Of a stretch of DNA of 37,732 nt, positions 1 through 37,732 are shown piece after piece. The notes beneath the pieces were generated by a model. It did not search any database, was not told the DNA's origin, and saw only the letters and a program-made list of their open reading frames with translations. Where the stretch lies: contig CAZPCF010000001.1 of NCBI GenBank assembly GCA_964585045.1, forward strand, positions 1 to 37,732. Reading direction: 5' to 3'. Both the position numbers and the translations under genes were made by a program. Within the stretch, counting starts at the first letter, position 1. Each line of letters begins with the position of its first letter. The DNA is from an uncultured bacterium (GTDB taxonomy: Bacteria; Omnitrophota; Omnitrophia; Omnitrophales; Aquincolibacteriaceae).

Positions 1-7
1 CTTTATT

Positions 8-1105
8 GTGGTGGTTATAAACCTGATGACGGGGTTGTGTGCCGGAAAGACATGCGTTCCTAACAATACCCAAAATCAGATTTTTACGATCGGAGATAAG
101 AAGTTTTTCGTGGTTTATCTGGCGGTGATAGCGGTCATTTTTTTTATTTTTAGGGAAAAAATATTTTACTATGGATTCTTTGATGAAAACGAGGGATTAA
201 GGCAGTTCTGGACCGCGCATAGCGTAAGATATCAGATACTTCCTACCTTTTATAATGAAAAGTATACCCTGCTTGCCGGATTCCCGTGGGCTCCTTCGAT
301 TTATCTTAATATGTTCGCCATGACCCTGTTTGGAGACAATGGTCTTTCGGTCAGGATAGAGATCTTGGTCGCCTTTATATGCATAGGTCTTATCCTGCGG
401 AAATTGGTCGTTTTCCTCCGGGGCAGGGATAAGGTATCTTTGCTCGAATACATGCCGCTTCTTCTGTTCATGGCCATCTATTTTTTGATCATTGCATATA
501 GGGGGGGGTATGATCCACCAACCGAACTTGCAAAGAGCATTGAGACGCCCATGATGGCTTTGTTTTTGGCAGGATTTTATCTTCTGCTCGGAAAGAATAT
601 CTCTGATATCATGCCAGCGCTTTTATTTTTCTTGGCTTCTTCCATACGACCGCATTTAATTCCAGTCGTGCTTTTTCCATTAATTCTTTTACAGCGCAAG
701 AGAGCGCTTTTTTGGTTCCTATTTTTCTGGTTGGCTTTGTTGAGTTTATTTTTGATAGCAATATCTCACGACCATAGCCTTTTATGCATGGTCTCTACTG
801 TTCAAAGGGCTTTTGTTGAAAACCTTTATGATCAGCCCATAAGTATTGGATTTTTTCTAAGCATTTTGAATCATTATTTTGTCCTCACTTCGGGTCTGAG
901 CATATTTTTTATATTTACTTGGCGCAATCGTTATGGACGCATGCTATTGCTGACTTCTGTTGTCTTTCTTTTAATGCCCCTAAAGGCGAACTATATACCG
1001 GCCCATTTTTTTGTTCCGATCATATTTTTCCCACTACTTAACTACTATCTATGGACGGGCGATAGAGAAAAAGGAGAAGCGGCTTCGATATGCGAAGGCA
1101 TGTAA
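8..1105 (+). CDS. Polytopic integral membrane protein, possibly a GT-C-type (ArnT/PMT-like) glycosyltransferase. The 5' end is uncertain: the frame is open to the window edge, with candidate starts at GTG 8 and ATG 26.
   Basis: 365-codon ORF with roughly ten hydrophobic helices by eye (FFVVYLAVIAVIFFIF, LVAFICIGLILRKLVVF, LLLFMAIYFLIIAY, LFWFLFFWLALLSLFLIAI and others). An acidic FFDENEG loop directly after the first helix resembles the DE motif of GT-C enzymes. The stop overlaps the next gene start by 16 nt, which suggests operon coupling. Confidence 0.6.
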   Translation: MVVINLMTGLCAGKTCVPNNTQNQIFTIGDKKFFVVYLAVIAVIFFIFREKIFYYGFFDENEGLRQFWTAHSVRYQILPTFYNEKYTLLAGFPWAPSIYLNMFAMTLFGDNGLSVRIEILVAFICIGLILRKLVVFLRGRDKVSLLEYMPLLLFMAIYFLIIAYRGGYDPPTELAKSIETPMMALFLAGFYLLLGKNISDIMPALLFFLASSIRPHLIPVVLFPLILLQRKRALFWFLFFWLALLSLFLIAISHDHSLLCMVSTVQRAFVENLYDQPISIGFFLSILNHYFVLTSGLSIFFIFTWRNRYGRMLLLTSVVFLLMPLKANYIPAHFFVPIIFFPLLNYYLWTGDREKGEAASICEGM

Positions 1106-2547
1106 GATCTATCTTGATGATTGTTGTTTTGGGTGCAAGCGCTCTGCTCCTTTTTGTTTTTATGAGGATCGTTAAAGATAGAGCGGGGACTCGATATCCC
1201 AATATCATTATTATTACGATAGATGCCCTTCGACCCGATCATCTTAGTTGCTATGGATATCAACGCAAAACGTCACCGCATATTGACAACCTGGCTAGCG
1301 ATGGGGTAAGGTTCACAGATGCCGTTAGCGCAGCAGGCTGGACGGGCGAAGCCACTCCATCCCTCCTTACAGGCACCTATCCTCCATTTCATCAGGTCCG
1401 CACATGGAATAATGTAAGGAATCCCTTGGCTAAGACCTTAGCTCAAAGGTTAAGACCATTAGGCTATGACTGTAGTTTCTTCTCTGATAATGTCAGTTTG
1501 GGGCCTGTTGATACAAAGACCGGTTTTCAACGGGTACACATATACGCCGACACAAAAGACCACGAGGTTACTCGCAGGATCATAAATGATTTACTGACAG
1601 CAGAAAAGAAGAACCCGTTTCTTATCTATGTCCATTATATGGCAACGCATGCTCCCTACAGACCTCCGGCTCCGTATAATACAATGTACCTATACGACAA
1701 ATATAGAAAAAAACCAAACCATAGGCCTATTTCTAAGCGCACCGGATCAGACGATGAATATAAGGGCATTGGTTGTATCCCATCGTTGAACGCAGAAAAC
1801 GGTATTACGGACACGGAGTACTATATTGCACAGTATGATGGCGCCATCTCCTATGCCGACGCCCAGGTAGGGGAATGGGTCTCGTCCCTAAAGAGCCTTC
1901 ATCTTTATGATAATACATTTATAATCGTCACAGCAGACCATGGGGAGATGTTGGGTGAGCACAACGTTTATTTTACTCACAGCGATGATTATGAGGGAGG
2001 GTACAAAGAGAACATCAATGTTCCTCTGATCGTAAAATTCCCCAGCGGATATATGAAAGGCCGTGTATTCAAAAAGCTTGTGAGCAGTATCGATATCGTC
2101 CCCACGATCATGGCAACATTAGGATTGCAGACGGATGCTTACGTGCAGGGCGAGAACCTCCTGCCCTTTATTAAAAACCCCAAAGACTTTAGCAGGGAAT
2201 ATGTTTTAAGTTTCTATGAAGAAGATGCCATGTGGGTGGTTTTAACAAGTAAAAAGTGGAAAATCGTGCGTAACAACCAGTTTCATTCATGGCAGCTTTA
2301 TGATCTGGAAGCAGACCCGCATGAAGAAGTTAATGCTAAAGATCTTTATCCGGATGTTTTTAATTCCTTAAAAGCTAAACTCGAGGACATTCTTAAAGGC
2401 GTTACTTTTGCAAATGTGCCTGTAAAAGGCGATGATTTAACACAAGAGCAGAAGGAACGGCTGAGAAGCCTTGGCTATCTTCCAACCATCGATAATTCCT
2501 ATTTAGAAAAGAGTCGCCCTGGCAAGCAGCGTAGTAATGATTCTTAG
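1090..2547 (+). CDS. Membrane-anchored sulfatase-family (alkaline phosphatase superfamily) hydrolase or transferase with Thr at the nucleophile position
   Basis: N-terminal helix SILMIVVLGASALLLFVFMRIV. Sulfatase-family motifs IIIITIDALRPDHLSCYGY, ADHGEMLGEH and NVPLIVKFP are present. The active-site stretch reads GWTGEATPSLLTG instead of C/S-x-P-x-R-xxx-LTG. Confidence 0.85.
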   Translation: MRRHVRSILMIVVLGASALLLFVFMRIVKDRAGTRYPNIIIITIDALRPDHLSCYGYQRKTSPHIDNLASDGVRFTDAVSAAGWTGEATPSLLTGTYPPFHQVRTWNNVRNPLAKTLAQRLRPLGYDCSFFSDNVSLGPVDTKTGFQRVHIYADTKDHEVTRRIINDLLTAEKKNPFLIYVHYMATHAPYRPPAPYNTMYLYDKYRKKPNHRPISKRTGSDDEYKGIGCIPSLNAENGITDTEYYIAQYDGAISYADAQVGEWVSSLKSLHLYDNTFIIVTADHGEMLGEHNVYFTHSDDYEGGYKENINVPLIVKFPSGYMKGRVFKKLVSSIDIVPTIMATLGLQTDAYVQGENLLPFIKNPKDFSREYVLSFYEEDAMWVVLTSKKWKIVRNNQFHSWQLYDLEADPHEEVNAKDLYPDVFNSLKAKLEDILKGVTFANVPVKGDDLTQEQKERLRSLGYLPTIDNSYLEKSRPGKQRSNDS

Positions 2548-2558
2548 GGGAATTCATA

Positions 2559-3767
2559 ATGAGCAATAATGTCTTGTTGGTGTCAGCGAAATCGAACTGC
2601 AAATCCAATATAATCCTTAGTTCGCGACTTGTTAAATATTTTACAAGAAATGGATATAACGTTATAGATGAGGTGCATGAGGCTGACATCATCGTTGTCA
2701 ATACCTGCGGTTTTCACAGGGAAACGATAGATATTTCTAAAAACATTTTTCATAAGATACTTAAAAACCGTAAAGAGGCATCAAAGGTGGTGTCGGTTGG
2801 ATGTCTTAATAAAATAAACAGGCTGGAATTGGAAAGTCTTTCCAAACACCTCACCGTTATCGATGATCTTTCAGATTTCGACTCACTGATTAATGCCAAC
2901 AAGCCCTTCGATGCTTTTAACACGGCATATTTCGATAATAGCATATTCAGTTATATCCACGGAAAGCCTCCAAAATATAAAAGATTGGTCAGCGCTATAT
3001 ATTTTAAGACGGCACGATTTTTGGAAAAATTCAAAAAGAATAGCCCCGCCTTTCGCGGTCGCCTAGAAAAAATAAAACAGGAGGATAGATTTGAAAACAA
3101 GTTTTATGTAGAGATCGGGAAAGGCTGCGTAAGTAATTGCAGCTATTGCTCGATAAAAAAAGCTAGAGGCAATCCGTCATCTAGATCAATTTCCGAGATC
3201 GTGGCTGATATCAAAGAGGGTTATAAAGAAGGCATGGGGTTGTTTTTAGTCGCTGATGATTGCGGCAGCTATGGTTTTGACAGCGGCAAAACTATTTTTG
3301 AGCTTATAGAGACCATTGATCTGGAATTCCCGGGCATTCCTATTGATCTCTGCTATGTGAATCCGCTTTGGCTTGAGAGGTGTCCGGATCAATATCTGGA
3401 TATGTTCAAAAGATTTAAAATTAATAGTTTAAATGTGTCTTTGCAGTCAGGGTCGGATAAAATTATCCATCTCATGAACCGTAAGTATTATGTAAACAAC
3501 GTATTAGACATCATAAGTAAGCTCCAAATCATCTCGCCCGCTACGATCTTCTGGTCTCATTTTATCATCGGCCATCCTTCTGAGACGTGGAGGGATTTTT
3601 TTTTAACAGTAAAATCTACTCGGGTTTTCCATTTCTTTCACTTCTTTCCGTATTCCGCACCTGGGGAAGCGGAAAACGGTAAAAAGGCATGGTCGTATTT
3701 TTTAAAGAACAATTTAAAAACAGTAATCATGTTGTTGACGGCTTACAGAAAGTTGCTGAAGTCATAG
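2559..3767 (+). CDS. Radical SAM enzyme of the methylthiotransferase (MiaB/RimO-like) family, with no obvious TRAM domain
   Basis: The N-terminal MTTase-type domain has three spaced Cys (SNCKSN, VNTCGF, SVGCL). The radical SAM motif is CVSNCSYC (CxxxCxxC). At 402 aa it ends before a TRAM-like segment would be expected. Confidence 0.8.
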   Translation: MSNNVLLVSAKSNCKSNIILSSRLVKYFTRNGYNVIDEVHEADIIVVNTCGFHRETIDISKNIFHKILKNRKEASKVVSVGCLNKINRLELESLSKHLTVIDDLSDFDSLINANKPFDAFNTAYFDNSIFSYIHGKPPKYKRLVSAIYFKTARFLEKFKKNSPAFRGRLEKIKQEDRFENKFYVEIGKGCVSNCSYCSIKKARGNPSSRSISEIVADIKEGYKEGMGLFLVADDCGSYGFDSGKTIFELIETIDLEFPGIPIDLCYVNPLWLERCPDQYLDMFKRFKINSLNVSLQSGSDKIIHLMNRKYYVNNVLDIISKLQIISPATIFWSHFIIGHPSETWRDFFLTVKSTRVFHFFHFFPYSAPGEAENGKKAWSYFLKNNLKTVIMLLTAYRKLLKS

Positions 3768-3863
3768 CGTTTGATTTGATATGCCTGATAATCGGTTTGT
3801 GCCCAACGATCGTAGGCGGGCTTTCGGGGTCACGGCTATATTTTTTGATGAAAGTAAAAAAGC

Positions 3864-4307
3864 ATGAGAAAAAAAGCTGTTGTTTATATAGCGATTTTTT
3901 TTGAGGTTCTTTGTATCGTTCACCTATTTCCACGAAAAGGTGTGCCGGAGCAGGACTTGATAGGAGGAGAGCTCTCGAAGATCTGTCTGAATGCCCCTGA
4001 TCTTTTTCAGGCTTATGTGAGAGCTGATTATTTGATCGAGAAGTATGATTTTTATTCAGCCGTACTTAATGTAATGTTCTATGCTGACATTAAGTCTAAG
4101 GAAAATAAAGAGTATATTGTTTATTTTGAGCCGCTGCCTGAGCAGCGGGAAAGTTTTACGCTTCTTAACCCAGAGGGCGGGATCAAGATATACGTGAAAG
4201 ATCTGTCTGCCTTTGTAAGATACAGAAAGACCGTAAATGATCTTGAAGAAATCTATGATGATGCAGACTCGTGTTACGACATCGGGCGCAGTGGTTATCG
4301 TCCTTAA
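3864..4307 (+). CDS. Hypothetical protein with an N-terminal hydrophobic anchor or signal
   Basis: 147-codon ORF starting at ATG. The N-terminus MRKKAVVYIAIFFEVLCIVHLF is hydrophobic. It is co-directional and lies between two radical SAM genes. I recognise no family. Confidence 0.45.
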   Translation: MRKKAVVYIAIFFEVLCIVHLFPRKGVPEQDLIGGELSKICLNAPDLFQAYVRADYLIEKYDFYSAVLNVMFYADIKSKENKEYIVYFEPLPEQRESFTLLNPEGGIKIYVKDLSAFVRYRKTVNDLEEIYDDADSCYDIGRSGYRP

Positions 4308-4319
4308 ACCAAGTGTTAT

Positions 4320-5384
4320 TTGACTTCCATGTATAAAAAAATCAATCTTTTTAAAAATATCGTTATTTCAAATTTTCGCAGGCCCTCATTACCTTACAAA
4401 GCCACATTTGCGTTGACCTATGGGTGCAATTCAAGGTGCCGGATCTGTAACATTTGGAAAAAACCTCCTCAGAAAGAGCTTGGAATCAATGAAATTGATC
4501 GCATATTCAAGGGTTTTACGAGCCTCAGTTGGATCGATCTGACCGGGGGTGAGGTGACGCTCAGGGAAGATATTGTCGATGTCGTCAAGGTGATCGCACG
4601 GGGCGCAAAAAATCTTGTCATCATGCATATCTCAACGAACGGTCAATTGCCGGATACGGCTTTCTCTTTGGCACAGGAAGTATTAAGAGCCCGCCTGACT
4701 CCGGTAGTTAATGTGAGCCTCGATGGTCCGCAGGAGCTCAATGACCGCTTGCGCGGTGTTCCCGGAAGTTTTCTGAGGAGTCTCGAAGCGTTTAAAAAGT
4801 TAAAAGAGCTTCGCGCCGGATATTATTATTTGAGTTGCACGATCTCGAAATACAATATCAAACATATCGATGAATTGCTCTTGGAGTTGAAGAAGGCGAT
4901 CCCTAGGTTCTCTCTTTCTGATATTCATTTTAATTTATTTCATGCATCCTCCCATTATTATAACAATCAGGAAGTTGACGGTGCCTCTGGCCTGGACCCC
5001 GCAGAAGTTAAAAAATATCTGTCCCTTTCCAAACGGGGAAATCCCTTCAAGATGTTTTTGGAGAATGAATACATAAAAGGAGTTTCAAGATTTCTGAGTA
5101 AGGACAGGGTCTTGGCCGGATGCCAGGCGCTGAATGCGACCTGTTTCATTGATCCTTCCGGCAAGGTCTATCCCTGCAGTATTCACGACTTGCCGTTAGG
5201 GAATCTGGCCGATTACGACTACGATATTCAAAAATTGTGGGACGATGCGGGCAGTCTTCAAGCCAGGGACGAAATTAAAAAAGGGAAGTGCCCCGGCTGC
5301 TGGAGCCCCTGTGAAGCCTATCCCGCGATATTCGGCCGTATGCTCGGAAATTTTTTTTCACAAAGCAAGAACCGGGAAATCTAA
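4320..5384 (+). CDS. Radical SAM / SPASM-domain protein. The start may be ATG 4329 rather than TTG 4320.
   Basis: The radical SAM motif is YGCNSRCRICNIW (CxxxCxxC). The C-terminal Cys-rich auxiliary-cluster region is CQALNATCFIDPSGKVYPC...GKCPGCWSPCEA, which is SPASM/twitch-like. Confidence 0.85.
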   Translation: MTSMYKKINLFKNIVISNFRRPSLPYKATFALTYGCNSRCRICNIWKKPPQKELGINEIDRIFKGFTSLSWIDLTGGEVTLREDIVDVVKVIARGAKNLVIMHISTNGQLPDTAFSLAQEVLRARLTPVVNVSLDGPQELNDRLRGVPGSFLRSLEAFKKLKELRAGYYYLSCTISKYNIKHIDELLLELKKAIPRFSLSDIHFNLFHASSHYYNNQEVDGASGLDPAEVKKYLSLSKRGNPFKMFLENEYIKGVSRFLSKDRVLAGCQALNATCFIDPSGKVYPCSIHDLPLGNLADYDYDIQKLWDDAGSLQARDEIKKGKCPGCWSPCEAYPAIFGRMLGNFFSQSKNREI

Positions 5385-5400
5385 CGTTGGAATTATCCGT

Positions 5401-6126
5401 ATGATATTAGCGAAAGATCAAACCGCGAACTTATCATCACCGATACTGAGCTTGGTGATTATGGCAAAAAATGAAGAGCAAAATATCACATCGGTCCTGT
5501 CGGAAATTTCAGAAGTTGTCCATGGCCATCTCCGAGAGCCCCACGAATTGTTTCTTGTGGACGGATATTCAGAGGATAATACCGTGAAGATCGCGGAACG
5601 GTTTGGGATAAGAACCATTCGTGTTCGTGGAGGGAAAGGCGCCGGCATCAGAAAAGCGCTGGAAGTGTCACGGGGAAAGTATATTTTGTTCATAGATGCG
5701 GACAAATCTCATGTTGCCATGGACATTCCCCGTTTGATGGCATCGATCCAGGAGCAAGACTGCGATATGGTGATAGCTTCAAGAGTCTTGGGGGGCAGTG
5801 AAGAGCTGGGAACAAGGAACTGGGACAATCTTTTGAGATTGTCAGGAAATCGCCTGGGCACCTTGATCATTAATCGAAGATGGGGTGTGAAATTAACAGA
5901 TGTTCAGAATGGTTTTCGGGTTATTAGGCGGAATACGGCCCTAGCGCTTGGCCTGAAAGAGGACACCTTCGCGATCGAGCAAGAGATGGTCATGAAGTGC
6001 CTGCAGCAAAACAAGATAGTCGCGGAAGTCCCAAGCTTTGAACGCAAGAGGCTTCATGGTGAATCGAAGATCCAAAAAAGAAAAGAATTTTGGAAATATC
6101 TATGGTGTCTGTTAAAGCATTTATAA
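5401..6126 (+). CDS. Family 2 glycosyltransferase (polyprenyl-phosphate sugar synthase-like)
   Basis: GT2-type motifs are LSLVIMAKNEEQNI, LVDGYSEDNT and ILFIDADKSH (DxD). I placed the start at ATG 5401. The longer ORF-track version (5245) would overlap the end of the SPASM gene. Confidence 0.85.
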   Translation: MILAKDQTANLSSPILSLVIMAKNEEQNITSVLSEISEVVHGHLREPHELFLVDGYSEDNTVKIAERFGIRTIRVRGGKGAGIRKALEVSRGKYILFIDADKSHVAMDIPRLMASIQEQDCDMVIASRVLGGSEELGTRNWDNLLRLSGNRLGTLIINRRWGVKLTDVQNGFRVIRRNTALALGLKEDTFAIEQEMVMKCLQQNKIVAEVPSFERKRLHGESKIQKRKEFWKYLWCLLKHL

Positions 6127-6166
6127 TCATGTCCGCTTAGAGCATTTGTTTCATCTGGAGACAAGT

Positions 6167-7627
6167 ATGGCGCAAGAGATTCTGAGCAACAAACGCACCA
6201 AGATCCTATTCATCCAAAATTATTACTGGAGGAATCTGGGGATCATGTCCATATCCGCAGTCTTAAAGCAACATGGTTTTGAGACGGATATTGCAGTGGG
6301 CGACCCAGATACAATCTTAAAACAGGTCCAGGAAAAGAGGCCGCGCCTTGTGGGATTTTATGCCACGACAGGTTTTCATCACCGCCAATTAAAGCTCGCC
6401 CGAGAAATAAAGGCCCGGTTTGGAGATAAAATCACAACAGTATTCGGTGGTCCGCACCCGACATTTGTAACGGACATTTTAAAAGACGAAGGCGTTGATA
6501 TTATTTGTAGGGGGGAGGGGGAGTATGCTTTGTTGGAGCTGATGCAGGCCATGGAAGAAAATCGCGATTACACAACGATCAAAAATTTAAATGTCAAACT
6601 AGACGGAAAGATCCATAAAAACCCCCTCCGTCTCCTTTGCGATCTTGATGCTTTGCCGTTTCCGGACCGGGAGATATACCGTTCGGTGCCTTTTATCTAT
6701 TCAAGCCGGCAGCATGAAGTGATACATAGCAAGGGGTGTCCATACAATTGTGCTTTTTGTACTGCCCCTGCTTTTAGGAATATTTATAAAGATCATGGAA
6801 ACTATCTGAGATTCCGCTCAATAGAAAAAGTCATTGAGGAGCTCCTGCGGATCAAGATGCGATATGCGCCGAGGAGCTTCTACTTTTTTGATGAAACTTT
6901 CTTTCTTGACGACGAATATTCTTCAAAGTTTCTAGAAGCATATAAAGCTAAAATTAATGTACCCTATATATGCATGATGCGCGCGGATCTGGTCAATGAG
7001 AAGGTCGCAAGCATTCTCAAGGACACGGGATGCTCTTTTTTACTTTTTGGGATCGAGCACGGCAATGAAGCCCTTAGGAATAGGCTACTAGAAAAGAAGC
7101 TGAGCAATGACGCGATCTTTTCATGTGCCACGAACTTAAAAAAATATAGGATCCCGTTTGCGACTTTGAATATCGTAGGATTTCCCGGTGATAATATAAG
7201 TCATGTATGGGATGCTATACAGATTAATACTCTTGTAAGACCAAACTGGAGCAGGTTTTTTATTTATCAGGTGCTTCCTGCAACAAAATTAGCGGACTAT
7301 TCTTTAAAAAACGGTTTTGTTGAGGCTGTTGATGTCGCGTCTTCGGATGCAACCATGCTGGCTAGCGGAGCCATACTCAGGAAGTCGAGAGAATATAAAA
7401 GAACATTAAGGCTAAAGTATTTGGCAAATATTTTTATCAAATTTCCTTTCTTGCGGAGAATCGCAAGCAGTGTGTTGTTGAACATACCAGCCGACCCTTT
7501 TTTCAGGGTGCTGGAAAAAACGATAGAGTTTTTTAATTTTTTCTGGAATCAGCAACCTGGGTGCCGATCTTCTGAAAAGTTGTCTATCGCATGGTTTTAT
7601 ATAAAACACCGTGATGAATTTGAATGA
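6167..7627 (+). CDS. B12-binding-domain radical SAM protein
   Basis: The N-terminal cobalamin-binding-like domain includes ILFIQNYYWRNLGIMSISAVLKQHGF and TTVFGGPHPTF. The radical SAM motif is GCPYNCAFC. ATG 6167 is preceded by GGAG, and an alternative TTG start lies at 6146. Confidence 0.85.
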   Translation: MAQEILSNKRTKILFIQNYYWRNLGIMSISAVLKQHGFETDIAVGDPDTILKQVQEKRPRLVGFYATTGFHHRQLKLAREIKARFGDKITTVFGGPHPTFVTDILKDEGVDIICRGEGEYALLELMQAMEENRDYTTIKNLNVKLDGKIHKNPLRLLCDLDALPFPDREIYRSVPFIYSSRQHEVIHSKGCPYNCAFCTAPAFRNIYKDHGNYLRFRSIEKVIEELLRIKMRYAPRSFYFFDETFFLDDEYSSKFLEAYKAKINVPYICMMRADLVNEKVASILKDTGCSFLLFGIEHGNEALRNRLLEKKLSNDAIFSCATNLKKYRIPFATLNIVGFPGDNISHVWDAIQINTLVRPNWSRFFIYQVLPATKLADYSLKNGFVEAVDVASSDATMLASGAILRKSREYKRTLRLKYLANIFIKFPFLRRIASSVLLNIPADPFFRVLEKTIEFFNFFWNQQPGCRSSEKLSIAWFYIKHRDEFE

Positions 7628-7801
7628 TTTCTTGCTGAGAAGCATTGAGCTCTAAATCGTCAGGTGCAATGGGCCTGTCCTGGTGAGTTGTACCCGTTCT
7701 CTTAGCGCAGGTAGCCGGTCGTGGGCTTCTTCTGCCTGACGAAAGGGGTATTTCGGACCTCGTCTCATCTAAGGGAGCCGTCGTGAGGGGGGGATTTCTG
7801 T

Positions 7802-7830
7802 TTGACCGATTAGAAGAGGCATGCTATATT
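7802..7830 (+). promoter_or_regulatory. Putative sigma-70-type promoter for the BamD-like gene
   Basis: TTGACC (7802-7807), a 17-nt spacer, then TATATT (7825-7830). It lies 41 nt upstream of ATG 7872 at the end of a 244-nt ORF-free spacer. Confidence 0.4.
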
Positions 7831-7871
7831 GCATCTTCAAATTTTCCTAACCTGAAGGTTGTAAACGACTT

Positions 7872-10871
7872 ATGAAAATCTCGAAGATTTTTGCCTTCAT
7901 TTTTATATTGCTCCTCCCGCACTCTTTCGCCTCTGCGGATTGGGTCTGGTCTCCCGAGCAGGGGAAGTTCATCAACACCGAATCTGAGACTCAAAGCGGT
8001 GCCGATGATATTTTTGATAATGCCCTGGACCTTTATAAGGAGAAAAAGCTCGATAAAGCGTCCGAACAATTCAAAATAGTCCTCAAACAGTATCCCAAAT
8101 CCCGGGTAGCCCCTGAAGCACAATACCGGATCGGGACGATCTTCGAAGAAACCGGCGATTATGTCGAAGCTCACAAGGCCTATCAGGCTCTGATCAGATC
8201 CTATCCCCAAAGCGAGCGATTTGAGGAAGTGATCGAACGTGAGTACCAGATCGGAACCATGTTCCTTTCCGGGAAAAAAGGAAAGCTCCTAGGGCTCGAT
8301 ATCCGCCCGTCTTTGCCACTGGCCATCGAAGTTTTCCAAAAGATCGTGGAGGCCGCGCCTTACGGGGCGTTCGGGGACAAGGCCCAATTCAATCTTGGGG
8401 TTGCCTATCAAAGGTCCGGACATTTTGATGACTCACTGGAAGCCTACCAGAATTTGATCGATCAATACCCGCAAAGCAGCCTGCTCCAGCAGGCTCGCCT
8501 TCAGATGGCCGAGGTTTCTTACGCGAAATCCTCCGGCCAGACACGTGACCAAAGTGCGCTTGATGAAGCGGCCCGACAGGCGCAGGGCTATCTCAAACGA
8601 TATCCGGGCTCCGAAGAAGCCGAAAAGGCCGAAAAGATCAGCCGGGAAGTGGATGAGCTGAACGCTGAGAAGAACTATCGGATCGGTCTTTACTACGAGA
8701 AGGATAATTATCTCACAAGCGCGTTGATCTATTACTCTGATACTGCGAAGCGCTATCCGGATACGAATTGGGGCCAGAAGGCCGCGGAAAAACTTCATTC
8801 ACTTCAAGAGCCTGTGAAGTACCTTAATGCCAAGGCCGGGGAGTTGCAGAAAGAATTGGGGGCCCTGGAGGCAAAATATCAGGCGCTTGGACCGGGTCAG
8901 AAAGCCGAGCGGGAGCAGCTTAAAAAAGAGATCGCCGAGATGAAAAAACGTATTAAGGCGATCGATAAGAACAAGACCGAGAGCTTGGAGCGCCGCAAAC
9001 AGGATCTTAAGCGCCGCGAACGTGAACTGAATGAGAAATTTAAAGAGCTCGAACGTAAGAAGAAACGCTTCAAAAATAATACGTCCCCCGATTTTCAAAA
9101 GGCCATGGACCGCTGGCAAGGGTCCCTTGAGGCCGAGCGTGATGCGCTTGCCGAAGAGAAGGACCGTCTTGCATCCTGGCGCTCCGAGCTGGGTGTTCCG
9201 GATGAAAAGTTCTATGAGAACCTTATACCGGAGAACCTGATCCCGTTCATGGGACAGCCCGAGACTCCGCTTCAAAAGATCCAACAGATGGATGAGAAAG
9301 AACTTTATAAACTTTCGCGGAAGAAAAAAGAACTCCTGGAGAAGAAGGAAAAACTCTATAAGCGTTACAGTGAGCTACAGTCTTTGCTGACGCCTGAGCG
9401 TTCCGAAAGCGGATTGAAACGGAAACGCCTGCGCGGTGTCGCGAAAAAAGATCCCAGCAAGCCTACCGACCCGAAACTTTTGGCGCGTGAAAAGGACATA
9501 GAGACTCTGGAGGCAAAGTTGGACGCAAAAATGGCGCTCTATGAAAAATATTTCGGAAAACCCGCCGAACAGGAACTTGAGGCCATGATCGAAAATCAAG
9601 CGGCTCAAAAACCCGCCTTTAATCCATTTACCGTGGAGACCGGTGACCTTCAAAAGAAGAGTTTCGAAGAATTGCTCGAATTAAAAATGCATCTTAGCGA
9701 GCAGGTCAAGGCCCAGCAGGACATCGTTGAAACTCTTTCCACAGCCTTTGATAAGGAACTGGCTTTGAAGGAACAGCGGGTCATGATGAAGTCCCTTGAG
9801 GACAATAAAGAGGTGGACGCGCGTAAACTCCGCAAGCAGGTCAAGGGCGTGGAAAAGGACCTTCGTAAATGTTATCAAGACATTCAGGATCGTGAAAAGA
9901 ATAAGGCGAAGCTTCTTGCCGAATTGGATGAGACGTTGAACCCGAAGGAGGGGGAGGGGAAGACCTTGAGGACCCTCGCCAAACCGGTCACGGGCACGGC
10001 CTATCTCGCCAAGGCATTCATCTTCGGGCTTCCGAACAAGGATGTTACTTTGACGGATGCTGCGAAGAAACCGGGCTCTGCCGCAAAAGCCAAAAAACTT
10101 CAGGAAGGGATCGAGCTGGAAAGCCTTATGATCCAGGCGAAAGCTGAGGAGATCAACAAACTCGAAAAGGAATTGGAGATCCTGAACGCGAAGGCTTCGC
10201 TCGCCGGAGGTATGAAATTTCGCACTTCATTCGTCAAGGTTCCCTACACTTTCATCGAAGAGGCGGTCCAAAGCGCGCGTCGTGTTGTCCCCAGAAAGAG
10301 CCGGAAGGATGTGCTCCTGAATCGTTTGGACAATCAGACCAAAGAGCTCGACCGGTTCAAAACCGAGTTGGCGGCTACGGAGGCCATGATCAAGGAGAAG
10401 ACCCCCGCAGCTTCTCCGAGCGACGCTGCGGCCGCAGAAACGGATGCGGGAAAAAAAGAAAAAGCTGAGCCCGCTCCGGATGAGAAACAGCTCCGGGAAG
10501 ACGCCATGAGCTTGCGGGAGCAGCTTGAGATCTCCTATAGCATTTATGCCCAGGAACAGGGAGTCGCGCTCGGGGATGCTGGGAAGAAAGAAGCCCCTAG
10601 CGACTCCGAAGGCGCCAAGAGATATAAAGAATATAAAGAAGTTGAGGCGGAGCTCATTGATGTCATCGATGAAGAGCTTGCGATCGAACAGCAGGAGAGA
10701 TCGATCCTGGAAAAACGGATCGTAGAAGCTGACAAAGTGATCCCGATCGTGACTTCCAAGGCGATGCAGCAGGATCTTGAGACCGAAAAGAACCGCATCG
10801 AGCAGCGTCTTTCGGACCTGGCCACGCGGCATGATTTTCTTTCCAAGGAAAAAGAACGTTTTAGCGCCTAA
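7872..10871 (+). CDS. Secreted TPR protein with a BamD/YfiO-like (or CpoB-like) N-terminal region fused to a ~700-aa Lys/Glu-rich coiled-coil tail
   Basis: The signal peptide is MKISKIFAFIFILLLPHSFASA. TPR-like repeats carry recurrent YP.S motifs (LKQYPKSRVAPEAQYRIG, IRSYPQSERFEE, IDQYPQSSLLQQARLQ, LKRYPGSEEAEKA, AKRYPDTNWGQKA). The remainder has heptad-like E/K/L-rich sequence. Confidence 0.75.
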   Translation: MKISKIFAFIFILLLPHSFASADWVWSPEQGKFINTESETQSGADDIFDNALDLYKEKKLDKASEQFKIVLKQYPKSRVAPEAQYRIGTIFEETGDYVEAHKAYQALIRSYPQSERFEEVIEREYQIGTMFLSGKKGKLLGLDIRPSLPLAIEVFQKIVEAAPYGAFGDKAQFNLGVAYQRSGHFDDSLEAYQNLIDQYPQSSLLQQARLQMAEVSYAKSSGQTRDQSALDEAARQAQGYLKRYPGSEEAEKAEKISREVDELNAEKNYRIGLYYEKDNYLTSALIYYSDTAKRYPDTNWGQKAAEKLHSLQEPVKYLNAKAGELQKELGALEAKYQALGPGQKAEREQLKKEIAEMKKRIKAIDKNKTESLERRKQDLKRRERELNEKFKELERKKKRFKNNTSPDFQKAMDRWQGSLEAERDALAEEKDRLASWRSELGVPDEKFYENLIPENLIPFMGQPETPLQKIQQMDEKELYKLSRKKKELLEKKEKLYKRYSELQSLLTPERSESGLKRKRLRGVAKKDPSKPTDPKLLAREKDIETLEAKLDAKMALYEKYFGKPAEQELEAMIENQAAQKPAFNPFTVETGDLQKKSFEELLELKMHLSEQVKAQQDIVETLSTAFDKELALKEQRVMMKSLEDNKEVDARKLRKQVKGVEKDLRKCYQDIQDREKNKAKLLAELDETLNPKEGEGKTLRTLAKPVTGTAYLAKAFIFGLPNKDVTLTDAAKKPGSAAKAKKLQEGIELESLMIQAKAEEINKLEKELEILNAKASLAGGMKFRTSFVKVPYTFIEEAVQSARRVVPRKSRKDVLLNRLDNQTKELDRFKTELAATEAMIKEKTPAASPSDAAAAETDAGKKEKAEPAPDEKQLREDAMSLREQLEISYSIYAQEQGVALGDAGKKEAPSDSEGAKRYKEYKEVEAELIDVIDEELAIEQQERSILEKRIVEADKVIPIVTSKAMQQDLETEKNRIEQRLSDLATRHDFLSKEKERFSA

Positions 10872-10890
10872 TGACCAACGGGGACTTATT

Positions 10891-11415
10891 ATGAATAACA
10901 TGCGACGGATGTGGGTTTGGGGTTTAGTGGTGGCGATGGCGCTTGGCGGCTGCAGTTATACCCGTAAAACCGTGCTTCCGCGCAATATCAAAACGATCTA
11001 TGTTGAGACCGTAAAGAACAAGCTCGATGTTGATGAGATCTACGCGTACCAGCCTGGGCTTGAAATGGATATCACAAATGCGGTGATCCGGCGGCTCCAA
11101 CAAGACGGGACCCTGAAGGTTGCGAAACAGGAAAACGCGGACGCGATCCTCAAAACCGAACTTTTAGCCTTCGAGCAGGAAGGCTTGCGCTTCGATCAGC
11201 TTGAAGAAGTGAAAGAATACCGTCTCTTCATCGTGGTGAAATTAAAGCTGTTGGATGCCAAGACCGGGGATCTGATCTGGGAAGAGCCGAACTTTACAGG
11301 GGACAATGAGTATTATGTGACCAACGTTACTTCGATCGGTGAGCAGAAGGCGGCCGTGGATGCCGTCGACCGCTTAGCATTCAACATTGTGGATCGCATC
11401 GTCGAAGACTGGTGA
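10891..11415 (+). CDS. lptE: LptE-like outer-membrane lipoprotein
   Basis: The lipobox is VAMALGGC at the N-terminus (MNNMRRMWVWGLVVAMALGGCSY). The protein is about 170 aa. It sits immediately upstream of holA, matching the conserved lptE-holA synteny known from E. coli. The start was moved to ATG 10891, because the ORF-track start overlaps the previous gene. Confidence 0.6.
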   Translation: MNNMRRMWVWGLVVAMALGGCSYTRKTVLPRNIKTIYVETVKNKLDVDEIYAYQPGLEMDITNAVIRRLQQDGTLKVAKQENADAILKTELLAFEQEGLRFDQLEEVKEYRLFIVVKLKLLDAKTGDLIWEEPNFTGDNEYYVTNVTSIGEQKAAVDAVDRLAFNIVDRIVEDW

Positions 11416-12379
11416 TTCCTTTTCTTTACCGCCACTTGTGAATACCTACGTGTTCCTCATTTCCGGCGACCCGTTCCTCAGAACCCAAAGAGCCAAGGCC
11501 CTTGTTGCCGAGATCGAAAAAAAAGACGGCGGGCCTCTCGCGCATCAGACTTTCAGTCTGGACGAAACGCCTCTTGAAACCGTCCTGGCTGCTGCAAGAA
11601 CCCTACCGTTCTTCTCATCGGGGCAGGTGATCTATGCTCAGGAGGCTGGGTCATTAACGGAGTCTGATCTCGTAGTGCTGGCCGCTTATCTTGAAAATCC
11701 CACGCGAGGGACGACGCTTTTTCTGGAAGCGGATGATCTCAAAGGCGCCTCGGAGCTTCAAAAACTCATTAAGGCCAAGGGGCAACTGATCCTTTTGGCT
11801 AAAGATGAGGCCCGTGGGGCAGGCGTGGCGTTCATTCAACAAAAGCTCATGCAATATCACAAAACCATGACTTCTGGCGCCAAGGCCCGTGTCCTCGCCA
11901 TGTGCGGGGATGCGATGACGTTCCTGGACACCATCCTTGAACGGCTTGTGCAGTTCGCGGACGACCGCCAAGAGATCGATGAAGATATGGTCAACCGGTT
12001 CGAAGAGAACTGGACGGAGATGGACGTTTTTAAGCTCACGAATGCTTTAGTGGACCGTGATCCGGCGAGGGCCCTTAAGGTTTTTCGCGACTTGATCGAG
12101 CTTTACGAAGCGGATCTTTTTTCTCTGGTCGGGATCCTGCACTGGCAGCTCCGGCAGTTATGGCAGGCGGCCGTGCTTTTAAAATCGGGAGTTCCCGAAC
12201 GGGAGATCGGTTCCAAGCTCCGGATGTCCCCGAGCCGCTTGAGTGCCTTGAGGCGATTTCCCGTCGAGCGGCTAGAATCGGCCGTGGAAACACTCTATCA
12301 GATCGACCGGAAGTCCAAGAGCGGACAAGTCGAAGGCGTTTCGGGATTGGAAGCGTGGCTTTTAGAGTATACTTCGTAA
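11387..12379 (+). CDS. holA: DNA polymerase III delta subunit. The start is TTG 11387 or GTG 11438.
   Basis: The N-terminus YVFLISGDPFL and the later LVGILHWQLRQLWQA fit the delta-subunit pattern. The length of about 315-330 aa fits, and the synteny with lptE supports the call. Confidence 0.75.
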   Translation: MWIASSKTGDSFSLPPLVNTYVFLISGDPFLRTQRAKALVAEIEKKDGGPLAHQTFSLDETPLETVLAAARTLPFFSSGQVIYAQEAGSLTESDLVVLAAYLENPTRGTTLFLEADDLKGASELQKLIKAKGQLILLAKDEARGAGVAFIQQKLMQYHKTMTSGAKARVLAMCGDAMTFLDTILERLVQFADDRQEIDEDMVNRFEENWTEMDVFKLTNALVDRDPARALKVFRDLIELYEADLFSLVGILHWQLRQLWQAAVLLKSGVPEREIGSKLRMSPSRLSALRRFPVERLESAVETLYQIDRKSKSGQVEGVSGLEAWLLEYTS

Positions 12380-12406
12380 CAAAGATCGCATGCTCCTTGT
12401 TACGTG

Positions 12407-12469
12407 CATAACGTACAACGCGCAACGCACAACGAACTTGTTATCAGTTTCTAAGTTGAGCGTTGTGCG
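12407..12469. repeat. Heptad array (CATAACG TACAACG CGCAACG CACAACG) with a complementary arm, forming a hairpin between the convergent holA and rpsT genes. It may act as a bidirectional terminator or be a REP-like element.
   Basis: CGCACAACG at 12426-12434 is perfectly complementary to CGTTGTGCG at 12461-12469. A further AACTT/AAGTT pairing lies inside. There is no canonical U-tract. Confidence 0.5.
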
Positions 12470-12475
12470 GAAGAA

Positions 12476-12739
12476 CTATTTTTTCTTGATCTTGGCAAGG
12501 AAAAGAGCGATGCGGGATTTTCTCCGGTCAGCGCGGCCGTGCGGGATCACACCTTTAGTGACCGCGTGGTCATAACAGGCGACCAGAGTAGAAGCTACCG
12601 ACCGGGCTTTTTCGGGCTCTGAGACGAGCTGAGCCAGTTTTTTGCTGAGGGATTTTAGCTCAGAGAGAACGGCCAGGTTCTTTGCACGTTTTTTGGCATC
12701 ACTTCGAATACGTTTTGCAGCAGAACGGATATTGGGCAT
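12476..12739 (-). CDS. rpsT: 30S ribosomal protein S20
   Basis: The translation MPNIRSAAKRIRSDAKKRAKNLAVLSELKSLSKKL...HGRADRRKSRIALFLAKIKKK has the typical S20 N-terminus and size (87 aa). An AAGGAG SD lies 8 nt upstream of the ATG. The longer ORF-track version (to 12922) is an upstream extension. Confidence 0.9.
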   Translation of the reverse strand: MPNIRSAAKRIRSDAKKRAKNLAVLSELKSLSKKLAQLVSEPEKARSVASTLVACYDHAVTKGVIPHGRADRRKSRIALFLAKIKKK

Positions 12740-12773
12740 TTCGATGACTCCTTTGGGTGAAAAAAGTGGCGAC

Positions 12774-12802
12774 AATGTAACACGGGGTGCTGCTCCTGTC
12801 AA
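12774..12802 (-). promoter_or_regulatory. Putative sigma-70-type promoter of rpsT
   Basis: On the minus strand: TTGACA (12802-12797), a 17-nt spacer, then TACATT (12779-12774). This is followed by an AAGGAG SD (12753-12748) and the ATG at 12739. Confidence 0.5.
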
Positions 12803-12842
12803 CGAGGTTCCCCACGCCCACGCCGCGGGGAAGCGGCACCTG

Positions 12843-14429
12843 ATGAAGGCCGCCGCGGTCGTAGGGATCATGACCCTGGTCGGCCGGGTCCTCGGTCTTT
12901 TCCGGGATATTGTGAGCGCCAAGACTTTCGGGACGAGTTGGCAGTGGGACGCTTTTCTTTACGCGTTCATGCTGCCCAACCTTTTCCGCCGCATCGTCGG
13001 GGAAGGCGGCCTTACAAGTGCTTTCATCCCGGTCTATAACGAGATCTCGGCGAAGATCAGCAAGGAAGAAGCGTTCCGCTTTACCAGCATCACGGTCACA
13101 TTTCTGGCTTGCGTGCTTTTTGTTTTCGTTCTTGCGGTGGAGGGTCTGTTGGCCCTCCTCCTCGGGATCGGTTTTCATTCCCAGACCGTGATGCTGACCC
13201 TCGATCTTTCCAGGATCCTTTTCCCGTATCTCTGGTTCATTTCGCTTTATGCGATCGGCATGGGGGTCCTGAACAGTCACCGTCACTTTTTTGCCCCCTC
13301 GCTCGGTGGTCCGATCCTCGATCTTGTCTGGATCGTTGGGGTACTTTGGGTGCCCGCGTGGGCGGGTGGCGATTATGTCGAGAGGATCCGATGGCTCTCA
13401 TATGCGATCCTCTTTGCCGGCTTTCTGCACGTGGCCGTGGAGGTTCCACCGCTTCTTAAGATCGGTTTCCGCTTTCGGTGGATCTGGGACATGGGGTATG
13501 AGTGGCTGAAAAAGGTCTGGCGCTTGCTTCTGCCGGTCACTTTGAGCTTTGCGGTCGTGCAGATCAATATCACCGTGGATATGACGCTCGGGATGATGAT
13601 CGGACCGGGGGCGAACTCGAGCCTCTGGTACGGGAACCGTCTGATGCAGTTCCCGCTCGGGATCTTCGCGCTCGCGATGGGGACCGCACTCCTTCCCATG
13701 ATGAGCCAGCAGATCGCCCGGGGCGAGAAAGAAGCTTCCCGGAAAACGCTTTCGTTCGCGCTCCGGAGCATCTTCTTTATCATTCTTCCGTCCTCGGTCG
13801 GGCTGATCGTGCTCCGCGAACCCATCATCCGGATGCTTTTTCAGCGCGGGGAATTCGACGCGGTCTCCACGGCGAGGAGCGCGGCTGTGCTTCTGGGCTA
13901 CACCCTGGGTCTTTTCGCGTTCGCGGGACAGAAGATCATGAATAGCGGTTACTATGCGGCCCATGATTCCAAGACGCCCATGAAGACCTCGATCATCTCG
14001 CTTCTCTCGAATATTGTTTTCAGCGTGCTTCTGATGATCCCGTTCAAGGAAGCGGGACTCGCGGTCGCGACCTCCATTTCCGGGATCCTTCAATTCGCTC
14101 AGCTGATCTATTATTATCCTAAAAAAGTCGGGGAGTTTCCCTTTCGTGAGGTCGTTTTTTCGTTTCTGAGAATTCTTCTAGCGTCCGTGGCGATGGGAGT
14201 CGTTTGTTACGGGAGTTGGGAGCTTCTCAAGCTCTGGATCCCCGGTACAGGCATCTGTATGCAGCTTGTGCAGGTGTTCGGCAGCATTCTGATTGCGACG
14301 GTCTCGTATCTTGGGCTTTGCTTTGTGTGCCGTGTGCCGGAGGTGAAGGAGGCCTTCGCCTGGTTCCAGAAAAAGCGTCGGCCGGCATCGGATCCCTCCG
14401 AAACGGAAAAATTGATCGATGGTGCATAA
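12843..14429 (+). CDS. murJ: Lipid II flippase MurJ (MviN family)
   Basis: The N-terminus MKAAAVVGIMTLVGRVLGLFRDIVSAKTFG is the typical MurJ signature. About 14 hydrophobic helices are visible. I placed the start at ATG 12843, because the ORF-track start (12642) would run antisense through rpsT and its promoter. Confidence 0.85.
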   Translation: MKAAAVVGIMTLVGRVLGLFRDIVSAKTFGTSWQWDAFLYAFMLPNLFRRIVGEGGLTSAFIPVYNEISAKISKEEAFRFTSITVTFLACVLFVFVLAVEGLLALLLGIGFHSQTVMLTLDLSRILFPYLWFISLYAIGMGVLNSHRHFFAPSLGGPILDLVWIVGVLWVPAWAGGDYVERIRWLSYAILFAGFLHVAVEVPPLLKIGFRFRWIWDMGYEWLKKVWRLLLPVTLSFAVVQINITVDMTLGMMIGPGANSSLWYGNRLMQFPLGIFALAMGTALLPMMSQQIARGEKEASRKTLSFALRSIFFIILPSSVGLIVLREPIIRMLFQRGEFDAVSTARSAAVLLGYTLGLFAFAGQKIMNSGYYAAHDSKTPMKTSIISLLSNIVFSVLLMIPFKEAGLAVATSISGILQFAQLIYYYPKKVGEFPFREVVFSFLRILLASVAMGVVCYGSWELLKLWIPGTGICMQLVQVFGSILIATVSYLGLCFVCRVPEVKEAFAWFQKKRRPASDPSETEKLIDGA

Positions 14430-14435
14430 AAACTC

Positions 14436-14506
14436 GGGGAATGTGGAACGGTGAACGTGGAACGTAAAGATTTTTTCGCTAAGCGTTCCCCGTTACCCGT
14501 TTCCCG
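14436..14506. repeat. GGAAC-type heptad inverted repeat (hairpin) just after the murJ stop. It may be a terminator or a REP-like element.
   Basis: The left arm is GGGGAATGTGGAACGGTGAACGTGGAACG (14436-14464) and the right arm is CGTTCCCCGTTACCCGTTTCCCGG (14483-14506). They are imperfectly complementary, with a T-rich loop (TAAAGATTTTTTCGCTAAG). Confidence 0.5.
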
Positions 14507-14521
14507 GAGTGCTAGGCGAGC

Positions 14522-15970
14522 GTGAAAATAAAAAATCCTCCTAACAACCTTCGCAGACTGGTCGACAAGCTTCCGCTGACTCCTGGCATCTACATCATGA
14601 AAGATGCCAAGGGCGAGATCCTCTACATCGGCAAGGCCAAATCACTCCGTAAAAGGGTGCGCTCATATTTCAAAGTCCCCGTGCCAGTCCCCAAGACTGC
14701 GGTCCTCATGAGCAAGGTCAGGGCGATCGATCACATCGATACTCCGACTGAGGTCGACGCGCTGCTTCTCGAGGCGCACCTGATCCGTAAACATCAGCCC
14801 CGTTACAATCAAGATCTCAAGGACGATAAAAGTTTCCCTCTCCTTAAGATCACGCGTGAAAAATTTCCAAGGATCTGTATCACGCGCCAGAAAACGGACA
14901 AGCGGGCGATCTATTACGGTCCCTACACCGACGCAAAACTTTTGAACCAGGCCGTGAACCTGATCAATGATTTGTTTCCTATCCGGAAATGCCGGGCGCT
15001 TCCCAAGGCGGCCTGTCTTTACCATCATATCGGACAGTGCATTGCCCCGTGCATCAAGCCGGAGGTGAAACCGGAATACGACCGCTTGATCGATGAAGTG
15101 AGACGTTTCCTCGGGGGTGGCAAAAAAAGCTTTGCCCAGTATCTCAATGACAGGATGGAGAAAGCGAGCCGGGAGCTGCGGTTCGAGGACGCGCAATTTT
15201 TCAAGGAACAGATCGACGCTCTTTCGAAACTCCGCAAAAAACGCTTCCTTCCGAAGAATCCCGGGCAATGCATCTCGCTTTCGGCGACGATCGAACTGAA
15301 GCAGCGGCTGAAGCTCGAGAGGATCCCCGAGCGCATTGTTTGCTTTGACGTCTCGAACGTGCAAGGCGATCAGGCCGTGGCATCGAAAGTGAGCTTTTAC
15401 CGGGAACTTCCGGACAAGTTCGGGTACCGGCGTTACAGGATCCGAGGCGTTTCCGGGATCAATGACTACGCCATGATCGCCGAGGCCTTGACGCGCATGC
15501 TTTGGGGTATCCGGGAGGGCCGGGAAGATTTTCTCCCGGACCTCATTATGATCGACGGTGGGAAGGGGCATCTCAACACGGCTGCCAAGGTGCTCGCGCG
15601 GGAGGGGATGTCAATGATCGAGCTTATTTCCATCGCCAAACGGTTTGAATGGCTCCACTCAGCAAAGTTCCGGGCGCCGCTTGTCATGGCCTCGGATTCT
15701 CCGGCCCTCTACCTTCTGAAAAAGATCCGGGACGAAGCGCACCGGTTCGCCATCACATATCACCGTAAGCTCAAATCGAAGGCCCTTGAACGTTCTGCCT
15801 TGGATGATATTCCGGGTATTGGCGAGAAGCGAAAACGAATCCTTCTAGGTCACTTCGGTTCCATAGACGAGATTCGTCAGGCTGGAATCGAAGAGCTCCG
15901 AGCCATCCCAGGACTCGATTTCGATGTCGCGAACCGTATTTATTCCTTTTTCTGGTCCTCAAAAAAATAA
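14522..15970 (+). CDS. uvrC: Excinuclease ABC subunit C (compact, 482 aa; GTG start)
   Basis: The GIY-YIG N-terminus is PGIYIMKDAKGEILYIGKAKSLRKRVRSYF. The UVR motif is ASRELRFEDAQFFKEQIDAL. The endonuclease region includes IVCFDVSNVQGD and LIMIDGGKGHLN. The C-terminal HhH pair is IPGIGEKRKRILL...LRAIPGLDFDVANRI. Confidence 0.85.
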   Translation: MKIKNPPNNLRRLVDKLPLTPGIYIMKDAKGEILYIGKAKSLRKRVRSYFKVPVPVPKTAVLMSKVRAIDHIDTPTEVDALLLEAHLIRKHQPRYNQDLKDDKSFPLLKITREKFPRICITRQKTDKRAIYYGPYTDAKLLNQAVNLINDLFPIRKCRALPKAACLYHHIGQCIAPCIKPEVKPEYDRLIDEVRRFLGGGKKSFAQYLNDRMEKASRELRFEDAQFFKEQIDALSKLRKKRFLPKNPGQCISLSATIELKQRLKLERIPERIVCFDVSNVQGDQAVASKVSFYRELPDKFGYRRYRIRGVSGINDYAMIAEALTRMLWGIREGREDFLPDLIMIDGGKGHLNTAAKVLAREGMSMIELISIAKRFEWLHSAKFRAPLVMASDSPALYLLKKIRDEAHRFAITYHRKLKSKALERSALDDIPGIGEKRKRILLGHFGSIDEIRQAGIEELRAIPGLDFDVANRIYSFFWSSKK

Positions 15971-16116
15971 TCCTGCCTGCCGCTATATCCTGTTATAAGT
16001 TGCTAGTTGCTTTTTAGTTCAATTTATAGCAACAGAGATTTCCATAAAGTCTTTACTGCCTCCTTTAAAAATCCTTCCGTCAGTTCATTATTGTAAACAA
16101 ATAATGAGGCTACACC

Positions 16117-19100
16117 TTGCAGAAGGCTGATTATGTGTTACCTTTTCTTAAGATTTTAGAAATCAAGTTAGAGCCGAGGCAAATGAGAGCAGACCACAGA
16201 CCACAGACTACAGTCCGAGGACTATCTGCAGGCCATTTTTTGAGGGCTATTTCTCTCTCCACGGCCATTCTTTTTCTTTGCTCCGAAATCCTTACTTTCC
16301 CAGCCCAATCATTTGCTTATCAGTCTACAGACGGAAGATCGCAGACCGCAGGCCAGAATTTTTTGCTACAGTCTCCGGTCTCCGGTCTCCAGGTTGCTTT
16401 TTTCATTCCTCCCGAACTAGGCACGATAAGTGAAGCTTATCGCGGGGAACGGGGAACGGGGAACGAGGAACGAGAGGGTGCAAGCGTTAGCCGTTCCCCG
16501 TTAGCCGTTCCCCGGCACGACCGTACGGTCGTGCTCATCCAAGACGCTCACGCGGTCCCGGATGCCCAGAGATCTCTCATGAAACTCATCGAGCACTTCC
16601 AGTCAAAATACGGGATCCGTCAGGTTGCGCTGGAAGGAGCGGAAGGAAAGCTCGATCCAGAACTTTTTCGTAATTTTCCGGATAAGGAAAAGCTCGCTAA
16701 AGTTTTTAATAGTTATCTTGATTCAGGGGAACTCTCCGGAGCGGCTGTCGCGAGCGTGCTTTTGCCAACGCAGACAGATTACGTGGGCATTGAGGATTGG
16801 GATCTCTATCAGAAGGGGATCACCTCGTTCCTCAGGGGCCTTGAAAAGCAGGCCGATCTCAAATCTCAAATTTCAAATCTCAAAGAGAAACTGCAGGAGC
16901 TCAAAAAAAAGTATTATGCCCCCAAGGCGCTTGAGTTTGATGAGCATTATGAAAACTGGCGTCAAAAACAGGATGATTTTGCCGGGTTTTTAAACTATCT
17001 CGTTGAGACACTTCGATTTGACAGCAAACGTTATTCTTCGCTTGATGCCGTGATCCAAGGGCTTCGCCATGAAAACATCCCTGACAATTCAGCGCTGAAC
17101 CGGGAGATCAGAGCACTCGCTGCAAAGATCCAGCCTAAACTCGTGAACAAAGAGGTCCAAGCGAAATTCAACGAGCTCAAACAATCCCTGCAAACCGGGA
17201 ATGTTGGCAAAGTTGAATTTGCCCGGGGCCTGAAAGAGCTCTTCCCGGGAGACGATCTTGGGATATCCACGGAGTTGCTGGGGCTGATCGAAAACCATGA
17301 GGAGATCCTCCGGCTGCAGGGAGCTGAGTTTGTCAGTGAATTTGAGAAAGCCATCGCAGAGGCCAAAAGCTCGGTGTTTATTTCCGCGGATGAAAAAGAG
17401 ACGAATGCGCTCAGCGAACAGGTCATTATCCTTGAAAAGCTCACAAAGTTTGAATTGTCGAGGAGCGAGTGGAAAACACTTCAAGGGTACGGCGTACGGG
17501 GTACGGCGTACGGCGAACCCGTGGAAAATCCAATAGCCTCTTTCGTGCCCAGCGCTGATATCCCCTCTCTTCAGGCCAAAATTCTCATCCTGTGTCGGTC
17601 ACCCCTTATTGCCGACTTCTTTTCCTTCTATGCGATCGCTCTTCAACGTGAAGCCGTTTTTGTGAAGCATATTGAAAATTTACTCCGTACTCCGTACGCC
17701 GTACACGGTATGGTTGTTGTGGCCGGAGGCTTTCACACCGAAGGTCTCGCTCAGAAATTCAGGGAGCAAGGGATCTCCTACGTAGTGGTCTCGCCTCGGA
17801 TCAATGAGATCCCCAAAGATAGTCGTTATTTTGATTACATGAAGGGGCAGGTCTCATGGCGTGAGTATTTCAAACCCAAGAGCGGCAGGGTCGATCTCTA
17901 CGATGCGTTTGTCCAGGCAATGACGGAGCGCCTTATCTCACCAAGTACTAAGCACCAAATACCAAGTGCTCAGCACACGGTACAGAGGACATTCCGATCT
18001 AAGATCGATTTGAAAGACTGGAGAGATTCGGTTATTCGACGATTGGCCGCCGAAGGCCGCGTCGCAGAGCATTCGAAGTACACCCGTTATATCGACCAAC
18101 AGCTTGCCGGGCAGTCCGAAGAGTTCCAGGCCCTCAAGGAAAAATGGACGGCCAGACTCGAACAATTCATCGGAAAGCTCCAGCTTCTCGGTAAACAGAA
18201 TCAACTTACCGAAGCCAACATCGCGAGGCTCTTTACCGCGACGGCCAATTTTCCTGCTGCCACGGCCTCCCTTGTACCTGGTGCGAGTGTTCCTGTAAAT
18301 TTCGTTGATGATCAACGAGCGCAACGCGCAACGCGCAACGCGCAACGTGAAGAACAAAGGAAAAAATCGCTGAGCGGTGAGCGTAGTGCGTTGCCCGCGA
18401 AAGAGGTCCCCATTCCCAAAGAAGCCGTGCTTGATGAAACATCGGTCGAGCCCGGCCAAAGCTCAGCATCTGTTCGATCTGAGGTGCGGGTGGGTCAAGC
18501 TGAAGGAGCAATGAAGTTTGATGTCTCAGAAGTCCGTGAATTAGTGCTGAACGGCAAAGCGGTCACTCCCGATCAGTTTCACGCGAAAGTAACAGAAATG
18601 TCTCGAGGGGGCTTCATTTTTAATGCTGTTATCAGGGATCATGTATTGCGTTTGGGTGTCGCTCGCAGCAGCGTTGGGGGGCGGCGGATCTACCACGCCG
18701 AGATCAACGACCCTTCGAATCACGATGACGCCATTCTGGGCTTTGTTCCGGAGCCCGGGCCGTATCAAGAAATATCATTAGTCTATAAACGGTTCCGGTA
18801 TCCGGATCAGGAAGAACGGGAAGAACTCCAGGATCAGATGATTCTTTTTGCGAGAGTGTTTATACAGCAGGGGTTCCCTGGAACCACTTTTCTAGGCCGT
18901 GACACTCTGAATATTTTAGAAGGCATCGAGATGAAACTCAATGTCAAACGAGGAGAAGAAACGTTCGCAAAATTGGCGGCCTTACCGTTGTCGTCTGAGA
19001 AAGCGCGTTCCGGTCTGCTTGCAGAACGGGACGGATCCGTCCCGCTTTCACGGGCGGAGGCTCGGCAAAATGATGCTCAGACTGTTCCGGAGATACCCAC

Positions 19101-22100
19101 TACCGTTAATGCCACGCCACAAAATGCTGAGCGGCAGGCTGAACTTGAAAAATATTTGGCCGGCAAAACCCTCATTCATTCCGTTTTTGAAGGCGGGGGC
19201 GCGAAAGGTGTCGCGTATGTCGGGGCTCTCGAGGAACTTGAAAATAAAAAAATGTGGTTTAAGGAAGTGGCCGGTACCTCGGCGGGGGCGATCACCGCGT
19301 CCCTGATCGCGGCCGGCTACGAATATCCTAAGATCAAAGAGATCGTTTTCAACACAGATTTTAATCAATTCAAAGACAAGAGGTGGGGGATTGTCCCGCC
19401 GTGGCTGAACTTCCTGGTGTTTGGCGGGCTCTATCGCGGTCTGGTGTTCGAGAAATGGATCGCCGGTAAAATGAAAGAGAAACTAGGGTTCGAGCCGACG
19501 CTCAAGGATCTTCCGATCCCGCTTACGGTTATCACAAGCGATATTACCAATAAGAACATGCTCATCCTGAACAGGGAGACAGCGCCGGACCTTAAAGTCG
19601 CGGAAGCCGTGCGCATGTCGATGGGAATCCCGTTCTTTTTCGAAGTTTATAAATGGTTCGGGTTCTATAAAAAGTTCCCGCTTGCCGTGCGCCGCACCGT
19701 GGACGGGGGACTTCTCAGCAATTTCCCGCTTTTTATTTATGACAAAGCGGGCAGTAAAGGAGAGCCGGTGGTGGGGTTCATGCTTCAGGAGATCCCGCAC
19801 AAGAAAAAATCCTCCTGGATTACCAAGCTCCTGGCCCTTCTGAAATATCTCCCGCCGTTCCATATTGCGATCGCTGTGATCGATACCGCCCTTGACGGGC
19901 ACGACAACCGCCACATTGAAGATGATGTTTGGGCCAAAATCGTGAATATCCCGGTTGATGTCGGAACTTTGGATTTTGATCTGACGCTTGCTCAAAAAGA
20001 AGAGCTGGCTGCTCGCGGCAAGGAGGCTACCAAGAAGATCATAGGCCTTGCGATGCGAGGCGAAAAAGGCAAAGTCGATACGCCCGCGGAAAGACAGTTC
20101 GCGATCTTCAGATCGAAGGGGGGCCGCATCTTCTTCAAACCGGCCGGCTTTACCTGTGGTGTCCAGCTTGATCTCGTGGATTTTTATCTCGACGGCACTG
20201 GAGAGATCCAGTCGCATATCAAATTTCATCCCGAAAAAAGGATCCTCATCCAACCGAAGAATGTCTGGGAGACAAATCTCAAGAATTTGAGATCTCCTGA
20301 GGGTAAATGGATCGATGCTTCATTGGTCGAGGCTCTTGAGCCGATAACGAAAAACACGGTTTTTAATTTTGATACCCGTTTAAACAGGGATTTTATCCTC
20401 TTTGACCCCAGGACACGGCAGGAGATCGAGGTGATCGCCGTTGGGCCTGGCATCTCGCCGGCAGACAAGGACCAATTTGTTCTTAGCGTGGCATTCCCTC
20501 CGAGTGCGGAGATCATAAGATATAAAAATGATGTCAGGGTTGTGAGACGGGTTCCCGGCGATAGCCGTCCGGGTGTTGTACGGTCTGAAGTGCGGATGAG
20601 TCCGGCTGAACTCGGGGAGGAGTTTAAGAAAAACTTCCCGTTCGACCACGAGCTTATGCTGGCGATGTTCGGTGAAATGGTCGTAGAAGACGCTTTGCTT
20701 AAGGCCTTTTTTGATAAGTTGATCGCATCCGAACGACACCCCGTGTCAGAAGAACGGGCGCGGTACTTGGCATCACTTTTGCGGATCGACCAAGGGTGGG
20801 ACGAAGAACGTACCCTGACCTATCGCGTCAGACGAGGAAAAAAGACCGCCAGCGAAAGCATTCCTTATTCCGGGCTCCAGCAGGATTTTCTAGATTGGGC
20901 TGTGAAAATGAGGATTTCCCGGAGCGAATTCCCGCTTGCTTATGGCTTCTATGTTGAAGGGATCGAGGCGGAAAAGGAAAAGCAGGGGCCCAAAACGGTT
21001 TTTAAAGTAATGGCTGGGAACAAACTGGGGGATGCTATTTTCAAGAAAGTCGTTGAACGCCGGAAAGGACGGCCGAAACAACCTTTGACCTTCTATAAAG
21101 GAGACGTCGCGTCCGATGGCGATCTTCGCTGGCTGAAGACCTTAAAAACCACCAAAGATGTTCCTGCTGTTTTAAGCTCCTCCGGGATCGGCCTCAAGGA
21201 CCTCAGGCTTGGGTTTCATGACCCTGAGTTCCTCATGCAGGAAGATACTTATGACATCTTTCTTTTTACCACGGACCCTGTTTTTATCAATGAGGCCGCC
21301 AGTGTCGTCGAGAGCCGTCTTCCAACGACCACACCTGTCGGATACGCCCAGGTCCAGGTGCTGGATGGGGTTCCCACGGTCAGTGCTTTTCAGCCGCGCT
21401 TCTACCTGCCGCACTCGGTGGATCCCGCCCTGAAAGCGTATGTTGAAGGAAGCATGAAAGCGTTCGGCTTGCTGATCGAGGCCAATATCAAAGATATTCT
21501 GCGATCCAGGAAGCCTGTGACCAAGATCCGCTTTCTTACCCCAGGTTATTTCTTAAACGGACTTAAGGCGCAGGAAAGCACGATCCAGCATTATTATTTC
21601 ACGATACCAAAGTCCCTCGGGTATTCCCTCAAGGCCTTGACCGAACCCATCACGGGCGGTTATCAGCACATTAATTTTGTTTTTGAAAAAGAGGTCGCCT
21701 CTGATGTGTCCGCTTCACATGTCCGGCCAATCCGCTCCGAAACACGCAACACCATAACGGATTTAGCTGTGGTCGCGGAAGGCTTGAGTTTTGCCCTGCC
21801 ACATTATTTCGGGTCAAGCCTTATGGTGATCAGGGGCAACGCGGGACTCCTTGAATTGGCCCCAGACAGCAGGGAAAATATTGCAGCGATCGAAAAAGGT
21901 CTAAGAGATCTTACCGCTAAGCTTAAGATCCTCCGAGGCGAAACGATCACCGTTCTTCAGAACAAGGACGGGAAGAACTATGTCTGGCTTTCGAACGAAG
22001 GATTTTCAAGGAAGATCCTTCGGGGCCGGCGGTCTGTGACGCCGGAAGTCTGGCAGCAGCTCAAAAAGCAGCTTGGCCTTGATACGGTCTTTGCGGAATT

Positions 22101-25100
22101 GGCCGCGACGCTTGAACGGATCGGATCAAAAATAGAAAATCCGGATCTTTCGCCAGAGGACATTTCAACGATCCTGGAATCGTGCACATCTATTTCATCA
22201 TTAGTCCATTTAGCCACCGATAAGGCGAAGCAATTTGTTTCAACCCGGTCGGCACCGATCTTAAATGAGTCGGCACCGCCCAGTGAAGCGCGAGATTCAT
22301 TCTGGGACAAGCCGATTCAACTCCGTCCGAAATACGTGGCTGCCGGCATCGTGGGGATTATCGCTGTCGGGGTGTTGCTGGGGATCAAGTTGTCCGGGAT
22401 AACGTGGAATGAATTGAAATACATGACAACGACGCCTGTGGAGGTAAAACGTTTCATTACTGATGCCGCAAGAGTGGTCCGTGTTACCAAAGTTCGCAAG
22501 GTGGACAACGAGGCGGAATATGTGCCGATGTTCTCTTACCGGATCAAGCCAAGAAGTAAGTCGCTTTATACGGATGGAACCCGTTCCTGTGCCGCTTTGA
22601 TCATTGATGACCCGTCCGGTGGCCGACATTTTCTTGGGCATTTTGGAACGACCCAAAGTCCGGACTCGATCCGGGCGCTTATCACGGACAATTTCCAGGA
22701 ACTTGGCGGGTTGCAGGTCTATGTCTTAGAGGGGAATCAGCCGGGCATGGATCGGACCATTTTTGCTCCCGGCGCCTATGCAACCATCAAGAATATCTAC
22801 GCTACCTTGAAGGATCTCGGCCTGCTTTCCCAGACAAAATATATACCTAAGAACACAAATCCCCATTGGGGGAGCAGGATCTTTGTTCAGGACGGTGAAT
22901 TGTTCTTGCCCAACCATGATGCCGATTACCCGCCGCCCGATGATAGTGACGGTAGTACTAAATGGATCCTTGAATCGGAACCGCGAAGTGAATTACGGCA
23001 AGGGGAGTTTTCGGAACTTCTTTCTCAGATCCAGGAAAAAACAGTCGCGGGGGAAGAGCGGCTGAAAATTGAGAGGGTTGAACAGTGGAGCCGCGCTGTC
23101 CGGGAAGTTGCCGAAGCGAATTTTTATGACAAAACCGCAGAGCCTTTTATCTCGCATTGGGAATGGATCCTTGGCAGACCCGAAATCTGGGAGGTTCTTG
23201 CCGCGAGCGACAGCCTGGATCCATTGCTTGATGGGATAGAAAGCGGTCACTCGCCAAAAGCGATGCGGATGCCTAACCTGATCAAAAGCGCCATCTTTTT
23301 TAGCGTCCTTGGTCTTTCTACGTCGGCTCTTTTCGGCATGGAGGAGAGCTCCACGCTGGTTCGAGGCTTTGCAGTCTTCGCGCTCGTCCAAATTTTGCTC
23401 GTCTATGCCGTCGCAAGTGCGACTAAAGTCCGGCGGGTTCGCACCCAGCGGCAGGAACAATGGTTTCTTGAGACGATCCGGCCCAAGAAAATTCAGATCG
23501 AAAATCGCTTTCATGAGCTCGCGAAATTCTCGTGGGTCGACGACTCTCCCGAGGAACCCATTCTGAGACCCGGTCTCGGAACGGTGTCGGAGGCGCGCAG
23601 CGAGTTAAGGGAAGAGAAGGCGCTTGCGGCGATCCACAAATTTGCCCACGCCGCGAAAGAACAAGTGAAAGAGTTCGCGAAAAAAAGCATTGCGGCCAAG
23701 CAAAGAGTGGAATGGGAATTGCGGCGCCATGGAAAGATCGAGAACAAGGGATGGTTCGCCCAGGCGTTAGGTGACCTTAACGAAAGAGGTAGGGTGTTCG
23801 ACCAGCATGTGGACGAGTTTGTGGCGGACCGTGATGATGTGTTGAGCGTTGTGAACGGCGACCTACTAGCCAGTGTGGTGGAGCCGTTCTCATATGAATA
23901 CCAGGCCATGAAAAAGGAGCTCGGGTTGATTTTGAAGTTCGCCATGGGATCCGAAAAAGACGGTTTGGAGTGGACCTCTTTGGAACACCATCTCAACGAC
24001 TTGAGTTTGGTGCTTTTGGAAATGATGGATACTTTCGAGACCATAGCCATGCTTCCCGAACTGGATCTTCGCGATGGGATCGTGGACATGACGCTCAATC
24101 AGTCCGACCCAGCGTCGCAAGTGAACGAGAAGAAATACAGCGAGCAGCTTAAGCCGGTCTTCCAAAAAAGTTCCCATGTCTACGAGGAAGTCCTGAAACT
24201 CAAAGAAAACGGTGTCCTTTTCGAGATCTTTCCTTTTTTAAGACAGATTGCCGGATTTCAAAAAAGGGACGGATCGATCATTATCGATCATCTCCTTAAT
24301 CTGATCCGCTGCCTTGAGTGGATCGAAAAAGGGGACCGGGCGGCGTTTAATGAGGGAACTCTTGGCTGGGTTGTTGAAGCGCAGGAATTCCAGTTATATC
24401 AAAAGTTGTTCAGCGAAGCGTCCGCCGGAGAAGGGCGCGAGCTCCTCTATCTCGTGGCACTGCTGCACAATATCGGGGAGATCTCCCGTGTTGAGGACTG
24501 GAAAGACCGTGAAAGTTTCCAGGTCAGACAGGCTCTTTTTAAATTTGATCATTCCGAGGCCGGCGGGGCTTATCTCATCCGACCGATCATCCGCAGGAAA
24601 CTTGGTTTTTCTACCCAGGTCATGAAAGACCGGATGAAAATGGTGGAATGGCTCGTTTTTCACCAGTTTGCACTGGGGAATCTTTTCTTCGGTGAGCTTT
24701 CCCCAAGCCATCTTTTGGCCAAAATGGTGGCCATGCCTCCTGGCGTTGATCAGGCGAAGCTTTTCAAAATGCTGACGATCCTTTCCTTTGCCGATCTCCG
24801 GAACACTTACCGAGGCGCATACATTACCAAGTTCAAAACCAATTTCTATGCCGGCATGATGAATTTCGAAACCCTTTGGCTGATCTTACAACGATTGGAT
24901 GAATACCGGCTTCAACGCTTCATAACAGGTCCGGACGGTTCCCCGGACCCCCAAAAGCAGATCGCGCTTGACGAAATATTCTACGGAAAGCTTCCGGCCT
25001 CTTTACAGAACCATTTGAAGCATGTGTTGAGATACGGGGTCCACCGGTTCTATTTTGGCGCTTTTCTTTTCCGGTCCATCAAAGTTGAAACGCTCCTGAA

Positions 25101-28100
25101 GCTTCTTGTAACGATCAGCGCTTTCTTCAAAGCGCCCGGCGTCGAACTCCGGGACGTTGCTTTTACCACTCCGTCAGCCGAGGCGGAGACTGTTGCCGAC
25201 CAACTTGACGCTTTTTTTGACCCCCTATCTTTTCAAGAGATAGGATCTTTCTTCGGAATGGATGTCCACAAGATCCAAGGCGTTCTGGCCGAGCGGGGGC
25301 TTCCGGTGGAGATCCGGGAGGCTACCGAAGAACTGGTGATCGACACCAAAGCATTGCTGCGGTTTTCCACTCGTCCCGATTCAAAAAATCGGGCGGAAAT
25401 GCGGACAAACGAAATTGATCCAAAGACGCTGCCCGAGCGTGAGCGTGTCCGTCTCGTTCTGGAGTACATCAAAAGTAAAGGGCAAGCCGAGGCCGCCCGG
25501 GGAGATCTGCCCGGCGACCTTCTTCAGGAAATTTTTGAAAAATACGACATAAAGCTCAAGTCGACGAAGAAGGGTAAGAGTATCTCCTACGATTTCGTGG
25601 ATGCCTCTGCGAAGCCCAAGTCAAAACCAAGGATACAATCCAGCCCGAAAATTAAGCGAGACGGATCTGCGCTCGTAACAGCTAATGCAGAAATAGACCG
25701 GCAAAAGGCTCTTCTCGAGATCCAAAACTTGAAGCGAGCGGCCGGTCTAGCTATGCAACAGGCTCAAAAGAACCACGATCCGGACCAGTATGCCGTGGCC
25801 GTCGCAAAGCACGATGAAATCGCGGCCAGGTTGTCGGTGTTTGGGGCCCAGATGCAAAGTAAAATCAATTTTCACGTGCAGCAGGCTCGAAGGGCGAAAG
25901 AGCTTCGGGCCGAAGAAGAGGCAAGGCGTTTGATCTCACTGAGCAAGGAGGAACGGCAGGCTCTTGAAGACCAAGCAAGACAGGAAGTGTTGAAAGTTGA
26001 GGGCGAAAGGATCGCGAAAGAAAAGGTCCTTGCCGAAGAGCGCTTCCGGCTGGAACAGGAAAAGAAAAAACTGGAAGACGAACAGATCGCCAGGGAAGAA
26101 GCCTTCCGGAAGCAGCGTGAAGAAGAGGCCAGACAATTACTGGAAGCGGAACGGAAGGAACGCGAGGCGAAGGTCGCAAAGGCGAAGTTTGAGGCGCACA
26201 AATCCGGAGTTATTAAGCTGATCGAAGAAGCTGACGTGCGTCTAACAGCTTTCGATGCTAAGGATTTTACCGGTATTAAGAGCATCCGTGAGATGAAAGA
26301 AATCTCCTCCGCGATAAAAGCTGTGGAAGAATTCAGAGCTAAGTACGGGAAGGACGGGGATCTGGAGGGATACTACGGCATTTTTGGATCTTCCCTTGCG
26401 ACCAAAGAAGCGGATTACACGCAGTGGCGCCAGAATAACGAAAAGCTCCTGGCTATTATCACCCGTAACCCGGCTGTACTTCTCGACCGGATCAGATCGG
26501 CAGAAAAGAAACGTTCGCGCAACGAGCCGCTTGAACCGGTCGAAACCCGAAAGGCCGTCGAAGCTTCATTCAAGGTGATCATGGAGGCGGCCATGGCCGA
26601 TATTGGGTCGCGCGATACTTTTACGGAACAAGACGCCGCGACCATGGGGCTTTTAAAAAAAATCCGAGCTGCGTTGGACGTAAACCAGTCCACATCCCGC
26701 TCGGAGGTACGCCAAAAGAAGGGCTTGGGGAAGGAGCCCCCGGATGTTCTGGGTGTCCGAGAGGCAGATATTATCCCTCTGGACCTGAATGCGGATCAGA
26801 AGACAACATTTGAGACATTTTGGGATTATGAAAACGGTTGGGAAGGAGTAGCCCGTATTGAAGGGGGAGATCCTGCCTGGCTGGATTCGGAGGCAGGAGC
26901 GGAGCTTTACAAAAGGATTTCGCAAAAAACCCGCGTTCTGGCCGCGTATATCCTCTTCCACTTTCCTGACGGCGATAAACTTGTACTGCGCGAGATGGCG
27001 GATGCGAACGGCCGGCCTTTTTTTCAAACGGACGAACGAAAGTTAGCGTTTATCCTGAACGAAATGGCAAAAAATGCCATTGTCCACGGCCATAAACTGA
27101 ATCTGCAACTCCCCGTCTTTCTCCAGTGGAAGTTCGATCTGAAGGAACGCGTCTTCCGGATACGGGTCGTGAACGCCATTGAAAAAGACGACAGCCTGAT
27201 CCAAAAGATCGGCCCGGAAAAGCTCCGGGATATCCTGAAATTAAGCGGGGAGGGTAAGGCCGAAGAGGTCATCTACCACATGACGGGCGGAAATATTCCA
27301 GCTAGGAAGGACGTCGGAAATGCCACAGTCTCGGAGCTCGAGATTCGATTAATTATAAGATCGGAAGCGAGGGGGGAGGGGACCGAAGGAGCGGGGAAAT
27401 TGGATATCTCAACTGAATCTCGCGAAAGGGAAGGATATACATGGGTTAATGGCGATTACGTTCAATACGGTAAAAAGGGCGGTATTTGGATATCTGGAGA
27501 CACGGGAAAAGGTAAGAGTTTTCTCACGATTAAAATGATTGAGAGCGGTTTGCCATTCAAAGTTGTATCGTGTGGGGCATCTTATTTTAAGTCCCATGAA
27601 GAAGGCGGTAAGAGGATAATTCTCGGGTTGAGGGGTGAAATGAGCGCAAACACTCTTTATTCCAGGCTCCTCGGATACAAAAAAGTCACTCTCACGGAAG
27701 AAATGGTCGTCCCTTTGCGTTTCATAGTCACCCTTGATGACACGTACGAAGATTCATACATAAGGAAAGAGTTAAAAGGTGAGGGATCGGCTGAAAAAGC
27801 GGACATCAGGATAATAAACCTGACCGATCTTGATGTCAGTAGGGATTGGGAAGAGGCAGTGCGCAGAATACGCGAGGTGGTAGAGGGTACGTCAAGAAAA
27901 GTAAAATCCGTAAAATTCGTGGATGGTTCAGAAAATGCCAGCTCCCAGCCGCGTGTTGAAACAGCGCAGGCAACAGCGGGCGTGCTTCCGAGAGGCATAT
28001 CCCTACAAATACCTCGATCCGAGGTGAGAAGCCAGAATCAGATCCAGTCAGAGATTGACCGGGTGACGGAGCTGAAGAATGGCGCGCGGATGCGGGCCCG

Positions 28101-31100
28101 GCAATTCCTGCAGTATAACCGTGAGTTGATCCAATGGTTCCTGGCATTGAAGGACGCGCAGGGAAAGATCACTGAGGAATCGAAAGAGGAGCAGACGCTT
28201 ATTCTGGAGAAGATCCGTGATTATGCGGACGTCCTAAGAGAAATCGCCGGAAATATCCGTCCGGATGTCGGCGAAGGGATCGTGGGCGAGCAGACGCGCT
28301 ACCAAAAGCTCAATGACTATGCGGTTAAGCCGTCTTTGGGGATCCGGCAGGAAGAAGTGACGATCGCCCTGACCGCAGAATCCCGGAAGCTCAAAGAAGA
28401 TATGGCGGGACTTCAGAAGCAATTTCTCGAAGCTCATCGCGCTAAAGATCCGGGACGACTCCGAAGCCTGAATGAGCAAGCCGTCGCGCTTTACAAGGCG
28501 CGTCTTAAAGCGCAGCTTCTCCAGGCATCTTCTTATCTGCAAGAACAAAAGATCGACACAACGGCTTTATTGACCATCCTGACAGCTATTCGCATCGGTT
28601 ATCTCAAAATTTCTCATGAATATGGTTGGCGGATCCGCCGCGCGCTGGGAGAAGCCGCGATCCAGAAGATCCAGGTGGTCGGACGTGAAGGGGATGTTGC
28701 CCAGGTCTACGACTATGAGAACTTTAAAATGGCAACAGTCCCGGACGGCAAAGGCGAGCAGAATCCGGTGACTATTTTCCAGGACGTCTGGGTCCGGAAA
28801 GACCTTGAAGACGGCAGTTTCACCTACCAGCCTGAAAAAAGGCCATTTGTTTTTAAGGATCTCAAGACAGCGGTCCGGAGATCTTTCCATATCCTCTTGA
28901 ATCAGGAAGTTGATTTTGCTCAGGTCTATGACCGGATCAATGATCTCGACTATATCGTGGACCTTTTGAGGACCGACGGCGATGAGATCCCGGAATATTA
29001 TTTGGAAGATATCCGGGAATCGGTGGATTTCATCATGAACGCCCGCCGGGGCAGTTTGACGCGGGGCCATGTGGATGAAAAAGGGAATGCTGCCGCGAAC
29101 GTCAGAGGCGGCATGTTCGAACTTGAAGCGCGACATACGGCCAGAGCTACTGAAATGTTCGGAGCTGCCAAAAAAGAACTTGAGACGCGGTTGATTGTTC
29201 TTGCGGGCAAAAAAGCAGGGATCAGTTCCCAGGCGCAATATTTGATCCACCGCTACCGGCGTGATGAAACCTCGAGGGCTATGCGGGAACTTGGATCTCT
29301 GCTCGAGGAGCAAAATTTTCAGGCAGCGTATCAGCTTCTCAGAGTTCTCTACAAAACCCATTATCTTCACAAAGCTTCTGAAGAAAGCCAATATGCTTCG
29401 CTCCAGTGGCACGTGATCGATCTCGGAGTCTCGCTCAAGAGACTTGCGTTGAAGAAAGATCGCCCGTCTGCAAGCGTTCAAGGGAATATCCTTCGTTATG
29501 TCCGAGAAAACATCCGGCGAATTCAGATCATGGCTGGCGCGAATCTCAGTGATCCGCCTTCGCCGTTGCGCAACGAAGGACGGATCCATTCTGCTTCGCG
29601 GGCGGAAATGCGCTTGAAGCAACCTCTCAGGGCGGTGGTGTTCGACATCGGTGGAGTGATCTTCGACCTCGATTTTAAAAAAATGGCTCAGGCGTTAATA
29701 AATGCCGGTGTACGCATCAAGACCGTCGAAGAGATCATTGCCCTGTCCGTTTCCTCAGATGTTTATAAGGCTTTGGAACGCGATGAAATATCTCCAGAAG
29801 CTTTTTACGCTGCTCTTTGCGGTGCGTTAGGGATCGGGATTCTTTCCTATGAAGAGTTCGTCAGGATCTGGACCGATATCTTTACGCCGAAACCCGAAAC
29901 GGTCGAACTGATCAAACAGGCCAGGGAAACCGGCGCTAAAATCTTCTTTTTGACCGACGCCAATCGTCTCCATACCCAATATCTAAAAAAACATTACCCG
30001 GATGTCTTTGCGCTCGCCGATCACGTTTTTCCTTCTTATGAGCTTGGCCTTCGGAAAGGGGATGGTTCTAGGGTTTTTCAGGTGGTGAGTGAAAAACTCG
30101 AACAGGAGTATGGGATCAAGCACGGTGAATATGTCTTTTTTGATGACCGGAACGATAATGTCGCTGCGGCGAACAGCGTAGGTTTTCCTGCAATGGTCTT
30201 TGAATCGGCGCAAGCCGCACGAGAAGAACTTGCTAAGTCGGAAGAAGTTACGCCGGACGAAATACAAAGCGATCTTACAAAGATAGATCTTGCCGGAAAA
30301 GGATCCTCCAGGATCACAAGCATTGATGAAGCCGGGTTGCTTGTGACGGGGAAAAGACAAGAGGTCTCTGAGCCATGGACAAATCGGCGGGCCCGGCTAA
30401 CCTACATCTTAAGGGAGGGTTTGAAACCGTACCGGGATGTTCTCCCGGCATTAACAGATTCGTTGAAGGACGGCGCACGTCACGGCGGGAAATACATATC
30501 CTTCAGTATGGTGTCGCCCCGGTTTGGTTATGCGGGTACAAGTACGGACTATCTTAATTATGGCCCTTCGTCTGGAAAGAACGGTTACTCTCTTTACAAC
30601 GTGGCATTCATTCTTGATCCTGCTTATGTCCGCCGGCACCAGGAGGATTTTCACGCGGTCGGAGAGGCCTTTGCGGCGAACGGGACGATGCACAAGGCTT
30701 ATATTGATTCAAAAGGTGAGGTTCTAGGCGGCTTTACGTATCGCTCTGGGATCGCAGAACAGATCACAAGGCCTGCTCCTTATCCTGATGAAGTGGTGGT
30801 AGACCGGAATATCCCTCCGGAAGCTTTCGGCGCGATCATTGCTCACGATGCCTATGCAAAAGAGATCCGGGACATTATTGTCACGGAGTGTCCCCAAATG
30901 TCGATCCGGATATTCAACCCGAAGGGCGAGATTCTCTTTGATATTAAGAGCGATACAACAACAACGTTGCGTGCGACTTCGGAAGGAAAGCGCAGTGAGG
31001 TTCGGTCTGAGCCGGCTCCTGAGGGAACTCCTACGGCCGGTTTTAATGAGGGAACCCGGCAACAACTTCTGAAGTCGATCGCCCATTTCATCCAGGTGAT

Positions 31101-34100
31101 AGATACATCATCCGAAGCGCAATTAAAAGCCATGGAGCAGGTCGTGATCAATCACATGGGGAAATTCGATAAGGCCGAGGATATTTTGGCGCTCATGGGC
31201 GCCCTTGTTGGTATCTGGGATCGTCTCTCAAAAATATCCGGTGAGCGTTCCGCGTCCGAAACGCAATTAAAAGCCATGGAGCAGTTCGTGATCAATCACA
31301 TGGGGAAATTCGATAAGGCCGAGGATATCTTGGCGCTCATGGGCGCCCTTGTTGGTATCTGGGATCGTCTCTCAAAAATATCCGGTGCGCTTCCCGCAAA
31401 AAATAGTTTGTCCGAAACGCAATTAAAGAGCATAGAGCAATTCGTGTTCGACAGTATGAAAAAATCTGATAAGCCCGAGGATATTTTGGCGTTCATGAGT
31501 GTTCTTGTTGATGTTTGGGTCCGCTTCTCAAAAATACCCGACGTTTCTCCCAGTATCTATAAAGAAAGGATCGGGTATTTGATCGGAAATATTTTTAAGG
31601 GGGAGAGGCTACTCGATAAGGATACGAATCAGAATGATATCAGCTTGTTTGAAAAGTATGTCGGAGCGGCAACCACCTCGGACATTATAACGCTAAATGA
31701 CATACTGAGGGAATTGGCCGATCGTATGCCGGAAATTGAACCGGGTGGGTTGACGGAAGAGGAATTAAAGCTCACGCGGGCGCTCGCCGACTATGAGCTT
31801 TTGGAAAAAAGAAAAACGATAGGTTCCACGATCGGGCGGAAGATCGATGATTTGAAACGCCTGGGAGAAGAGGCCTCCCGGAAAGCCTCGGAGCCTCCGG
31901 TTTCGGACAATGTCGGGTCTTCCGAGGCAGATTTGCAGTCCGAACCCCCGGATTTTGAGCGCAATGCTCTCGGCATCCCATCGGCCCCTTTGCCGCCATC
32001 AAATGTTTTGGACGGCCGCGATCGACTTGAGGCGGCGGTGGCGATCATGGGACACGGTGGGCCGCTTGATATAGCGGATCAGATACATAATGCAGGTCTT
32101 CTGCAACTTATGGATTATGTCAAGGCCCTGAAAGGGGACGTCGACTTCGAAAAAGAGAAGGCATTAGAACAGGCTCTCTTGCAAAAGGCCCGGCTCTATT
32201 ACTCTTTTGCTTATGCAATGCAAAAATTAAATCGTCCGGAAGAAACCAATGAAGAATTTCTAACTTTGGTCACAGCGGGTTTACGGCAGGAAGAAGCTCC
32301 GGAAGTGCAGCGAATTTTCCGGCGGTTGGTGGAAAACGGCCTAGATCCAAAAGAACGGGAGAAGGCCTTTATTGCATGGACCCGGGAGGTTGATGGTCTT
32401 TTGCAGGGGTTGCGTTCGGAAGTGGAGCGGATCGATCCCGAAAAATTTTCTGCCGGAGAAATTGCCCGCGTTCAAGAGGCTGGAAATATATATAACTATG
32501 GTGATGAATCTGTCGGCCGGTTCGAGGGCATCAAACGAAATTACATCGCCCTAGCAAAAAGATGGCAGTTTAATTTTAAGGCCATGGCTTCTTATCTGGC
32601 GCCGGAAGGAACAGCGGATTTTCAAGAGTTGAATCTGCCTGCTTGGATTTTGCAACGTACGTGGGAAACCAAACAGGAGGCGCACAGGGTTGTTGCGCGG
32701 CCGCCCGTTGGGCGGCTGCCCGGTGTTTTCGTGAACGAAGAGTTGCTGCATCTTGCGATCGAAAGGATCATTTCAAACGGCTTTCGTGCGATCAATGAGC
32801 AAGCATCTTCTTTACCCGGTGGATTTGAAAAGGTGGACATCGATACGGAAGCTATCCGTGGTATCGATGGCCGGGAAAATGTCCAGATCAGGATCTTGAG
32901 CCCCGGTGTTATTCCGGACAGCAAGCTTAAAATAAATGAAGCTCGAGGCATGCAGGAGTTGTTCGTCTTGGATCCAAAGCGTTCGCATTTCAATCATAAC
33001 ATTGCAATGCCATTCGTAGGACAAGCCATCAAAGGCCTCGGGGGGAAGATCTTTGCGGAAAATATCACCACGGGTGGCCAATCATATGCCGTAGTGACAA
33101 TAGAATTGCCGGCCGGTCGCGCGGACCGCCTTGCGAAGGCAGGCGAGTCTCGCTCTGAAGTCCGGGCGGAACTGCGTTCAGGAAACTCTGAGGGCCCGAA
33201 TATTGGGTCGGCGAGCGAGGATCTACGGGTACGAAATTACGAGGAAGTGAAGGTCGCCGAAAGGATAATGTTGCGTTCAGGCGAGAAGGTAAGGACATTT
33301 ACTGTCCGGGGTTCGTTTCATCTTACCGACGACACTACTTTAAACCTTGCTGTCGACGAAGAAAGCGGAAAATTATACGTCATAAGAAAACTTCTGACCG
33401 AAGAAGATGAAGATCATTGCTCATACGTCCCTAAAGTAATGGAAAAGTTGAAGGGCTATGAGGGCGTATACCAAGCCGAATGGATGGTAAAAGCCGACGA
33501 CTCGAACGGGTGGGACGGCAGGGATGCTTCACTGAATGGGGCTATAGTTTATCCTTATATCCCGGGGAAGGACCTCGCCAGTATTTTCGAAGGGTATAAA
33601 AAGCTGCCGCCTGCGGCGTATTTCAGCGAATTGCTGGATATCGTCATCCGGGTGGCCGACATCGGCGCGTACATCGAAGCAAAAGGCATTTACGATGTTT
33701 GGAGTATAAAGCCGGAAAATATCATGATCACCCCCGACGGCAAGCTTGTCCTTATCGACTATACCCGGAAAAAAATAAACCCCCTATCCAGCATAGAATT
33801 CCTCCTTTACGATTCTACGGATGGTATTCACATGAAAGGAATTGATGGCGTATTGCCTACGCTGAAGTTCGTATCGGATCCCGCGCTGAACCGCCAGATC
33901 GTCAGCCGCCTTACTGCCGCACACCGGAAAGTGAAGGCCAATAGTTACGAAAACATAGGTCAGTTCAGCGAAGAGTTAAAAGGAGTAAAGGCTCTCATGG
34001 AAGCAGGGGATAGCCCGGGAAGTGCCACGCCGCAGCCGCAAGGCGATGTCCGTTCCGAGGTGCGTGGGGAAAAAGATTTGCTATGGACGAAACCCGCGCT

Positions 34101-37100
34101 TGATGCCAAACCGGATCCAGTAGCGGTTGTGAACCGTCAATTTAAATGGTGGACCAAACGCACTCCCGCGTGGACAGAAGAAGAAATACTTAAAATCCCG
34201 GAAGTGATAAAGGCGCTTTATGACGCAGGGATCAATTTGCGCGGCGGATCCATTCAAATGGATAAAAGCGAAGAAGGAAAAAAGACCGTGCAAAGCGTAC
34301 TCGGGACGCCGAGGACAGCATCGGCCATTTATACGAAAACGCTGCAACTTTACAAAGATAAAGGAAAATGGCCCGCGGCTTTGCGTGAAGCAGGGATCGA
34401 CCCGGCGATCCTTCCGAATTATCCCGGTGCGATCGAGGAACGGAACATGAAGTTCGCTCAGGAGGAGCAGGCAGGAAAACGCTCTGCCCCGTCTTTGGAT
34501 ACCGAAGAACGGATTCGTCCCGGTTCTAAAAATCGGGCGGAAGTACGGGTAGAAAAATCCAAAGGGAAACAACCATCGCTAGCTAATCTGATTAGGACCG
34601 TTGCCACAGCGCCCATGCGGTATGCAGGGAATTCCATAAAAACGGATTATGGAGCCGTCGCGTTTCAAAAGCTTTACGGAATGCTGAGAGAGGATCCGGA
34701 AGCAGTGTTGAGCGGCATGGCGGGCCTTTCTGCCGCGCTTCTGCGGCAGTTCAGGAATAGCCGGCGGGGGAAGAGCTTGATCTCGTTTTTCCCTGTGTTG
34801 AACGAATCGCAATCATCCCAGCCCCGTTCGGAAGTTCGAGAAAAAAAATATGATGCCGATTGGCTCCGAAACGCGGCTTTTCTTTTCGACAGTACGGATC
34901 CTGAACTCCGGGCGGTTCTGAATGAAGTTTTGGGCGATGATTCCGAGGCGCTGACACCGAGACAGCGCGAGGTTCTCCGCAAGCGGTATTGGGAGGGGAT
35001 GACGATCTCTCAGATCGCGGAAGAAGAAGGAAAAAGCAGGAATGCTATATCCGATGTCGCCTGGAAAGCGATCCTCCGCCTCCGGCATTATCTTGATGGA
35101 AAAGGCTATTTCAAATTGAATTCCTCCGCGGATTTTCAATATCTGTTAATGGGTAAACAAAGTCGCGCGGCGCGTGCTGAGGTGCGCTCCGAACCGTCTG
35201 AGGCAAAGATTCCTGTTGAGACAAAGACGCAGTTGGATAAAGAAGAGGCTCGCCCGGCAGAGGCACAGCCTGTCGCCGAGGTAAAGAAACCCGAAGAGAT
35301 CGTGCCAGTTCAGGAGACGCCGCTTCCTGTATCCCTGCCCATCCTACCGTTGGTAGAAACAGCCAAACCTGTTGATCAGCTGCAAACGGAGAGAGCCGAA
35401 GTGCCTTCTCAAGTTGAGCCTGCCGCCGTTGAAGAAATTGTTCCGGCACCCAAGATTAAGAAAGCAAGATCCCAGAAAGCTTCTGCCAAGGAAAAAGCCG
35501 GTGACCGGATCCTTTCCAAAGAGCTGGCGATCGCCCTGCTCCAGGAACTAGGGATCGCTTTTCCAAGAAATTCTGAGGAAGTCGCGGAGGTTTTTCTACG
35601 GCTTTACGAGGACAATTATATGAGGGCTATTGAGGCGTTAACATGGAGCGATCCCGCCAAGGCGGTCGCCAGGGCAGAACGGTTGATAGAATTGATCGAA
35701 AGCCTAACGGAAAAAACTCCGAATATGCCATCCAGAATTTATAAAAGGTTCGAGGCCCTTATAGCGACTCTCAAATGGTTTCGTGATGCAGCCAAGTTCG
35801 CGGGCTCGATAGAACAGCCGACGCTTATGGACCGTGCGGTGGGTGATGATCCGGACCTTGTGATCGAGCAGGTGACAAACATGATCGAAAAGGTCGAGGA
35901 GGGTAGAGAGAGATTTTCCGCTCCGCCGGTCGGGTTCGACCGGGCCCTCAAGGCCTGGCAGGACAGGTTATTGGGGATCCAGCAGCTGGCGATGAACAGC
36001 AAAGATGAAGTTGATACCGTGCGCTCCGAATCGTTGGATTCAGTAAACGCCGGAAAAGAGGAGGATGCTTTCACGAAGGATCAAAAAAGGGACCTTGTCA
36101 GGGAGGCCCTTGAAGAAATGGGGATCCAGGAAGTCGAGATGAAAAAATTGAATCTGGTGCGGATCTTCGATTTTTGTAACGGGCCGGGGGTCGAAGCCGC
36201 CGAAAAGCTGAACGATTATTTTGACGGACGCGGATTTCCTGGTCTTTCGGATCAGGTGGACGATCTCATTTTGAGAATGAAGGCGGTTATTGCACAGGAG
36301 AACGAAGATGAGGAAGATACCGGGGGGAACGATTATGGTTTTGTCCGCAGTGAAACAAGGTTGCAGCAAGTTTACGCGGGTGTGCTGGGGACGGTGTTGC
36401 GTCAAGATCCGGACGGGAAGAATCTAGTCCGCGAATTTACAGAAGAAGTAAGAGAAGCTGGGGTGGAGATGGTGTCCCAGGGTCTTTGGACTACTTTCAA
36501 CAATATCGTTCTTCCCGAGGCTATGGCGGCGATGACGGTCAGTGATACGAATGTTCAGGTGGCGGGTTACGATGTGCTTGAAAATGTGCTACGCCAGAAG
36601 GACCTGAGCCGCGAGACGTTGGACAGGATCGCCGAGCAGATGTTCAATGACTCCTTGAAAGATCTTGTCGATGCGATCCTGAAGCGGGAGATCGGCGGCA
36701 TGGCACCGGTGGTGTTCTACTCTTCGGAGATGAAGACGCGGCTGATCCATTTTATTGAAACGGTTCAGCAAGGATTCGAGTCGATTGGGGATGTGACAGG
36801 CGAGAATTACAGGATCACCCTTGTTTCTGCGAACAAGGCCGAGCTTAGAATATTGAAAACCGAACTTTCGAAACGCGGGGCGTTGCGCGGCGTGCAATTT
36901 ATCGAAGATAAAGGATTAAACACTGTTGCCAGGGAACTGGCGTCATCTGTCATCCGCCACCCTGTTTTCGGAGTGCGGTTTGGCATTTTCTTTCCCGAGA
37001 GTGGTCTCGGCCAAAATGTAACTTGGCAATGGGTGGTCCGCTCCGAGATTCCCAAGGAATATGCCGTTCTTCTTCTCCCAGCTTTAAGTAGATACTTTGC

Positions 37101-37260
37101 TTCAGTTCCAACATCTCAAATCTCCGCAGCGACATTACGGCAGGCCTTGCCTGATCTGTTTGCCTCGGCCGCATTTCGGGTTGGGCAGGGCATTGCCATT
37201 GTTGCTTCTTTCCTCGAACACATTGCTGCTGCAGAAAAACAGTTCGCGGCTTCCGCATAA
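16117..37260 (+). CDS. Giant modular multidomain protein (7,047 aa) whose segments are delimited by a recurrent R-[S/A]-E-x-R pentapeptide
   Basis: The reading frame runs for 21,144 nt without a stop. TTG 16117 has GAGG 7 nt upstream, and the alternative ATG 16183 has GAGG 3 nt upstream. Many independent domain signatures share the same frame (see the sub-features). Every long antisense ORF across it has an implausible composition. Confidence 0.9.
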   Translation: MQKADYVLPFLKILEIKLEPRQMRADHRPQTTVRGLSAGHFLRAISLSTAILFLCSEILTFPAQSFAYQSTDGRSQTAGQNFLLQSPVSGLQVAFFIPPELGTISEAYRGERGTGNEEREGASVSRSPLAVPRHDRTVVLIQDAHAVPDAQRSLMKLIEHFQSKYGIRQVALEGAEGKLDPELFRNFPDKEKLAKVFNSYLDSGELSGAAVASVLLPTQTDYVGIEDWDLYQKGITSFLRGLEKQADLKSQISNLKEKLQELKKKYYAPKALEFDEHYENWRQKQDDFAGFLNYLVETLRFDSKRYSSLDAVIQGLRHENIPDNSALNREIRALAAKIQPKLVNKEVQAKFNELKQSLQTGNVGKVEFARGLKELFPGDDLGISTELLGLIENHEEILRLQGAEFVSEFEKAIAEAKSSVFISADEKETNALSEQVIILEKLTKFELSRSEWKTLQGYGVRGTAYGEPVENPIASFVPSADIPSLQAKILILCRSPLIADFFSFYAIALQREAVFVKHIENLLRTPYAVHGMVVVAGGFHTEGLAQKFREQGISYVVVSPRINEIPKDSRYFDYMKGQVSWREYFKPKSGRVDLYDAFVQAMTERLISPSTKHQIPSAQHTVQRTFRSKIDLKDWRDSVIRRLAAEGRVAEHSKYTRYIDQQLAGQSEEFQALKEKWTARLEQFIGKLQLLGKQNQLTEANIARLFTATANFPAATASLVPGASVPVNFVDDQRAQRATRNAQREEQRKKSLSGERSALPAKEVPIPKEAVLDETSVEPGQSSASVRSEVRVGQAEGAMKFDVSEVRELVLNGKAVTPDQFHAKVTEMSRGGFIFNAVIRDHVLRLGVARSSVGGRRIYHAEINDPSNHDDAILGFVPEPGPYQEISLVYKRFRYPDQEEREELQDQMILFARVFIQQGFPGTTFLGRDTLNILEGIEMKLNVKRGEETFAKLAALPLSSEKARSGLLAERDGSVPLSRAEARQNDAQTVPEIPTTVNATPQNAERQAELEKYLAGKTLIHSVFEGGGAKGVAYVGALEELENKKMWFKEVAGTSAGAITASLIAAGYEYPKIKEIVFNTDFNQFKDKRWGIVPPWLNFLVFGGLYRGLVFEKWIAGKMKEKLGFEPTLKDLPIPLTVITSDITNKNMLILNRETAPDLKVAEAVRMSMGIPFFFEVYKWFGFYKKFPLAVRRTVDGGLLSNFPLFIYDKAGSKGEPVVGFMLQEIPHKKKSSWITKLLALLKYLPPFHIAIAVIDTALDGHDNRHIEDDVWAKIVNIPVDVGTLDFDLTLAQKEELAARGKEATKKIIGLAMRGEKGKVDTPAERQFAIFRSKGGRIFFKPAGFTCGVQLDLVDFYLDGTGEIQSHIKFHPEKRILIQPKNVWETNLKNLRSPEGKWIDASLVEALEPITKNTVFNFDTRLNRDFILFDPRTRQEIEVIAVGPGISPADKDQFVLSVAFPPSAEIIRYKNDVRVVRRVPGDSRPGVVRSEVRMSPAELGEEFKKNFPFDHELMLAMFGEMVVEDALLKAFFDKLIASERHPVSEERARYLASLLRIDQGWDEERTLTYRVRRGKKTASESIPYSGLQQDFLDWAVKMRISRSEFPLAYGFYVEGIEAEKEKQGPKTVFKVMAGNKLGDAIFKKVVERRKGRPKQPLTFYKGDVASDGDLRWLKTLKTTKDVPAVLSSSGIGLKDLRLGFHDPEFLMQEDTYDIFLFTTDPVFINEAASVVESRLPTTTPVGYAQVQVLDGVPTVSAFQPRFYLPHSVDPALKAYVEGSMKAFGLLIEANIKDILRSRKPVTKIRFLTPGYFLNGLKAQESTIQHYYFTIPKSLGYSLKALTEPITGGYQHINFVFEKEVASDVSASHVRPIRSETRNTITDLAVVAEGLSFALPHYFGSSLMVIRGNAGLLELAPDSRENIAAIEKGLRDLTAKLKILRGETITVLQNKDGKNYVWLSNEGFSRKILRGRRSVTPEVWQQLKKQLGLDTVFAELAATLERIGSKIENPDLSPEDISTILESCTSISSLVHLATDKAKQFVSTRSAPILNESAPPSEARDSFWDKPIQLRPKYVAAGIVGIIAVGVLLGIKLSGITWNELKYMTTTPVEVKRFITDAARVVRVTKVRKVDNEAEYVPMFSYRIKPRSKSLYTDGTRSCAALIIDDPSGGRHFLGHFGTTQSPDSIRALITDNFQELGGLQVYVLEGNQPGMDRTIFAPGAYATIKNIYATLKDLGLLSQTKYIPKNTNPHWGSRIFVQDGELFLPNHDADYPPPDDSDGSTKWILESEPRSELRQGEFSELLSQIQEKTVAGEERLKIERVEQWSRAVREVAEANFYDKTAEPFISHWEWILGRPEIWEVLAASDSLDPLLDGIESGHSPKAMRMPNLIKSAIFFSVLGLSTSALFGMEESSTLVRGFAVFALVQILLVYAVASATKVRRVRTQRQEQWFLETIRPKKIQIENRFHELAKFSWVDDSPEEPILRPGLGTVSEARSELREEKALAAIHKFAHAAKEQVKEFAKKSIAAKQRVEWELRRHGKIENKGWFAQALGDLNERGRVFDQHVDEFVADRDDVLSVVNGDLLASVVEPFSYEYQAMKKELGLILKFAMGSEKDGLEWTSLEHHLNDLSLVLLEMMDTFETIAMLPELDLRDGIVDMTLNQSDPASQVNEKKYSEQLKPVFQKSSHVYEEVLKLKENGVLFEIFPFLRQIAGFQKRDGSIIIDHLLNLIRCLEWIEKGDRAAFNEGTLGWVVEAQEFQLYQKLFSEASAGEGRELLYLVALLHNIGEISRVEDWKDRESFQVRQALFKFDHSEAGGAYLIRPIIRRKLGFSTQVMKDRMKMVEWLVFHQFALGNLFFGELSPSHLLAKMVAMPPGVDQAKLFKMLTILSFADLRNTYRGAYITKFKTNFYAGMMNFETLWLILQRLDEYRLQRFITGPDGSPDPQKQIALDEIFYGKLPASLQNHLKHVLRYGVHRFYFGAFLFRSIKVETLLKLLVTISAFFKAPGVELRDVAFTTPSAEAETVADQLDAFFDPLSFQEIGSFFGMDVHKIQGVLAERGLPVEIREATEELVIDTKALLRFSTRPDSKNRAEMRTNEIDPKTLPERERVRLVLEYIKSKGQAEAARGDLPGDLLQEIFEKYDIKLKSTKKGKSISYDFVDASAKPKSKPRIQSSPKIKRDGSALVTANAEIDRQKALLEIQNLKRAAGLAMQQAQKNHDPDQYAVAVAKHDEIAARLSVFGAQMQSKINFHVQQARRAKELRAEEEARRLISLSKEERQALEDQARQEVLKVEGERIAKEKVLAEERFRLEQEKKKLEDEQIAREEAFRKQREEEARQLLEAERKEREAKVAKAKFEAHKSGVIKLIEEADVRLTAFDAKDFTGIKSIREMKEISSAIKAVEEFRAKYGKDGDLEGYYGIFGSSLATKEADYTQWRQNNEKLLAIITRNPAVLLDRIRSAEKKRSRNEPLEPVETRKAVEASFKVIMEAAMADIGSRDTFTEQDAATMGLLKKIRAALDVNQSTSRSEVRQKKGLGKEPPDVLGVREADIIPLDLNADQKTTFETFWDYENGWEGVARIEGGDPAWLDSEAGAELYKRISQKTRVLAAYILFHFPDGDKLVLREMADANGRPFFQTDERKLAFILNEMAKNAIVHGHKLNLQLPVFLQWKFDLKERVFRIRVVNAIEKDDSLIQKIGPEKLRDILKLSGEGKAEEVIYHMTGGNIPARKDVGNATVSELEIRLIIRSEARGEGTEGAGKLDISTESREREGYTWVNGDYVQYGKKGGIWISGDTGKGKSFLTIKMIESGLPFKVVSCGASYFKSHEEGGKRIILGLRGEMSANTLYSRLLGYKKVTLTEEMVVPLRFIVTLDDTYEDSYIRKELKGEGSAEKADIRIINLTDLDVSRDWEEAVRRIREVVEGTSRKVKSVKFVDGSENASSQPRVETAQATAGVLPRGISLQIPRSEVRSQNQIQSEIDRVTELKNGARMRARQFLQYNRELIQWFLALKDAQGKITEESKEEQTLILEKIRDYADVLREIAGNIRPDVGEGIVGEQTRYQKLNDYAVKPSLGIRQEEVTIALTAESRKLKEDMAGLQKQFLEAHRAKDPGRLRSLNEQAVALYKARLKAQLLQASSYLQEQKIDTTALLTILTAIRIGYLKISHEYGWRIRRALGEAAIQKIQVVGREGDVAQVYDYENFKMATVPDGKGEQNPVTIFQDVWVRKDLEDGSFTYQPEKRPFVFKDLKTAVRRSFHILLNQEVDFAQVYDRINDLDYIVDLLRTDGDEIPEYYLEDIRESVDFIMNARRGSLTRGHVDEKGNAAANVRGGMFELEARHTARATEMFGAAKKELETRLIVLAGKKAGISSQAQYLIHRYRRDETSRAMRELGSLLEEQNFQAAYQLLRVLYKTHYLHKASEESQYASLQWHVIDLGVSLKRLALKKDRPSASVQGNILRYVRENIRRIQIMAGANLSDPPSPLRNEGRIHSASRAEMRLKQPLRAVVFDIGGVIFDLDFKKMAQALINAGVRIKTVEEIIALSVSSDVYKALERDEISPEAFYAALCGALGIGILSYEEFVRIWTDIFTPKPETVELIKQARETGAKIFFLTDANRLHTQYLKKHYPDVFALADHVFPSYELGLRKGDGSRVFQVVSEKLEQEYGIKHGEYVFFDDRNDNVAAANSVGFPAMVFESAQAAREELAKSEEVTPDEIQSDLTKIDLAGKGSSRITSIDEAGLLVTGKRQEVSEPWTNRRARLTYILREGLKPYRDVLPALTDSLKDGARHGGKYISFSMVSPRFGYAGTSTDYLNYGPSSGKNGYSLYNVAFILDPAYVRRHQEDFHAVGEAFAANGTMHKAYIDSKGEVLGGFTYRSGIAEQITRPAPYPDEVVVDRNIPPEAFGAIIAHDAYAKEIRDIIVTECPQMSIRIFNPKGEILFDIKSDTTTTLRATSEGKRSEVRSEPAPEGTPTAGFNEGTRQQLLKSIAHFIQVIDTSSEAQLKAMEQVVINHMGKFDKAEDILALMGALVGIWDRLSKISGERSASETQLKAMEQFVINHMGKFDKAEDILALMGALVGIWDRLSKISGALPAKNSLSETQLKSIEQFVFDSMKKSDKPEDILAFMSVLVDVWVRFSKIPDVSPSIYKERIGYLIGNIFKGERLLDKDTNQNDISLFEKYVGAATTSDIITLNDILRELADRMPEIEPGGLTEEELKLTRALADYELLEKRKTIGSTIGRKIDDLKRLGEEASRKASEPPVSDNVGSSEADLQSEPPDFERNALGIPSAPLPPSNVLDGRDRLEAAVAIMGHGGPLDIADQIHNAGLLQLMDYVKALKGDVDFEKEKALEQALLQKARLYYSFAYAMQKLNRPEETNEEFLTLVTAGLRQEEAPEVQRIFRRLVENGLDPKEREKAFIAWTREVDGLLQGLRSEVERIDPEKFSAGEIARVQEAGNIYNYGDESVGRFEGIKRNYIALAKRWQFNFKAMASYLAPEGTADFQELNLPAWILQRTWETKQEAHRVVARPPVGRLPGVFVNEELLHLAIERIISNGFRAINEQASSLPGGFEKVDIDTEAIRGIDGRENVQIRILSPGVIPDSKLKINEARGMQELFVLDPKRSHFNHNIAMPFVGQAIKGLGGKIFAENITTGGQSYAVVTIELPAGRADRLAKAGESRSEVRAELRSGNSEGPNIGSASEDLRVRNYEEVKVAERIMLRSGEKVRTFTVRGSFHLTDDTTLNLAVDEESGKLYVIRKLLTEEDEDHCSYVPKVMEKLKGYEGVYQAEWMVKADDSNGWDGRDASLNGAIVYPYIPGKDLASIFEGYKKLPPAAYFSELLDIVIRVADIGAYIEAKGIYDVWSIKPENIMITPDGKLVLIDYTRKKINPLSSIEFLLYDSTDGIHMKGIDGVLPTLKFVSDPALNRQIVSRLTAAHRKVKANSYENIGQFSEELKGVKALMEAGDSPGSATPQPQGDVRSEVRGEKDLLWTKPALDAKPDPVAVVNRQFKWWTKRTPAWTEEEILKIPEVIKALYDAGINLRGGSIQMDKSEEGKKTVQSVLGTPRTASAIYTKTLQLYKDKGKWPAALREAGIDPAILPNYPGAIEERNMKFAQEEQAGKRSAPSLDTEERIRPGSKNRAEVRVEKSKGKQPSLANLIRTVATAPMRYAGNSIKTDYGAVAFQKLYGMLREDPEAVLSGMAGLSAALLRQFRNSRRGKSLISFFPVLNESQSSQPRSEVREKKYDADWLRNAAFLFDSTDPELRAVLNEVLGDDSEALTPRQREVLRKRYWEGMTISQIAEEEGKSRNAISDVAWKAILRLRHYLDGKGYFKLNSSADFQYLLMGKQSRAARAEVRSEPSEAKIPVETKTQLDKEEARPAEAQPVAEVKKPEEIVPVQETPLPVSLPILPLVETAKPVDQLQTERAEVPSQVEPAAVEEIVPAPKIKKARSQKASAKEKAGDRILSKELAIALLQELGIAFPRNSEEVAEVFLRLYEDNYMRAIEALTWSDPAKAVARAERLIELIESLTEKTPNMPSRIYKRFEALIATLKWFRDAAKFAGSIEQPTLMDRAVGDDPDLVIEQVTNMIEKVEEGRERFSAPPVGFDRALKAWQDRLLGIQQLAMNSKDEVDTVRSESLDSVNAGKEEDAFTKDQKRDLVREALEEMGIQEVEMKKLNLVRIFDFCNGPGVEAAEKLNDYFDGRGFPGLSDQVDDLILRMKAVIAQENEDEEDTGGNDYGFVRSETRLQQVYAGVLGTVLRQDPDGKNLVREFTEEVREAGVEMVSQGLWTTFNNIVLPEAMAAMTVSDTNVQVAGYDVLENVLRQKDLSRETLDRIAEQMFNDSLKDLVDAILKREIGGMAPVVFYSSEMKTRLIHFIETVQQGFESIGDVTGENYRITLVSANKAELRILKTELSKRGALRGVQFIEDKGLNTVARELASSVIRHPVFGVRFGIFFPESGLGQNVTWQWVVRSEIPKEYAVLLLPALSRYFASVPTSQISAATLRQALPDLFASAAFRVGQGIAIVASFLEHIAAAEKQFAASA
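16191..16391 (+). repeat. In-frame heptad arrays: AGACCAC AGACCAC AGACTAC (16191-16211) and GTCTCCG GTCTCCG GTCTCCA (16371-16391)
   Basis: These are direct 7-nt tandem units. The AGACC and GGTCT cores of the two arrays are complementary. Additional CAGACNG-like units lie at 16321-16354. Confidence 0.6.
16237..16317 (+). other. N-terminal signal peptide or signal anchor of the giant protein
   Basis: A basic region (MRADHRPQTTVRGLSAGH) is followed by the hydrophobic stretch FLRAISLSTAILFLCSEILTFPAQSFA, which ends in an AxA-like site (QSFA/YQ). Confidence 0.55.
16444..16513 (+). repeat. In-frame heptad inverted repeat: GGGGAAC x3 plus GAGGAAC (16444-16471) facing CGTTAGC CGTTCCC CGTTAGC CGTTCCC (16485-16513)
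   Basis: Three units are perfect. The arms are imperfectly complementary with a 13-nt loop. It belongs to the same unit family as the intergenic element at 14436-14506. It is translated as RGERGTGNEEREGASVSRSPLAVPR. Confidence 0.7.
16528..17810 (+). other. Possible Tiki/TraB/ChaN-superfamily domain, interrupted by a heptad-flanked insert
   Basis: VVLIQDAHAVPDAQRSLMKLIEH...VALEGAEG resembles the N-terminal GxxH...E motif region of this superfamily. MVVVAGGFHTEGLAQKF resembles its C-terminal GxxH motif. The call rests on pattern recognition only. Confidence 0.35.
17487..17705 (+). repeat. In-frame heptad arrays GTACGGC GTACGGG GTACGGC GTACGGC (17487-17514) and the complementary CCGTACT CCGTACG CCGTACA (17685-17705), about 170 nt apart
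   Basis: Both are direct 7-nt tandem units, and the second array is the reverse complement of the first. They are translated as GYGVRGTAYGE and LRTPYAVH. Confidence 0.65.
17940..17981 (+). repeat. In-frame degenerate heptad array (ACCAAGT ACTAAGC ACCAAAT ACCAAGT GCTCAGC ACACGGT)
   Basis: A 7-nt periodicity is visible, and the array contains the palindromic cores AGTACT and GTGCTCAGCAC. Confidence 0.45.
18313..18398 (+). repeat. In-frame heptad inverted repeat: CAACGAG plus four perfect CGCAACG units (18320-18347) facing CGCTGAG CGGTGAG CGTAGTG CGTTGCC (18368-18395)
   Basis: Four units are perfect. The partner arm is complementary at about 5-6 of 7 positions per unit. It belongs to the same unit family as the intergenic elements at 12407-12469 and 37267-37379. 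It is translated as QRAQRATRNAQRE...SLSGERSALP. Confidence 0.7.
19165..19985 (+). other. Patatin-like phospholipase domain
   Basis: The oxyanion motif is FEGGGAKGVAY, the nucleophile elbow is GTSAG (19273-19287), and the catalytic Asp motif is VDGGLLSNFP (Asp codon at 19702-19704). Confidence 0.85.
22333..22386 (+). other. Internal transmembrane helix
   Basis: The hydrophobic stretch YVAAGIVGIIAVGVLLGI is flanked by the basic residues RPK and KLSG. Confidence 0.6.
22579..22650 (+). other. Cys/His motif resembling the CheD-type deamidase active-site region (weak)
   Basis: TRSCAALIIDDPSGGRHFLGHFGT compares with the CheD-like pattern GSC-(hydrophobic)-D..GG.aH. The Cys-to-second-His spacing of 17 residues is compatible. 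Confidence 0.25.
23281..23421 (+). other. Pair of internal transmembrane helices (helical hairpin)
   Basis: IKSAIFFSVLGLSTSALFGM and VRGFAVFALVQILLVYAVASA are separated by a short MEESSTL loop and followed by the basic stretch KVRRVRTQRQ. Confidence 0.6.
24440..24812 (+). other. HD-superfamily-like domain with a degenerate HD dyad (HN)
   Basis: LYLVALLHNIGEI occupies the place of the ..LLHDIGK motif. It is followed by FDHSEAGGAYL and later LSFADLRNTY. The pattern is reminiscent of GlnD/HD-type phosphohydrolase domains. Confidence 0.45.
25880..26210 (+). other. Charged coiled-coil segment (E/R/K-rich)
   Basis: RRAKELRAEEEARRLISLSKEERQALEDQARQEVLKVEGERIAKEKVLAEERFRLEQEKKKLEDEQIAREEAFRKQREEEARQLLEAERKEREAKVAKAKFEA. 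Confidence 0.7.
26935..27357 (+). other. GHKL (HATPase_c)-like module resembling anti-sigma-factor serine kinases (RsbW/SpoIIAB type)
   Basis: The N-box-like stretch is LAFILNEMAKNAIVHGH (27043-27093). It is followed by FRIRVVNAIEKDD and the terminal strand ELEIRLII. The segment is only about 220 aa between two delimiter motifs. Confidence 0.45.
27373..28014 (+). other. P-loop module resembling the HPr kinase/phosphorylase C-terminal domain
   Basis: GGIWISGDTGKGKSFLTIKMIESG (P-loop at 27496-27519) compares with the HprK pattern GVLI.G.SG.GKSE.AL.LI..G. The segment is noticeably AT-rich. Confidence 0.4.
29632..30230 (+). other. HAD-superfamily hydrolase domain (subfamily IA-like)
   Basis: Motif I is AVVFDIGGVIFD (Asp codon at 29644-29646), motif II is IFFLTDAN, and motif IV is VFFDDRNDNVAAANSVGF. 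Confidence 0.7.
31111..31545 (+). repeat. Three tandem copies of a ~45-50-aa unit (periods of 144 and 156 nt). Copies 1 and 2 are nearly identical at the DNA level.
   Basis: The copies read SEAQLKAMEQVVINHMGKFDKAEDILALMGALVGIWDRLSKISG, SETQLKAMEQFVINHMGKFDKAEDILALMGALVGIWDRLSKISG and SETQLKSIEQFVFDSMKKSDKPEDILAFMSVLVDVWVRFSKIP. They start at 31111, 31255 and 31411. Confidence 0.9.
32700..33110 (+). other. GHKL (histidine-kinase-like ATPase) domain
   Basis: The N-box-like stretch is EELLHLAIERIISNGFRAINE. The G-box-like stretch is NIAMPFVGQAIKGLGGKIFAENITTGGQSYAVVTIELP. Confidence 0.6.
33287..33990 (+). other. Protein-kinase-like domain with a non-canonical catalytic loop
   Basis: KLYVIRKL is VAIK-like. 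YDVWSIKPENIMITPDGKLVLIDYT sits in place of HRDxKPxN...DFG, so the HRD Asp position is Ser and DFG is DYT. Confidence 0.55.
34951..35094 (+). other. Sigma-70 region 4-type helix-turn-helix
   Basis: LTPRQREVLRKRYWEGMTISQIAEEEGKSRNAISDVAWKAILRLRHYL matches the classic region-4 pattern (L..rqreVl.Lry.eG.s..EIAe..g.s...V......A...LR..L). Confidence 0.75.
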
Positions 37261-37266
37261 AAAGCG

Positions 37267-37379
37267 CTTAACGCGCAAGGCGCAACGCTAAGCGTAAGAG
37301 CTTGTTTATGCATCTTGTGCTTGGCTTTTGGACTTTTTTAAATCTTTTTAACGTTGTGCGTTGCGCGTTGTGCGTTGCT
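37267..37379. repeat. CGCAACG-family heptad inverted repeat just after the giant-gene stop
   Basis: The left arm is CTTAACG CGCAAGG CGCAACG CTAAGCG (37267-37294). The right arm is CGTTGTG CGTTGCG CGTTGTG CGTTGCT (37352-37379). The loop is 57 nt and T-rich. Confidence 0.55.
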
Positions 37380-37398
37380 CGGTTAGAATAACCCACCT

Positions 37399-37732
37399 AT
37401 GAGCCACCCATTTCTTAAAAAACTCAATGAGAAGGTTCTTGTATTCGACGGGGCGTTGGGGACCAATCTCCAGACCCTGAACCTTACTTCCCAGGATTTC
37501 GGCGGCAAGGACGGCTGTAACGAATATCTGGTGATCACCAAGCCCGACGCTATCCGGAGCGTCCATGAAAGTTTTCTCAAAGTTGGCTGCGACGTGATCG
37601 AGACCGACACGTTCGGTTCGAATCGCATTGTTCTTGCGGAGTACGGTCTAGAGGACTGTGTGGTCGAGCTCAACGAAAAAGCCGCGCGTCTTGCCAAGGA
37701 ACTCGCCCAAAAATATTCCACACCCAACCAGC
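37399..37732 (+). CDS. metH: Methionine synthase-like protein, N-terminal homocysteine S-methyltransferase domain. It is partial and runs off the window, so it is absent from the ORF track.
   Basis: The hand translation from ATG 37399 reads MSHPFLKKLNEKVLVFDGALGTNLQTLNLTSQDFGGKDGCNEYLVITKPDAIRSVHESFLKVGCDVIETDTFGSNRIVLAEYGLED. It matches the FDGAMGT...P..I..vH..Y...G.D.IeTNTF pattern of the Hcy-binding domain. A YitJ-type fusion cannot be excluded. Confidence 0.7.
   Translation, partial: MSHPFLKKLNEKVLVFDGALGTNLQTLNLTSQDFGGKDGCNEYLVITKPDAIRSVHESFLKVGCDVIETDTFGSNRIVLAEYGLEDCVVELNEKAARLAKELAQKYSTPNQ

Follow-up and report, generated by a model that had tools for sequence, protein, structure and literature searches.

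The window (the whole 37,732-nt stretch of DNA that was analysed) contains a giant open reading frame at 16117..37260, which, like all features described below, lies on the + strand. Counted from the first TTG it encodes 7,047 amino acids, has zero internal stop codons, and is the frame of all the motif copies described in an earlier note on this DNA. The real start is probably the ATG at 16183, which would give 7,025 residues, because the N-termini of related proteins align to the corresponding methionine. Reading of the sequence by eye placed a Sec-type signal peptide or anchor (MRADHRPQTTVRGLSAGHFLRAISLSTAILFLCSEILTFPAQSFA), with an invariant cysteine and an AxA-like end, at 16183..16317; in relatives this segment ends in QALA|Q. 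The core of module 1 (s1, 16456..17949) is an N-terminal domain with a large helical insert, and the signal peptide and this conserved domain open every full-length member of the family. The C-terminal module (36361..37257), defined from the sequence and from comparison with relatives, has the last residues EKQFAASA, and [AS]A are the terminal residues in 14 of 14 full-length relatives.

The giant ORF contains 19 copies of the pentapeptide R-[S/A]-E-x-R, with Ala instead of Ser at position 2 in six of them. The ORF composition (R 6.8%, S+A 15.1%, E 8.9%) predicts 0.44 copies, and across 2,000 residue shuffles the count averaged 0.45 and never exceeded 4, in agreement with the chance estimate of one or fewer copies in the earlier note. 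That note announced 18 copies but listed 19, counting the overlapping pair at 33151 and 33163; every listed copy was found in frame and in its place. The motif is sharply defined, as loosening any single position gained 1–3 near-misses in the giant ORF. The remaining five reading frames hold 0–2 copies, and the motif is absent from the window's 11 other ORFs (5,021 aa). In total, 18,808 aa of neighbor genes, from the window and four syntenic loci, contained 0 copies versus 0.77 expected, which sets the giant ORF apart from the ordinary proteins around it.

Motif 1 (RSEVR, aa 787, 18475..18489) closes module 1, and occupies the same place in the relatives L002, L004, and L006–L008. The motif scan located motif 2 (RAEAR, aa 979, 19051..19065) and motif 3 (RSEVR, aa 1489, 20581..20595); a patatin-like phospholipase domain (19183..19731) lies entirely within module 3. 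Motif 4 (RSETR, aa 1873, 21733..21747) has a homologous junction in L002, where module 1 is joined straight to module 5. A decayed copy, PSEAR (aa 2055, 22279..22293), is located near the end of homology with a module of L002/P0002 that is closed by an intact RSELR, and directly behind it is a hydrophobic transmembrane-like segment (22321..22377), seen in a Kyte-Doolittle window only. The scan also gave motif 5 (RSELR, aa 2290, 22984..22998) and motif 6 (RSELR, aa 2494, 23596..23610), while a hydropathy scan of module 6 gave two neighboring transmembrane-like segments (23278..23403). Motif 7 (RAEMR, aa 3092, 25390..25404) forms the final 15 nt of a direct repeat at 25371–25404. Motif 8 (RSEVR, aa 3528, 26698..26712) and motif 9 (RSEAR, aa 3748, 27358..27372) are kept in L002 ahead of and behind the module 9 homolog, respectively. 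Motif 10 (RSEVR, aa 3967, 28015..28029) and motif 11 (RAEMR, aa 4495, 29599..29613) flank module 11 (s11, 28030..29613). L002, L003, and L004 keep motif 11 directly ahead of their HAD module, and the HAD phosphatase domain of the window protein (29629..30183) begins 5 residues past it, from position 2 of the Pfam model. Further copies from the scan are motif 12 (RSEVR, aa 4959, 30991..31005), motifs 13 and 14, which have one Arg in common (RSEVRAELR, aa 5679 and 5683, 33151..33177), and motif 15 (RSEVR, aa 5979, 34051..34065); close double copies, 11–26 residues from start to start, are also found in L003, L006, and P0008. Motif 16 (RAEVR, aa 6140, 34534..34548) ends the second copy of the direct repeat (34515–34548). 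It is followed by motif 17 (RSEVR, aa 6237, 34825..34839) and motif 18 (RAEVR, aa 6353, 35173..35187), both from the motif scan; a sigma-70 region 4 helix–turn–helix (34948..35088) lies within the 116-aa module 18. Motif 19 (RSETR, aa 6744, 36346..36360) is kept before the C-terminal module in P0002. Among the domains that the earlier note had named, Pfam recovered patatin, HAD, and sigma-70 region 4, and gave a weak match to a histidine-kinase-like ATPase (E 0.022), while the HD, HprK-like, and kinase-like domains went unconfirmed in the window protein. No significant Pfam domain spanning a motif was found, and each confirmed domain lies within one segment, as had been claimed.

The 7,047-aa ORF belongs to a family of giant proteins from Omnitrophota that is defined by the delimiter motif. 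The motif was found in more than 20 related giants of 3.5–11.5 kaa, all from Omnitrophota, at 4–32 copies per protein versus 0.2–0.65 expected, and it is the top-ranked enriched gapped 5-mer in almost every one of them. This family-wide spread goes beyond what the earlier note, made from a single window, knew. Each giant prefers its own variant, RSELR, RSEVR, or RAEVR. RSELR accounts for 9/9 copies in P0007, 16/18 in P0009 (with Leu at the x position in 17/18), and 12/13 in P0012, RSEVR for 10/11 copies in P0010, and P0020 has Ala at position 2 in 31/32 copies. In P0024 the delimiter is G[AGS]R[LF][AGS], with 11 copies versus 0.11 expected, located at module boundaries. We know of no protease whose specificity matches R-[S/A]-E-x-R, and of no comparably strict pentapeptide in the linkers of ordinary multidomain proteins.

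The comparison of the giants showed that the motif coincides with module boundaries. Among 476 alignment blocks between giants, 55% begin within 25 aa of a motif versus 11% with random placement, and 19.5% hold an internal motif versus 71%. Relative L004 has modules 3 and 4 swapped in order, and genomes with UvrC proteins 86% identical to one another carry entirely unlike cargo. Within the family, an HPr domain starts 4 aa past the motif at profile position 2, and a RidA domain 7 aa past the substitute motif at profile position 3. The starts of the HAD, HPr, and RidA domains near the beginnings of their profiles, right after the delimiter, show that modules equal whole proteins. Module 11 also occurs as a stand-alone gene, with homologs of 389–1,463 aa that lack the motif. 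As judged from these alignments, the modules are autonomous units that are gained, lost, and reordered at the motif. The idea that the motif is a delimiter is thus strongly supported by its conserved positions in relatives, by block ends, module swaps, and stand-alone counterparts.

The codons of the motif vary freely, and therefore selection acts on the peptide, as the earlier note had concluded. Motif codon usage is that of the gene itself, with every one of the six Arg codons and both families of Ser codons present, and no two of the eight RSEVR copies in the window share an encoding. The single DNA-level exception is the context RP[D/G]SKNRAE[M/V]R; the earlier note was right that it is shared, and it corresponds to the 34-nt direct repeat, 88% identical, which ends exactly at the last codon of the motif. 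We consider it highly unlikely that module shuffling by linker recombination left the motif as its junction signal or scar, with the peptide as a by-product. Module gain, loss, and permutation exactly at the motif, the 34-nt repeat common to two window linkers, and two L003 linker strings that are each present twice (RSEVR EPIQPAR and ERSEAPV RAEVR) would agree with such an origin. However, within the 15 nt nearly all third codon positions are degenerate, so most copies are without DNA homology for recombination; DNA similarity was seen in one pair only among the 19 copies, and a scar would be expected to decay, yet the motif is invariant across family proteins which are just 20–30% identical. 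Linker recombination may supplement the main reading as a shuffling route, without accounting for the conservation. That the motif serves regulatory modification, for instance with an embedded kinase-like module phosphorylating the Ser, or that it acts as a nucleotide signal, with GAGGT as an internal ribosome-binding site for re-initiation at each module, is extremely unlikely. R-S-E looks like a context for a basophilic or acidophilic kinase, and GAGGT occurs inside 6/19 motif copies, but the Ala copies in the window protein and P0020 have no phospho-acceptor. The Glu codons are at background (GAA:GAG of 27:15 among 42 copies from three genomes) and residues other than Val are frequent at position 4, which leaves no conserved Shine-Dalgarno-like sequence, and no internal stop codon is present. 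The Ala substitutions and the codon usage already contradict this proposal.

The motif is located in polar linkers outside the folds. Up to 8 residues away in both directions, 231 sites show a hydrophobic content reduced to about 0.22, from 0.33, along with enrichment of S, P, G, and T. In the AlphaFold model of module 11, built with 25 sequences, a helical bundle with a β-hairpin insert has a core mean pLDDT of 74.9, and both flanking motifs are in tails with pLDDT about 30 outside the fold (about 33 for motif 10, with the first helix 2 residues on, and about 30 for motif 11). The polar flanks and low-pLDDT position support exposure of the motif in linkers, in agreement, for this one module, with the expectation of the earlier note. 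The motif stays constant while linker length varies among relatives. Such a position, together with the alternation of charged and small or hydrophobic residues, which could favor an extended soluble segment, might suit a passive element, i.e., a charged R/E/R cap or hinge that prevents module interference without a specific reader. We consider this quite unlikely, since substitutions would then be tolerated, but near-misses are almost absent, every protein keeps its own variant, and one lineage switched to the unrelated G-A-R-L-A at the same positions, which together point to a specific reader.

The domain s1 is present in every full-length member, P0024 included, with the catalytic-like pattern D-x-H(27–30)E...GGFH, in which His, Glu, and His are invariant. 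In the window protein, alignment of relatives placed the D-x-H element in IQDAH (16537..16551) and the invariant Glu, 28 residues past the His, in EG (16633..16638), while the second His is in GGFH (17725..17736), the stretch over which relatives match the Pfam ChaN/Tiki model. This model (PF04187) was matched by 3/14 s1 sequences with a best E of 3.7e-5; the match, at 24.3 bits, is under the gathering score of 27.7 and restricted to the GGFH region. The relation to Tiki was not seen in PDB sequence searches. The Tiki superfamily also holds non-proteases, which are ChaN, erythromycin esterases, and PMT. RRSP, a sequence-specific endopeptidase of this superfamily with a 2His/2Glu site, has a His-to-Glu spacing (H3902–E3930) identical to that of s1 in the window, 28 residues (PMC6254334). 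On the strength of these sequence features, we regard s1 as a candidate Tiki/ChaN-superfamily hydrolase and a candidate processing peptidase. The signal peptide in front of s1 implies that it should sit outside the cytoplasm. A crude prediction gave three transmembrane-like segments at aa 2069–2429, and with this crude topology modules 7–20 and their 13 motifs would be cytoplasmic, beyond the reach of s1. Counted against cleavage are the non-proteases of the superfamily, the sub-threshold Tiki match, this topology, and the outcome of domain searches, which detected no other protease domain in the window's protein.

A specific reader could also bind the linker peptides as an uncleaved recognition or docking tag, the second option of the earlier note, with the protein remaining whole, which we consider possible if rather doubtful. 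Candidates for the partner are module 11, s1, a chaperone, or an export machine, and its binding would gather the string around a hub, pass it from one site to the next in the course of export, or bring a common factor to each module. All the evidence for a lineage-specific recognition site, exposed and selected as a peptide, suits a tag equally well. Module 11 would suit a scaffold, as it is the most conserved module (71–79% identity among close relatives) and a large helical bundle; it lacks an enzymatic signature, and its predicted structure matched no known fold. Special export has also been thought necessary for giant Omnitrophota proteins (10.1101/2023.11.21.568195). On the other hand, a tag leaves unexplained why module starts coincide with the starts of stand-alone proteins, why module order is free, and why membrane-anchor-like segments follow straight after some motifs, as in L002 (RSELR-GAWKKAAAIAVIAGA). 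Moreover, module 11 homologs occur without a motif-bearing partner in the same protein, and five residues are short for stable docking.

The reading that we favor, and believe about as readily as we doubt, is that the R-[S/A]-E-x-R copies are processing sites in a modular polyprotein, possibly cut by the N-terminal s1. Cleavage of Omnitrophota giant proteins has been proposed earlier, with the cleavage points stated as none known (10.1101/2023.11.21.568195). Such a polyprotein would consist of a signal peptide, s1, each lineage's own string of autonomous modules (enzyme, membrane, and DNA-binding), and the C-terminal module; the motif would serve as a recognition site and lie exposed in the short, flexible linkers that separate the modules. 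A sequence-specific endopeptidase would bind the motif in an extended conformation and cut at or beside it, releasing the modules as individual proteins; it most likely co-evolves with the site variant of each lineage, and its prime candidate is s1 of the very same protein. We infer the cutting, its position, and the enzyme; the processing reading fits all the findings. Protease sites of viral polyproteins vary by lineage in this manner, and the lineage-specific variants described here behave like them. As to the residue right after the motif, the scarcity of hydrophobic residues there is in part a general linker property. The residues LFWYRK, which are bacterial N-degron residues, are rarer at this position (13% versus 33%, p = 4e-13), and Ser, Thr, and Glu are commoner.

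The frequency of the R[SA]ExR motif was compared with its chance expectation in the giant ORF (16117..37260, forward strand; 7,047 aa), which lies on a 37.7-kb contig. The data showed that the ORF contains 19 copies of the motif, while 0.44 would be expected from its own composition, and that 2,000 shuffles of its residues gave a mean of 0.45 copies and a maximum of 4. These values agree with the estimate of at most one chance match made in the earlier note, where the copies had been placed exactly but counted as 18 instead of 19. Relaxing the motif at a single position added only 1–3 near-misses in the ORF. The motif does not occur in any of the 11 remaining ORFs of the window (5,021 aa), is almost absent from the remaining five reading frames, and was not found in 18,808 aa of ordinary neighbor genes from the window and four syntenic loci, versus 0.77 expected. 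The shuffles and the neighbor genes rule out a compositional artefact as the origin of the motif.

The codon choice at each motif position, compared for 42 copies from three genomes, was similar to the gene-wide usage, with all six arginine codons and both serine codon families present and a GAA to GAG ratio of 27:15. No two of the eight RSEVR copies in the window have the same spelling. This freedom shows that the conservation is at the level of the peptide rather than the DNA, which is what had been argued before from the window. An internal ribosome-binding or Shine–Dalgarno site is excluded by the codon usage, with GAA as the main glutamate codon at the site, and a phosphorylation site is excluded by the occurrence of alanine in place of serine. 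A DNA repeat as the cause of the motif is likewise ruled out by the degenerate codons, and the one 34-nt repeat detected is common to a single pair of copies. This direct repeat (window 25371-25404 and 34515-34548, 88% identity) is the sole DNA-level similarity among the 19 copies; it consists of the last 19 nt of a linker and the motif, and it may be a trace of module shuffling via linkers. The fact that it ends exactly at the last codon of the motif, together with repeated linker strings in the related locus L003, could be taken to mean that the motif itself is a recombination junction. The degenerate codons contradict this explanation, which we consider very unlikely, but the same repeats suggest that shuffling may happen in the linkers. 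A decayed copy of the motif, PSEAR, with the first arginine changed to proline, was found at window 22279-22293 (aa 2055), close to the end of homology with a 171-aa module of a relative (locus L002, protein P0002), which is closed by an intact RSELR. A transmembrane-like helix follows PSEAR in the window protein and RSELR in the protein of the relative alike. Hence, delimiters can be lost and two modules fused.

Relatives of the window protein were collected by an exhaustive HMMER search and by scans of genomes and metagenomes. A word-indexed protein search with the C-terminal 5,000 aa returned only the query itself at E ≤ 1e-10, and the same kind of search with module 11 returned no match, the query included. 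The genome scan led to two loci and the metagenome scan to one, and the partial giant ORFs encoded there contain 11, 12, and 13 motif copies. With module 11 as the query (aa 3972-4499), the HMMER search retrieved 33 proteins, and 17 of these exceed 3,500 aa. The motif-bearing giants among these proteins have 4–32 copies each, versus 0.2–0.65 expected, and the four syntenic giants with available DNA have 5–11 copies in their first ~3,200 aa. When gapped 5-mers were ranked de novo by enrichment, RSE.R or RAE.R came first in almost every giant. Proteins with module 11 that are devoid of the conserved N-terminal domain s1 (P0022, P0025, and the short stand-alone forms) are also devoid of the motif.

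The residue at position 4 of the motif and the choice of serine or alanine at position 2 were uniform within a protein and different between proteins. All nine copies in P0007, 12 of the 13 in P0012, and 16 of the 18 in P0009 are RSELR (17 of the 18 in P0009 have leucine at position 4), while 10 of the 11 copies in P0010 are RSEVR, and P0020 has alanine at position 2 in 31 of its 32 copies. The 4,632-aa protein P0024 contains only one R[SA]ExR. Its module boundaries are instead occupied by 11 copies of G[AGS]R[LF][AGS], mostly SGARLA, versus 0.11 expected (aa 598, 857, 1356, 2230, 2254, 2820, 3132, 3326, 3571, 4052, and 4287), and its Pfam domains are again located between these copies. Therefore, the sequence of the delimiter can be replaced while its role is kept. 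The lineage variants, the swap in P0024, and the free codon choice together point to a specific reader that co-evolves with the motif variant of each lineage.

To relate the motif to the domain architecture, the window protein was compared with its relatives using BLAST, which showed that the blocks of homology run from motif to motif. Module 1 is joined straight to module 5 in L002, where modules 2–4, including the patatin domain, are absent; in L004 the homologue of module 4 precedes that of module 3; and module 1 alone is common with the window in L006, even though the UvrC proteins are 86% identical. Of the 476 alignment blocks obtained among 18 giants, 55% have their start no more than 25 residues from a motif, versus 11% at random placement, and only 19.5% contain an internal motif, versus 71% at random placement. 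No significant Pfam domain spanned a motif in the five proteins checked, which is consistent with the earlier observation that domains never do so. Some domains begin almost immediately after a motif: the HAD domain of the window protein starts 5 residues after it, at position 2 of the Pfam model, HPr in P0007 starts 4 residues after it, also at position 2, and RidA in P0024 starts 7 residues after the substitute motif, at position 3. These starts at the very beginning of the profiles indicate that the modules correspond to complete stand-alone proteins. The cargo looks like housekeeping enzymes, including HAD, HPr, RidA, PfkB, glycogen synthase and phosphorylase, and transketolase. Whether segments also exist as separate genes had been raised in the earlier note, and for module 11 this is the case, as it was found as single genes of 389–1,463 aa, all without the motif. 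Some of its stand-alone homologues, for example P0016 and P0017, have a hydrophobic N-terminal stretch resembling a membrane anchor.

The surroundings of 231 motif copies are typical of linkers. Up to eight residues to each side of the motif, hydrophobic residues make up a fraction of only ~0.22, down from 0.33, and there is an excess of S, P, G, T, and A. In the alignments the conservation starts a few residues past one motif and stops 10–25 residues before the next, with indels in the linkers. In an AlphaFold model of aa 3950-4520, computed with a 25-sequence alignment, residues 23-526 formed a confident core (mean pLDDT 74.9), while both motifs flanking module 11, at residues 18-22 and 546-550, were in tails with pLDDT of ~30, and the first helix began two residues past the motif; a single-sequence prediction of this module was unusable (pLDDT 38.6). 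In none of these data did the motif behave as a compositional artefact, as a set of non-conserved positions, or as part of a folded core, which were the outcomes named earlier as speaking against it. The location in linkers could also mean that the motif is only a passive cap, but this would leave its strictness and its lineage variants unexplained, and we regard it as improbable. The pattern of delimiters is solidly established.

Module 11 (window 28030-29613; model mb5939ed42110) is the most conserved module; its ~500 aa form a helical bundle into which a beta-hairpin is inserted. A profile search against the PDB with this module was empty. The best Foldseek match was to vinculin (E 0.04), followed by AhlB and XaxA, two alpha-pore-forming toxins (E 0.4-1.2). 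No match was significant, and the likeness to vinculin and to ClyA-type toxins is weak. No match that would identify module 11 as a protease or as a member of any other known family was recognizable.

The N-terminal domain s1 was considered as a candidate for the enzyme acting on the motif. Every full-length member of the family, P0024 too, starts with a Sec-type signal peptide followed by s1. In this signal peptide the n-region is positively charged, the core is hydrophobic, one cysteine is invariant, and the end reads QALA|Q or QSFA|Y. An alignment of 14 s1 sequences, which are 18-47% identical to that of the window, shows invariant or nearly invariant His, Glu, and His residues. These are arranged as D-x-H, a glutamate 27-30 residues further on (24 in P0024), a helical insert of 320-470 residues, and GGFH or GGYH, and a pattern search recovered this arrangement in 15 of 16 giants. 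In the window protein the residues of the pattern are D143, H145, E173, and H540. The Pfam family PF04187 ("Haem-binding uptake, Tiki superfamily, ChaN") was matched by three of the 14 sequences, with the best E value of 3.7e-5; at 24.3 bits this match fell short of the cut-off (27.7), and it covered only model positions 158-203 of 213, which correspond to the GGFH region. The s1 of the window itself had no PF04187 match, and sequence and profile searches of the PDB with s1 gave chance matches only.

The Tiki superfamily includes the Wnt proteases TIKI1/2, RRSP, TraB/PrgY, erythromycin esterases, and ChaN, which is described as a lipoprotein. The s1 domain may resemble these proteins in its two His-bearing motifs and in an acidic residue at the spacing seen in RRSP, and it also follows a signal peptide with an invariant cysteine. 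It differs from them in the long helical insert and in its first acidic residue, which is Asp and not Glu, and its score is below the Pfam cut-off. RRSP is a sequence-specific endopeptidase of MARTX toxins, for which E3900, H3902, E3930, and H4030 were identified as catalytic residues (PMC6254334). The His-to-Glu spacing in the s1 of the window is the same as in RRSP (28), and the residues are equated by this spacing alone (PMC6254334). The RRSP-like spacing and the sub-threshold PF04187 matches make it plausible that s1 is an embedded peptidase, with a sub-threshold assignment to the Tiki superfamily. No peptidase family was matched at E ≤ 1 in 19 segments of the window protein, a scan that left out the 4-residue spacer between the overlapping motif copies, and no other protease domain was detectable in this protein using Pfam and NCBIfam. 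When the window protein was examined for an HExxH metalloprotease motif, a single loose H[ED]xxH match came up: HDNRH (aa 1262), located in module 3 shortly past the C-terminal side of the patatin domain. A different situation was seen in P0010 (7,839 aa), where an HExxH in a hydrophobic context around IFIHEAGHYSLARS resembles a site-2 (M50) metalloprotease module, which is not found in the window protein.

The likeliest explanation of these data is that R[SA]ExR marks the processing sites of a modular polyprotein, a reading to which we give about even odds. Residues that act as N-degrons in bacteria are depleted immediately after the motif (13% versus 33%), where Ser, Thr, and Glu are enriched; this is a weak hint of processing, which could partly reflect mere linker composition. 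To our knowledge, the motif does not fit any of the protease specificities with which it was compared, which were those of furin (RxK/RR), S1P (RxxL), the phage prohead proteases ([SAG]xE and [LI]xE), 3C-like proteases (E or Q), the MARTX CPD (Leu), and C39 (GG). Against processing by s1, the three transmembrane-like segments at aa 2069-2429 of the window protein would set most of the sites across the membrane from a secreted s1. A serious rival is that the motif stays uncut and is a docking tag, read for example by the scaffold-like module 11, and we regard this as possible, though doubtful. Even in an uncut protein, a pentapeptide that is constant in proteins 20-30% identical implies an unrecognized reader. 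Returning to processing, the fullest form of this reading would be a new class of self-processing Omnitrophota polyproteins, in which the secreted Tiki-type head cuts its own tail of 3.5–11.5 kaa at R[SA]ExR or at the substitute of the lineage. This would free a rapidly reshuffled set of 10–30 products, among them enzymes as well as membrane and DNA-binding proteins. Such a gene would amount to an operon translated as a single chain, and the set may be an effector kit which ultra-small predatory or epibiotic bacteria use on their prey or host. We offer this scenario only tentatively.

In its working the window system most resembles MARTX toxins and viral polyproteins, but it belongs to neither. 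It lacks both RTX repeats and a cysteine protease domain, and is chromosomal with conserved synteny. In MARTX toxins of Vibrio and its relatives the effector domains are separated by unstructured linkers, which are cut by an embedded protease after Leu, without a strict pentapeptide; the arrays are shuffled between strains, and secretion is of type I. Like these toxins, the window protein is very large, with conserved end regions and a variable central array of unrelated domains: conservation is seen in the s1 head, in module 11, and at the C-terminal end, and the cargo differs between close relatives. Unlike them, it has a Sec-type signal peptide and housekeeping-like cargo, and neither the glycine-rich RTX repeats nor the inositol-phosphate-activated CPD was matched in the whole window protein, the repeats being searched for with Pfam and NCBIfam. 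Viral polyproteins are cut into many products by an embedded protease, such as picornavirus 3C, flavivirus NS2B-NS3, or potyvirus NIa, at sites with a lineage-specific consensus. The window family similarly has a short consensus between its predicted products, uniform within a genome and differing by lineage, but its gene is chromosomal with conserved synteny, its module set is hypervariable and not fixed, and its protease is only a candidate. The gingipain-type precursors of Porphyromonas gingivalis (RgpA, Kgp, and HagA) are secreted and cut by their own protease after Arg or Lys, at places that separate catalytic from adhesin domains, but they give few products and have no strict pentapeptide; no C25 peptidase domain was found in the window protein. 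Polymorphic toxins (CdiA, Rhs) have one demarcation motif, such as VENN, ahead of a single variable C-terminal toxin, and an immunity gene comes next. In contrast to them, the window protein has 19 delimiters along its whole length and not one, and the C-terminal module is the conserved and not the variable part.

The giants known as Archaeovorins come from the same phylum and are also very long and membrane-associated, with mixed enzyme domains (10.1101/2023.11.21.568195). They exceed 30,000 aa and contain SecA-DEAD, a C39 or S8 peptidase, glycosyltransferase, and NUDIX domains (10.1101/2023.11.21.568195). A very large Archaeovorin is the 39,678-aa protein of Velamenicoccus archaeovorus. At 7,047 aa, and with none of these families detected by Pfam or NCBIfam, the window protein does not fall under the definition of Archaeovorins given by West-Roberts et al. 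In their work, the main study of Omnitrophota giants, cleavage was proposed but could not be taken further, as there were no known cleavage points (West-Roberts et al. 2023; 10.1101/2023.11.21.568195). Linker motifs, polyproteins, and the s1 head go unmentioned both in that paper and in a 2026 preprint on long Omnitrophota proteins, and literature searches with "RSEVR" and with "polyprotein" and "Omnitroph" returned no relevant paper. We regard the window system as a multi-domain precursor that is probably processed, in which the delimiter, the candidate type of protease, and the family are all new; the delimiter is established and the mechanism is what we infer. Few gene products are as poorly understood as giant bacterial proteins, and a strict, family-wide delimiter provides an explicit rule for parsing those of Omnitrophota. 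The rule splits them into modules fit for structure prediction and annotation, gives the exact termini to expect in proteomics, and names a candidate protease, s1, with three residues as targets for mutation. If cleavage does occur, the family would be the bacterial equivalent of viral polyproteins. The specificity of its protease would be new and possibly useful as a tool, and the family would also provide a new way to co-express and quickly reshuffle sets of proteins.

The genes located 5′ of the giant gene encode a sulfatase, three radical-SAM enzymes, a GT2 glycosyltransferase, a TPR/YfiO-like protein, HolA, MurJ, and UvrC. The closest named homologues of the adjacent UvrC, 82-87% identical, are all annotated as Candidatus Omnitrophota, and the family member P0020 is annotated as Omnitrophota as well. 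For this phylum, 176 complete genomes have been reported (10.64898/2026.06.07.730766). The order TPR/YfiO (bamD-like), LptE, HolA, RpsT, MurJ, UvrC, giant gene is kept on five other Omnitrophota contigs, where the syntenic giant genes have called lengths of 5,395, 5,913, 8,827, and 11,506 aa; the giant gene 3′ of uvrC extends from 11768 onward in L005/L006, from 11795 onward in L007, and from 12055 onward in L008. This gene is hypervariable, ranging from 5,395 to 11,506 aa where UvrC is 71-86% identical to that of the window, and in L006, L008, and L009 only the s1 head is recognizably common with the window (~45% identity in L006). Such a fast pace is suggestive of a function in conflict or in interactions with a host. 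The first ~8 kb of the window, with the sulfatase, radical-SAM, and GT2 genes (1-7627), have a G+C content of 0.40-0.45 versus 0.50-0.56 from 7872 onward, and the syntenic relatives (L005-L009) have a ComEC-like gene at this place, 5′ of the TPR/YfiO gene. This part of the window is probably a lineage-specific insertion. At the other side, the contig ends 472 nt past the stop codon of the giant gene.

The mechanically assigned start of the giant ORF, TTG, is 22 codons 5′ of an ATG at 16183 (window 16117-16182). The start methionine of the relatives aligns with 16183, which suggests that the real protein probably has 7,025 aa. The window protein contains 11 cysteines in total. Apart from the 34-nt repeat, the only DNA repeat of the giant gene is a 143-nt triplet in module 13 (window 31111-31553), which consists of three tandem units of ~143-156 nt (~48 aa; 100%, 96%, and 71% identity). 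The protein ends in ...EKQFAASA (window 37234-37257), and an [AS]A-COOH ending following an amphipathic stretch is present in all 14 full-length family members, while the C-terminal module is otherwise poorly conserved. The endings in the window protein and in P0002-P0028 are AASA, KQAA, MAAA, SAAA, WSA, RASA, LSA, SSAA, ISA, YAAA, and AKSA. Possible roles of this ending are those of a C-terminal signal recognized by a PDZ or tail-specific protease, a secretion signal, or a degron.

Follow-up and report, generated by a model that had tools for sequence, protein, structure and literature searches.

A giant Omnitrophota gene encodes a mosaic of protein-sized modules separated by an R-S-E-x-R motif, a candidate polyprotein precursor

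A 21-kb gene in a window of 37,732 nucleotides (the whole stretch of DNA that was analysed, to which all coordinates refer) encodes a giant protein in which a pentapeptide, R-[S/A]-E-x-R, marks every module boundary. Its 18 copies divide the chain into 19 modules (M1–M19), with a conserved N-terminal domain and a conserved C-terminal domain bracketing 17 others. These three features, which explain the architecture, were missed by the original prediction made from the sequence alone, the interpretation of which is partly supported overall. We give about even chances to the gene encoding an exported polyprotein, or “cargo array” precursor, that is cut at R-S-E-x-R.

A single frame stays open from 16117 to 37260 on the + strand, on which all features below lie (21,144 nt, 56% of the window). 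ORF listing and translation recovered the same uninterrupted 7,047-codon frame that had been predicted, running from the first possible start, TTG, to one stop only, at its end. Since a random codon at ∼51% GC is a stop in roughly 4.5% of cases, 7,047 stop-free codons cannot have arisen by chance (about e^−320); GC along the ORF is uniform (0.49–0.53). Translation probably begins with the ATG at 16183–16185 (codon 23; product of 7,025 aa), because protein alignments begin at its Met in all relatives (M-N-x-K-T-S...); a GAGG Shine-Dalgarno-like element lies at 16176–16179. The gene sits on the chromosome between uvrC and metH, with murJ, holA, lptE and a bamD-like gene as further neighbours in the window. 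The UvrC neighbour is 77–87% identical to those of Candidatus Omnitrophota MAGs and, on sequence evidence, the host is an Omnitrophota bacterium. That the contig is chimeric or misassembled, or that separate genes were read as one, is barely credible: besides the stop-free frame and uniform GC, a collinear 6,089-aa orthologue (P0008) from an independent Logan assembly has seven module regions in common with the window protein, in the same order, the head-array-tail architecture recurs on >100 independent contigs, and the N-terminal and C-terminal family domains lie precisely at the ORF's two ends. The one point in favour of such an artefact is that M2, M6–M8, M10 and M14–M16 have no homologue by BLAST among the sequences collected. 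An ENA assembly is 100% identical across the gene start, and ORFs of >2,500 aa occupy the same uvrC-adjacent position in about 20 GTDB genomes. The 21-kb gene is confirmed as real, a single uninterrupted giant ORF.

The 18 copies of R-[S/A]-E-x-R in the window protein compare with 0.19 in shuffled sequences, and the other + frame ORFs of the window contain none. Giant ORFs contain 1.61 motifs per 1,000 aa, and all the remaining ORFs at their loci 0.009. Across 152 family proteins, 827 motifs were counted against 19.9 expected from composition, control pentamers (K for R, D for E, or scrambled) numbered 11 to 41, and of all pentamers in the 472 kaa of sequence from the family, RSELR and RSEVR are the two most frequent. 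The motif has a strict core, its flanks being compositional only; Ala takes the place of Ser at about 13% of sites, and the family-level form is R-[S/A/T]-E-x-R. The motif is real and under protein-level selection. That it is instead the protein footprint of a DNA-level cassette-exchange site, like integron attC or a shufflon, with no protein function, is highly improbable. Module gain, loss and replacement do occur exactly at the motif, and such exchange would fit a small excisionase-like HTH_17 gene that separates two giants in tandem on one contig. However, the 15 nt are unconserved as DNA (Ser as TCN and AGY, Arg as CGN and AGR, third positions free) whereas the amino acids are invariant, the 30 nt flanking the motif at each end show neither nucleotide conservation nor inverted repeats, and the window has no recombinase gene next to the giant one.

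The motif coincides with module boundaries. In close relatives, 67.5% of all HSP starts are found at most 15 aa from a motif (8% for random positions; median distance 4 aa); family-wide, 20% lie at most 5 aa away (1.8% random), and of 238 HSPs only 9 extend across a motif. Homologues of the window modules that BLAST aligned from residue 1 nearly all begin exactly at a motif and stop before the next. No motif falls within a Pfam envelope, order-promoting residues are depleted near motifs (p∼1e-23), and the linker with motif 1 is disordered (AF2 pLDDT ∼30). Motif 1, RSEVR at aa 787 (18475..18489), stands at the end of that linker and is followed by RAEAR at aa 979 (19051..19065), RSEVR at 1489 (20581..20595), RSETR at 1873 (21733..21747), RSELR at 2290 (22984..22998) and 2494 (23596..23610), and RAEMR at 3092 (25390..25404). 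Motif 8, RSEVR at 3528 (26698..26712), opens M9, and in L007 and P0008 the homologous modules each start at a motif of their own; motif 9 is RSEAR at 3748 (27358..27372), and motif 10, RSEVR at 3967 (28015..28029), opens M11. The remainder are RAEMR at 4495 (29599..29613), RSEVR at 4959 (30991..31005), 5679 (33151..33165, with AELR directly after) and 5979 (34051..34065), RAEVR at 6140 (34534..34548), RSEVR at 6237 (34825..34839), RAEVR at 6353 (35173..35187) and RSETR at 6744 (36346..36360), which opens the C-terminal domain. The claim that the protein contains almost no internal repeats holds at the domain level, but it overlooked this 18-fold pentapeptide.

Between these boundaries lie protein-sized cassettes (family median 314 aa, IQR 178–533) that vary between relatives. 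M11 is 75% identical to P0008 module 2662–3170, which is flanked by P0008 motifs at 2662 and 3175, and the two proteins differ by whole-module indels. Orthologues vary in that entire modules are gained, lost or replaced, and in only about 1% of pairs do two family proteins have any body module in common. Modules of relatives fall into >40 different families, none of which dominates by copy number, and many modules of the window protein fit no recognisable family. Cassette turnover, by gain, loss and replacement, takes place at motif boundaries, so that close relatives bear different cargo.

Three predicted domains exceeded curated profile thresholds, and their presence in one chain agrees with the proposed mosaic of unrelated, normally stand-alone protein types. 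The patatin-like phospholipase domain of M3 (aa 1023–1205; 19183..19731) matched Pfam PF01734 at E=6.6e-32 (111.7 bits against a gathering cut-off of 27.7) and retains the GGGAKG oxyanion motif (1026–1031), the G-T-S1055-A-G nucleophile and the D1196-G-G aspartate; its closest solved relatives are ExoU, VipD and PlpD. M12 contains a YihX-like HAD-family phosphatase (aa 4505–4689; 29629..30183; PF00702 2e-11; NCBIfam NF006991, glucose-1-phosphatase, 1.9e-33; PDB 2b0c/8pno 2.5e-28), and M17 a sigma-70 region 4 HTH (aa 6278–6324; 34948..35088; PF04545, Sigma70_r4, 1e-11; TIGR02937 4e-11). The anticipated TM helix was detected by hydropathy in M5 (aa 2074–2092; 22336..22392; Kyte-Doolittle 2.43). 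For the TM hairpin placed in M6 (aa ∼2392–2432; 23290..23412), the hydropathy scan flagged segment 2414–2432 (Kyte-Doolittle 2.21), and its partner at ∼2392–2410 was only read from the sequence. Reading the sequence likewise made visible the triplicated unit of ∼48–52 aa in M13 (aa ∼5001–5150; 31117..31566), which had been put at ∼48 aa. Most other domain calls fared less well. The RsbW-like GHKL module was marginal (HATPase_c_2 E=0.022) and the kinase-like domain weak (PADLOC PD-T4-6 E∼0.005, with a SIKPEN / DYT motif visible), while the CheD-like, HD-like and second GHKL assignments found no profile support, nor did the HprK-like P-loop, the module concerned having a generic P-loop only. The protein had also been set apart from adhesins, RTX proteins and NRPS/PKS, which is borne out: Pfam searches returned no tandem Ig-like, cadherin or RTX repeats and no C-A-T or KS-AT-ACP modules, the triplicated 48-aa unit being the sole domain-level repeat.

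The chain begins with a predicted Sec-type signal peptide or signal anchor (MRADHRPQTTVRGLSAGHFLRAISLSTAILFLCSEILTFPAQSFA; 16183..16317), recognised by hydropathy and alignment from a net-positive n-region, an h-region and an A-x-A-like c-region, in line with the signal anchor originally proposed. Signal peptides and topology were judged by hydropathy heuristics (Kyte-Doolittle), and of 131 complete N-termini from the family, 116 showed signal-peptide features. The family-defining N-terminal domain, M1 (∼700 aa; 16183..18474), is conserved in all relatives at 28–56% identity and was modelled by AF2 as an alpha/beta core of strands and flanking helices interrupted by a ∼290-aa helical insertion (pLDDT 73.8; core >90). 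Conserved residues are D143, H145, Q151, E173, R511 and G538-F539-H540 (GGFH; ORF numbering); the His, Glu, Gln, Arg and GFH occur without exception in 161 of 161 members, across which the order D-x-H (D143-A-H145), Glu at +28 (E173), Arg, GGFH (G538-F-H540) is kept. This pattern corresponds to the 2His/2Glu type ([E/D]-x-H, Glu ∼28 on, G-x-x-H), with Asp for the first Glu; the reference arrangement of TIKI proteins is E3900, H3902, E3930 and H4030 in RRSP, and H85 and E113 in Bcr135 (PMC6254334).

M1 is plausibly a candidate TIKI/Ere-like hydrolase, as its residue arrangement fits. With the TIKI/TraB-PrgY/ChaN/erythromycin-esterase proteins it has in common [D/E]-x-H on strand 1, Glu at +28 on the next strand, the Arg and G-x-x-H; with Ere enzymes, a modelled alpha/beta core carrying a large helical insertion; and with Tiki and PrgY, a predicted extracytoplasmic location. 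In contrast to the superfamily, M1 has Asp in place of the first Glu and a far larger helical insertion (∼290 aa), and it gave no significant match to Pfam, NCBIfam or PDB sequences. Profiles PF01963, PF04187 and PF05139 matched none of 17 M1 sequences at E≤10, and M1 profiles retrieved nothing relevant, and no solved family member, from PDB sequences. By Foldseek, the highest probabilities among the listed matches, and the only alpha/beta matches of note, belonged to Ere-family structures (3b55/2rad, 0.30–0.33; 6xcs, 0.14), none of them significant (E 0.18–1.8, TM ≤0.25). The proposed Tiki/ChaN-like first domain is plausible from the invariant D-x-H/E(+28)/R/GGFH residues but lacks Pfam support and a significant structural match, and both fold class and protease activity of M1 are candidate assignments.

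At the other end of the chain, M19 (304 aa; 36346..37257) forms the conserved C-terminal domain and ends in ...EKQFAASA-COOH. Its homologues are the terminal module in seven relatives by BLAST, and iterative profiles merge the C-terminal clusters of the family. The domain has a median length of 296 aa across the family, and 116 of 131 members end in AA, SA or MA; the window protein, with ...AASA, conforms to this conserved pattern of an [A/S/M]-Ala terminus on a ∼300-aa domain.

The proposed precursor would thus comprise a head (the Sec-type signal peptide and the ∼700-aa M1 with its TIKI/Ere-like invariant residues), a tail (the ∼300-aa domain ending in [A/S/M]-Ala) and, in between, hypervariable protein-sized modules (patatin, YihX-like HAD, sigma-70 region-4 HTH, P-loop, kinase-like, GHKL-like and many nameless ones), each boundary being marked by R-[S/A]-E-x-R within a short linker of disorder-like character. 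The most likely role of the pentapeptide would be that of an endoproteolytic processing site, at which the giant product is cut into individual proteins. A strict short motif in disordered linkers typifies processing sites, as in viral polyproteins and MARTX linkers. A site of five residues that both starts and ends with Arg is not known to match any protease specificity. Conceivably, though with clearly lower probability, the product may remain an uncut giant secreted or membrane-tethered multi-enzyme scaffold, with R-S-E-x-R as a linker element for docking of a chaperone, translocon or partner, as a hinge, or as a site of posttranslational modification. The motif is clearly functional and in linkers, and its scission remains predicted; moreover, the N- and C-terminal domains could cooperate only on an intact chain, e.g., as anchor and cap, and the TM segments make a single protease for all sites awkward. 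Nonetheless, the modules are unrelated, protein-sized and freely exchangeable, which argues for independent work rather than an ordered assembly line, and a strict pentapeptide with unconserved flanks and disorder-like context at each boundary is typical of processing sites. Modification of the Ser in particular is disfavoured by its replacement with Ala.

If the polyprotein is indeed cut, M1 would be the prime candidate protease because it is the sole enzyme-like part conserved universally. Neither the giant gene of the window nor those at family loci have a dedicated partner gene nearby, their neighbours being unrelated housekeeping genes, which speaks for cutting in cis or by a protease of general function. 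An alternative is a protease acting in trans, encoded at an unlinked locus (e.g., an Arg-specific clan-CD or serine enzyme). This we consider unlikely, together with the corresponding roles for M1 as an esterase/lipase-like hydrolase, in haem or cofactor binding as in ChaN, or in export or attachment. It would accord with the lack of a significant match tying M1 to a protease and with the non-proteases, including esterases and haem-binding proteins, of the TIKI superfamily (PMC6254334). Topology also bears on this: the three TM-like segments (aa 2074–2092 and the ∼2392–2432 hairpin) would put M7–M19 in the cytoplasm and M1 in the periplasm, so that M1 would be out of reach of 12 of the 18 sites and a cytoplasmic protease would be required. 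Against a trans-acting enzyme, no protease gene is conserved beside family loci, protease modules are rare in the arrays (one Peptidase_M48 among 14 proteins), and the putative catalytic residues of M1 are invariant throughout the family.

Omnitrophota have been described as host-dependent or episymbiotic (bioRxiv 10.64898/2026.06.07.730766). Because cytoplasmic-type modules follow a signal peptide in such a phylum, the released proteins may serve beyond the cytoplasm of the producing cell, as effectors or accessory proteins, a role suggested only by the host-dependent lifestyle. Cytoplasmic-type domains behind a Sec signal are a paradox, which counts against an exported product.

Among the closest known systems are the MARTX toxins of Vibrio and other bacteria, likewise single giant secreted polypeptides (secretion being predicted here) in which conserved terminal regions surround a strain-variable array of unrelated effector domains with shuffled repertoires. 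MARTX effectors are freed by cutting of unstructured inter-domain linkers; here the variable array is seen and cleavage is proposed. One MARTX effector, RRSP, is a TIKI-family endopeptidase (PMC6254334). In contrast to MARTX toxins, which are cut after Leu and carry a C-terminal T1SS signal, the window protein has the proposed R-S-E-x-R site, an N-terminal Sec-type signal and cargo that includes many housekeeping-type enzyme families. Neither glycine-rich RTX repeats nor a Peptidase C80 domain were matched by Pfam or NCBIfam in the whole protein, and no type I secretion genes lie near the giant gene in the window or at family loci. Like picornavirus and potyvirus polyproteins (3C/NIa-type), one ORF would yield many mature proteins, and R-S-E-x-R provides a short conserved sequence at each junction; the viral protease is encoded in cis, a part for which M1 is no more than a candidate. 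The proposed cutting also recalls Porphyromonas gingivalis, whose gingipain/HagA polyproteins are cut at Arg/Lys. Module order and content are fixed in these viral and gingipain systems but hypervariable here, with up to ∼20 junctions at which cleavage is proposed, and the giant gene is cellular and chromosomal. Polymorphic toxins also use a short peptide motif (VENN in CdiA, PxxxxDPxGL in Rhs) as the border between conserved and exchangeable segments. Theirs, however, is one variable C-terminal toxin tip with a cognate immunity gene, whereas the present gene has many variable internal modules and a conserved C-terminal domain and is followed by metH, with no immunity-like gene.

With M1, modules separated by R-[S/A/T]-E-x-R and the C-terminal domain, the window protein has all three family features, which place it in a very large family seen so far only in Omnitrophota. 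The M1 family numbers 8,406 cluster representatives, the longest of the best 150 listed reaching ∼8,000 aa, and every source-named member is from Omnitrophota. The implied place of the protein outside known giant-protein kinds does not hold, as “multi-enzyme” giants of this phylum that bear signal peptides or TM helices have been catalogued as a class (Nielsen & Lui 2026, 10.64898/2026.06.07.730766; West-Roberts et al. 2023, 10.1101/2023.11.21.568195). The catalogued proteins resemble the present one in phylum, in unrelated Pfam domains that tile one chain with none dominant (e.g., HAD, histidine-kinase-like ATPase, methyltransferases and glycosyltransferases), in signal peptides and/or TM helices (here by hydropathy heuristics), and in a bulk of sequence without known family, almost all sequences being unique. 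Both catalogues begin at ≥10,000 aa as compared to 7,047 aa here, an operational rather than biological threshold. Cleavage of Omnitrophota giants was suspected in 2023, with the cleavage points stated to be unknown and C39 and S8 peptidases proposed, as opposed to the candidate TIKI-like domain here (West-Roberts et al. 2023). The 2026 catalogue handles the giants (its class 1) as single membrane-associated polypeptides, which would suit an uncut scaffold, and its text does not contain the words “motif”, “linker” or “cleav” (Nielsen & Lui 2026). Mosaic giant Omnitrophota proteins were therefore already known, while the R-S-E-x-R motif and the two bracketing domains are new relative to the two catalogues, which give no conserved N- or C-terminal domains, linker motif or cleavage points. 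On one contig, two giants of the family lie in tandem, with the small HTH_17 gene between them.

The original prediction of an uninterrupted giant ORF at 16117–37260 (+ strand) was borne out: the ORF is real, a single open frame of 7,047 aa with zero internal stops and even GC content over its whole length, and its stop-free length at ∼51% GC excludes a chance origin. Alignment with relatives indicates that the true start is probably the ATG at 16183, preceded by GAGG and giving a 7,025-aa product, and not the first possible codon of the ORF. Upstream lies a Gram-negative housekeeping set (BamD/YfiO-like TPR protein, LptE, HolA, MurJ, and UvrC), and metH lies downstream. The best GTDB matches of the UvrC neighbor are from Omnitrophota (77–87% identity, in a set without the source genome), which places the organism in Omnitrophota. 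The start of the giant gene is 100% identical in an independent ENA contig, and in ∼20 GTDB relatives the position after uvrC is likewise occupied by a giant ORF; an assembly artifact appears extremely improbable as the origin of the gene. In other GTDB relatives (L010, L011, L013, L034, L049, and L059; UvrC identity 66–83%, metH product 1,154–1,201 aa), uvrC is followed directly by metH; the giant gene, lacking in some close relatives, is therefore an accessory insertion between two housekeeping genes. The minus strand of 16117–37260 holds six antisense ORFs of 163–351 aa (e.g., 28567–29622, 351 aa), most likely spurious shadows of the long coding region. Further upstream, GC content steps from 0.40–0.45 in positions 1–8000 of the window to 0.50–0.55 in 8000–37732, and the low-GC part contains a cluster of membrane-protein, sulfatase, radical-SAM, GT2, and B12-radical-SAM genes, perhaps an envelope or polysaccharide-modification island gained by horizontal transfer. 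The BamD-like protein (7872–10871, + strand; 999 aa; AT skew of the region +0.23) combines an N-terminal YfiO/BamD-like TPR part (Pfam, 1.5e-16) with a coiled-coil tail of ∼650 aa that is highly charged; unusually long for BamD, it is conserved, at ∼1,000–1,090 aa, in the same position in almost every Omnitrophota relative.

The whole protein and each of its segments were scanned against Pfam, NCBIfam, PADLOC, and PDB sequences. Profiles confirmed a patatin domain (aa 1023–1205), whose nearest relatives of solved structure (ExoU, VipD, and PlpD) are phospholipases secreted as effectors, a YihX-like HAD phosphatase (aa 4505–4689), and sigma-70 region 4 (aa 6278–6324). From the longer list of domains first proposed for this protein, only these three held in the profile scans: one GHKL call was marginal (E = 0.022), the kinase-like call was weak, and the CheD-like, HD-like, HprK-like, and second GHKL calls found zero profile support in any of the four collections. 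The hydrophobic segments (by hydropathy) and the triplicated 48-aa unit (in the sequence) are present as described, and the description of the protein as a mosaic that is neither an adhesin nor an NRPS/PKS was right. Overlooked in that reading was the pentapeptide that punctuates the modules.

This motif, R-[S/A]-E-[V/L/M/A/T/I/S]-R, occurs in 18 copies in the window protein versus 0.19 expected from shuffles and is absent from every other + frame ORF in the window. The 18 sites divide the protein into 19 modules (M1–M19) of 97–786 aa each, and no copy lies inside any Pfam envelope of the window protein. In 151 family proteins totalling 472 kaa, no pentamer is commoner than RSELR and RSEVR; with the window protein included (152 proteins), 827 motifs were counted versus 19.9 expected from composition, and control motifs with K for R, D for E, or scrambled order reached counts of 11–41. 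The motif is ∼180-fold denser in giant ORFs than across the remaining ORFs of those loci, and inter-motif distances (median 314 aa, IQR 178–533) are of ordinary-protein size. Its codons vary synonymously (Ser by TCN and AGY, Arg by CGN and AGR, third positions free), so the peptide, not the DNA, is under selection. On the same variation, a DNA repeat or recombination site was rejected, and it is very unlikely that the motif serves as a DNA-level exchange site. An internal translation start was also rejected, as the codons GTA, GTT, GTC, GCT, ACA, and TTA occur at motif position 4 and Met is not enriched downstream. The junction signal is selected at the protein level and lies within disorder-like linkers: its flanks lack sequence conservation and are marked by composition only (small/polar residues upstream, acidic/polar residues downstream), order-promoting residues are significantly depleted for ∼10–25 aa around motifs, and the AF2 pLDDT of the first-motif linker is ∼30. 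Some motifs are closely set, such as RSEVRAELR at aa 5679–5687 of the window protein (nt 33151–33177) and, in the relative locus L002, RSEAR followed after 11 aa by RSEVR; the 10th percentile of inter-motif distance in the family is 59 aa, and close-set motifs could be module-deletion scars or short spacer peptides. Searches of the full-text literature for the motif strings (RSEVR, RSELR, and related) and for polyproteins in Omnitrophota returned nothing relevant.

The architecture is that of a head, an array, and a tail, with protein-sized, independently exchangeable modules. After M1, the conserved N-terminal head, sequence differs among the ∼20 GTDB relatives, and where modules of the window protein recur, homology begins at a motif and ends before the next. 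M3 corresponds to 858–1356 in the giant ORF of relative locus L006 (motifs at 858 and 1360), M11 corresponds to 2662–3170 in the full-length, 6,089-aa orthologue P0008 (motifs at 2662 and 3175), and M9, M4, M17, and M19 follow the same pattern. P0008, in which homologues of M9 and M11 are found at 49–75% identity, is collinear with the window protein, from which it differs by insertions, deletions, and replacements of whole modules; M2–M4 of the window protein, for example, occupy exactly the stretch from the motif closing M1 to the motif opening M5. In close relatives, 67.5% of HSP starts fall within 15 aa of a motif versus 8% at random (median distance 4 aa). Among 132 divergent family members, 20% fall within 5 aa versus 1.8% at random, and just 9 of 238 HSPs cross a motif. 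Only ∼1% of family protein pairs have any body module in common. Cargo in relatives includes AceK, PPDK/PEP-utilizers, inositol monophosphatase, DnaJ, HPr, cytidine deaminase, GT2/GT1, MarC, SNF2 helicase, RNA polymerase alpha-CTD, cNMP-binding, ABC1 kinase, M48 peptidase, LRR, TPR, and HEAT modules, and most of the relatives' cargo modules have zero domain matches. Modules at aa 937 of L007 and aa 2641 of L037 open with a TM/signal-like stretch directly behind the motif (RSELRGAWKKAAAIAVIAGA; RSEIRKMWVKVAVAVAAGGL), as though the positive n-region of a new signal anchor came from the motif. That modules regularly open with their own TM anchor was rejected, as 23 of 194 TM-like segments lie 4–30 aa after a motif, not clearly enriched.

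M1 comprises the first ∼700–770 aa and is conserved at 28–47% identity in all ∼20 GTDB relatives. Judged by heuristics, the N-termini carry Sec-type signal features, with a net-positive n-region (median +3) and then a strong h-region in 116 of 131 complete N-termini and an A-x-A-like site behind the h-region in aligned close relatives. H145, Q151, E173, R511, and G-F-H540 (ORF numbering) are invariant in 161/161 M1 members and D143 is kept in 158/161, giving the order D-x-H, Glu exactly 28 residues on, Arg, then G-G-F-H. M1 thereby reproduces, in order and spacing, the defining 2His/2Glu arrangement of active TIKI/erythromycin-esterase enzymes, such as RRSP (E3900, H3902, E3930, and H4030) and Bcr135 (H85 and E113) (PMC6254334). 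The AF2 model of M1 from a 22-sequence alignment (pLDDT 73.8, core >90) shows an alpha/beta core split by a ∼290-aa helical insertion. It had no significant Foldseek match; among the matches listed, the top probabilities were those of the Ere-family structures 3b55 and 2rad (0.30–0.33), with 6xcs at 0.14, all non-significant. Helical-bundle matches of an eight-sequence model (pLDDT 57) were meaningless and were discarded, and profile searches of M1 against Pfam, NCBIfam, PADLOC, and PDB sequences returned nothing. The Tiki/ChaN assignment originally suggested for the first domain is plausible in residue order and spacing and, with no significant fold or profile match, unproven.

The tail, M19 (aa 6744–7047; CTD), is also the terminal module in seven relatives, and iterative local profiles merge separate C-terminal clusters into one divergent CTD family. 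Among family members longer than 1,200 aa, the last two residues are AA, SA, or MA in 116 of 131 (background dipeptide frequency 1.8%), and those without this ending are probably fragments reaching contig ends; the same ending is found in 16 of 19 complete genes from independent loci. Spacing from the last motif to the C terminus is tight (median 296 aa), and tails follow the consensus hydrophobic-x-x-E-[Y/A]-x-A-x-x-x-[V/I]-x-x-[A/S/M]-A-COOH. The CTD matched no known family in Pfam, NCBIfam, PADLOC, and PDB-sequence searches, and its profile retrieved only eight fragments from the big database. An apparent stand-alone 311-aa CTD gene proved to be the end of a frame open for >2,300 aa with nine motifs, and a pseudo-substrate motif copy in the tail was rejected, the motif occurring in only 16 of 116 tails. 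The nearly invariant [A/S/M]-Ala-COOH end (window 37234–37257) stands behind an amphipathic segment and resembles ssrA-like (..LAA), tail-specific-protease, and PDZ recognition signals; it could act in degradation, docking, or export.

We infer that the pentapeptide serves as a site of endoproteolytic processing in a polyprotein product, a reading to which we assign about even chances. M1 is the leading candidate protease: it is the only invariant enzyme-like part and, if TIKI-like, would belong to a superfamily that includes site-specific endopeptidases. That the motif is instead a docking or hinge element of an uncut protein is unlikely, if still a serious alternative. The three TM-like segments of the window protein, which by hydropathy would leave M7–M19 cytoplasmic, together with the non-significant fold assignment of M1 and, to our knowledge, the absence of any known protease specificity matching R-S-E-x-R, argue against a single periplasmic protease or M1 as the protease. 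In most of the family, internal TM-like segments are absent. Cutting by a trans-acting protease is quite improbable. Cytoplasmic-type modules behind an export signal (sigma region 4, HPr, DnaJ, RNAP alpha-CTD, and kinases) in a host-dependent phylum (10.64898/2026.06.07.730766) suggest, speculatively, that cargo may act outside the producer cell. In a wider scheme, thousands of Omnitrophota genes would each encode a Sec-exported precursor. Its head, M1, would be a self-contained protease of TIKI-like type that cuts the R-S-E-x-R junctions and frees as many as ∼20 unrelated cargo proteins. This cargo would be rapidly exchangeable and would serve a host-dependent lifestyle in the form of effectors or accessory enzymes, and the tail domain with its invariant Ala C terminus would control export, docking, or turnover. 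Taken as a whole, this scheme of large-scale bacterial polyprotein organization is tentative and somewhat doubtful.

Giant mosaic proteins are a signature of Omnitrophota. Among those catalogued in the phylum is a class of mosaic multi-enzyme giants that bear a signal peptide or TM helices (10.64898/2026.06.07.730766; 10.1101/2023.11.21.568195). The key question left open in the 2023 paper is whether such giants function as a single chain or are cleaved, and if so at which points; according to its authors, the giants could not be split computationally because cleavage points were unknown (10.1101/2023.11.21.568195). The junction motif, M1, and the CTD are unmentioned in 10.64898/2026.06.07.730766 and 10.1101/2023.11.21.568195. 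The gene is a well-defined new form within a known, uncharacterized kind of giant protein, its new content being the R-S-E-x-R code and the conserved head and tail domains. The closest analogue of the proposed working is the MARTX toxin, whose conserved ends bracket a variable array of effectors and whose linkers are autoprocessed, but the window protein lacks RTX repeats, a C80 protease domain, and nearby T1SS genes and is not a MARTX member; nor is it a CdiA/Rhs-type polymorphic toxin. A family-wide junction signal makes the one-chain-or-cut question directly testable and gives a principled computational split into ∼300-aa units for structure prediction and annotation, and the analysis also defines cassette-like cargo diversification. 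A new proteolytic specificity for a TIKI-like fold is possible. If cleavage is real, no larger use of polyprotein processing would be known from cellular organisms. The wider scheme, if true, would amount to a new form of secretome packaging and diversification (an “operon as one protein”) and would provide the cleavage code that Omnitrophota giant proteins have so far lacked.

Exhaustive HMMER searching with the M1 profile found 8,406 cluster representatives at E ≤ 1e-3, 3,860 of them at E ≤ 1e-30; the best 150 of the 8,406 all have M1 at the N terminus, in proteins of up to 7,984 aa, and all source-named family members are Omnitrophota. M1 and the CTD are two new conserved domains, in a family with >8,400 cluster representatives. 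The same architecture was seen at 80 metagenome loci, where neighbors vary and are mostly housekeeping genes; no neighbor gene is conserved over these loci, and a dedicated adjoining protease or secretion gene was thereby rejected. On one contig (Ga0247727_10000271), two giants (L112 and L117) stand in tandem on one strand, the first ending ...ATGRSA at L117:9407, and the ∼380-nt gap between them holds a 69-aa HTH_17 (excisionase/AlpA-like) gene that may hint at mobile-element involvement. Two further members, MBI3312831.1 (7,984 aa) and MBI3313007.1 (6,409 aa), have accession numbers 176 apart and so probably belong to one MAG, in which case there may be several paralogous giants per genome. 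In NCBI, each giant is named after one incidental domain (methyltransferase, HEAT repeat, 4-alpha-glucanotransferase, or WD40), which hides the family in public annotation.

Follow-up and report, generated by a model that had tools for sequence, protein, structure and literature searches.

Hairpin-forming heptanucleotide repeats at the start of a 21-kb Omnitrophota gene look like tolerated elements rather than an on/off switch

Introduction

Simple sequence repeat (SSR) contingency loci, such as the tetramer tracts of Haemophilus and Neisseria and the 7-bp repeats of the hmw1A promoter, consist of single, long and near-perfect tracts, typically with many more than five units, which vary between isolates. 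The heptanucleotide arrays described here were found in the window (the whole stretch of DNA that was analysed, 37,732 nucleotides from an uncultured bacterium of the Omnitrophota). Like contingency loci, they have units that are not divisible by three and lie at the 5' end of a probable surface-protein gene, but they are multiple, contain no more than about four perfect units, are paired with their complements and are in frame in nine loci.

An excess of heptamer SSRs is known in bacteria (Mrazek et al. 2007, cited after PMC4679880 and PMC4692102). Described heptanucleotide LSSRs include the cyanobacterial STRR/GGGGA(C/T)T, GGGAATC of Xanthomonas and TAACTGA of Beggiatoaceae, and a preference for approximately four units has been reported for the Xanthomonas and Nostoc arrays (PMC4692102, PMC4679880). 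The arrays studied here resemble heptanucleotide LSSRs and STRRs in having 7-nt tandem units, few of them per array, in the over-representation of period 7 and in a frequent location near gene ends, and the known ones, too, are occasionally inverted (PMC4692102, PMC4679880); moreover, the G-rich units of the window (GGGGAAC, AGGGGAT) resemble those of Nostoc and Xanthomonas. The known heptanucleotide LSSRs lie overwhelmingly between genes and are depleted in coding regions; most of the present arrays, by contrast, lie in frame within giant ORFs, usually form complementary pairs, recur in the same protein loops, comprise many unit families per genome and belong to a different phylum, the Omnitrophota.

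Rickettsia is known to carry palindromic elements that have inserted into genes in frame (PMC10969869). Both these elements (RPEs) and the heptamer arrays are dispersed hairpin repeats that occur between genes as well as in frame, the RPE peptides being compatible with the fold (PMC10969869), and for both there are orthologues in which the corresponding site is empty (here, the gaps of locus L003 and the array-free L083). However, RPEs are contiguous elements of approximately 100–150 bp with a family-specific sequence and a conserved peptide, whereas the heptamer elements total 50–75 nt, switch unit between species at a given site and may have arms that flank conserved coding sequence in separate loops. 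With REP/REPIN elements the arrays share inverted hairpin doublets, many copies, abundance 3' of genes and genome-specific families (PMC3116915). REPINs, in contrast to the tandem and translated arrays described here, are extragenic, have no internal tandem repeats and are mobilised by RAYT transposases.

Omnitrophota giant genes currently pose a puzzle: to our knowledge, there is no account of how mRNAs and proteins of 20–400 kb are produced or how their mosaic architectures evolve. In the literature on Omnitrophota giant genes that we searched, we found no mention of heptamer arrays. We show that such arrays form a lineage-wide class in a clade of Candidatus Omnitrophota, with 3–5.6 units and usually in inverted complementary pairs. 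Our preferred reading, in which we place about as much trust as doubt, is that they are translated hairpin-forming heptamer repeats at insertion-tolerant sites, which originate by slippage and copying, are kept in frame by selection and do not act as contingency switches.

Results and Discussion

The giant gene and its arrays

The longest mechanical frame of the giant gene (Table 1) opens upstream of its ATG, at TTG 16117; the ATG at 16183 lies in a context (gccgaggcaaATG) common to the related locus L064. The protein begins with a signal-anchor-like N-terminus (anchor at approximately aa 19–39), which is followed by a conserved leader module of ~750 aa and then by a mosaic cargo, which gave matches to patatin, HAD and sigma70_r4 and includes better-conserved modules with 75–80% identity. 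The product is probably a surface or membrane protein. In two relatives, P0002 and P0003, the leader module was called as a gene separate from the giant gene that follows. A Tiki/ChaN-like label, previously proposed for the N-terminal domain, found support neither in Pfam, where a scan gave no meaningful match (DUF1319 only, at 17.3 bits, under the 28.1-bit cut-off), nor in Foldseek, which returned no match and no PDB fold for the leader module. This N-terminal module of the giant membrane-anchored protein evolves fast and has variable loops, most of them probably disordered.

Table 1. Positions of the giant ORF, the repeat arrays and the hairpins in the window
Feature	Position	Strand	Description
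GCACAAC/CGCAACG array with gcgttgtgcg	12404–12470		between convergent holA and rpsT; z = −2.8
Hairpin GGAACGT x4 / CGTTCCC x3	14435–14506		6 nt past the MurJ stop, upstream of UvrC; z = −4.6
Giant ORF	16183–37260	+	7025 codons, start ATG 16183
S0, AGACCAC array	16188–16215	+	3.4 units; codons 3–11, upstream of the membrane helix
S1, local hairpin	16338–16393	+	degenerate 5' arm gatcgcagaccgcaggccaga; 3' arm GTCTCCG x3 (16366–16393)
Ha, 7-bp hairpin, not a heptamer array	16424–16442	+	codons for TISEAY, directly 5' of S2
S2, heptamer hairpin	16441–16514	+	GGGGAAC x4 (16441–16475), 12-nt loop, CGTTAGC/CGTTCCC x4 (16485–16514)
Hc, perfect 20-nt palindrome gcacgaccgtacggtcgtgc	16515–16534	+	adjoins S2
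S3, ATCTCAA x4	16855–16884	+	no inverted partner; encodes DLKSQISNLKE
S5, GTACGGC x4	17485–17518	+	4.1 copies; 5' arm of long-range pair
S6, CCGTACN x3	17680–17706	+	3' arm of long-range pair, ~170 nt from S5
S7, degenerate ACCAAGT-type array	17939–17981	+	recovered at 17939–17966
S8, CGCAACG x4, perfect, with degenerate complementary arm	18317–18399	+	arrays at 18317–18351 and 18368–18399
CGCAACG-type arm with CGTTGCG/CGTTGTG x4 arm	37263–37378		arms at 37263–37293 and 37352–37378; z = −5.3

TRF and our own scan recovered, at the same positions, all five array groups that the earlier note had located in the start of the ORF, and the scan bore out their absence from the remaining 18.8 kb; the S3 array had been overlooked. 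The copies themselves were delimited at 16190–16213 (AGACCAC), 16443–16472 (GGGGAAC), 17487–17515 (GTACGGC) with the facing arm at 17681–17704, and 18319–18347 (CGCAACG). In S1, GTCTCCG is present in 2.9 copies at 16371–16390, and its better partner is the local degenerate arm at ~16338–16358 rather than, as had been suggested, the AGACCAC array 180 nt upstream. L064 has an AGACTAC/GTCTCCA heptamer hairpin between the signal anchor and the PPELG motif, i.e. at the S1 position, an equivalence read from the translation of L064, which was left out of the alignment. The S2 hairpin combines 4.3 copies of GGGGAAC with a facing arm of 2.1 copies of CGTTAGCCGTTCCC (arms of 30 nt, 83% complementary). 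The arms of S5 and S6 (24 nt, 92% complementary) are 170 nt apart and enclose a conserved coding segment, DFFSFYAIALQREAVF. The site of the degenerate S7 array is occupied by a clearer AAGTAC-type array in L005 and by a GTACGGC-type hairpin in L009. S8, with 4.1 perfect copies of CGCAACG and a facing arm that is 75% complementary, sits where the conserved leader module gives way to the variable cargo.

Inverted heptamer pairs also occur at three intergenic spots of the window, so the arrays extend beyond the giant ORF; the last of these pairs begins 3 nt after its stop codon. In the MurJ–UvrC gap, or just 5' of the UvrC frame, a heptamer array or hairpin with other units is present in L003, L004, L009 and L083, and what appears to be this same site carries arrays in L010 and L064, 5' of the giant ORF. 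The intergenic hairpins were also considered as canonical intrinsic terminators, which was rejected as they have no U-tails, and a scan against Rfam matched no family.

Abundance, pairing and location

A tolerant scan of the window detected 10 arrays of period 7 vs 0–1 for the other periods from 4 to 13, and 100 shuffles of the window gave a mean of 0.1 period-7 arrays (maximum 1). Across ~1.36 Mb of related Omnitrophota loci there were 162 period-7 arrays vs 2–28 for periods 5, 6 and 8–11. After merging, 60 of 136 arrays had an inverted partner, defined as at least 12 of 14 bases matching within 300 nt, compared with 7/136 in the control. The median array size was 3.9 units; when perfect units alone are counted, the median was 2.1 and the largest value 4.1 (n = 136).

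Arrays are densest in intergenic DNA (2.3 per 10 kb), followed by ORFs of at least 2000 aa (1.3 per 10 kb); ORFs shorter than 700 aa have 0.3 per 10 kb, nearly all of them at ORF edges or in truncated giant ORFs. Ordinary genes are thus avoided, and 108 of the 136 arrays sit in ORFs of at least 700 aa. Within the orthologues of the giant gene, the leader region (first 2.4 kb) carries 18 arrays per 10 kb (48 in 26.4 kb) and the sequence downstream 0.11 per 10 kb (1 in 88 kb), a concentration at the 5' end of approximately 160-fold, which is hard to explain by tolerance alone, although the better-conserved modules mentioned above do lie in the cargo downstream. Translated heptamer repeats that can form hairpins cluster in the one module that a whole family of these giant genes has in common.

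Among the 75 distinct units, CGCAACG recurs in seven loci, GTACGGC in six and GGGGAAC in five, and one genome may favour one unit at several sites (GGGCCAC in L008; GGATGRC in L010 and L053). A single recognition motif was rejected, as ACG/CGT and GGA/TCC were only about 2-fold enriched among these units. A general excess of palindromes in the window was likewise discarded: once the heptamer pairs were set aside, perfect inverted repeats occurred at the expected count. Identical units turned up sporadically as arrays in unrelated viral contigs of 27–69% G+C, which confirms only that heptamer arrays are widespread.

Encoded peptides

The arrays are translated with the 7-residue periodicities reported earlier, RGERGTGNEERE and QRAQRATRNAQRE. 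In a protein model of moderate quality (mean pLDDT 54.8, 6-sequence alignment), S0, S1, S2, S5, S7 and S8 fall into segments with pLDDT <50 (for S2, the segment 90–113), S3 belongs to a helix modelled with confidence and S6 marks the end of one; most arrays thus probably map to disordered loops. The S0 peptide of the window, ADHRPQTTV, resembles SDHRSQTLV of P0002.

One could suppose that the arrays are kept for these peptides, as low-complexity linkers or heptad segments with a 7-residue period, flexible or coiled. The location of most arrays in low-confidence and probably disordered segments is consistent with this, as are the S3 units ATCTCAA, CGCAACG and GTTCAAA, all of which give similar L/F-K/N-x-Q-x-S/A-x-L/F-K/N peptides in a long helix, and the precedent of Borg elements, in which tandem repeats create disordered regions (PMC9879509). 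We nevertheless regard a peptide role as very unlikely: identical units occur in intergenic DNA and in both orientations, the peptides found at one loop are unrelated between species, and complementarity of the arms has no rationale at the protein level.

Fixed sites and changing units in orthologues

Across eleven orthologous loci, the conserved N-terminal module has ~8 variable loops at which arrays recur. The same loops house different units in different species, and the paired arms remain complementary, i.e. they co-vary across species within the shared leader module. S5–S6 complementarity was observed in 10 of the 11 orthologues and involves at least six different units; a cross-orthologue matrix of S5 against S6 was block-diagonal, with values of 10–19 for matching or closely related loci and ~6 for the others. 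In L004 and L011, every S5/S6 unit pairs with one G·T wobble on the sense strand. As S5 and S6 remain complementary across a conserved coding segment with at least six units, some mechanism must couple the two arms, and a candidate is given below. Partner arms of the S4 and S7 arrays are not clear in several orthologues. Between distant orthologues, some arrays are the best-conserved nucleotides of all: the 3' arm of S2 is 88–94% identical between the window and L004, compared with 58% overall, which suggests constraint at the nucleotide level or a recent exchange.

The species represented by L003 and L083, which has the closest uvrC found (83% DNA identity to that of the window), possesses an intact giant gene without intragenic arrays. 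In the alignment, L003 shows gaps or short non-repetitive sequence at the array positions, with gaps at S2, S5, S6, S7 and S8. Together with the segments of pLDDT <50, these gaps point to arrays that insert into loops or expand within them. The earlier note had proposed in-frame insertion of a REP- or RPE-like element, and this stands in so far as the class is both intergenic and within ORFs, L003/L083 have no arrays and the loops are mostly disordered; the idea of a contiguous element does not, since S5 and S6 lie in separate loops and the units vary by species.

The reading frame is open through all arrays in nine loci (the window, L004, L005 and L007–L012). Avoidance of stop codons is visible in the TAGGGGA arrays of L004 and L008, where the in-phase unit is altered to ACAGGGG, and in the partnerless ATCTCAA array, the complement of which, TTGAGAT, contains TGA in one phase, as can be read directly from the sequence. 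Descent of the units in register was rejected: when units at S5 were compared between orthologues, the codon register gave no greater identity than other rotations did, so gradual drift in situ from one ancestral unit is not demonstrated. At S3, intermediate or mixed arrays occur across the orthologues.

These comparisons bear on the proposal that the arrays are slipped-strand contingency repeats, in which adding or removing a single 7-nt unit would toggle the giant protein on and off within a population. Such a role would fit a unit length not divisible by three, the location in the 5' part of a gene for a probable surface or membrane protein, the array with four perfect units, the separately called leader module of P0002 and P0003, and the ends of same-sample contigs inside arrays, which could reflect heterogeneity. 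We consider it very improbable indeed, because the arrays are short and mostly imperfect, each gene has 7–8 of them and not one switch, all nine continuous loci are in frame across every array, similar arrays abound in intergenic DNA, and L006 and L064 owe their premature stops to in-frame point changes located away from the arrays. Exact-protein look-up of UvrC and S20 led to two short contigs of the same population, from one ENA sample, which were 100% identical to the window; the same look-up with the TPR protein returned no record. A gapped exact pattern spanning the CGCAACG array had no matches in the metagenome collection, and a wobble-degenerate pattern detected only L083, a different species.

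Another form of switching would treat the arms of S5 and S6, and perhaps other pairs, as the inverted repeats of an invertible intragenic segment, the flipping of which would truncate the protein. The two arms do flank a 170-nt segment with high complementarity, in an arrangement kept in 10 of 11 orthologues. However, when the segment was inverted in silico in nine orthologues, each of them acquired 1–5 stop codons, which excludes a recoding inverton; Pfam scans of the called ORFs of the window revealed no recombinase domain (ORF 8–1105 had no match), and the loops of most other pairs measure just 10–45 nt. An ON/OFF inverton is accordingly extremely improbable.

Folding of the stems

The earlier note had suggested that arrays could form strong mRNA hairpins. 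The region 16418–16536, around S2, proved very stable (z = −8.3), whereas the hairpin at 18310–18402, which covers S8, is not significantly stable as RNA (z = −1.4). The long-range stem at 17480–17712 gave z = −4.0. Significant stability of the S2 region extends to 9 of 11 orthologues (z from −2.2 to −7.5), and in 10 of 11 the S5–S6 fold comprises 18–29 long-range pairs; the S0–S1 region is not significantly stable, and over the N-terminal 2.3 kb the local folding z-scores show no general drop below those of the remaining ORF. For Ha, 80.5% of cells were paired vs 64.8 ± 3.1 in shuffles, with 12 double-sided changes vs 4.5, and none of 500 shuffles reached the observed score; five of its seven pairs have double-sided changes, and there are G·U pairs besides. 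Among the mismatches of 25 intragenic stems, G·U was not in excess over A·C (9 vs 13), so an origin at the DNA level fits better than selection on the sense RNA.

Alternatively, selection could act on the paired arrays and adjacent hairpins as nucleic-acid structures near the 5' end of the giant mRNA. The triple hairpin (codons 81–118) and the 20-bp S5–S6 clamp would then slow ribosomes or provide sites for processing or protection, and the heptamer arrays would be mere means of building and rebuilding stems; one possibility is a ribosome pause once the signal anchor has cleared the exit tunnel, another an RNase III-type site in double-stranded RNA. The fixed positions of the S2 and S5–S6 hairpins with sequences that turn over, the block-diagonal matrix, the compensatory changes in Ha, the 3' arm of S2, which is better conserved than any other DNA that the window shares with L004, the 5' concentration and the sense-strand wobbles of L004 and L011 all speak for selection on structure. 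On the other side are the stems with no excess of G·U, the insignificant stability of S8 and the S0–S1 region, the partnerless S3 and unclear partners of S4 and S7, the intact gene of L003/L083 with no such structure and the unremarkable z-scores of the N-terminal 2.3 kb; furthermore, template switching alone would yield 'compensatory' changes with no need for selection. We therefore consider selected structure possible, but on balance doubtful.

A broader version, which we hold to be unlikely, is that the complementary arrays are an undescribed intragenic structured element, the pairing of which is kept while its units are rewritten, and not tolerated junk. Its stems may sit at fixed positions of the leader modules of Omnitrophota giant genes, and also 3' of neighbouring genes, and may serve at the nucleic-acid level as a translation pause, in processing or protection of an mRNA of more than 20 kb, or as boundary marks for recombination of the cargo. 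If the stems are selected, they would represent a new type of regulatory structure in a coding region.

Origin and persistence of the arrays

In our preferred reading, that of tolerated and translated hairpin-forming repeats, both the origin and the turnover of the arrays would be DNA-level processes. Each array would be homogenised by slippage in steps of 7 nt, and copying from arm to arm or from site to site, by template switching or ectopic conversion, would maintain the complementarity of partners; copying between sites could also spread one unit across one genome. Neither a transposase nor other dedicated machinery for the arrays was identified, and no transposase was found among the ORFs of the window scanned with Pfam. 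The distribution of the arrays shows that they persist only in places of low harm, i.e. just 3' of genes and in variable loops of the leader module. Purifying selection would eliminate versions that shift the frame or introduce in-phase stops, and the surviving arrays would consequently be translated as short low-complexity linker peptides. If the arrays are only tolerated, they are a clean bacterial case outside Rickettsia of selfish or slippage-born repeats that make in-frame linkers despite a 7-nt unit.

Finally, some contig ends in the same sample fall within arrays, which may therefore contribute to the fragmentation of short-read assemblies, and such breaks would bear on the recovery of giant genes from metagenomes.

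Heptamer arrays in the window

A tolerant period scan of the 37.7-kb window detected ten arrays of period 7, against none or one for the other periods between 4 and 13, and 100 shuffles of the window gave a period-7 mean of 0.1 (maximum 1); the arrays are therefore real and far beyond chance. The five groups which the earlier note had described at the beginning of the giant ORF were all found in place, and an ATCTCAA array absent from its list was added. One of its pairings had to be revised: GTCTCCG (16371), thought to face AGACCAC 180 nt upstream, has its best partner in a degenerate local arm at approx. 16338–16358. The ORF is not the only place with arrays: three intergenic inverted pairs were identified in the window, reusing the intragenic units CGCAACG and GGAACG. 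With the heptamer pairs set aside, inverted repeats in the window showed no general excess, and the phenomenon is therefore specific to heptamer arrays.

Positions of arrays and other features in the window
Feature	Position	Remark
Contig L084	10630–12904	one end in a 9-nt tandem repeat
Intergenic inverted heptamer pair	12404–12470	between holA and rpsT
Inverted repeat in murJ	13085–13197	perfect, 13 nt, CAGCATCACGGTC / GACCGTGATGCTG, 86 nt apart; encloses a GGAGGG/CCCTCC hairpin
Intergenic inverted heptamer pair	14435–14506	6 nt past the MurJ stop
Contig L001	14483–16374	both ends inside heptamer arrays
Giant ORF	16117–37260	likely start, ATG 16183
ATCTCAA x4	16855–16884	array in the ORF
A8 homopolymer	16903–16910	in the ORF (ELKKKYY)
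CGCAACG-type array, S8	18317–18351	end of leader module
Tandem duplication, 144 nt	31111–31394	giant ORF; 2.0 copies, 96% identical; in-frame 48-aa duplication
Intergenic inverted heptamer pair	37263–37378	3 nt past the giant ORF stop
CGCAACG-type array	37263–37293	3 nt past the giant ORF stop

The leader module and its array sites

The likely start codon of the giant ORF is preceded by an SD-like GAGG, in a context (gccgaggcaaATG) common to the window and one relative. Upstream are genes for a TPR/YfiO protein, LptE, holA, rpsT (minus strand), MurJ and UvrC, and the same order was found around P0002, the leader-module protein of the one relative with neighbouring genes listed (up to the leader module itself). 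All homologues of the first 872 residues came from Candidatus Omnitrophota MAGs (31–51% identity). Scanning of GTDB species representatives yielded 80 loci with titles reading Omnitrophota/Omnitrophica or an uninformative ‘uncultured bacterium’, bar one Candidatus Taenariivivens and one ‘uncultured Planctomycetales’. Only an N-terminal module of approximately 750 aa is common to all homologous loci. This leader module gave no meaningful match in Pfam, and its AlphaFold model (mean pLDDT 54.8, helical core at 70–90) no structural neighbour in the PDB, which leaves the previously proposed ‘Tiki/ChaN-like’ label without support.

In an alignment of the leader modules of 11 loci, with array-encoded residues marked and the sites named S0 to S8, arrays occupy the same approximately eight variable, indel-rich positions. 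Summed over the 11 loci, the first 2.4 kb contain 48 arrays (18 per 10 kb) and the downstream 88 kb of ORF a single one, so that the array-free state noticed earlier for the remaining 18.8 kb of the window's ORF extends to the whole family. Sites S0, S1, S2, S5, S7 and S8 fall into model segments with pLDDT <50, S6 lies at a helix end and S3 within a confident long helix. The unit at any given site varies from species to species: at S2 it is GGGGAAC/CGTTCCC in the window and L004, GGGCCAC/GTGGACC in L008, AGACCAC/GTCTCCG in L009 and GGAGGGC/ATCCTCC in L012, with none in L003.

Of the species found, L003/L083 has the closest uvrC (83% DNA identity); it lacks intragenic arrays, and its sole heptamer element, a CGCAACG hairpin, lies immediately ahead of UvrC (in L003, in the MurJ-UvrC interval). 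This spacer is occupied in L004 and L009 too, by a heptamer array or hairpin made of other units, and what appears to be the same site carries arrays in L010 and L064, upstream of the giant ORF. Since L003 has no intragenic arrays, those of the window are insertions or expansions relative to it, as predicted by the earlier proposal of in-frame, hairpin-forming REP- or RPE-like insertions. However, S5 (17487) and S6 (17685) are not two ends of one inserted piece; the interval (DFFSFYAIALQREAVF in the window, with invariant F479, F482, Y483, A486, R489, V492 and F493) is coding sequence kept in all relatives, array-free ones included.

Complementary arms and predicted hairpins

Sites S5 and S6 are mutually complementary in 10/11 orthologues, with at least six unit types, L003 lacking both, and 18–29 long-range pairs are predicted between them in 10/11. 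In a cross-species matrix, S5 x S6 complementarity scored 10–19 when a locus was compared with itself or with a close unit-sharing relative, and approximately 6 otherwise. The S2 region is predicted to form three adjoining hairpins (-69.2 kcal/mol vs -41.3 +/- 3.4 in shuffles, z = -8.3) and is significantly stable in 9/11 orthologues. The second region proposed for such folding, the CGCAACG array (S8), does have a facing partner, but at only 75% complementarity and with a non-significant fold (z = -1.4). Just upstream of S2, a non-heptamer hairpin (TISEAY codons) keeps its pairing register through two-sided changes, with 80.5% of cells paired vs 64.8 +/- 3.1 in shuffles (attained by 0/500) and 12 double-sided changes vs 4.5. 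Where distant orthologues have a common unit at a site, the array is the best-conserved DNA of the module: the 3' arm of S2 is 88–94% identical between the window and L004 (58% overall), and S3 is the sole 20-codon segment with at least 80% identity between the window and L009.

The main alternative to the origin we prefer below, and in our view a rather unlikely one, is that selection acts on the stems themselves as RNA or DNA structures, which might, for instance, cause a translational pause approximately 40 codons past the signal anchor. Selection is favoured by the 160-fold concentration towards the 5' end, by positional conservation with covariation and by the local conservation of nucleotide sequence. 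Compensatory patterns would be produced both by selection for pairing and by templated arm-to-arm copying (quasi-palindrome correction).

The murJ inverted repeat also has a stable predicted RNA fold (-55 kcal/mol vs -34.3 +/- 3.5 in shuffles, z = -5.9). In eight relatives, murJ largely lacks this structure, which is therefore largely lineage-specific; a related long-range stem occurs only in L009 and L012, of which only L012 reaches z = -2.3.

Phase variation and inversion as possible explanations

Gain or loss of one 7-nt unit shifts the frame, as had been pointed out, but slipped-strand phase variation of the giant protein appears very improbable from sequence. The tracts are short, mostly imperfect, and number seven or eight per gene; 9/9 continuous-sequence loci are in frame across every array. 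The premature stops of L006 and L064 lie outside the arrays; they are in-frame point stops that interrupt otherwise continuous homologous frames, and could be errors, pseudogenes or read-through. In L006 the stop is a TAG at GKA*; in L064 an in-frame TAA gives K*KYY at the spot homologous to the A8 homopolymer (~3760).

A gapped pattern search of a metagenome collection across the CGCAACG array produced no match. The only same-population contigs found, L001 and L084 (ENA sample ERZ27248937), are short-read and match the window with 100% identity; the assembly appears to be broken up by the repeats and hairpins. The ends of L001 within arrays may reflect assembly trouble at hairpins or repeats, and provide no evidence of polymorphism. 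A recoding inverton on S5/S6 was ruled out, inversion giving 1–5 stops in 9/9 orthologues, and an ON/OFF inverton at this pair seems very improbable.

Distribution and origin of the arrays

Across approximately 1.36 Mb of related loci, 162 period-7 arrays were counted vs 2–28 for periods 5, 6 and 8–11. The merged set of 136 arrays comprises 75 distinct units, several recurring in many genomes (CGCAACG in 7 loci, GTACGGC in 6, GGGGAAC in 5), and array lengths are 3–5.6 units, of which at most 4.1 are perfect. Inverted partners (at least 12/14 bases, within 300 nt) accompany 60/136 arrays, vs 7/136 for controls placed elsewhere in the same locus. Per 10 kb, intergenic DNA has 2.3 arrays, ORFs of at least 2000 aa have 1.3 and ORFs <700 aa have 0.3; nearly all of the latter arrays are in fact at ORF edges or in truncated giant ORFs, and ordinary genes are thus essentially array-free.

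We give about an even chance to the arrays being tolerated, translated, hairpin-forming heptamer repeats, which would arise by slippage and copying, with selection keeping those that leave the frame open. The same arrays are present in untranslated DNA, which points to a DNA-level, largely non-adaptive origin, and L003/L083 manages without any such elements inside the gene, in line with such an origin. It is further favoured by units with stop trinucleotides being ‘repaired’ solely where they are read in phase (TAGGGGA to ACAGGGG; L004, L008), by the partnerless ATCTCAA array, whose complement would place TGA in phase, by 25 intragenic stems having no excess of G.U-compatible over A.C mismatches (9 vs 13), and by the lack of any wider inverted-repeat excess in the window. 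Also in its favour is the reuse of one unit at many sites within single genomes (L008; L010 with L053), which suggests copying between sites. Selection at the peptide level we regard as improbable.

In L053, from the same MAG as L010, two adjoining giant ORFs (>3200 and >4000 aa; 2900–21600) carry 19 arrays, nearly all GGATGAC/CATCCGN-type and often in inverted pairs, spread over the full ORF length of these paralogues, beyond the N-terminal module. Much longer arrays (11–14 units) occur in unrelated IMG/VR contigs (L093, 2384–2560, G+C 68%; L088, 5289–5376, 52%), including an abutting pair GTTAGCN/CTCACTG with apparently partly complementary units (reverse complement GCTAACN vs CTAACTG/CTCACTG) and a 12-unit CGTTCCC tract.

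Heptanucleotide SSR excess is a known, poorly understood bacterial phenomenon, reported by Mrazek et al. (2007) as cited in PMC4679880 and PMC4692102, with examples in cyanobacteria (STRR/GGGGA(C/T)T), Xanthomonas (GGGAATC) and Beggiatoaceae (TAACTGA) (PMC4679880, PMC4692102). Most of those repeats lie between genes, and inverted arrangements are only occasional among them, whereas the Omnitrophota arrays are translated and paired. In-frame palindromic insertion is shared with Rickettsia RPEs (PMC10969869), and hairpin doublets 3' of genes with REPINs (PMC3116915). Two searched papers on Omnitrophota giant genes made no mention of heptamers or hairpins. New here is the combination of these traits in a new phylum and setting, namely translated paired arrays with co-varying arms at recurrent leader-module loops of giant genes.

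Cargo of the giant gene

Downstream of the leader module, the domains encoded in the window include patatin, HAD and sigma70 region 4. Compared with L004, L007 and L008, this cargo (18800–37260) is a mosaic with common modules at differing positions, sharing 80% identity with L004, 75% with L008 and 59–61% with L007, vs 43–47% for the leader module, a pattern suggestive of modules being shuffled or exchanged between giant genes. The two CGCAACG-type arrays bracketing the variable cargo have the same orientation; this may be coincidence, CGCAACG being the commonest unit, or could be relevant to cargo exchange.

For P0002 and P0003 the leader module was called as a separate gene (881–945 aa), the next giant gene on the P0003 contig starting 5 nt past it; the genes may be genuinely split, or the separation may stem from a frameshift or from faulty assembly. 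Leader and giant ORF are continuous in L004 and L007–L012. The G+C content of the window steps from approximately 40–45% (1–8000; sulfatase, radical-SAM and glycosyltransferase genes) to 50–56% (8000–37732).
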